A DNA stretch of 56,226 nucleotides, filler included, from Dugesia japonica (Eukaryota), in NCBI GenBank assembly GCA_001938525.1. It is 5 parts of 5 records of this genome, joined end to end, with 100 filler letters (N's around TTAATTAATTAA, not from the genome) between each part and the next. Parts side by side here need not be neighbours in the genome. Positions count along the whole stretch, not along the records: positions 1 to 11,042 come from MQRL01642758.1; positions 11,143 to 24,840 come from MQRL01576829.1; positions 24,941 to 33,527 come from MQRL01645430.1; positions 33,628 to 46,368 come from MQRL01613114.1; positions 46,469 to 56,226 come from MQRL01615810.1. One strand, given 5' to 3'. Of this stretch, positions 1 to 56,226 are shown in pieces. The translations under genes were made by a program, and so were the position numbers. The notes beneath the pieces were generated by a model. It did no database searches and was not told the origin of the DNA. It worked only from the letters and a program-made list of their open reading frames with translations. Every line of letters starts with the position of its first letter. Within the stretch, counting starts at the first letter, position 1.

Positions 1-835
1 TTATAATAGGCAGCATATCAAATGTAAAGTGGTAACAGATAAAGCTAATTACTTGGTAAAGTTGGAATTTTCTAGTTACAAAAGCAATGAAATTTTTTTA
101 ACTACTGAGAGTAGTGATTTTACAATTCCGGATAATATGCCAATTGGTATTTACAAAGTTACTTGTCTAGTTTCTTACATGCATTTAGTACATACTAAAG
201 ACCAAAAATATATTATTCTTGGTTAACTTGATATGTTTTTATAATAAATTAAGTTTTGATTTATAGTAAAGCCTACTAAACTGTATATATCCCCAACAGA
301 AATTAAGCTGAATGAAAGAATTCACTGTTACCCATATCCTGATTTTGTTCCGACAGATGTTTCAGAAATTAAAGTTATCGTGAATTGGACAGTTGAAATT
401 GATACGGATATTACTGAATTTTTCAATTTTAAACCTTATGTAATAGAAGATACTTATTTAAGAATTAAAGAAGAGGGATCGTTTGGAGTATATGAAGCGT
501 ATTGTAAAGTTATAGTTCATATTTTTTCTCATGTTTACAACTTAGACGGACATTTCACTTTTAAAGTAACAGGTTATTTTATCACTATTCTAATAAGTTT
601 AGTTTTAATTAAATATTTAACAGGTTTTAGTAAACCTATAATCATGGAAAAACAGCATAAAGTGCCGTTATTCTTTTTCTTATATGTTACTACAATGATA
701 CTTATATCACACTATGTTGTTTGCTATATGACTGCCTTTGAAAAAACTTTGAAAAGAATTCATGATATGGAATTATTAGTTATTTTGGAATCAATTCAAG
801 TTGTTCAAAAAGAGAAAATGAAAAAGGTTCTTTAA
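1..835 (+). CDS. 3' part of a spliced gene for a single-pass membrane protein with Ig-like domains (exons <1-221, 267-572, 624-835)
   Basis: GT-AG introns 222-266 (45 bp) and 573-623 (51 bp), both phase 1, join the ORFs in frame: ...HIKCKV...GIYKVTCLVS...^VKPTKLYISPTEIKLNERIHCYPYP...VNW...GVYEAYCKV...^...VPLFFFLYVTTMILISHYVVCYM (TM) plus a short tail. C..W..YxxxC spacing and phase-1 domain borders are Ig-like. Confidence 0.65.
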
Positions 836-1057
836 ATAATTATTTGAAAATGATTAATTTAAGATTTGTAATTGCATCAATAGATCTGCATATATTTAAA
901 AGTTTTTTTTCAAAAAAATTTAAATATGGTTTGTGAGAATAGAATTAGACAGTTAAATTTTTTGACATGAAATTTTTCGACTGAAATGTTTTAGTCTAAG
1001 TGGTTTAATTTTTTAAATTTGATGAATTTAAAAATAAATATATTATTAATATCATTA

Positions 1058-1124
1058 TTTTATACAATTATTGTGAGAATAATTGTTGGACTTAACCATT
1101 ATTCGCATTTGAGATTTCATTAAA
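1058..1124 (-). repeat. Copy of the short hammerhead-associated repeat (3' portion; runs into N gap)
   Basis: tacaattattgtgagaataattgttggacttaaccatt..cgcatttgagatttcattaaa matches the copies at 45383, 47721 and 51171. Confidence 0.85.
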
Positions 1125-1821
1125 NNNNNNNNNNNNNNNNNNNNNNNNNNNNNNNNNNNNNNNNNNNNNNNNNNNNNNNNNNNNNNNNNNNNNNNNNNNN
1201 NNNNNNNNNNNNNNNNNNNNNNNNNNNNNNNNNNNNNNNNNNNNNNNNNNNNNNNNCACAATAGATCTTTGTTACTCAATTCTTTAGATCTTATTGGATT
1301 TTTATTGGTTTATTTTAATTATGAATTTTTATTTTTAAATTAACTCTTAAAAATTTTAAATATTTTTTTTAAATTAAATTGAAAAGTTTTTTAAATGTTC
1401 AATTTTTAAGTTGTGTTTTCATATAATGTTCATATAATAGTGATTTTTAAAAACATTTTATTCGATTACAATTTTTACATATAAGAAATTTTGAAAAATG
1501 TTTTTCAAGTATTATATTATAATTAAAATTTTTAAAATTTTGTATTATTTTTAAAAATTTTTTNNNNNNNNNNNNNNNNNNNNNNNNNNNNNNNNNNNNN
1601 NNNNNNNNNNNNNNNNNNNNNNNNNNNNNNNNNNNNNNNNNNNNNNNNNNNNNNNNNNNNNNNNNNNNNNNNNNNNNNNNNNNNNNNNNNNNNNNNNNNN
1701 NNNNNNNNNNNNNNNNNNNNNNNNNNNNNNNNNNNNNNNNNNNNNNNNNNNNNNNNNNNNNNNNNNNNNNNNNNNNNNNNNNNNNNNNNNNNNNNNNNNN
1801 NNNNNNNNNNNNNTTTTTTAG

Positions 1822-2140
1822 AACATATTATTTATTGATATTGATATAAACTTCTTTTGAAAATTTTTTAATTATTGTAATTGTTGAACACCACATTAGT
1901 CTGACGTTTATCCTCTTTAATTAATATTATTTTCTTTAAATAAATATCACAGTAACATTACTCGTAATTTAAACGTGCAATATTTGATTTTATTCAAAAA
2001 TCCTAGAGATCAGTCTGTTGTTGATTTTCTAGCAAGACAAGCATATCCAAATAACAGGCAATCTCTTTATTAAATCATTTCAAGATGCCACAGAAAAACC
2101 ACATGGATATCTATTTCTTGACTTTACACAACAATGTCCA
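1822..2140 (+). pseudogene. Polinton A32/FtsK-like packaging ATPase, C-terminal remnant
   Basis: Reads NILFIDID (degenerate Walker B), HHISLTFIL, NLNVQYLILFKNPRDQSVVDFLARQAYPNN, then after a frameshift FQDATEKPHGYLFLDFTQ. Matches the Maverick ATPase pattern LNxxYxxLFKNPRD..LARQxYP..DATxxPxGYLxxD. Confidence 0.88.
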
Positions 2141-2492
2141 NNNNNNNNNNNNNNNNNNNNNNNNNNNNNNNNNNNNNNNNNNNNNNNNNNNNNNNNNNNN
2201 NNNNNNNNNNNNNNNNNNNNNNNNNNNNNNNNNNNNNNNNNNNNNNNNNNNNNNNNNNNNNNNNNNNNNNNNNNNNNNNNNNNNNCTAAAACGTCAAAAA
2301 ATATTTTTTGAGAAGAAAATGTATGGAAAAATGAAGAAACAATCGCATAAGAAATCTCATATAAATAAGAAGCAACGATTAAAAAAAAGGAATATATTTA
2401 AAAAACTTGCAAAAAAAAGTGGAAAGAAGCTGAGAATAATGAACGGAAAAACTATAAACAAATAAATAGTATAAATTATTTTAATAAATAAA

Positions 2493-2812
2493 GATGAAAT
2501 TACAAAGAAGCATTATGTTTTTACAGCTTTGATTAAATCATCAAAACCTTTTAAAATGAGAATTTTTCATCATTTCCACCATATGTTATAGATGATTTAC
2601 TTGAGATCATTATAAATATTGTTTGCGGTAATGTAGATTTGAGTGCAGCTAAAAATTAAACATTGAAAAAACAAAAAAAAACTTTATTAACGCTTGTATA
2701 CACAAAAAATAGAAATAGAATGAGACTAGTAATGAGCAATCAAGGAGGTAACTGTTTAGCAGCATTGTTACCAATTGCATTAGCTGCATTAGGCTTAACT
2801 CATTTCAAATAA
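2493..2812 (+). pseudogene. Small basic Polinton virion-core-like protein ending in QxGG plus an amphipathic helix
   Basis: VIDDLLEIIINIVCGNVDLS..*TLKKQKKTLLTLV...SNQGGNCLAALLPIALAALG resembles the conserved Polinton small ORF (NxLxGNVxL...HKxxLxxL...QxGGFLxxLLP). One frameshift and one stop. Confidence 0.7.
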
Positions 2813-2943
2813 ACAATGGTTGACTTTATAGCAGTATTATTAATAATTACACTAGACTTAATTCAAATGAACAATGGGTAAATTGCAATCATTACCTAAT
2901 TTTGAAATGAAATTTCCATCGAATTGACGAAACGGAGACAAAA

Positions 2944-3329
2944 ATGAAAACAATATAGACAAATCCAAAAACCCAGCATGTTTTCAAAGCGTAGAAAGGA
3001 TGATGAAATCAGCTCAAAAATCGAAAAGAAAGACAAAAAATAGTTATTGAGTTAACTAGCGTACAGTCTGAGCAAACCAATATTGAAAAACTAATATAAC
3101 AAAATCATATGGTATTTATGATTTATGCCTAATGGAGATGATTTTATGTACACAAATTAATAAAGATTACAAGTATTTTTTTATATTTATCGTTGTATTC
3201 AATAGATTTGTAAGAACTGCTACGTTTTTATCAAAGGAACTGAAATAAACAATACTATATAAACTGGTATGGATACGAAAACTAAGTTGGATATAAGAAT
3301 CACAAATAGTCAATCAAGACGAAATTCAA
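2944..3329 (+). pseudogene. Polinton retroviral-type integrase remnant with most of the catalytic core deleted
   Basis: N-terminal TNPKNPACFQSVERM, AYSLSKP, GIYDLC and NKDYKYFFIFIVVFNRF are joined almost directly to a chromodomain-end-like SWI*ESQI. These match YxPxxPxSF, AYTLHKP, GIDDLWQ, NKGYKYILTVIDVFSK and NSWI of Maverick integrases. Confidence 0.75.
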
Positions 3330-4276
3330 ATGAAATCAAATAATTTCTTTACAATTTTACCTAATAATAGTAATCCATTAGTTCATCCAAATAATACTGC
3401 TAGTAATTACATTGCTGAGCTTCAAAATCCAATTTACATGGATAGTAGTTGTGAAGTTGCAATGATGGATTTCACCTTTGTATATTCAGCCATGCCGATT
3501 TACAGTCAGTCTAGGATTGATTATGAATTAATTAAACTAATTGAGAAGGAACTAACAATTTTTGTTAACCATAAAGAAAATAAAGTTCTTTTAATTGTTA
3601 CTAGTAAAGACAAATATCAAAATAATATGGAAACACTTATACAATTAAAGAACGAAAATATGATATTTTTTAGTAGTTTTATTTAATTCCATAGTTTATC
3701 ATTTGATACTTTAGAAATATCGGAAAGATTTTCGTACGATGGAGCTTAAGTAACACAAACGGGTAATATTGTAAATCTTGATACTAGTAAACATATTGGT
3801 GATTAAACTTTTACTATTCGCTTTCATACATTTAAAAACTATGATTCCGTTGAACAAAGCCGTATTAAATATTAGTATGCCATTGTATTTATACATTATT
3901 TTTAATTTGAAACCGATTTGTATATAAAGGATTTAATACAACTAAATGATTATATTAAGAAAAACCTTTCAATGTTATTTAAAACGTTTTCATTGAAGCA
4001 AAATGACCTATTTAAATTTGCATTGTCAAATAAAACTAAAAGTTTGAAAAGAATCTTAAGATTCGATAGAATCTTAACAAAATCATTAGGATTAAAAAAT
4101 CACAATATTCTCCATTAAATTTTGGTGATGAACAACTACAATATGAAAGTATCAAGAAACCAAAGATTTCATATGTAAACAATATAGAAATCAATATACA
4201 TGATGATAGGGAAAACTATTCAATTTTGCTGAAGACTCAAAAACTCATTTAACGTTACATTTTAGAAACGTTAATA
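3330..4276 (+). pseudogene. Polinton minor capsid protein (penton), frameshifted
   Basis: N-terminus FFTILPNNSNPLVHPNNTASNYIAELQNPIYMDSSCEVAM and C-terminus NIEINIHDDR...THLTLHFR match the penton pattern FYxTLPSNSS..PxNT..F..L..PI.L...EV and IEIxIxDD..xTLHFR. Confidence 0.85.
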
Positions 4277-4720
4277 ATGAATCCTGATATTGTATCATTG
4301 TATAGTACAAGTCAAGCAGTTGGACAATTACCTTACTTTCTTGGAAAACAGTATGGATTTGGTTGGTTACGAACAATAGGTAGATTTGCTTTGCCTATTC
4401 TTAGACGCATTGGTTCTTTTGGTATGAGAACTGCTCAAGATGTACTAGGTAATGATGGAAAAATACTACCAATTTTTATATCTAATGTATTAGCAGAACT
4501 TGGAAATGTAGTTTCTTCCTTACTTAGTGGAGTAACCAGTATGATTTCAAAAGTAGCAAGCATATTACCACAAAGTATAACAAATAAAATACCGTCTGAA
4601 ATAAGCAATATGATAAAAAATCAGCACAAAGCACAACCAACTAATAAAAAACGTAAAAAAACACATGCATTGCGTATAAACAAACGAATGAGAGCACATG
4701 GAACAATATTTGGAAAATGA
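4277..4720 (+). CDS. Polinton PZ/pX-like core protein (intact 147-aa ORF)
   Basis: SQAVGQLPYFLGKQYGFGWLRTIGRFALPILRRIG matches Q.G..LP.F.G..Q.GxG..x..R.ALP.L. It has a basic C-terminus ending TIFGK, and its stop overlaps the capsid start (ATGA). Confidence 0.8.
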   Translation: MNPDIVSLYSTSQAVGQLPYFLGKQYGFGWLRTIGRFALPILRRIGSFGMRTAQDVLGNDGKILPIFISNVLAELGNVVSSLLSGVTSMISKVASILPQSITNKIPSEISNMIKNQHKAQPTNKKRKKTHALRINKRMRAHGTIFGK

Positions 4721-5878
4721 TTTGTGTTAAAACTGAATTATGTATTTTTGATCAACCACCTCCACAATTTATAATTGGAAGTGGTACTTTTAAAGATGTT
4801 TTTCCAATGAATTTGATTTCAGAATCACAAAGTGATGTAGAGTTCTTTATAAATGGATCTCAAACAAATATTTGGATTTGAATGACACTTTATTGTATAT
4901 TAAAGTGACGGTAGTTAATAAGGATGATAAAGATTTGACTGACACTCATGATGCGGTTCCTAATAATTATATGCTGCATATACTTTTTAAGGATGTTTAA
5001 TAATTTCAAAATTGAAAGTGGAAATAGATCTTATCTTCACAAAGCATTAACTGAAACTATAATAAATTATAACGGGGTTAGTAAGAATATCTGTCTTCAG
5101 CAATGGAATATAGTACGGAAACCGATAGAAAAAAGTCTATTAAAATATCAAAACAATTATCTCTTTTTGACTCATTGCAACTTAATTTCATGGATCAATT
5201 GAAATATTTTATTCCAAGTGTCATATTCGATTGAAAAGAGCATCATCTAAGATTTGTTTGGAATCTACAGCCAACGAACCTAAATATGTTTTACTAGATG
5301 CCAAATTAATAGTTAGACGTGTACGTGTTGAACCCTTAGTACTAGCTGCTCATCAATTTGGACTAAAAAGGCAAAATGCTATTTATCCGATAAGAACCAA
5401 AGAGGTTCTTGCATTTGTACTTAGTAAAGATAGTTCATCGTTTTATAAGGAAGAAATCTTTGGTGATCATCGATTACCTAGATTTATTCTGGTTACATTT
5501 CAAAGAGATGAACAATATAATGGTAGTTATAAAATCTCGACTTCAGCATTTCAAAATCTAGATGCTGTTTCTGTTTCCTGAATATCAAGAAATATATACT
5601 CAAGATTTTACAAAGCATCATTATGCCACAACATATATGCAATCTATAGTAAGAAATATGGGTTATTTGGATAAGAATATTAATTGTGGAATAACACTTA
5701 CTGATTTTAAGAATAATTATCTCTTTTTTTATATAAATCAGAGTCAATTACCTCAACAAGGAAATTTGAGATTGAATATTAAGTTTGCAAAGCTTTGACA
5801 TCATCAGCATATGTTCTCATTTATGGAGTATTTGAAAAATAAATTCAAATTTAAGACAATGGAACAGTATTGGTGTAA
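4717..5878 (+). pseudogene. Polinton major capsid protein (double jelly-roll hexon), frameshifted
   Basis: MICVKTELCIFDQPPPQ...VEFFINGSQ..YLDLNDTLLYIK...AIYPIRTKEV...IFGDHRLPRFILV...YNGSY...GNLRLNIKFA...VLIYGVFE. These are conserved Maverick MCP blocks (CxKSELDLF..PP.Q, YIDL.NT.L, A.YP, G.LRL..KF). Confidence 0.9.
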
Positions 5879-6885
5879 ACAGTCTTATGTATTCTTGAAA
5901 TAATTTCAATAAAGTAAGAGTTATTGTTTAATTTATTAGTTCTATTCATATTGAACGGAGTGCATCAATGTTTCTTGGATCAGCATATTTAAGAAAACAA
6001 TACCTTAATCGTCAATACTCATACAAAAAATCTATGTGGAAAAAATTAGATTGCTGTTTTACAATAAAATTCGATATCAAGATTCATTTACTGTTTATTA
6101 AAAAGATGCAACATTACAGATAAAATATTTATTTGCATGTAATTGTAGTATACAAAATATATGTTTTATTGACCAAAAAAATCTTTTTCATTTATTTTTC
6201 TTTACTGAGACGATAGAAAGATATTAATTTTCTATAATCCCATGTTATAATAAATTATTTTATGGAAATAAAAAGAAGTATTATTCTAATCTATTTATTA
6301 AACAATAAAGCAAAAATAATAATTACATCAATTCCGTCTAAACAAATAAAATAACGAATAGAGTTACAACAAAAAATTTAATTCTCTTTTAGCTCTTCAA
6401 TTCTTTCTTAATTTTGTCGATGAATATTGATCGGACAATGAGTTCAACATAGTCATGTTTACTCAAAAGATTATTGTTAATCCAGCTTAGGAATTGAATT
6501 TCGTCAACGGATCCACTGGTAATTGCATCTGACAATTTTTTAATTTCTTTTCCACTTGATTCATTTTGTCAATGGATCCATTAGTAATTGCATCTGGCAT
6601 TTTTAAATTTCTCTTTTTACATAATTCATATTTGATAATTATTTTGAATTGTAAAAGTGATTAATTTCACGAAAGCCACTCATTATATCCTCGTTACTAT
6701 ACATACTCGTTATTTTTTTAAATTTCTATGTTACCTGTTTAAAAGGAAATTATTAGTTGATATTTTTTATGATTGGTCATTTTGATACAAGTGACATCAT
6801 TCGCTATTTTTCGTTAAAATTGATATGATTTGTTAACGGATTTATAAGACTTGATTTTAATGACATTTTATTGTTTTTCAAAAAA

Positions 6886-7354
6886 ATGTCTATGTTTAGA
6901 AATTTATCGATGTTCAAACCAAGAGATGAACAAAATGAAAAAATTATGGAAGATATCCGGAATAGAAAATTAGAGGAAAATTAGAAGATCATATAGAATA
7001 AGAAATATCAACAGAAAACATCAATCATGAAGAACCAATACCTAATTATAACAAACTGGAAGTAAGTTATGAACATTAGGAACCAGTTAAAGATATTTTG
7101 GAGTTAAAAGATCATTTTTATGGTGAGAAATTTAATTAACAATAATTTATTTAATTTAATTTTTAGAACTATACACTCAAATAATGAATGAACGTTTTCC
7201 AGAATTTGTAGAATGCAATAATATGAATTCAGAACAATATTGGCGTCATGTTTTGATAACAACAAGCATTGATATTTATGAGCTTATAGATGATTTCATT
7301 TTAGAATTGGAAATGGAGTTTGGACATAACAGTAAAAAATTAAAAAGAAATTAA
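6886..7354 (+). pseudogene. Spliced acidic accessory gene of unknown function, next to the Polinton terminus
   Basis: ATG at 6886; a 44-bp phase-1 intron 7123-7166 (GTGAG...TTTTAG) joins ...LKDHFY to an open exon ELYTQIMNERFPEFVEC...EFGHNSKKLKRN*. Exon 1 has two stops and a frameshift. Confidence 0.5.
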
Positions 7355-7477
7355 AAAAATTTCAAAAGTTTTAAAAAAGATTTTCAAAAGAAAAGAAAAT
7401 AAAAAAAGAAAAAAAAATTAACTATCGAAAAATCTGATCTGATCATTTATATCTGAATCGATCAAAATTCTTAAATC

Positions 7478-7732
7478 CAAGATGGCTAGTAACGTATACA
7501 GTTGATGTAAGCACACAAACACAATGATCCTGACTAAAAAAATATTTTGTTTTAATCAATCGCAAAAATAAAAATAAACTTTAAATTTCCCGCCAAAATA
7601 TTTACATATTAAAACAAAACTACATATTCCTGCAACCAATCAATCAAATTAAACTCAAATTCAGACACCCCGCGCCCAGGGAGGGGATGCGCGATAACAC
7701 TTTTGTGTTTGCACTCACATCTACCTACTGCT
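7478..7732. promoter_or_regulatory. Probable Polinton terminal inverted repeat containing YY1, E2F, CCAAT and GC-rich motifs
   Basis: CAAGATGGC 7478-7486, TTTCCCGCCAAAA 7586-7598, CCAAT 7636-7640, GC-rich patch 7667-7693, imperfect internal inverted repeat 7504-7524/7703-7721, terminus at 7732. Confidence 0.55.
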
Positions 7733-8865
7733 TCATCGTACATTAATTGAATTTTGCTTTTTAATTAATTTAAGTCGTGTAACATCGTGAGTTCTTCACT
7801 CCTTTATCGACATTTTTGTCTTTTGTTGACACAATGTCAATGAACAAAAACATGGGCTTATATTTTTAATTTTTGTTAGGACAAACTTATTCCTGTTAAT
7901 TTTATTTAATGGACAATATTCCCCAACGTAAAAAGGTAGAAACTAAAAATAGAGTCTTAATAAATATGAAATTATTATTATATTATCCGCAGTATTATAT
8001 TATTTTGTTTTTTTCATTATATCCATTCTTTTCAGATGATTTTTTTTATTCTGTTAAAACCATCATTTTATTCTCTTGAGATCAACATTCATTATTTTGT
8101 TAGATTGAAATACAAAATTAATCTACCAAATAGTTAATTTAACAAATAACAAACAGAAATTATCGAAGAGTTTAAGTCCAAGAATTATACGACAGAAATA
8201 TAAATTTAAATACATACATATTATTTGATTCATTTTGATTATATCCCTAATAATTTTGAAAACATTATTTTATTTTTAGTGTATTATTTTATTCCATCAA
8301 AAGCGTTATTATACTTCTGAACATTATTTCAAGTGTTATTTTATTTTGATAGTTTATTTTTTAATTAAAATAATTTGTTATTTAAAAAAAAAGTAACACT
8401 TGAAATAATGTTCAGAAGTAGAGTAACACAGCATTGCATTATTCCGTTAATGGTGTTATTTTATTCAGTTGAACCCATCATTTATTCTGTTGAAAACATT
8501 ATTCTTTATTCCGTTCAAAATATTATTCATTCTGTTTTGGATATTATTATATTTTGTTGAACGTTTGAGAGAACTTGAAAATAAAATTAAATCACAAAAT
8601 TTGTCGATTTATTTGAATAATGTTTTTCTTTTTATAATGATTTGCTACTTTGTCTATTTGATGATTCATCTGCTTTAAATAAATAAAACTAATTCCATAA
8701 ATGCATCACGAGATATATAATTACGATAATTTATAGTAGTATTCTTATTTACTAGCTTATTATTTCAAGTTAGATTTTCTGGATTTTTCGTTGATTATCT
8801 ATTCAATGAGTTTGTTATATATATATATATATATATACGCTATTCATTTAAAATAATTTATTTAG

Positions 8866-9027
8866 GCATATAGAAAATATAACTTTAGCCATGATTCTTT
8901 ATCAAAATATATTTACAATCAAATTTCGAAAATCATCATAGAAAAAAAACGGCTATTTGTTAATAGAGTTTCCAAGTCACTGACATTCGATCATTCAATT
9001 TTGAACTCATTAGCAATTTCATCACCT
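8866..9027 (+). CDS. Isolated candidate host exon (54 codons, unknown product)
   Basis: tttAG acceptor, open frame AYRKYNFSHDSLSKYIYNQ...LAISSP, GTAAGT donor, length a multiple of 3. Confidence 0.35.
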
Positions 9028-9675
9028 GTAAGTATTTAATTTTAATTATTTGTTATACTTTTATTAATACTTTGCATTTGAACTTCTCTATGAAATATGG
9101 CTAATAGTTCAACTAAATTATTTTTAAATTCTAAACATGATACCATCGGATATTATGTCGACCTCTGAAAGAATTGAATGTTCTCGTTTGTATTCAACCT
9201 CGAGGCCGTAGTTTTTTTTCAAATTGATCTGTAACCGGTAGGTTTTTATTATTTAAATAGAGAAATATTTTACCTTTTACTGTTTTACTTTATCCTTTAA
9301 TGAGCGTTTCTCAACATTTTCATTGCCAACATTAGTAGAAATAAAAATTATTTAACATGAACTTGTGAAGTTAATTAAATTAATTATAATGATTATAGAT
9401 ATTATTTTATTAATTATAAGTCATCAAATTTATTTATCACGTGTTCTCGTGATGGCGTTTATCTGTCTGTACTTTTTTATATGTTCTCTTATCAAGGAAA
9501 ATATTTTGAATTTATGTGGTATTTATGAGTATTATTACTTTTTAAATTGAAAATAAATTAATGTTTCAATGTGAATTTTTCTTAATTAAATTTATTTCAT
9601 TGAAAAAATAAATGTTATAATAACAGAACCTTTTCATGTAAATCGGTTAAAATTAAACCTCTCTTGAATTAATAT

Positions 9676-11042
9676 CAGAGGCGTAGCTAGTGTGTTTGGC
9701 GCCCAGGGACAAGATTCATATTTTGCGCTTCCACCCACTGAAAAATTAAGAGTAACGTAATCCAATGTAATGGCTACAAAATAATTTCCTGTCGCTCCCC
9801 GTCCTTTCTTTAAAAAAATTTTTTATAATCCAAAATAAAAATAACATTTTAATTAAAGTAAAAATTGAACTAACTACGGAAGAACACACATAATATGCAA
9901 TAGTTTATGAAAATTATAGTTTATTAATGACAAAACAGAGTAGTTAAGGAAAGTTATAGTTTAGTACACACAAAAAATAGCAAGTTTATGAAATTAATAG
10001 TTTACTACTCACAGAAAAGAGACTTTTCTTGCCTTGTGGAAAGCAAATCGTGAAATTAAGTCATGCATATCTAAATTATCTAGGATTTCATGTTCAATTG
10101 AAATTATTGATATATTACTTGGACGTTCCTGGAGCATAGTTGATCTTAAATAATTTTTAATTATCCTTAATTTTGAAAACGATCTTNCACCTGTTGCGAC
10201 NGAGTTTGGTAATGTTAATAAAATTCTGGTCACAATAAATATATTTTGGAATGTTGCCTGAAGATCATTTTGTAAAATATATGATAATATATATTGAGGT
10301 TTAATATCTTCTTCTTTTAAAAATACCATTATAGTTTTTATCTCTTCGAATTAATCAATTCCATCAATATCGGACTCATTTCTTTGTTCGTCAGTTAATT
10401 TCAAATGCAAATCTTTGCAGCTTTGGAAAAGTATTTCCTCTGTTTCATCTTTAATATTATACATAAATTCAAATATATCATACAATTTTAGCGCTTCGAA
10501 GCTTGTTGTAATTGATACTAATGCTTGGTCTATAATGCAGAAATAAAAGTTAATTTTAAAATTTGCTTTTGGATCTAATATTGATTCATCCTTGCCTTCA
10601 TAATCAAAATTTGTGGGTTTTGTTCTTATTCTTAAACTTGTAACTTCTGGAAATTTAGGTTCTACGTGTAATTTTTTGGCTAATTCACTAGCTGATGTAA
10701 GCATTTTTTCAAATCCATTATCATTACGACAATTTTAAAAAGCTCCATTAAATAATCTAACGCGGTAACGCTTCTCTTGATATCGGTGTTTGGGTTCTGT
10801 AATATCTGACTAACAACATTAATTTTCATCAAAATTTCATGCCGAATAACAATGGAACATAAATAACGATAACTTGATATTTTTAGTGAAAGTAAATTTG
10901 CCACGTCTGGTTTTAAAGTCAATCAGTTGATCATTTGATATTTCAAGAAGAAATTTATATATTTGTTTAGTATGATACCTTAGTGGTTGGATGGCATCAA
11001 TTCTACTTGACCACCTTGTATCGCTCAGGGGTTTTAATTTTA
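9676..11042 (-). mobile_element. hAT transposon (ZMYM1-like transposase), 3' part, truncated at the linker
   Basis: Terminal CAGAGGCGTAGCTAG at 9676. Minus-strand LKPLSDTRWSSRIDA and the hAT dimerisation block RILLTLPNxVATGxRSFSKLRIIKNYLRSTMLQER, with frameshifts. Confidence 0.9.
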
Positions 11043-11142
11043 NNNNNNNNNNNNNNNNNNNNNNNNNNNNNNNNNNNNNNNNNNNNTTAATTAATTAANN
11101 NNNNNNNNNNNNNNNNNNNNNNNNNNNNNNNNNNNNNNNNNN
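11043..11142. other. Artificial 100-bp contig linker
   Basis: 44 N + TTAATTAATTAA (stops in all six frames) + 44 N. Confidence 0.95.
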
Positions 11143-12153
11143 ACTTGTGTACATTTATTTTTTCTTTTTAATGCGAATTATATCAAAATATAAATTTGTT
11201 AAAATTTCTATTAGAAAATAATGTAAGAAATATTTAATAATTGGTTTATTTTAATGTTTTATCTATGGTAATATTATCTTAAAAAATTCAACCTTTTTAC
11301 TATATACTTTGAGCATTATATGAAAAAATATTATTTTAATAAACAAACGTATATCAACATCAAAGAAGAAATTTAAAGATAAATAAAGAATTCTATTTAT
11401 TATCTATTGTGAAATAAATTGTTATTTTATTTCTTTACTGTTAAACGAAATATTTTTTCTACTAAAATTTGAATTCAAATAGTTTAATAAAACGACAATA
11501 GAAAAAAAACCAAACAAAATTAATTTATTCTTTACTAAAAATATTACAATTTCAATTTTTTAACTGTAGTGATAATCCATAAAAAATAATGAAAATAATT
11601 TCACTTAATATTTTTTATTGTTTGTAAAATATTTATTTTTACTTAAATTATCACTGATATGACATATCTTTTGACAATTGATATTCGATGATGATTCTTT
11701 CTGAAATAACCGTAAATAAAATCAATATCCATTCATGCATAAATATCATTCCATTTCATCGGTGTCATTATCTAATTTTTCTTCATTGAAAATAAATGAA
11801 ATTCGATATAATTCACTTATTTATTTTTAATCTTAATAATTTTAATAATAATTTTTTAGTAATCATTTTTATAATTCAATAGTTTTTTATATTGCGTGTT
11901 TTGTTTCGATTCCTGTTTCTGATTTTTTTATGATGAACCATTTAATTCTGGAAGCCATTCAACTATGAGCAAATTTTCTCATCACGTTTTATTATTTTTA
12001 NNNNNNNNNNNNNNNNNNNNNNNNNNNNNNNNNNNNNNNNNNNNNNNNNNNNNNNNNNNNNNNNNNNNNNNNNNNNNNNNNNNNNNNNNNNNNNNNNNNN
12101 NNNNNNNNNNNNNNNNNNNNNNNNNNNNNNNNNNNNNNNNNNNNNNNNNNNNN

Positions 12154-12206
<53 letters not shown>

Positions 12207-12270
12207 GTTATATTATTATTATTATTAATGTTAATATTATAATTATCATTTAAATTTTATATATTTACAG

Positions 12271-26825: not shown

Positions 26826-27976
26826 CAGGGGTTTCATAAGTGACGACACTTGGGAAAATTTAAGATGCAAGTTTTACATCTTATTGTATTGTGATATAAA
26901 CGAATTGTAAATCATTTCACCTTATTTAATTAAATATTGATTCAATACTTTCATTCAAGATAAGGATAAGATATCATATGATGTACATTTTTTAAAATAA
27001 CTTTAATAGTCTATTCTACAGAAATACGAATTGAAATGATTCTTATATACACTAGAGAGGGTAACATCTTGTGCCACGGGAGGGAACTTACCATACCAAA
27101 CACCCTAATCATCCAATACCCAATCACAAAACAATCTCAAGGTTAATCCAAAAGATTCACAACGTAGATAGTGTTTTGGATGTTAAAAGGTCGAGTAGTC
27201 CTAAGACTGCCACAGGAGAAGCCCAAATTATTGTGATTCATGAATTCACAGCAGTCTATTAGAAGCATCTCTCACATTACGCTCGTTAGTTCATTTTCAA
27301 TGTTGCGAACTTTAAAACTTCACAAATCCCATCCTTATAAAATTCAATTAGTATATGAGTTTAGCGAAAATGATTTTGATGCATAATTCAATTTGGTGAG
27401 ATATTTACGAATCTATTTATTAAAGATCCGAATCATGTCAGCAAAATATATTTTTCTGCGAGTCAACTTTCTTCTTGTTAGGATTAGTCAAAAGTTACAG
27501 CAGAAAACCCCCATGAAAAATGGAAGCACACACAATATCCACAGACAATACCTTGACGATACCTATCCTCAAGGTTGGATCGGAAGACAAGGTGATTACG
27601 AATGGCCAGCCAAATTCCCAAATTTGTCGCCATTATTTTATATTTTTAAAGGTTCATTTAAAATCTGTTATGAACCTACAAACTTGAAGGATTTGAAGAA
27701 ACATATTGTTGGGGCATCTAGGGCGGTAACAGTTATGATACTGCAGAATATTCGCTGTAAATTTGGAAATCGTTTGAATCATTGCTTATTTCAAAATGGT
27801 GAAGTTTGAACATTCATTATAATGTAATGCTTTTTTATTTTTGTAGCCGAACTGTTTTGTCAATAATATTGAATTAAATATAACGAAATATGTTTTACAA
27901 TTCGTTTATATCACAATAAAAGATGTATAACTTAAATCTTAAATTTTCCCATGTTGCGTCACTTATGAAACACTTA
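26826..27976 (+). mobile_element. Tc1/mariner-superfamily element, DD41D (rosa)-like, internally deleted
   Basis: Preceded by TA. ~85-bp TIRs (cagggg-tttcataagtgacg..gggaaaatttaagat..tgtgatataaacgaattgtaaa and its inverse at 27893-27976). DUF4817-like HTH (HPNHPIPNHKTISRLIQK..SVLDVKRSS), HPYKIQLV, and RQYLDDTYPQGWIGRQGDYEWPAKFPNLSPL. Confidence 0.85.
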
Positions 27977-28050
27977 NNNNNNNNNNNNNNNNNNNNNNNN
28001 NNNNNNNNNNNNNNNNNNNNNNNGTAATATATTTCAATAATTCTTTCTAG

Positions 28051-33045
<4,995 letters not shown>

Positions 33046-33527
33046 TAATATTTTCAAATTATACCTAAGTAATTTTACGATCTTGAATTTATTAGCAAGT
33101 TATTTCGATTTTTCTTTTAATACTAAGGAAAGTTGATAATACATACTTAATAATCAATATTCAAAATGTAAAAAATTTATCAAAATATGATTCGATAATT
33201 CTTTTATATGTAAATATTAATTTCCAAAATTAGCAACAATTTCTATTGTAGGTGGTCTGGCACTATTTGTTGCACGTCGATTTAACATTTTGTTTATATT
33301 TTCAAGTATTTTTCATTAACATTTAACACGATTAAATTTGCTAAGCGTGTTGCGTGAATATTATTTGCTTAAACTAAAAAGTTTTCATTCAAGCATCTTG
33401 AACCGTCTGCTATTCGTATTTGAATTAAATGTTTAATCACATTTTTTAAGCATTCTGTCAGTCGACGAACTAATAACGTTTTCATTCTTTATTCCATATT
33501 GAATTTTACTTTAATTAATTATTGACA

Positions 33528-33627
33528 NNNNNNNNNNNNNNNNNNNNNNNNNNNNNNNNNNNNNNNNNNNNTTAATTAATTAANNNNNNNNNNNNNNNNN
33601 NNNNNNNNNNNNNNNNNNNNNNNNNNN
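33528..33627. other. Artificial 100-bp contig linker
   Basis: 44 N + TTAATTAATTAA + 44 N. Confidence 0.95.
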
Positions 33628-34374
33628 TGTTGTTGATTATTTTGATTTATTCTTGGTGGCATTTTAATTCTATATTTAATTTCTAAGCCAATTAATCTTG
33701 ATAGAATAAAGAAACTTTAAATGTGATGACAACATTCTCAAATGATTGAATAATCAAACGCGATTGGATAAAAACAATTTTAAAAATCTGAATGACTTGA
33801 ACAACAAAATTTTAAAAAATAATTGAAAACATTGAAGTTATTGACTTTGTTCACGTTTTTTAATCAGAAAATGCATATGATTTGATAGCTGTACTGAGAT
33901 TATTTATTAAAAAATGCATCATCGTCACTGGTGCATTAAAATTAAACGACTTCTGATTTTTCATTTTTTCACGTGCCTTCACAACCAATTGGTTACATGA
34001 AAATTTACAAAATTATACATATATCACACAAACGACTGATTCGATTTTCATGAATGACATTATTCTTAGGTTGAACTTTTAAATAAAAACATTTTTTTAA
34101 ATATATCGTTCTATTCTAATTTTTATAATTTTCGTTTAAATTTTAAACAGTTGATATCTTTGAAACACAAAATGTTTCACGAACGTTTTTTATAGCATTT
34201 TGCTTGTATTAAAAAACCTACATTTTACTTCTTGACATCACCAAGCTATCTTGAATAGTTTGATCAAAAAATATGAAAAACTCGATATCTTATGACAAAT
34301 AGAATAACGTTTTTATTATTTATAATAATTATTGTTATTATAGTTTATTTAAAATTAATATTTAAATTGAATAC

Positions 34375-34629
34375 TTGATGCCGATTGAAAGGCGATACTT
34401 CCAATAAAGTAAGCGCTTCAAATGGAGGATCTCTCCAATCAGGAATAAAAACAATGAAACTTAATGGCAAATCCGAATTTTGTAATAATTTCTGAAACAT
34501 AAAAACAGTAAAACAAACATGCCTTAAATAGATACCTCGATGTAATTCACAAAACCCAACAATAATTCTTCACAAAATGGAGGATTCGCTTCAAAAGATC
34601 CAGTAACTGGGAAGAACTCTAAGACCGGT
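34375..34629 (-). CDS. PCIF1: Cap-specific m6Am methyltransferase PCIF1/CAPAM, two internal exons (34629-34536, 34491-34375)
   Basis: 44-bp GT-AG intron. Spliced peptide [31 protein letters not shown]^[39 protein letters not shown] matches PCIF1 [13 protein letters not shown]...[15 protein letters not shown], with the catalytic NPPF intact. Confidence 0.93.
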
Positions 34630-36694
34630 CTAAGAAGTACAGAATTAAATCCAAACNNNNNNNNNNNNNNNNNNNNNNNNNNNNNNNNNNNNNNNNNNNN
34701 NNNNNNNNNNNNNNNNNNNNNNNNNNNNNNNNNNNNNNNNNNNNNNNNNNNNNNNNNNNNNNNNNNNNNNNNNNNNNNNNNNNNNNNNNNNNNNNNNNNN
34801 NNNNNNNNNNNNNNNNNNNNNNNNNNNNNNNNNNNNNNNNNNTTGTTTTCAAATTGCGCTCTCAGTAGATTCATTTATAAAATAAATAAAATGCACATTT
34901 TAAGGCTTTTAAATAAGGGTTACGACTGAAGCGTCTCGTCGTCAATTAACTCTCACAAATCCTAATTGTTTATTTCGTTGATCTAGAATAATTAGGTTTA
35001 CGAGGAATCTTGTTTTTTGTTTAAAATAATTTCAATATTAACATAAAATGATAATAATATTTACGAGTTCAAAGTTCCATATTTTACACCATTTTTACAT
35101 TTCGTTAGTATGATGCCTTATCGCCTTTATGTCACTACGCCTCACAATAAAAATGAATCTAATCTTGGCGCATCCACTCCTATATTTTAAAAAATAATGC
35201 ATATAGTGAAAAATGTATTATTAATAAAAGTACAAGAAAAATGTAATAAGAAACTTATGAATAATAATATGATTCATGCTTATGTATGACTACCTGTGCT
35301 GGTAAATACTTAAATATATATATTTAATGGAATTTCTTTCGATATACATATTTTTTTATTTACAAGTGTTATGAAAATTACATTTTCATTAAAAATCTCA
35401 CGCTTTCCTTCGTAGAGATCCGTGCCTTCTAGTTTGGAAATTTCTGCATTAGTGTAGAAAAACCACATGTAATCAATGCAAATAAAATTATGTAATTCTA
35501 AACAAACGTTTTGTTTATTTATTACAATATTATGATTAGAAAAATAAATGATTTTCAAAAAAAGTATTGAATTCGGAGCTTGGATTGTGATATTTTATTT
35601 CATTTGGATTCTAATATTCTATAAAATGTGTTTATCTTTACAACTTTAGTTTTTCGACATATGAAATGAACACTAAAATTGAGAAGGGAGGAAAGTAACC
35701 AAAATTAACAATTACAGAACGAACAGAACTTATTGAAAAGTTAAAAGCCAATAAAAAAATTAAGTCAAAAACTTGTTTCCAAGTAAATAAAATTTCTATG
35801 ATCTTGGTTAATAAATTATTGAATACAAATTAAGAATCTATAATTGAGCAAACTGGAATTAATGAACGCAAAAGAAGTTTTCTTTAAGAAAACAACAGAA
35901 ATTGATCTTATACTTTACAAGTGATAGAAAAAGAAAAGAAGCAGATATTACACAATAAATCGAGACTGCATAAAATAGTGTTCGTTGATAATCGTAGAAA
36001 GATTAAATGTTCCTTATATAAATGCATACTGTGACTGATTTTATCTTTTTGTAAACGCTGTGAAGTCTAAGTCTTATTATTATTATTTGTGAGGCATAAA
36101 TACTTCAGAATTCCCTAAATTTTTATCTAACATAATTAAAAAAATTATTTATAAAAGATTTATTAAAGCAAAATTAAATACAAAGTTTTAAAAAATATTT
36201 TACCAGATAAAATTTACAGTTTAATAAGATTTAATACAATATTACACTTAAGTCTGTAATTCCATGACCAAACTTGATAACTTCTATGTAATTTTGAAAG
36301 CTATTGATTACTTCTATGCAATTTATGAAAATGTTTAATGTCTTTTAGTAAATTTCAGATAAATTTCAATGACTTCTAGTAAATGTCTTATTAATTACAT
36401 ATACTTCTAGTAAACTTTAGAAATATTTCTGTGTTATCTAGAAATTGTTAGATATTTTCCATATACTTCTTGTAATGTTTGAAAACTTTTACTGACTTCA
36501 ATGTAATTTACGAAAGTTTTAATGAATTCTATCTAATTTTTATGTTTTGACTTAGAAAATTATGTGATTGAATGTAATGTTTTACGTTATATAATTCTAT
36601 TAAAAACTAGACAATTCTAACCCTAAAAGCACTTAAAAACAATCGGAAATCCTTAAAATTATGTACACAAAAAATTATTTTCCACTGACATTAG

Positions 36695-37440
36695 ATATTC
36701 CCCGGACAATATTAATGTTGAATGTTTTGCACTGGGTAATATTAATGTTAATATCTCCCGGGAAATATTAATGTGACTGTCCCTGTACAGTATTAACATT
36801 AATGTCTCTCGAGCAATATTAATATTAATGTCCCACAAGTAATATTAATGTTTTATCAGGTTTCCCCAGGTTTCTATGAGGTTTATATAGAGTTTTAAAA
36901 AATTTGATAAGGTTTTCTAGGGTTTGTAAGATTTTAAATTGTTTCATCGACTGTGTATTTATAATATTTCTAAAGAATTTTATAAGATGTTATACGGTTT
37001 CTATATGGTTTTTACAAAGATTTATGAGTTTTGTGAAATGTTATTGAATTTTGTAGAGTATTGTAGGGTTTATAGTGTTTTCCAGGCTATGATAGAGTTT
37101 TAGATGGTATTTATAGAGTTTCTAAAGAGATTTACAAGAGGTTATTGTGATTATGCATATGTTTTATGGGGTTTATAGGTTTTTCTAGTTTGATGATCTT
37201 TTTATTTGGTTTTTAATAGAGTTTTTTAGGATAGAATAGAGTTTATTTAGGGTTTATAGAGAATTTTATTAAATTACTTGAATTTGCTAGGATTTCTAAG
37301 ATTGTATAGTGTTTATAGACTATTGCAAAGTTTATTAATATTGTCCAGCGCGACTAATATTAACATAAATATTGCCCGACGCTACAAATGTTAATACTAA
37401 TATTTCCCGGCACGAATAATGCTAATATTCCCCGAGAGGA
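36695..37440. repeat. Foldback-like structure: two oppositely oriented arrays of ~26-30 bp units around a degenerate ~10-bp repeat core
   Basis: Units like gggaaatattaatgt at 36695-36852 and inverse aatatt(t/g)ccc units at 37333-37436. Core made of ggttttatag/agagtttt variants. Confidence 0.5.
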
Positions 37441-37959
37441 AATTTACTTAACAAATCATTAATTTTACTTAAATTAAACAAAAATTTTTTAATTCCAATT
37501 AATTTAAACAAAAATCATTAATTTCACTTAATTTTAACACAAATAATTAAATTCACCTCATTTTAACAAAAAAACAATTAATTATAAAACATTATTATGT
37601 AATCATTACGTAATCAACACATAAAAAAATTCAACCAGTCAAATTTAAGCCACAAGTTACGTGGCTTGATGAGTTTGAAGTACCCATAGGATCATCAATA
37701 TCAAAACTCAATTCCATAGAAAATTTATTCATTAAAAAAACTATAACTAACACTATTATTTATTCAAAAAATTAAAATCCCATGTTTTAATTGGTGATCA
37801 TTTTTCAAATTATTTAAAAATTATTTAAAGATTTTAGTTAATTACTGAATCGTTATTTAAAATTTAAAACCAAATATTTGTTCATTCAAAATTTTAATCT
37901 TATAGGGTCCTTCAAAACGATCTTCGTTCTTGTTTCAACTTTCACTAAGACTTCATCAC

Positions 37960-40900
37960 AGTTACAATATCCTTGTCCTCTATCATATTTCAATAACAAT
38001 TAAGATTAGAAACTTTATTAAATATAAATTATAGCGTTAATTCGTATTATTCAAAAAACGTTATTTCGAATTTCCATAACTCTCCCTTCCTTCAAAACGT
38101 TTTCCATCTTTTTAGCCATTCTATTCTTTTGGTTTTCAAACCATTTGGAAACTTGATTTCAACTTGATGTGCTTATATAAATCTCATTATCTGGTATGGG
38201 CCTTCATACAAACCGTTTTCTTTTGTTTGTGTGGTTCTACTCTGACTAATACCCAATCTCTCTCTTTGAAGTATCTCGATTATCTTTCTCGATATTTTCC
38301 ATTTTCCGCGCCGCATTCTCCAAATTCTGTGGCATTATCTCTTCTCTGTCCTTCCTTTTGAGAGCGTTTCATCTTTGGTATGCAGATTTATCTTTCGACC
38401 AAATACGATTTCGAAAGGAGAGAATTTTCTTGACTCTTGTATTGTAGCATTAATACTAACTTCTAATCTCGGTAATAATGTCTCCCAATCTTTCTCATTA
38501 CATTTCCCTTTTATCGATATCGTAATCATATCCCTCACTGTTCNGATCATCNGTTCTACCAAACCATTAGACTGGTGTTGATACGGGGAACTAAATTCCT
38601 GTACAATTCCAAATTTTCCTAGTTTCTTTGCCATCACTTGACTTTCAAACACTTTACCTCTGTCAGTATCCATTTGTTCAAAATTATCATTAAAATCGTC
38701 TCTTCATCCATTTTTGAAACTGTAGATAAGCTGACTAGTTTGCTAAAACGATCAATAATTACCACCATATATTTCTTTCCATACTTGCTCTGTTCCATAA
38801 AACCTATGTCCACTACGATTTGTTCTAAAAAATTTGGCTTCTCCTATGTATAAGTGTTTCTTTTGTACAACTTTCTTTTTGGCACACATCTCACATTTAG
38901 CAATACTTGTATTAATTGTCTTGGGCATCCCTGGCCAGAAATAAACATTTTGTAGGTATGAAAATAACTTTTTTCTTCCCAAATGACATAAATCTTCATG
39001 AATTTTTTTTATCACTTTATCAACTATGCTTGTTGGAACTACTAACAAAAATTTATTTCCTCTTTCCACTACTAACAAATCATTCACTATTTTCAATTCG
39101 TGCTTTAGTTTATTCCAGTAACTTTCTTGGTCACTCTTTTTAGTCTCTAAACCTAATTATTGCAACATTGCTACACAACTTTGCATTTCTGAATCTTCTG
39201 TCTGAGCCTGTCGAATCATTGTAATTATATCGGTCTCATGCTGAATTCCATCGATATGTTTCACTCTCGCCTTTTCTCATTTTGCGCCTATGTGTTTCAT
39301 GCTACATTGTGAACATAAACTTGCCTTTAGCCTCGACAACCCATCCGCAATGTTGTGTTCTTCGCCTGTTCTATACTTGAGTTCAAAATTATACTCTTCT
39401 AAATTCGCGGATTGTGGACTGATTGGTTTCTTTGTGTTGTTTAGAAACACCAATGCTTAGTGATCCGTTCTTACTAGAAATCTCTTTCCATACAGATATT
39501 GTTTGAATTGTTGTACGAATTCGTGTATAGCTAATAGTTCATTCCTTGTCACACAGTATCCTTTTTCATGAGCTGTCAAATGTTTTGACCCATACTAAGG
39601 ACTGTACTGATAGCCCCAAAACTAGCATCAGTGTCTAAAATGAACATCCAATCCTCTCTGGGATATTTTAATACTAGAGCACTACATAGCTTGTCTTTGA
39701 ATGCATTGAAACTGTTCTGGCATGCTTCTGTCCAAACTAATGGTTTGTTGCAACCTTATGTTGCTTCATATAAAAGAGCTGCTATCTTTGCATAATCTTT
39801 TATGAAAAGTCTGTAGTAGTTTGTTAGTCCGAGAAACGAACAGAGTTTTGAAGAACATTCTGGAACTATAGCATTCTTAATCTCCTGAATCTTAACTCCA
39901 TTAGTGCGTATACTAGTTGCACTAACTGTATGTCCCAAGTATAACACTTATTTCTGATAAAACTTACATTTCTCTGGGTTTATTCTTAACCCCGAGTCTC
40001 TGATCCTGTAAAAGACTGTCTCTAAAATTTTGTTATGTGATCCTCCAAAGTTTTTCCGTACACCAGAATATCGTCCAGATATACAATAACTCCTTTGAAA
40101 ATTAATTCCTCCAATATCTCGTGCATTAACTTTTGAAAAGTGGCCGGTGCTGTAGCTAATCCAAAAGGCAATCGGTTAAATCTGAATTGGTCTTCCTTTG
40201 TACTGAAAGCAGTGACATCCCTTGAATTTTCTGATAAATCCACTTGGTAATAAGCTTGGCCCAGATCAATCGATGAAAATAATTTTGAACAAGATAAACA
40301 ATCTAATAACAACTGAATGTCTGGCATTGGAAAAGAAACTTTTTCTGTTCTCAAATTCACTTGTCTGTAATCCACGCACATTCTTATCGAGCAATTTTTT
40401 TATCCACAATCAAAAATGGGGAATTCCAAGAACTATTACAATTGCTGATTACACTAATCGTTGCTAATTCTTTAATCATATCTTCAATTTTCTTTTCTAA
40501 ATGCATCGGCTGTCTTCTAGGGTGCTGCACTATTGGATCTACTTTAACCTTAATTTCATGTATTACTTTTCTCGTATGCCCAATATCGAACTTTGAAGCC
40601 ATGAATATCTCACCAAAATTCTGGATTAACTGAACCAGTTTTCTGTTATCTATTCCTTTAAACAATTTCAACGCGTTATTTTGTCTATCTTCATCAGAAT
40701 GTGTTATCTTCAGACTCTCATTTTCGATGTTATTTATTTTTGTTAATTTCACTCTAAAACGTTGCATTGTATCAATACCGCCTATTAATTCTGGGTGGAT
40801 CTGTCTAACTATGATGACTTTAACCTTTCTGACATTCTTGTTCCATTGTATAGTTAATTCTGCTATACCCAACCGTTTTTCTCAGTCCTTATTAGATGCC

Positions 40901-41640
40901 CCATTTAACCTGATATTAAACATCGACAACAACGGCTTTCCAATTTTAATCCAATAGTTTTCACTCATGACTGTCACCGAAGCTCCTGAATCCCACAGCA
41001 TCTCTAACTTTACTCCATTAACATATACTCTACTCCAATCTCGCCCATCTTCTTTTTCAAACTTCTCTCCTCTTTCATCATTTCGATTAATTTTATCTTT
41101 TTCTATACTCACTCCATCGACGAAGTGTAAGCAATGGAATCGTTCTTGTTTTTTCCCATTACTATACCATGATCTGTCACGCTCTCATAGTCTTCTTTAG
41201 AATCGTCCAATTTCTCTTAAATACACAAAATTTTAGTGTTTCTTCTACTAGACGAACCCTATACAATCGAACAAGATCTAAAATTATGACCAGACTTGCC
41301 GCAAATTAAACATCTGTCTTTTAATGAGCATTGGTATCGTTTATGCCCATGTTCTCCGTAGCAATAACATTGTCTGTCTTGGAATTTTTCTTCACGAGGT
41401 TCTGGAAATCTTCTCTGTCTATTAAAATAATATCTTGCCAAATATTGGCATGGATACTCTTCGTTTCTGTTGATGCTGTTGATTTTTTACCGCATTTACC
41501 CTTTTTGGCGTGGTTGCCAGTTAAAATATTCTTGTACTCAATCATATTTCAATAACAACTACAATTAGAAACTTTATTAAATATAAATTATAACATTAAT
41601 TCGTATTATTCAAACAACGTTATTTCGAATTTCCATAACT
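37960..41640 (-). mobile_element. LTR-bounded Ty3/Gypsy retrotransposon (decayed, gag largely deleted)
   Basis: 122-bp LTRs AGTTA...TAACT at 41519-41640 and 37960-38081 (10 mismatches by eye), perfect 5-bp TSD ATCAC, PBS TGGCAACCACG, PPT GAAGGAAGGGAG. Domains: two CCHC knuckles, protease LWDSGAS, RT YLDD, RNase H FILDTDAS, integrase and GPY motif. Confidence 0.95.
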
Positions 41641-41657
41641 ATCACCAACCTTGAATT

Positions 41658-41779
41658 TCATTAAAATAATGAAAACGCATCGATCAAAATCAAATTTATT
41701 TGTAAAGAAATTCAAATTTTCGACAATAGTCTTCTTCAGGAAAATCCAACAATTATTCTCGCAATAACTGTAATTATAA
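41658..41779. mobile_element. Hammerhead-associated repeat copy with 5' inversion and 11-bp TSD
   Basis: TSD aaccttgaatt at 41647-41657 and 41780-41790. Minus-strand UUC-CUGAAGA-A-GAC-UAUU-GUC-GAAA-AUUU-GAA at 41711-41742, then the opposite-orientation 3' end. Confidence 0.8.
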
Positions 41780-42599
41780 AACCTTGAATTATCTTTTAGT
41801 CAATATCTCTTTATTTTGTTCTTTGAGAATTTTTCGTACCATTTTTATCTGCTTATTCTCTTTCCAAATACGATTTGACACAAAAAAATTTTCGACTAAT
41901 CAAATCACTGGAAACATCTGTGAGCCCAATCAAATTGCAGCCTAAAAAAAATTTTACCCCGTTACCACGACACAGTGAACAAAAAGCATAAGTCTGAAGT
42001 AGTTATATCACCAGTGTTTTTAGCCGGTAGAGTCCAACAATACCCTAATTTATTCATGGTATAAGCGAAAATACCGCATCTTCTCACTAGGAGGAAGAGA
42101 TTTGTAAAGAAATATTAAAAATTTCTCTGTCGTGTGCAGAAAAAACTTTTTAATCATCATGTAAATTTTATCACTTTTTAAGTGAGCGACTTAACTATTT
42201 ACTTTTTATTGCAACAAAAAAAACAATCACTATTAACTATTTACTTAAACACGCTTCTTATCAACTATAAGACTTTTAAGTTTCAATAGCTAATTGTTTA
42301 ATAAATAATATATTGCAATATTAATAACACAATTGAAATCTGCAAAATGAAATCGATAGCAAATTGATTTCCAACGGCTTTGTAAATAGAATTCTGGGGG
42401 CAGTGTGAAGTATACTATAATTTANAATATATCACGATTTATTTGAATTACAACCTTTTAGTTATTATATATACTCATAGATTATAATTATGACCTGTAT
42501 AATTTACAAAACGCCGACGAATTACGTTTAAATATAAACAAAATATAAGCAATTGAAAATCTTTCACTTATATTAAAATTTCCTATTTCTCGAGAAAAC

Positions 42600-43403
42600 A
42601 TTTATTTATTCAGCACAACGGAAAACCTAACACATCTTTGAAGACTCGAAAAATTTACTGGAACTTAGTTGGAATTTGCTGCCACAGTAGATGGATAGTG
42701 GTGCACTGGAACACCCCCCAAGGAAAAATATTTTTGTGTGAGTGTGTGTGTAAGTGTACTCGATTGCACTGTGGAGTTATTGATTTGCACTATTTTGGTT
42801 GTTTTATGATATCGGNNNNNNNNNNNNNNNNNNNNNNNNNNNNNNNNNNNNNNNNNNNNNNNNNNGTTTGTCCTAGAAGTGTGGTTGTGCCCAAACACAG
42901 GCGTATGAGTTATCGTGGGGAGATTTTTTAAGATTTATTTGAAATTTTTCTAACGGGTGGGCAAATCAATAACTGCACAGTGCAATCGAGTACACTTGCA
43001 CACTTACACAATTTTTTTTAATTACCTAAAAAAATGGAGAAAAAATCGGCCGAAAAAATGTTTTTCCCTGGGGGGGTGTTCCAGTGAGCCACTATCCATC
43101 TACTTGCCACATCCTCCATATCGTTTTTATATGGCATCATCAGACTACTATCTTTATCGGTATCAGCAAAACTCTAAGACTCGAAAACCTTTATCTCAAA
43201 TGACAGTATAATACCAGGAAGTATTTTTGGCGGAACTAAATTAGAAATTTATAAAAAAGCAATCATGATATTGACTGAGAGATAGCAACAAATTTTCGTT
43301 AATAATGACCAATATGTTTTAAAACAAAAATAAAATTTTTGTATTTAGAAATTGGATTTTTTTTTAATAGTAAAAACCGAAAGAATTTTTCGGGCAATCT
43401 AAT
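42600..43403 (+). mobile_element. Mariner remnant (3' half plus TIR) interrupted by a mini-element
   Basis: FIQHNGKPNTSLKTRK..ELSWNLLPH^PPYRFYMASSDYYLYR (cf. DNARPH..GWEVLPHPPYSPDLAPSDYYLFR). Ends aaaccgaaagaatttttcgggcaatctaat. Confidence 0.8.
42686..43104. mobile_element. 419-bp non-autonomous element with Polinton-type ends (AGT...ACT, 6-bp TSD)
   Basis: Termini AGTAGATGGATAGTGG / CCACTATCCATCTACT, long imperfect TIRs (~42686-42790 vs 42957-43104), perfect TSD TGCCAC at 42680-42685 and 43105-43110. Confidence 0.8.
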
Positions 43404-43769
43404 GGTAATTAAAAATTAACGTAAATTTCTTTATCGATTATTATTGTTAGCAAGCATCTCTAGGAATATTCAAAATTAAATAAATTTATAAAGCACAATA
43501 TATAATTTAATTTTTCAAAAATGGAAATTAACAGTAATTAAAAAAATAAAATAATAGTTTATAGTATTAAACAGGTAATTTCTGATTTGTTAATAACAGT
43601 AATTATTAGTTATTTGATCTCAAAAATACAATGTAACTAATAATAATAATTAAAATTAGAATATATGACGATTTTCACACGAATCAAGAATTCAGACCGA
43701 ATTTTATTTTGTATAAATGTTTGAACTACAGATTAAATTACTGTTACAATTAATGAATTATTATTATTA

Positions 43770-43825
<56 letters not shown>

Positions 43826-43875
43826 NNNNNNNNNNNNNNNNNNNNNNNNNNNNNNNNNNNNNNNNNNNNNNNNNN

Positions 43876-43946
<71 letters not shown>

Positions 43947-44400
43947 TAGCATAACTTAAATAATTAAATCTATCAGTTTTAAAAATTTTTGTACAAATTT
44001 ATTCTGACTAACGGTTCATTTCTTAAGTAAACAAAAATATTTTATAAAAATATACGAGAACATTAAATGAAAGTAAAATAATGATGAGAAAGTAAAAGAA
44101 AGCAATATAATTATTTACCTTCATCGAAATAGAAAATTAACCCACTGTGAATCTATAGAGAATGCTATTTCAGACATAAGCAATAATCAACATATCAATG
44201 CGTCAAAGCTGATGAACAAGTGAATCAAAGCTTGAGAAGTATAATTTAAAATAACATAGCTTAGGTATTATTAATAAAAAGGCAGTCGTAGCAAAAGAAT
44301 AATTAGAGTAATGTCTGGTGAGAAAAGTACAATCATGCATAATTCAATTTTCATTATGATTGTTTATTTATTTATTTAATATTATTACTATTATTATTAC

Positions 44401-44448
<48 letters not shown>

Positions 44449-44536
44449 NNNNNNNNNNNNNNNNNNNNNNNNNNNNNNNNNNNNNNNNNNNNNNNNNNNN
44501 NNNNNNNNNNNNNNNNNNNNNNNNNNNNNNNNNNNN

Positions 44537-44605
<69 letters not shown>

Positions 44606-44694
44606 AATTGGTCTTTCAAATCTTTTTGTGTTTAATTAATCTGATTTATTGTATAGATTGCTTCATTGATTACATAATCAGAACTTTCAATATA

Positions 44695-45311
44695 AAGGGT
44701 GCACGAGTAGAATTGGCACGTAAATGCAATGAAGAAAATATCTCTAAAACACTACAAATTTGAAACTTTTATTTGAAATTTTACAAATATCAGTAATATT
44801 AAACATCAGAGATTGTAATTACTCAATAAAATCACCATCAGCATTAGTTACGAGAACAGGCCATTTTAACAACACCAGGAGACAAATTTTGAAATGCCTG
44901 GAATATTCTATTTCGCAGTTCGTTTTTGTTATTGCAGGCAGTCTTATTTGTTATCGCTTTAACCGCGCCCCATACGTAATAGTCAAGAGGATTACAATGA
45001 GAGTTCGGAGGCTACAATTCAGGAGTGACATGGTCATAAAAGTTTTCTGACATCCACTTTTGAGTTTTCCTGGCCATGTTTTCTGGAGCTGAATCTTGTT
45101 GAAACACGTAAGGTTTCCCAGCGCCAACTCTTTTTATCCAAGGTTTTACGACAGTTGAAAGTAATTTTTTATACATATCCTGATTCGCATTCCATTTAGT
45201 GAAAAAAGCATTGATCACATTAAATTTATCCATAAAAATAATGATATAAATGCATTTCTTTTACAAGATTTTACATTTAGAAAATGGCGCCAATTCTATT
45301 CGCAAACCTTG
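44695..45311 (-). mobile_element. DD37D (maT)-like transposon, internally deleted
   Basis: TA-flanked imperfect TIRs (cgagtagaattggc / gccaattctattcg). Peptide VVKPWIKRVGAGKPYVFQQDSAP..KTQKWMSENF..*PPNSHCNPLDYYVWG. Confidence 0.85.
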
Positions 45312-45382
45312 TATAAGCATTTTTTTAAAAATTAATAATTAAATATTGTTTTAAAAAAGGATTTTAAAAAAGGATTAAATAT

Positions 45383-45533
45383 GGTTTTATAATTACAATT
45401 ATTGCGAGAATAATTGTTGAACTTAACCATTGATCGCATTTGAGATTTCATAAAAATAAAGTAATAGCTTCGATCAAATTAAATTGTTGTTTTATGGATA
45501 TTTAAATGTTCGACTACTGTCTTCTTCAGGAAT
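45383..45533 (-). repeat. Longest colinear copy of the hammerhead-associated repeat
   Basis: Minus strand AUUC-CUGAAGA-A-GAC-AGUA-GUC-GAAC-AUUU (GAAA mutated), continuing to the conserved 3' end ...caacaattattctcgcaataattgtaattataaaacc. Confidence 0.8.
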
Positions 45534-46294
45534 GACTTTTTAATGAATTTAATCGATATCAGAACATTATTATAAAATTGTTTATATTTTATTAAAAATT
45601 TTATTGGATTATTATATTCAAATTAAAATTTTACTTTAAATTTAATCTCAAAATTCCAATTAAATTGAAATTTTAATTATTAACTTTGTATTTTATTTTG
45701 ATTTTTAAATTTTTAAAATTCTTTCAATTTGCAAAAGTTTATTTAATGATAATCATCATTAATTATGTTAATTTTATTTAATTGAAAAAGAAAATATATA
45801 AAATATTTGTATTATTATGAAATAGAAACAGGCTACATTTATACACTTCACAGGAAAAAACCTGAACAAATTTTGATCAAAGAGGATAAACCTAAAATCA
45901 ATGTGATTTATAATAATTATGACAACTAAAATAAATATCAATAAATCAAATTTATTAAAAAATCAAAAAAATTCATATAAAAAAATACTTGAAAATTTTT
46001 AAAATTCTTCTTTAACAAAATTTAAAAAATTACGTATTTTTTATTAATTATAACATAAACAAAACCTCAAAAATTTATATTAAAAAATTTATATTAATTT
46101 ATATTAATAAAACATTAAATAAAACACAAATTCTAAATTTTAAATAAAAAAAATAATATAATATTACTTTATTTTAATGAAATATTAATTATTGCATCTG
46201 AATATGACAGATACTCTATTGAAACATGCAGTACAAATATATATATTTATTCAGAGTTTTTATTAAAAAATTTCTGTTTTTCCTTTAATATTTA

Positions 46295-46355
<61 letters not shown>

Positions 46356-46368
46356 GTTATAATAAAAG

Positions 46369-46468
46369 NNNNNNNNNNNNNNNNNNNNNNNNNNNNNNNN
46401 NNNNNNNNNNNNTTAATTAATTAANNNNNNNNNNNNNNNNNNNNNNNNNNNNNNNNNNNNNNNNNNNN
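46369..46468. other. Artificial 100-bp contig linker
   Basis: 44 N + TTAATTAATTAA + 44 N. Confidence 0.95.
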
Positions 46469-46849
46469 TTTTTTAGAGAGCACGATCTGTAGGTAAACTT
46501 GTTCAATTCAATAGCGATTAGGCTTCCGCTTCTTTCCTTTTCCCTGTTCTTTAATACTAGAAATGAGGTTGATGACAAAAGTTAATATTTGGTTTTGACC
46601 TTACCAACTGAAGTTTTATAAATTTTTCGTTCGTCGTACGAGGTCTTTTAACAATGAATTAGATTTTTTTTGCGTAGTTCTACGGCTTAGTAAAATGAAA
46701 AAAATTGAATTGAATTGACTTGAAAATTGGAGGTCCTTTATAGGATTTTCTGGACACCCCAACTGCATTCAGATTTGCTGGTATTTTTAGACCAGCTCTT
46801 TTTCGATCTTATTGGTGCTAGCACCAATTTTCTGAAAATTTCTGACAAG

Positions 46850-47640
46850 TTCGCTGCCATGATTGGCAATTATTTTTAGAGAAGCACCTGAAATCGGTGT
46901 CTTTGTTTTATTTTTATTTTCTGGCCGCTGATTGGTCGAATCTTAGAATCCCTACCATACCCCTCTNNNNNNNNNNNNNNNNNNNNNNNNNNNNNNNNNN
47001 NNNNNNNNNNNNNNNNTTCGCTGCCATGATTGGCAATTATTTTTAGAGAAGCACCTGACAACGGTGTCTTTGTTTTATTTTTATTTTCTGCCCGCTGATT
47101 GGTCGAATCTTAGAATCCCTACCATACTCCTCTGGAAGGTGGTACGTTTTTTCTTTTTAGGGTCCTAATTGCACTTGCCTATTTTCTGCTCGATTTTTCT
47201 TGTTGGAATATTTTCTGACGACCGGGGCCAGAGTTATCCGTAAAAAACAGATTTTTATCCAATTTCGTTTGATTTCTTGTTTAAAATTAATTAATTTTTT
47301 CAGATTAATTAATTATTTTATATAATATTTTTCCTTATTAATTCTTTTAATTTATTAATTTTTTCTTAATTATGGATCATATGTTGCTTCCATTTTCCTT
47401 GTATCTTCTTTATTTTACCTTCATTTCTTTTTANNNNNNNNNNNNNNNNNNNNNNNNNNNNNNNNNNNNNNNNNNNNNNNNNNTTTGTTTAAAATTAATT
47501 AATTTTTCCATATTAATTAATTATTTTCTATAATATTTTTCCTTATTAATTCTTTTTATTTATTAATTTTTCTTAATTATGGATCATATGTTGCATCTAT
47601 TTTCCTTGTATCTTCTTTATTTTAACTTCATTTCTTTTTT
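46850..47640. repeat. Two near-identical tandem duplications, each straddling a 50-N gap
   Basis: 46850-46966 matches 47017-47133, and 47278-47432 matches 47485-47639, each with a few mismatches. Confidence 0.8.
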
Positions 47641-47720
47641 TTATGGTTGCTTTTCGTTTTATTTCTTTCTTTGGTTTATTCTCTCTTTTGGTGAGTGTTT
47701 CACCCCAACAGTTGTATTAA

Positions 47721-47833
47721 TATAATTACAATTATTTTGAGAATAATTGTTGGACTCAACCATTGATCGCATTTGAGATTTCATTAAATTAAAATCTTCG
47801 ATCAAAATATTGTTTTCTTTTTTATATTTTTGT
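47721..47833 (-). repeat. Hammerhead-associated repeat copy (core region lost in the N gap)
   Basis: tataattacaattattttgagaataattgttggactcaaccattgatcgcatttgagatttcattaaa..cttcgatcaaaat. Confidence 0.85.
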
Positions 47834-48207
47834 NNNNNNNNNNNNNNNNNNNNNNNNNNNNNNNNNNNNNNNNNNNNNNNNNNNNNNNNNNNNNNNNNNN
47901 NNNNNNNNNNNNNNNNNNNNNNNNNNNNNNNNNNNNNNNNNNNNNNNNAGATTTTCCAAAACTAGTCATTCGTGACAGCATGCGAGGAAAGATCCAGTAT
48001 AAAAACAATCGCCATAGAGAAAAAATAGAGGTTTTTAGTCTTAAGTCAGAGAAGTTTAAAAATATCAGTTATTTGTAAAAACTAGTTGAACTAATTGGTA
48101 TTATTTATTTGAAAAATAATTAAATATATTTTGTGGAGATATTTTTATCTATTGAAAACAACTTTCCGTATTGTTATCTGTGGAATTTTATTAGCCAGGA
48201 TAGAAAT

Positions 48208-49650
48208 CAGTAGCGTAGCCAGGAATATGTGAAGGGGGGTTTTNAATTTTTTCAGAATTTTTGGTTTTGTTTACTAACATAAAAGAACAAAGACGCCAAG
48301 TATTAAATAATGACGTCATTAGCCGATTCTTTAAAGTACGGAGACAACGTATGAGACATCAGAAAAAAATAAATAATTATAGTGTACTGAGAGTACAGAC
48401 AGGTGTTATGAAATTGCTGCATTTTTTGAAGAATATTAAAAAAAATCGTCAAATTATTACAATCAAAGAATTCCATCTTGTTTTGATGTTCAATTTAAAC
48501 TTCAGTTGCCCCCCATTTTTTTAACTATATTTTGTTGCAAAATAGATTGTTTTAAAGATGATTTTTTAAACATTCTTATAACATCTCTTAACATGTTAAT
48601 AATTTGACCAAAATCAATACTCAATGTCATAACTTCTTTATTTTCTTCAACTAACTCCAAATTGCTATCCGAATACAGATCATCTCTGAAATCTTCTTCT
48701 ACATCATCTTCAATTTTATTATCAACAAAATTTTCGATATCGTCCAAGCTTAGAGTTTCATTAGGAGTAGAATTTTTTGGTATATAAAAACAGTCCATTG
48801 CGGCCGAATCACGTGCATGATTATGGCAAAGCTGACTTAAAACATCTAATATTTTCCCGTTTTTTTTTCATTACAGCTGCTGGGTNNNNNNNNNNNNNNN
48901 NNNNNNNNNNNNNNNNNNNNNNNNNNNNNNNNNNNNNNNNNNNNNNNNNNNGCTTCAAATGAATGTTTAATAGTTTCTTCATTTCCTGCTTAACTATTTC
49001 TGTTAAACCAATTACATAGCATTCATCTTTATTTGATTCAATTCAAACTACACGAACTGTTACGTTTACATAACGTAAGATAGNGCGATCTGCCTATTCA
49101 TCCACAGTAATAGCTAATTTAAGATTTGCTTTTTTAAATTTTTCAAATTTATTTCGCAGTTCAATACATTTTTTCTTTATAAAGGCTGATGATGCATTTT
49201 GAAAAAGTTGTCGGACTTTTTGGCTTTTTATAACTTTTTTGTTTCATCAATTGTTGCGACTTTTGACAATATTTCATTTAAAGACTGTTTTTTACAAAGC
49301 TCAAAATAGTATTTGTTTCAATTTTTGGCTTTTTCTGTGGAACATTATTTTATTCATAATTTTCACTTGATACAGATTTAGATTTAAATATGTTGTGTCG
49401 TAANTTCAAATGATTAATCATAAGAGTGGTTGAACTTCTACACCCAAAGTTTGCATTACAGGTGGCTTCACAAATTTTATTTTTTCCAAATACTCGAATA
49501 TCAAACAGTCAATTAACACACGAATATATTCGAATATCAAGTATTTGAATATTCAGTTTGGAATCTCTAAGTCGCATCAAAAAATGAAATTTTTTTCATA
49601 CGCCAATGGGGGGGGTTTAACCCCCAAACCCCCCAATGCCTACGTCACTG
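48208..49650 (-). mobile_element. hAT element with a perfect 8-bp TSD, carrying a transposase fragment
   Basis: TIRs CAGTAGCGTAG / CTACGTCACTG, TSD ATAGAAAT on both sides. Minus-strand BED-like SSTTLMINHL, LAITVDE, CHNHA..AMDCFY and IINMLRDVIRMFKKS. Confidence 0.88.
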
Positions 49651-51171
49651 ATAGAAATGATTATCAGTTTTTATCATTATAAAAAAGAGCAACCACGAAA
49701 AAATCAAACAGTAATATTTCGATTTTATGTCACATAATTTAATATTGTTCCAGTCCTAATTCCAGTCTTGGCCATTCATTCCCAAGAAAGATCAAACTGA
49801 CTATTGCTCCCAATGAGTTGAAAATTAAAGTTACACTTCAAAAGTTTTGATGAATGATTTCGAATTGCAAATTGAGCTCCATCCATAACATAAAATTGAA
49901 TTACAAGGAAATATTTTTAATCGATGATGCCTCCTCCTTTATTCGTCCAAAAGAGTATTATGTTAAAGCTCCTTCGTGAGTGTTTGACAGAATGAATCTG
50001 GTTTATAAATTTATTTTTTAGCACAATAAAACTTTAGTAAAAAATGATTAATTAATTTAATGAATATTTTAAAACTAAATTACGATGCGAAGTAAAGTTA
50101 AATAATGAAATAACTAATGATCGATAAAATGAAGAAAAGTTGTATTTCTGAATTGTTTTTTTTGTGATATACCATTCCAGTAAGATTAAATAAAGAAAAA
50201 ATATAGTGACAAGGTTTAATGAATCTCTAAATGATAACTTTTTAATATGAATACGAAACGAAGCAAATATTACCACTGAACAAATCAACGAATGTTTATT
50301 GTCAATAAAATAGAGTACTTGACTTATGGTCAAGTAAATAGAGTAATAAAATAGTTCCTAAGTTGTCTCTTATAAGGCAAACTCAGTAGGATTATAACAA
50401 ATCAAATATACAATAGGAATGATTAATGAATCTTTGGATGAATATTTTAAATAATTAAGGAACGAAATAAATCTTAATAATGAACAACATACGAATAATT
50501 AGAATTTAAAAAATTAACAAAAATGTTAACCACAAATTGTTACTGTAAAGTAAAGATGCAGTATTTAATAAAGTAAATAAAACAGCCTCTCACTTAAACT
50601 TTTGTAGAAAATTAAATAAATCCATCAAAGTGAATTGAAGGAATTTAGAATTTATAATTTAATTTAATAAATTAGTAACGCGTTTTAATAACATATTTTG
50701 TTATTTCTCTTAAAGGAATTGACCATTTTTAATTTAATGAAATAGTTCAATAACATATTTTGAGATTGATTTTGTGCACAGTATTTGTTATGGCAACAAG
50801 TGAGCGACTTGCAAGGTAGTCTGGTATTTTATATAGTATAAATTGAAATAATCGAATTTCAGATATCGGTAGTAATAGAAGGGAAATATAATGATGAGAA
50901 TATAATGTAAAATTAATTTTAATTTTGGATTTCGGCTTAACGGAAAATAATAGTTGCATTACATTGATTCTTCATTCTCGTCTTAAATTTAATTAGGCAC
51001 GTTGGGAAATTCTTATTTAGTTATTAAAATATTTTAATTTCCATTTAATATTAAATGCAACCGTAAAGATTTTTAAGTTAAATACGATTAATAATATTTT
51101 ATGTAATTATAACTTTAATTTGGTTTACATTTTAAATAACTTTTTAGCTAATTATAAATTAATTTTAGTGT

Positions 51172-51341
51172 TTTATAATTACAATTATTGTGAGAATAAT
51201 TGTTGGACTTAACCATTGATCGGATTTGAGATTTCATTAAAATAAGATAAGGCTTCGATCAAAATAAAACAAAATTTGAACTTTTTTACAAATAAATTTT
51301 GTTTTGTTTTGATCGAAGCCCTATCTTATTTTAATGAAATC
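51172..51341. mobile_element. Fold-back copy of the hammerhead-associated repeat with a 12-bp TSD
   Basis: TSD taattttagtgt at 51160-51171 and 51342-51353. Inverted duplication agatttcattaaaataagata.ggcttcgatcaaaa / ttttgatcgaagcc.tatcttattttaatgaaatct. Confidence 0.85.
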
Positions 51342-52501
51342 TAATTTTAGTGTACATAAGAACAATTCTGGTGAACAGTATTTTAGACTTTAACTGTAAT
51401 AAGTTGAAAATAGAGTTTTTTATTAATAAAATTTTATTGGATATTAATAAAGTTTTTTATTCATTTCGACTTTATTTTGCTAATTTTTAAATGTACCCGT
51501 GTATAACACGCACGTGTATTTGCAATAGAAATGCTACTTTTTTCTTGTATGACACGCGTGTTATACACAGGATTGTAGGGCAGTCTAGTTATTAATTTGT
51601 TTTTTGGTTATCAGATATTATTTTACCATAGGTTTATTAATAATAATTAGGTTGTTTACGAATTCATTTTATTGTTTATATTTTCATTTATTAATAATAA
51701 TAATTTTGTTATAGCCGTATTGAAGTTCTTGTTTAACCATTTATTTTTGCCATAAGTAGAAATGTTTACATTCAAATATTTCTATGTCGTATTTTCTATT
51801 TAAAAAGCAGAAGTACTTTAAGTCGTTATACGAAGCAATTCCAAATTTAGGGTTCAATTAGATATTTCTTTAGGGTTATGTGATTTAATAAAACAATATT
51901 GTAGAGTTTCTTGCATCGANTGTCATAGTATGGTATTATAGTAATTTCTTAGATAGTGACTATAAGGTTATTATATAAAACTGGATGGAGTAGCAAAGTA
52001 GGAAGGACAAAAGAAAACACGGCATGCGTAGGTTATCAACCGGATCGTGACGCTTGGCTAGGATTATGAATTTGATAAATTCCAATTCGTAATTAGATTA
52101 TCAAATTTTAGTTTATCAAAATTTATAATTTCATAAATATGCACTTCGGATCAACCATATCCATTAATGTATCAAATGTAATAGTGGGTACATCTTTGAG
52201 AAACAATTTGGATACAAGGGTTAGAACAGGATAGATCCGATATAGGAGCCAAGGTACGTCGATTCAAACAACTAATACGGGTTACCACAAAGACCCGCTG
52301 GATTCCGGAAAAGAGGACAGTTAGTGAGTGTACAAGTCATGTGGCTTCTAATCATCTCTTAGATGAACGAAAATACCTAAAAAAAGTTATAAGATAGATA
52401 ACGCAAAGGAAAGATGTACCGGACAGAACATCAAAAGCCTAGAAGCAAAACAATATTAATTTTTTAGTTCTTGCTATTAAATTTAATTTGCCTCTGTCAG
52501 G

Positions 52502-52879
52502 CAGTGGCGTACCCAATGGATGGTATAGGGGCTTAACCCCTCCCCTTTGGTGTATGAAAAAAAATTCATTTTTTGATGCGACTTCATGTGCCTAAAAAAA
52601 TTTCATCCACTTAAATAATAAAAAAACAACAATTTTTATATAAAAATTGTTTTTCCTACTTTATTATTTTTTCATCATTATTAATTTATTTACAGTAATA
52701 CTGTCACACCTGTCTGTACTCTCAATACACTATAATTATTTTTTTTTCTGATGTCCCATACCTTGTCTCCGTACTTTAAAGAATCAGCTAAGCACGTCAT
52801 TATTTAATACTTGGCGTCTTTGTTGTTTTATGTTAGTAAACGAAAACAAAAATTTAAAACCCCCCTTCATATATTCCTG
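52502..52879 (+). mobile_element. Non-autonomous hAT MITE related to the ends of 48208-49650, in opposite orientation, one tip missing
   Basis: 52502-52584 matches the reverse complement of 49570-49650, and 52706-52879 matches the reverse complement of 48221-48406. Confidence 0.85.
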
Positions 52880-52962
52880 ACGAAAACAAAGTCGAAAATT
52901 CGAAATAATATTAAGATATATAAAAAAGAAAATGATTATTTCGATGAAAGCTTTTAATTTAA
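52873..52962 (+). repeat. Hammerhead-associated repeat, 5' part fused to the hAT MITE
   Basis: AUUC-CUGACGA-A-AAC-AAA-GUC-GAAA-AUUC-GAA. The downstream ataaaaaagaaaa...ttttaatttaat resembles the 47721 copy. Confidence 0.55.
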
Positions 52963-54665
52963 TAATTTGATAGTAAAATTTAAAAAAAACGAAATATTTG
53001 AATGTTTATACAACATTGTCGGAATTAATTTTGCTTGATCAGATAAATATATAATGTCTGAATTAATGTTAGAATTAAAATTTTATACAAGATTAATGTC
53101 AAATTAATATCAATGATCATATACAGAATTACCAGAATAATATAATTCAATAAAATCACATTGATAGAATGAGATCACAATTAAATGTTTGTGTATTAAT
53201 AAATCGATTTTGATTCGTCGAAATTACTTAGTCCTTCTTGATGGAATAAACTATAGCAACTAAGGCGTTATTATAAATTAGTTCGAGATATAGTTTAATG
53301 AAGTTAACTCGAATATATAACTATATACAGGTATAATTGGCATGTGATGGATTTGTGCTTCTCATAAATAAATAACTACTTTTTAAGAAAACTTGAAAAA
53401 ATAAAATCTCAGATTTTGTCATTGCAAGTACAAAGCAATTTTTACTTTCTAATCGCACGATCATTTCATCGAGTCCTTTGTAATAAAGCAAAAAATTTTA
53501 GGGTGAAAACTCCAGTTTGCAACTCTTTATTTAGTAAAACAGGCACTCATGCACGTGTCGGTGTTTATTCAAAATTCATTAATTTTTACATTTTGATAAA
53601 TATTTACATTAAAACTATTTAACTTATAATAAATTATTTACATTAAAATATAATATGTTTGCTTAATTTATTTTGAGAAAAATAAATTTTAATTATTTAT
53701 ATTATGCCGTTATATTAAATTAGAATAAACTTTATTTTAAAATAAAGCTTTGATTATAATTTACCTTGATAATTGACCTTATAAAATAATTCCAGATTAT
53801 TGACTGATAATATAAGTTAACCTCATAAATTTATATAATTATTAATGAAGAATTACAAATACACATTGAAATCGAAATTTTAAAACTAAAAATAACAATA
53901 ACAAATTATTGGTAAAATGCGATTTGTGATCAAAATAATGTCTTGATTGTAAACATAAATATAAGATCTAAATTGAATTGTCATAGATAACAATGAATTG
54001 AATAGAAAAAATTATTTGGATATCGCGTCGAGTTATCTTCTAATAGTGCACATCGAAGAATGTTTTGTTATTGTTATTATTATTTTGTGGTGATTATTTA
54101 TTGTTATAAATGCATTATTTGAGTTATTCAGTGTTATGTCATTTCTTGCTTGTTATTATTATTTATGTATATCCGTGTAGAGCATGCTTGTTCTAGATTC
54201 TTAACAGATTGATAATATCTTCACGATTGTTTGATCACTAATTAGTTTCACAGTTCTGAGACATTGTTGAGTTCGAATGTTATCCTATGTATTATTGGTA
54301 TGATTATAATAACCTTCTCGAATATTATCTAGTATATGTGAAATAAATATCGCTTCCAACCAAAATTTTCGAATATTCATTCATTTTAAATCACTCATTT
54401 GAATATTTTTCACAATATTCAAATAATTTAAAAAGATATTTTTCGCGATTTTGTCAGAAATTTCTGTTTTTGCTCACGTGTCAACTGATTAATAATTTAC
54501 CTGCTCTTTTAAATCAGATTTTTGAATCAATAATTGTTGAGGCTTCCAGCACGACAGATGAAGATTTTAACAATAGCTAAAATTAATTATAGTAAGTATA
54601 ATAAATGTTGACTTCACAGTTTAAGTTAGTTATTAACTTGTAACAGACTTCACTGAAGAATATAT

Positions 54666-56226
54666 ATGTATACAAAAGAACAAGAAAGATTGGTTTTATG
54701 CCTTCTTGATGAGGATTTGGTAGAAGATTTAGTTAAAACAGCGAAGAAAACAGATGGTTTTCAGGCACGTTTGAGATTGACCTTTGAAAAAGAAAAAGAT
54801 ATTATTCACGAGTTACAGAACTTGGTAGATTTGAAACGGGATAATATNNNNNNNNNNNNNNNNNNNNNNNNNNNNNNNNNNNNNNNNNNNNNNNNNNTAA
54901 GGTGCTGGTATGGGGGTCTGAAAACAGAAAAGTAAAATAAAAGGTAGTATTGCGGAAATTGGAAACTCCGGAGGAAATTAAGGAATAACTAGTTCTACTA
55001 GATTGAGTAGAGAAGAAAAGAGAGCAAATTAACATGATACATAGTTACGAGAGAGTAGTGAGTACTCAGAAAACGGAACCAAGGCGAGNNNNNNNNNNNN
55101 NNNNNNNNNNNNNNNNNNNNNNNNNNNNNNNNNNNNNNNNNNNNNNNNNNNNNNNNNNNNNNNNNNNNNNNNNNNNNNNNNNNNNNNNNNNNNNNNNNNN
55201 NNNNNNNNNNNNNNNNNNNNNNNCCTAAGTATAGATTGCTCACAAAGAGAAGAAAAGACATGTTTTGGATGCTAGATATGGGACACACGAGAAAAGAGTG
55301 TAAGAAAGAGAGATGTTTTCAATGTAGTAGGACCGGTCACAGAGCATCAGGGTGCCGAGAATATAAAAAAAGAAGCATAATTGAAGATAGACAAAATGGA
55401 AAAAGGAACAGAAAAATCGATATGGTTATTGTATTGAAGTAGAAACACAAGAAGAACGAGATTGACGAGAAGATGAGATAAGCGAGCATGGATCACAGAT
55501 ACTTTACACAAATGAGAGGGCTCCACCAAGGGAGGAAGTGGTTGGAGCCATTTATTATAAAATTCAATCAAAGAAGGTCAACATGAGTAGAAAAGTGGGA
55601 AAATAGAGAGAGAATCTATGAGAAAATATATAGTTTTCTGAAGAAAGAGAAATTTCATGCGGATTATGTTGAGGAGTGGGGACGGAGTATTGTCAGGAGG
55701 TCAACAAGTAGAAATAAGTTTCGATAAAATGCTGAACCGGCCGAGTATAACAATAATTATTGGTGGAGTTGTGATGGAATGTATTTTAGATACGGGAGCT
55801 CGTATTAATGTGATTAACGAGTTATGCTTAGAGAAATGGCCTTAAGTAAAAGTGGAACCTAGTGGGTTAAAGTTACATTGTGCAAATGGTAGTGGTTTAA
55901 ATACTAAAGGAAAGATACGATTGGAAGTTTAGCTGAGAGAGAAAAGAACAGAAGTTGAATTTATAGTAGTGGAAAGTGTGTATTCAGATGTTATTGGAGG
56001 AATAAATTTTCATCACATTTTTGGGTTTCAACTTAAGAGAGAAAGTAAAGAAAATGTAGAAATTGTAAGGAGAGAATTGATAGAAAACATTGAAGCAAGA
56101 TTTTGTAGGGAAGCGGCAGAAGTAGATAGATGGGAAAGAGTGAAAAAAACGACAGGTATTTTAGATGAAATTAAATTACAAGCGATTTGCAAGAGGTAAG
56201 TAAATGTTTTTATGGCGTCGAAATTG
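54666..56226 (+). mobile_element. Second decayed Ty3/Gypsy element (gag to protease), running off the window
   Basis: Gag remnants, knuckles CFGC..MGHTRKEC and CFQCSRTGHRASGC, protease CILDTGARINVI and VIGGINF, with many stops. Confidence 0.85.

What the first reader, a model, noticed from the sequence alone, without database searches (positions are those of the whole stretch)
1058..52962. Short non-coding retro-mobile repeat carrying a minimal hammerhead ribozyme (retrozyme/Penelope-satellite-like), six copies
Seen: a ~150-nt family at 1058, 41658, 45383, 47721, 51172 and 52873, spread over three linker-separated pieces, with a conserved 3' end (...caacaattattctcgcaataattgtaattataaaacc). Three copies show UUC-CUGA(A/C)GA-A-[stem II]-GAA(A/C)-AUU(U/C). 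The GAC/GUC stem is intact in two copies and has one mismatch in the third, while loops differ (UAUU, AGUA, AAA). Stem III is a loopless AAUU palindrome. Two copies have 11- and 12-bp TSDs plus 5' inversions. Established: Penelope-like elements carry minimal type I hammerheads with palindromic stem III, thought to act as dimers, and often insert with inversions. Inference: this is a non-autonomous ribozyme-processed RNA mobilised by target-primed reverse transcription, possibly by a Penelope RT/GIY-YIG like the one at 17-18 kb, or it is the solo terminal repeat of such a family.
Basis: partly seen in the sequence, partly recalled or inferred. Interest (0 to 1): 0.8.

Follow-up and report, generated by a model that had tools for sequence, protein, structure and literature searches.

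The report
Penelope retroelement end fragments with ribozyme
This very common short repeat carries a tiny hammerhead-ribozyme motif and is likely the leftover end piece of a Penelope-type jumping gene, a known kind of element; several copies start right at the ribozyme's edge, which may mark where the RNA begins.

Summary
The repeat is real: seven loci in the window (the six listed plus an old one at 15.3 kb), and about 21,000 contigs laid on it in each of two public runs. Majority letters give a complete Penelope-type minimal type I hammerhead. The anatomy is that of a Penelope-like element (PLE) terminal repeat plus tail: fixed 3' end beside a stem-loop, steep 5' truncation, tail-less inverted pieces all starting about 60 nt from the 3' end, 7-12 bp TSDs ending in ATT(A), and an ATG frame open through the tail. 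It is not a ribozyme-processed retrozyme: depth shows no step at the predicted cut site, copies keep the whole ribozyme, and no tandem array or RNA joint was seen. The PLE at 17-18 kb is not the parent by sequence; no parent ORF was found. One point stands out: similarity and several inversion junctions stop at the first base of stem I (45533), which is the +1 of an initiator-like TCATTC, suggesting run-off to a transcription start. The scan noted a stem-I-edge boundary before in a fish-type genome (unchecked note). Known kind, modest interest.

The parts
45385..45533 (-). Reference unit (149 nt): hammerhead at the 5' end, body, tail with stem-loop at the 3' end
   Evidence: sharp 3' end at 45383-45385 and drop of similarity at 45533/45534
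45500..45533 (-). Minimal type I hammerhead: stem I 5' arm 45533-45530, CUGAAGA 45529-45523, extra A 45522, stem II 45521-45512, GAAC (majority GAAA) 45511-45508, AUU, H17 45504, predicted cut 45504/45503. This copy is degenerate at 45508 and 45503
   Evidence: majority letters (45508: 98% of X1 depth, 122 of 122 X22 reads; 45503: 90% of X1 depth, 103 of 133 X22 reads)
45530..45535 (-). Initiator-like TCATTC whose +1 A (45533) is the first base of stem I and the recurrent 5' boundary
   Evidence: sequence; consensus TCAKTY / YYANWYY from -2 (PMC4581360 table); 36 of 721 ATTC words in the window are preceded by TC
45384..45445 (-). About 60-nt tail, absent from all inverted pieces; holds the 9-bp stem-loop 45417-45395
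45383..45451 (-). ATG-started frame (MKSQMRSMV...) open to the 3' end in four copies; candidate N-terminus of the parent ORF
   Evidence: no homolog found; open 22 codons is weak on its own
45534..45690 (-). A/T-rich upstream extension (12.6% G+C over 45534-45700), likely the 5' part of the terminal repeat
   Evidence: contigs spanning ribozyme and extension (table 8); 70% identity to 1257-1385, above all 1778 control segments
41647..41790 (.). Fold-back insertion: 11-bp TSD, inverted tail-less piece (about 41655-41743, - strand) with the only fully intact hammerhead (core 41739-41733), then direct partial tail (41744-41782, +)
51160..51353 (.). Fold-back insertion: 12-bp TSD, direct piece with tail (- strand, to about 51277), inverted tail-less piece (+ strand, about 51271-51341); the two pieces overlap in sequence and join on a 7-nt microhomology lying just 5' of the predicted cut
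47721..47833 (-). Copy with tail; 5' part hidden by N run 47834-47948
1058..1385 (-). Copy with tail (1058-1124), N run over the ribozyme (1125-1256), upstream extension (1257-about 1385)
52873..52965 (+). Tail-less copy with hammerhead (core 52877-52883, G10.1 lost), joined by 7-nt microhomology to the end of a terminal-inverted-repeat element
15263..15470 (.).
17120..18361 (.). Decayed RT + C-terminal GIY-YIG PLE of another family, with inverted terminal repeats and its own hammerhead-like cores; same kind of machine, not the parent by sequence

Best explanation
The repeat is likely the terminal module (pseudo-LTR with minimal hammerhead, plus tail) of a Penelope-like retroelement, and the copies are likely short insertions made by a PLE reverse transcriptase-endonuclease from RNA that the ribozyme had not cut. 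Shown: fixed 3' end, steep 5' truncation, a second fixed end about 60 nt upstream used by all inverted pieces, TSDs ending in ATT(A), whole ribozyme retained, no step at the cut site. Inferred, by analogy to the Anolis Poseidon element (PMC11167929): the endonuclease nicks both strands at ATT in A/T-rich DNA; one nick primes synthesis at the end of the tail beside the stem-loop, the other primes at the tail-less site; both cDNAs stop early and are joined end to end, often on microhomology, giving fold-back insertions between TSDs. Most copies are only the last 30-70 nt. Those that reach the ribozyme tend to stop at the first base of stem I, most simply because the template RNA starts there (weakest step); a minority run on upstream, as expected from the downstream terminal repeat of a longer transcript. 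Whether the parent still encodes protein was not determined.
For: Depth falls from the 3' end towards the ribozyme in DNA contigs (X1 3.8 million at 45400-45416, 14,544 at 45519-45535) and in raw RNA reads (X22 about 1,590 vs 86). Three of three inverted pieces in the window start within 45443-45449 of the reference copy and lack the tail; 52873 also ends about there; one go-back joint lands on 45445 in both DNA runs (table 5c). All three TSDs end in AATT or AATTA next to the inverted piece. Majority letters give the features of the PLE minimal hammerhead in PMC4209133: extra base between 9 and 10.1, G10.1-C11.1, palindromic 15.2-16.2, short stem I. An ATG frame stays open for 22-23 codons to the 3' end in four copies, as in Adineta Pen2a where pLTR plus tail hold the first 22 amino acids (PMC3846280). 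PMC11167929 reports two internal start sites bounding the tail, ATT cleavage, extension of both strands, and uncleaved RNA as the main template. The genome holds Penelope/Poseidon-type RT-GIY-YIG elements.
Against: No link to an RT-endonuclease ORF was seen: no genome was available, the tail peptide has no homolog (0 of 277 candidates at E up to 10), tblastn with fetched PLE proteins hits nothing upstream of any copy, and common tail variants are not biased to silent codon positions. The tail is about 60 nt, longer than the 30-40 nt in the papers read. The depth drop at 45533 may partly be a limit of conservation, because upstream parts of 45383 and 1058 are only 70% alike, under the 80% cut-off. 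The 3' stem-loop is well supported in one copy (z -2.35) but not another (z -1.24), and the whole unit folds no better than shuffles (z -0.70). No compensatory base change was seen in four ribozyme copies.
Confidence: 0.75

Rival explanations
1. A self-standing non-autonomous mini-element of about 150 nt with its own start site, which has lost any coding parent and is mobilised in trans by another PLE's protein (SINE-like).
For: Recurrent 5' boundary at 45533 with an initiator-like word; very high abundance; several subfamilies sharing the tail (loose-end clusters at 45436-45460); no parent ORF found; upstream extension only 12.6% G+C against 29% for the PLE endonuclease region. Non-autonomous pLTR-forming PLE derivatives are described (PMC8557442).
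Against: Two of the window copies and several contigs extend 125-140 nt or more upstream; most copies are far shorter than the unit, so would lack the start site; an A/T-rich stretch before the ribozyme is what a terminal repeat would hold anyway. PMC3846280 found no cross-mobilisation between its PLE types.
Confidence: 0.15
2. A non-LTR retrozyme: tandem units are cut by paired hammerheads, circularised, and the processed RNA is reverse-transcribed.
For: Intact majority hammerhead with palindromic stem III; unit length in the 150-450 bp range; a few single-contig go-back joints (4 among the 12 rows shown of table 5c). Retrozymes are reported to derive from PLE terminal repeats (bioRxiv 10.64898/2026.07.22.740005).
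Against: No step at the cut site in DNA or RNA depth; copies are not permuted at the cut site; no array in the window; no joint shown is carried by RNA reads and no start or end pile-up in two RNA runs; described retrozymes mostly carry canonical hammerheads in tandem arrays (PMC7229834). The RNA libraries (oligo-dT; cDNA of unstated selection) would miss small circles, so that part is weak.
Confidence: 0.07
3. 3' ends of a LINE or SINE of another class, the hammerhead being incidental.
For: Fixed 3' end, 5' truncation, TSDs and inversions are general TPRT marks.
Against: No poly(A) or simple-repeat tail; inverted pieces start at one fixed internal site and can duplicate the direct piece (51172), unlike ordinary twin priming (recalled); the motif has the PLE-specific features.
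Confidence: 0.03

Closest known systems
Terminal repeat + tail of endonuclease-bearing Penelope/Poseidon elements (Anolis PAc, PMC11167929; Adineta Pen2a, PMC3846280)
   Same: Hammerhead about 100-150 nt before the 3' end, A/C-rich stem-loop at the end, two fixed ends bounding a tail, tail-less inverted copy, 7-12 bp TSD, ATT at the target, ORF-like frame in the tail, initiator-like word, no reads ending at the cut site.
   Different: Tail about 60 nt, not 30-40; parent ORF not seen; candidate ATG lies 70 nt after the start of stem II, not at it; recurrent 5' boundary at stem I not described in the passages read.
Solo minimal hammerheads of metazoan PLEs (Cervera and de la Pena 2014, PMC4209133)
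   Same: Extra base after A9, G10.1-C11.1, loopless palindromic stem III, short stem I, dispersed single copies attributed to truncated PLEs.
   Different: Stem II is only 3 bp plus a 4-nt loop (7-8 bp in the Schistosoma families); majority H17 is U.
Non-LTR retrozymes (PMC7229834; bioRxiv 10.64898/2026.07.22.740005)
   Same: Short, A/T-rich, non-coding, type I hammerhead, PLE-related.
   Different: No tandem arrays seen, minimal not canonical ribozyme, insertions not cut or permuted at the cleavage site, no circular junction seen.

Membership tests
PLE minimal type I hammerhead | CUGANGA and GAAA core | tested here: met
   41739 and 52877 directly; 45529 by majority letter at 45508; decayed at 15346
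PLE minimal type I hammerhead | Unpaired base between 9 and 10.1, G10.1-C11.1 pair | tested here: met
   41739 and 45529; G10.1 lost at 52877 and in the 15.3 kb copy
PLE minimal type I hammerhead | Palindromic 15.2-16.2 / no stable stem III | tested here: met
   AAUU at 41739 and 52877
PLE minimal type I hammerhead | Compensatory covariation in stems | tested here: inconclusive
   None in four window copies; variation shown falls in loop II, but only 40 of 117 rows were shown and rows are not linked
PLE minimal type I hammerhead | Self-cleavage as dimer or with protein help | not testable with these tools
   Needs in vitro assay
Endonuclease-bearing PLE insertion unit | Fixed 3' end with 5' truncation | tested here: met
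   Depth profile and loose ends at 45384-45385
Endonuclease-bearing PLE insertion unit | Inverted 5'-truncated copy lacking the tail; tail at one end only | tested here: met
   3 of 3 fold-back copies; tail about 60 nt, longer than reported
Endonuclease-bearing PLE insertion unit | Short TSD at A/T-rich, ATT-containing target | tested here: met
   11, 12 and 7 bp in 3 of 7 loci; none found for the other four
Endonuclease-bearing PLE insertion unit | Repeat flanks an ORF with RT and GIY-YIG | tested here: inconclusive
Endonuclease-bearing PLE insertion unit | Partial tandems | tested here: inconclusive
   Four single-contig go-back joints among 12 of 25 rows shown (table 5c); none in the window
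Non-LTR retrozyme | Head-to-tail tandem repeats each with a hammerhead | tested here: not met
   0 of 29 tandem rows in the window involve the family; whole genome not examined
Non-LTR retrozyme | Processed monomer as the transposing RNA (ends at the cut site) | tested here: not met
   No depth step at 45504/45503; copies keep sequence 5' of the cut
Non-LTR retrozyme | Abundant linear and circular monomer RNA | tested here: inconclusive
   1,949 of 13.6 million X22 reads and 53 of 10.5 million X21 reads laid, both strands, 97-98% running into unlike sequence; library types unsuited to small circles

The most novel reading that the evidence does not exclude
The element's RNA starts at the first base of hammerhead stem I (an initiator +1), so internally primed reverse transcription on the 5'-proximal repeat runs off the capped end and yields a fixed 149-nt (or tail-less about 88-nt) 'strong-stop' cDNA that is inserted on its own. 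That would explain why genomes are full of solo minimal hammerheads, and would place the ribozyme where a cut removes the first 30 nt and the cap ahead of an ATG at +83: a switch on translation or RNA fate rather than a step in making the template.
Probability: 0.3. Interest if true: 0.6.

Novelty: new member of a known kind. Interest (0 to 1): 0.33.

Why it matters
As a family it is ordinary: one more abundant PLE terminal repeat, in an A/T-rich animal that is probably a flatworm. Its use is as a natural data set for PLE mechanism: it reproduces in genomic copies the two initiation sites, the ATT target and the uncleaved template reported in vitro for one lizard element. The function of PLE hammerheads is still open in the papers read; a 5' boundary at stem I that coincides with an initiator gives a direct, cheap test (cap mapping) of where the ribozyme sits on the RNA and so of what its cut could do.

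Tried and rejected
Rfam: no hammerhead among 8 matches at E up to 5; the microRNA-precursor hits at 51241-51330 are the fold-back insertion. Pattern scans for the tail or the ribozyme found 0 loci in metagenome contigs, viral contigs and prokaryote genomes; PLE alignment against viral contigs: 13 pattern hits, 0 confirmed. Tail peptide: 0 of 277 candidates, nothing significant among 178 fetched proteins. The 17-18 kb PLE as parent: rejected outside the core. The 38 kb repeat as an empty site for copy 41658: left flank matches, right flank does not pass (25 of 300 shuffles as high). Upstream similarity for copies 47721, 51172, 41658 and 15.3 kb: not above shuffles. No TSD for 45383 or 1058. No TATA at -30 or DPE at +28 by eye. 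Folding energies do not single out the ribozyme. No RNA holder listed in the run search. Summed contig depth was not used as copy number. Lunse et al. 2017 is not held; seen only through a review passage. Supplements of PMC11167929 gave no searchable hits; its Fig. S2 coverage plots may already show a 5' boundary. Searches for a printed account of the stem-I/start-site link: 'Penelope, hammerhead, truncated, pLTR', 'Penelope, transcription start site, pseudo-LTR, initiator' (68), 'Penelope-like, hammerhead, transcription start' (78), 'Penelope-like, strong-stop' (79): none seen in listings or passages read.
Full report
Setting. The window is five contigs joined by N44-linker-N44 spacers, 25.7% G+C. 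A kinase C-terminal piece at 32.7 kb has unnamed homologs at 80-88% and named cestode homologs at 62-64%, so the source is probably a flatworm. No genome is held.

The observation. All six places belong to one family, and a seventh, older copy lies at 15263-15470. Tail regions of five copies are 89-96% alike and the old one 72-77%. A strict minimal-hammerhead descriptor gives 1 site (41739) against 0 in each of 100 shuffles; a looser one gives 2 (41739, 52877) against a mean of 0.02; a plain pattern gives 2 against 0.18, with 1 of 100 shuffles reaching 2. Three details need correcting. Copy 45383 reads GAAC and has lost stem I pairing. Copy 52873 has no tail, has lost G10.1, and its ATTCCTG is shared with the end of an unrelated terminal-inverted-repeat element seen again at 48220-48406. 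The ribozyme region of 1058 and 47721 is under N. TSDs of 11, 12 and 7 bp were found for 3 of 7 loci.

The family in public runs. I laid four of 24 listed runs on 45230-45710 at 80% likeness. 20,897 of 8.8 million contigs (X1) and 21,769 of 10.2 million (X4) were laid, so the family is very abundant; summed depth is not a copy number. Depth jumps at 45383-45385, peaks over the stem-loop and falls steadily towards the ribozyme: the shape of 5'-truncated retrocopies with a fixed 3' end. Raw RNA reads show the same slope (X22 about 1,590 at 45400-45416, 86 at 45519-45535). Majority letters restore GAAA at 45508 (98% of X1 depth; 122 of 122 X22 reads) and the stem I G at 45503 (90%; 103 of 133). 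Among the 40 of 117 rows shown, the other ribozyme variants (45515, 45517, 45518) are in loop II, and the stem-loop variants are in its loop (45405) or closing pair (45395); 77 rows were hidden. The majority motif thus has a 4-bp stem I, CUGAAGA, an extra A, a 3-bp stem II closed by G-C, GAAA, palindromic AAUU and U at position 17: the features listed for PLE minimal hammerheads in PMC4209133 (parts 1-2 of 4 read).

Insertion anatomy. All three fold-back copies begin their inverted piece within 45443-45449 of the reference copy, about 60 nt short of the 3' end, and 52873 ends near there. One go-back joint lands on 45445 in both DNA runs. In 51172 the two pieces duplicate the same 50-60 nt and join on a 7-nt microhomology. 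The three TSDs end in AATT or AATTA beside the inverted piece, with 1-3 nt of overlap with the element. An ATG at the tail boundary opens a frame of 22-23 codons in four copies. These match published PLE features: inverted 5'-truncated copy and a tail at one end only (PMC8557442, passages); pLTR plus tail holding the first 22 amino acids, 8-10 bp TSDs, an initiator-like word (PMC3846280, passages); two internal start sites in an A/C-rich stem-loop bounding the tail, ATT cleavage, both strands extended, uncleaved RNA as main template, no reads ending at the cut (PMC11167929, parts 1-2 of 4). Against: the tail is longer than reported, the open frame is weak alone, tail variants are not biased to silent positions, and the peptide has no homolog.

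The ribozyme does not make the template. If cleaved RNA were copied, insertions would start at 45503. Depth hardly changes there: X1 27,483 vs 27,075 at 45508, X4 26,453 vs 24,951, X22 133 vs 122. Copies 41658, 45383, 52873 and 15.3 kb hold the whole motif, and the 51172 junction uses letters 5' of the cut. No tandem array involves the family (0 of 29 rows). RNA reads come from both strands, 97-98% run on into unlike sequence, no start or end pile-up is listed, and none of the 15 of 35 joints shown is carried by RNA reads; these look like copies embedded in host transcripts. The libraries are unsuited to small or circular RNA, so expression of a discrete RNA is untested. Retrozyme features were taken from PMC7229834 (passages) and bioRxiv 10.64898/2026.07.22.740005 (part 1 of 5 and passages).

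The 5' boundary. Depth drops between 45518 and 45534 (X1 16,955 to 284; X4 16,590 to 262; X22 104 to 4), and 4 of the 5 opposite-strand joints shown end at 45533, with four different partners (45425, 45485, 45493, 45495). In the window, 41658 abuts its direct piece within 1 nt of this base, 52873 joins foreign DNA on a microhomology that starts there, and similarity of the 15.3 kb copy ends there. Position 45533 is the first base of stem I and the +1 A of TCATTC, which fits both initiator consensuses from -2 (PMC4581360 table); 36 of 721 ATTC words in the window are preceded by TC, so the match is modest and was noticed after the fact. Penelope of D. virilis has an internal promoter with an initiator, but there an intron lies between start and stem I (PMC2377424 passages). 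Caveats: copies 45383 and 1058 share an upstream extension (85 of 122 columns; score 95 above all 1778 control segments, maximum 85) and several contigs span ribozyme and extension to 45583-45671, so the unit is not always 149 nt; because that extension is only 70% alike, the depth drop could partly mark the edge of conservation; one joint may be locus 41658 itself; letters between joint sides may sit in hidden rows. I put a true preferred end at about 0.7 and run-off to a start site at 0.3.

The parent. The 17-18 kb element is a decayed PLE: its C-terminal piece finds 329 proteins at E up to 0.001; 6 of 8 scanned carry RVT_1 and 2 carry GIY-YIG. Its two terminal repeats share 52 nt at 92% and have their own cores, but nothing outside the core resembles this family. 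Autonomy is therefore open.

Verdict. Real feature, known kind: short PLE terminal-repeat insertions with a minimal hammerhead. Interest 0.33, carried mostly by the testable link between the stem I edge and a start site. The dimer-cleavage paper (Lunse 2017) was seen only through a review passage (PMC6765202). The twin-priming contrast and the hAT, Tc1, Gypsy and Polinton labels are recalled, not tested, except where a call is cited.

Noticed in passing
window:17120-17440 (- strand): The inverted piece of the 17-18 kb PLE carries the RT catalytic stretch (YVDD at 17408) and reaches its hammerhead core (17226) about 60 codons later, so it looks like an internally deleted copy joined head to head with the direct RT-thumb-endonuclease piece; both ends sit on (TAA)n repeats.
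   Followed up: partly
window:18285-18330 (+): The stop codon of the GIY-YIG frame (18286-18288) lies inside a UUGAGAA word followed by a hairpin and GAAA: by eye a U3-A8 hammerhead variant, different from the core in the inverted repeat; it did not pass the descriptor.
   Followed up: partly
window:52502-52879 and 48208-49650: Two copies of a terminal-inverted-repeat element with CAGTRGCGTA-type ends (hAT-like, recalled); the 52 kb copy lost its last 12 bases where the hammerhead repeat joined it.
   Followed up: partly
window:2033-5581: Broken ORFs resembling Polinton/adintovirus ATPase and capsid genes by eye; two pieces had no Pfam match.
   Followed up: no
window:38270-41184 (- strand), repeats 37959-38095 and 41518-41655: Protease-RT-integrase fragments of an LTR retrotransposon (by eye) between two 138-bp direct repeats at 89%; copy 41658 abuts the second repeat.
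   Followed up: partly
window:44700-45297 and 27387-27809: Tc1/mariner-like transposase remnants (by eye); the first is repeated in the genome (raised depth at 45230-45297).
   Followed up: no
window:10009-10734 (- strand): hAT transposase remnant (Dimer_Tnp_hAT).
   Followed up: no
window:45512-45521: With the majority letters about half of the depth makes stem II plus loop a perfect 10-nt palindrome, which could give a second intermolecular pairing surface in a dimer.
   Followed up: no

What the first reader, a model, noticed from the sequence alone, without database searches (positions are those of the whole stretch)
42680..43110. Miniature element with Polinton-type ends (mini-Polinton MITE)
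Seen: 419 bp, AGTAGATGG...CCATCTACT termini, TIRs over 100 bp, an exact 6-bp TSD (TGCCAC), and no recognisable coding content. It is inserted cleanly in the LPHPPY motif of a mariner, so the empty site can be reconstructed. Established: AG...CT ends with 6-bp TSDs are the Polinton integrase signature. Inference: it is a tiny parasite of a Polinton/adintovirus that keeps only the replication and integration ends. Its TIR differs from the 7.7-kb terminus beyond the AGTAG start, which suggests a second Polinton lineage.
Basis: partly seen in the sequence, partly recalled or inferred. Interest (0 to 1): 0.7.

Follow-up and report, generated by a model that had tools for sequence, protein, structure and literature searches.

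The report
Tiny non-coding element with Polinton-type ends
A real, roughly 420-base, gene-less jumping element sits inside a decayed mariner transposon in what is probably a flatworm genome; its ends and 6-base insertion scar point to the integrase of the large virus-like Polinton elements, but whether this short form moves by itself is not shown.

Summary
The element is real: 42686-43104, AGTAG...CTACT ends, exact TGCCAC repeat on both sides, inside a mariner-like remnant. Corrections: 50 of the '419 bp' are an unreported N gap (one contig crosses it with about 53 letters), and the TIR is two blocks (46/51, 41/43) with unequal spacers. Contigs from three deep runs show a multi-copy family with varied flanks; the boundaries shown include the terminal A/T, which favours AG..CT with a 6-bp duplication over the 8-bp reading; one paralogous mariner has exactly the empty-site length. 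AG..CT plus 6 bp fits Polintons better than the other 6-bp families I could check. A decayed Polinton lies at 1921-5875 and its presumed end (7729) is the best of 65 AGTAG sites against the mini terminus over 30 nt, so a 'second lineage' is not shown. No gene-carrying element with this TIR was found. Related contigs leave and enter this copy at 42921-42928, so it looks like a deletion derivative of longer members. Best reading: a non-autonomous Polinton derivative inserted in trans; that the short form itself transposed is untested. Non-autonomous Polintons are known; only the MITE size is unusual.

The parts
42680..42685 (+). left copy of the 6-bp target-site duplication TGCCAC
   Evidence: 6/6 match only for AGTAG..CTACT ends
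42686..42735 (+). left outer TIR block, begins AGTAG
   Evidence: 46 of 51 columns identical to the right block, first 16 exact; 19 contigs of run X3 have unrelated flanks before 42686
42746..42788 (+). left inner TIR block
   Evidence: 41 of 43 identical to 42961-43003
42789..42960 (+). non-coding interior, 172 positions including the gap
   Evidence: multi-copy by contig depth
42816..42865 (.). assembly gap of 50 N inside the element
   Evidence: crossed by one X3 contig with about 53 letters; 20 (X1) and 23 (X3) contigs agree (0.79-0.80) on the letters before 42866
42921..42928 (.). probable deletion junction with short overlap: related contigs leave rightwards behind 42928 and enter from another sequence before 42921/42925
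   Evidence: loose ends in X1 (26 and 13 contigs), X8 (24 and 13), X3 (18 behind 42928); X9 record 27 (169 nt, 42875-43043, 3 differences) crosses it. That it is a deletion junction is inference.
42921..42961 (.). segment shared with a far more abundant repeat
   Evidence: summed depth 32,600-37,200 in bin 42903-42945 in X1, X8, X3 against about 11 for single-copy contigs; 13 X1 contigs leave behind 42961
42961..43003 (-). right inner TIR block
43054..43104 (-). right outer TIR block, ends CTACT
   Evidence: 20 contigs of run X8 have unrelated flanks behind 43105
43105..43110 (+). right copy of the 6-bp target-site duplication
42590..43210 (+). decayed mariner-like transposase remnant interrupted by the element (approximate limits)
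   Evidence: reading frame; by-eye likeness to the SETMAR segment printed; multi-copy and one paralogue of exactly empty-site length. Direct database tests of the short pieces were negative.
1921..5875 (+). decayed Polinton gene block: ATPase, small ORF, integrase N-part, unassigned ORF (probably minor capsid, inferred from position), core-type ORF, major capsid, with stops and frameshifts; no match to the relatives' long polymerase-type ORF in the window
   Evidence: colinear tblastn hits to metagenome loci L022, L023, L025, L026, L030; Pfam on L030/L026 gives Pox_A32 and rve; capsid relative falls with DJR-like clusters
7700..7729 (-). presumed right terminus of the decayed Polinton (AGTAGG start read inward); its left end and TSD were not found

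Best explanation
A non-autonomous, gene-less member of a multi-copy TIR family that uses Polinton/Maverick machinery in trans. Shown: AG..CT ends, a 6-bp duplication at this site, insertion into an older mariner, many other copies of the ends in varied flanks, decayed Polinton in the same window. Inferred: the short form arose from a longer family member by an internal deletion joined at 42921-42928, kept both end blocks, and was inserted by a Polinton retroviral-type integrase, whose staggered cut 6 bp apart left TGCCAC twice. Whether it was first copied by the protein-primed polymerase as a short linear DNA or simply cut and pasted by the integrase is open; I put the integrase-only route slightly ahead (about 60:40) because the end lacks a clean (AGT)2 or (AG)3 repeat.
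For: Ends and exact 6-mer. Other copies: flanks diverge before 42686 (19 contigs, X3, agreement 0.45) and behind 43105 (20 contigs, X8, agreement 0.49), i.e. the terminal A/T belong to the element. One paralogous mariner joins 42677 to 43129 with 26 letters, the exact empty-site length. Both junctions are in run X8, of another study than the best-matching run X1 (records 19, 20, 22). Polintons have 6-bp TSDs (PMC10045372 passages; PMC8097293 passages) and AGT/AG-starting ends; the other 6-bp families in those passages, IS3EU and GingerRoot, end TA..TA or TG..CA, Ginger1/2 end TGT with 4-5 bp TSDs. A Polinton remnant is in the window and its presumed end ranks 1 of 65 AGTAG sites and 2 of 4223 AG sites against the mini terminus over 30 nt.
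Against: No element with this TIR and pPolB, integrase or capsid genes was found: 21 IMG/VR 16-mer matches stop at 16-17 nt, 0 metagenome matches, 0 of 16 related Polinton loci match, though none of them includes a recognisable end. Only one TSD could be read. The end (AGTAGA) does not match the (AGT)2, (AG)3 or (AC)3A motifs of vertebrate Mavericks. Against the 7729 end it has 2 mismatches in 11, failing Repbase's 1-mismatch rule; at 11 nt 5 of 65 AGTAG sites score as well, at 21 nt 2 of 65, and shuffle P values were 0.076, 0.016 and 0.069; 7729 is itself only a presumed end. No contig spans the whole element, so no second short copy is shown; table 7 showed 24 of 857 rows. A second mariner paralogue across the site had 32 letters where 58 were expected.
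Confidence: 0.45

Rival explanations
1. Same Polinton-type family, but the element inserted as a longer copy and lost its interior afterwards; the 420-bp form is a one-off relic, not a mobile miniature.
For: Most related contigs do not follow this copy through 42921-42928 (18-26 contigs per deep run leave behind 42928); arms have unequal spacers; most Mavericks in vertebrate genomes are eroded fossils (96%, PMC8097293 passage); the window's own Polinton shows no match to the relatives' long polymerase-type ORF.
Against: The junction form is present, with 3 differences in 169 nt, in the very small run X9 that lacks the single-copy flanks, a weak hint that it is multi-copy; the library type of X9 is unknown.
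Confidence: 0.25
2. A MITE of a cut-and-paste DDE transposon unrelated to Polintons that also leaves 6-bp duplications (an IS3EU/GingerRoot-like element with unusual ends, a hAT subgroup with 6-bp TSDs [recalled, no call], or an unclassified family).
For: Size, TIR layout and high copy number are ordinary for MITEs; no Polinton partner found; the end deviates from published Maverick end motifs.
Against: IS3EU and GingerRoot end TA..TA or TG..CA; Ginger ends TGT with 4-5 bp TSDs; TAG..CTA ends give no short TSD here; resemblance to the neighbouring Polinton end.
Confidence: 0.2
3. The ends are mis-set: GTAG..CTAC with an 8-bp TSD (7/8), or one base wider with a 4-bp TSD (4/4) and a mismatched terminal pair.
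For: Both fit this single site and give the same empty site; the right-hand loose ends shown sit behind 43105, one base beyond the 6-bp boundary.
Against: Loose ends shown begin before 42686, not 42687, and behind 43105, not 43103; the consensus base before 42686 is not the complement of 43105, so that base is not fixed. AGTAG..CTACT is the outermost complementary pair of ends. The 43105 offset is explained if contigs whose next base is T are placed at the right end (inference).
Confidence: 0.05
4. The short length is an assembly artefact: a long element collapsed across the 50-N gap or two arms mis-joined.
For: Gap inside the element; no contig spans the whole; several 50-N gaps in the window sit in repeats.
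Against: One contig crosses the gap with about 53 letters and 20-23 contigs agree on its right part; both outer junctions and the inner junction are in other runs; matching TSDs on both sides.
Confidence: 0.05

Closest known systems
Polintons/Mavericks (animal 'adintovirus'-type elements)
   Same: AG-starting inverted ends and 6-bp TSD (PMC8097293 passages; PMC10045372 passages; anole Polinton with 6-bp TSD, PMC3014272 passage); TIR span within the 46-1,447 bp range given for vertebrate Mavericks.
   Different: About 0.42 kb instead of 13-25 kb; no pPolB, integrase, ATPase, protease or capsid genes; end is AGTAGA, not (AGT)2 or (AG)3; TIR bipartite.
Named non-autonomous Polintons: Polinton-1N1_DR (zebrafish), Polinton-N1A_NV (Nematostella)
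   Same: Dependent elements filed under Polinton; names seen in passages of PMC9341505 and PMC11296320.
   Different: Polinton-N1A_NV still has a capsid gene; I could not see the lengths or ends of these entries, so no direct comparison was possible.
MITEs of DDE cut-and-paste superfamilies with 6-bp TSDs (IS3EU, GingerRoot)
   Same: Short, non-coding, TIR-bounded, multi-copy, 6-bp TSD.
   Different: Their ends are TA..TA or TG..CA; this element ends AG..CT.

Membership tests
Polinton/Maverick (autonomous) | protein-primed PolB and rve integrase genes | tested here: not met
   no stop-free stretch over 50 codons in the sequenced arms; gap about 53 nt
Polinton/Maverick (autonomous) | virion module (ATPase, protease, capsids), 13-25 kb | tested here: not met
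   about 0.42 kb, non-coding
Non-autonomous Polinton | 6-bp TSD | tested here: met
   6/6 at this locus; boundary supported by other copies; TSDs of other copies could not be read
Non-autonomous Polinton | AG..CT termini with TIRs | tested here: met
Non-autonomous Polinton | published 6-bp end motif (AGT)2, (AG)3 or (AC)3A (vertebrate Mavericks, PMC8097293) | tested here: not met
   end is AGTAGA, 5 of 6 to (AGT)2; the window's presumed Polinton end (AGTAGG) also departs at position 6; the motif list is for vertebrates
Non-autonomous Polinton | terminal 11 nt match a classified member with at most 1 mismatch (Repbase rule, PMC4455052) | tested here: inconclusive
   9 of 11 against the decayed, presumed end at 7729; intact ends of this genome's Polintons were not available
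Non-autonomous Polinton | an autonomous Polinton in the same genome shares the TIR | not testable with these tools
   no genome held; 0 of 16 related metagenome loci match but they lack ends
MITE (mobile miniature family) | many copies of the same short, uniform unit at different loci | tested here: inconclusive
   ends are multi-copy with varied flanks, but interiors diverge at 42921-42928 and no contig spans a whole copy
IS3EU / GingerRoot | TA..TA or TG..CA termini | tested here: not met
   ends AG..CT against the passage
Ginger1 / Ginger2 | TGT termini, 4-5 bp TSD | tested here: not met

The most novel reading that the evidence does not exclude
A self-amplifying, sub-500-bp satellite family of a Polinton: a gene-less unit that is copied by the helper's protein-primed polymerase and inserted by its integrase at many loci, and so marks out the minimal cis-signals (the 50-bp outer and 43-bp inner end blocks) for Polinton replication and integration.
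Probability: 0.25. Interest if true: 0.62.

Novelty: new member of a known kind. Interest (0 to 1): 0.35.

Why it matters
Polinton replication and integration are known almost only from sequence. A naturally selected 0.4-kb unit that still moves would show which end sequences the integrase and polymerase need, and would show that Polintons breed MITE-like parasites as cut-and-paste transposons do. As it stands, the evidence is one well-supported insertion of a multi-copy family with Polinton-type ends; the helper and the mobility of the short form are not shown, and the family may already be listed in Repbase or Dfam, which could not be searched.

Tried and rejected
No whole genome is held, so copies could not be collected. 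IMG/VR scan with the terminal 16-mer: 21 matches, all unrelated beyond 16-17 nt. Metagenome scan with a 22-base terminal pattern: 0. Viral-contig scans with the capsid piece and with alignment A1: no relative confirmed. Sixteen metagenome Polinton loci: no match to the mini arms or to the 7729 end, no terminal repeats captured. No left TIR or TSD found for the window's Polinton. Folding the arms as single-stranded DNA: z 0.59, -0.21, -0.39, nothing beyond shuffles; the whole element was not folded because of the gap. Rfam: 0. Mariner identity of the flanks by database: Pfam 0 of 2 pieces, PDB hits were to repeat proteins with per-domain E above 40 and were rejected, tblastn with other window mariner pieces gave nothing significant, protein search with the 19516-19782 piece gave 0; the label rests on motif likeness to the SETMAR segment printed and on the loose end before 42615. 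The large ORFs of L030 and L026 got no PolB hit in Pfam or PDB; they are called polymerase-type from size, position and DFES/DTDS words found with recalled motifs. The abundant repeat that shares 42921-42961 has no second copy in the window. Summed contig depth suggests on the order of a hundred copies of the ends, but the tool states that it is no copy number, so I do not rely on it. Earlier scan findings: none by place, sequence or the first word search. Kapitonov and Jurka 2006 (PMC1450207) is not held; supplements of PMC8969392 held no mention of Polinton, Maverick or hAT6.

Full report
1. The observation. The element runs from 42686 to 43104 and is bounded by AGTAGATGG and CCATCTACT, with TGCCAC directly outside each end. 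The terminal 16 nt are an exact inverted pair; this 16-mer occurs twice in the window with up to 3 mismatches, against 0.18 expected, and 0 of 100 shuffles reach 2. A generic 6-mer match of the flanks has a chance of about 9e-4. The element is 40% G+C against 23-28% in its flanks. Fifty of the 419 positions (42816-42865) are N, one of 8 runs of exactly 50 N in the window. The TIR is in two blocks, 46 of 51 and 41 of 43 identical, with spacers of 10 and 50 nt. No coding content was found: longest stop-free stretch 50 codons in the sequenced arms, no Pfam or Rfam hit.

2. The insertion site. Without the element and one repeat the flanks read ...WNLLPHPPY... in one frame. The flanks are too short and decayed for a database hit; the mariner label rests on likeness by eye to the SETMAR segment printed and on contigs of related copies whose loose end before 42615 reads like that segment. 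One related contig joins 42677 to 43129 with 26 letters, exactly the length left when 425 bases (element plus one repeat) are removed; another, from 42645, has 32 where 58 were expected, and for most such joints the letters between are not known.

3. Other copies. No genome is held, so I laid contigs of four public runs of organism A, from four studies, on 42430-43700. X1 may be the source of the assembly; X8 holds both junctions (records 19, 20, 22, with 2, 0 and 3 differences). Loose ends with low agreement, i.e. many different flanks, lie before 42686 (19 contigs, X3) and behind 43105 (20 contigs, X8); 24 of 857 rows were shown. The 8-bp reading (GTAG..CTAC, 7/8) predicts 42687 and 43103, and a 4-bp reading (4/4, mismatched end pair) predicts a fixed base outside the A; neither is what is shown. 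So AG..CT with a 6-bp duplication is the best fit, though only this one TSD was read. The gap is crossed by one X3 contig with about 53 letters (30 aligned letters on the left, 12 differences, so perhaps a paralogue), and 20-23 contigs agree on its right part: the element is probably about 0.42 kb. The interior is not uniform: 18-26 contigs per deep run leave this copy behind 42928, and 13 enter it from another sequence before 42921 (X1, X8). I read 42921-42928 as a deletion junction with a short overlap (inference). X9 record 27 crosses it with 3 differences in 169 nt, so it is not an assembly error. No contig spans a whole copy, so a family of uniform 0.42-kb units is not shown.

4. The helper. 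The window holds a decayed Polinton: 1921-5875 is colinear with metagenome loci L022-L030 that encode a Pox_A32-type ATPase and an rve integrase, a capsid that groups with double-jelly-roll clusters (Pfam DJR-like on 15% of the first cluster) and a 1,100-1,300-residue ORF with DFES and DTDS words (no PolB hit). Its presumed end at 7729 begins AGTAGG. Against the mini terminus it matches 9 of 11 bases and 17 of 21 columns; over 30 nt it ranks 1 of 65 AGTAG sites and 2 of 4223 AG sites in the window, over 21 nt 2 of 65, over 11 nt it is equalled or passed by 4 others; shuffle tests after the shared AGTAG gave 0.076, 0.016 and 0.069. This is modest support for kinship and does not support a clearly separate lineage; it also misses Repbase's 1-mismatch rule (PMC4455052, passages). 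No long element with the mini's TIR was found, but none of these collections is a eukaryotic genome set and the 16 related loci lack ends.

5. Mechanism. Shown: ends, one TSD, multi-copy ends, insertion into an older element, a Polinton remnant nearby. From papers: Polintons use a retroviral-like integrase and a protein-primed PolB (PMC6431247, passages), leave 6-bp TSDs (PMC10045372 and PMC8097293, passages; bioRxiv 2023.08.22.554363 gives 5-8 bp, passage) and in vertebrates end in (AGT)2, (AG)3 or (AC)3A. Inferred: a longer dependent member lost its interior, kept both end blocks, and was inserted by the integrase of a helper (0.45). Rivals: the same, but the loss came after insertion (0.25); a MITE of another 6-bp DDE family (0.20; IS3EU/GingerRoot and Ginger ends do not fit); mis-set ends (0.05); assembly collapse (0.05). 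Taken together, a Polinton origin is about 0.7.

6. What is known. Dependent Polintons are named in print (Polinton-1N1_DR, PMC9341505, one passage; Polinton-N1A_NV, PMC11296320, passages; Tlr1 viewed as non-autonomous, PMC5499653, passage; PolB-less active polintons, bioRxiv 2025.02.07.637071, passages). The anole paper reports no non-autonomous copies (PMC3014272, passages). Polintons are piRNA targets in the planarian Schmidtea mediterranea (PMC8532177, passages); the host here is a probable flatworm and is not identified. In the listings, and the passages read from them, I saw no description of a sub-500-bp Polinton derivative; I read no paper whole, the founding paper is not held, bioRxiv supplements are closed, and Repbase and Dfam, where such a family could well be listed, could not be searched. 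PMC5753468 and bioRxiv 2024.01.15.575659 were seen as passages and added nothing on this point. Earlier unchecked notes of this scan describe 4-14 kb dependent Mavericks in other genomes, which suggests that dependence is common and lowers the surprise; I did not test them.

7. Verdict. Observation partly confirmed, interpretation partly supported. A new member of a known kind, unusual only in size; interest 0.35. If a uniform, mobile 0.42-kb family with a Polinton helper is shown (about 0.25 for the full version with polymerase copying), it would deserve about 0.6.

Noticed in passing
L030:2420-2869 and L026:2175-2621: Two metagenome Polinton-like loci both carry a TBP (TATA-binding protein)-like ORF upstream of the packaging ATPase (Pfam TBP E 5e-18 and 2.3e-17); L030 also has a ubiquitin-conjugating-enzyme-like ORF at 222-719. 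Only these 2 of 16 loci were checked.
   Followed up: partly
window 42921-42961: A 40-bp piece of the element's interior is shared with a repeat of far higher depth (about 34,000 against 11) that continues into other sequence on both sides; its nature (satellite, other MITE, tandem array in long members) is unknown.
   Followed up: partly
window 42686 and 43105, loose ends: The flank consensus has G three bases before the left end and C three bases after the right end, in otherwise A/T-rich flanks: a weak hint of a target preference (agreement only 0.45-0.49).
   Followed up: no
window 1921-7729: Decayed Polinton, colinear with gene-carrying relatives from ATPase to major capsid, with only the N-part of the integrase and no polymerase match; an E2F-like word (motif recalled) lies at 7586, 1 of 2 in the window.
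   Followed up: partly
window 32722-33048: Kinase C-terminal exon (Pfam Pkinase_C); its only relatives with an organism name are from the tapeworm Mesocestoides corti at 62-64% identity, which points to a flatworm host. That it is a planarian is my guess.
   Followed up: partly
window 10009-11094, 13035-13301, 17223-18288, 19513-19782, 38335-41548, 54657-56199: Other transposon debris: hAT-like, mariner-like (19516-19782 matches SETMAR, E 1e-6), Penelope/GIY-YIG-like and gypsy-like pieces (RVT_1 at 40025-40399); the other labels are by eye.
   Followed up: no
window 1053-1133, 41655-41742, 45384-45532, 47717-47797, 51170-51250, 37959-38084/41518-41643: Dispersed repeats that look like LTR pieces around the gypsy-like element (families D5, D10, D17).
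   Followed up: no
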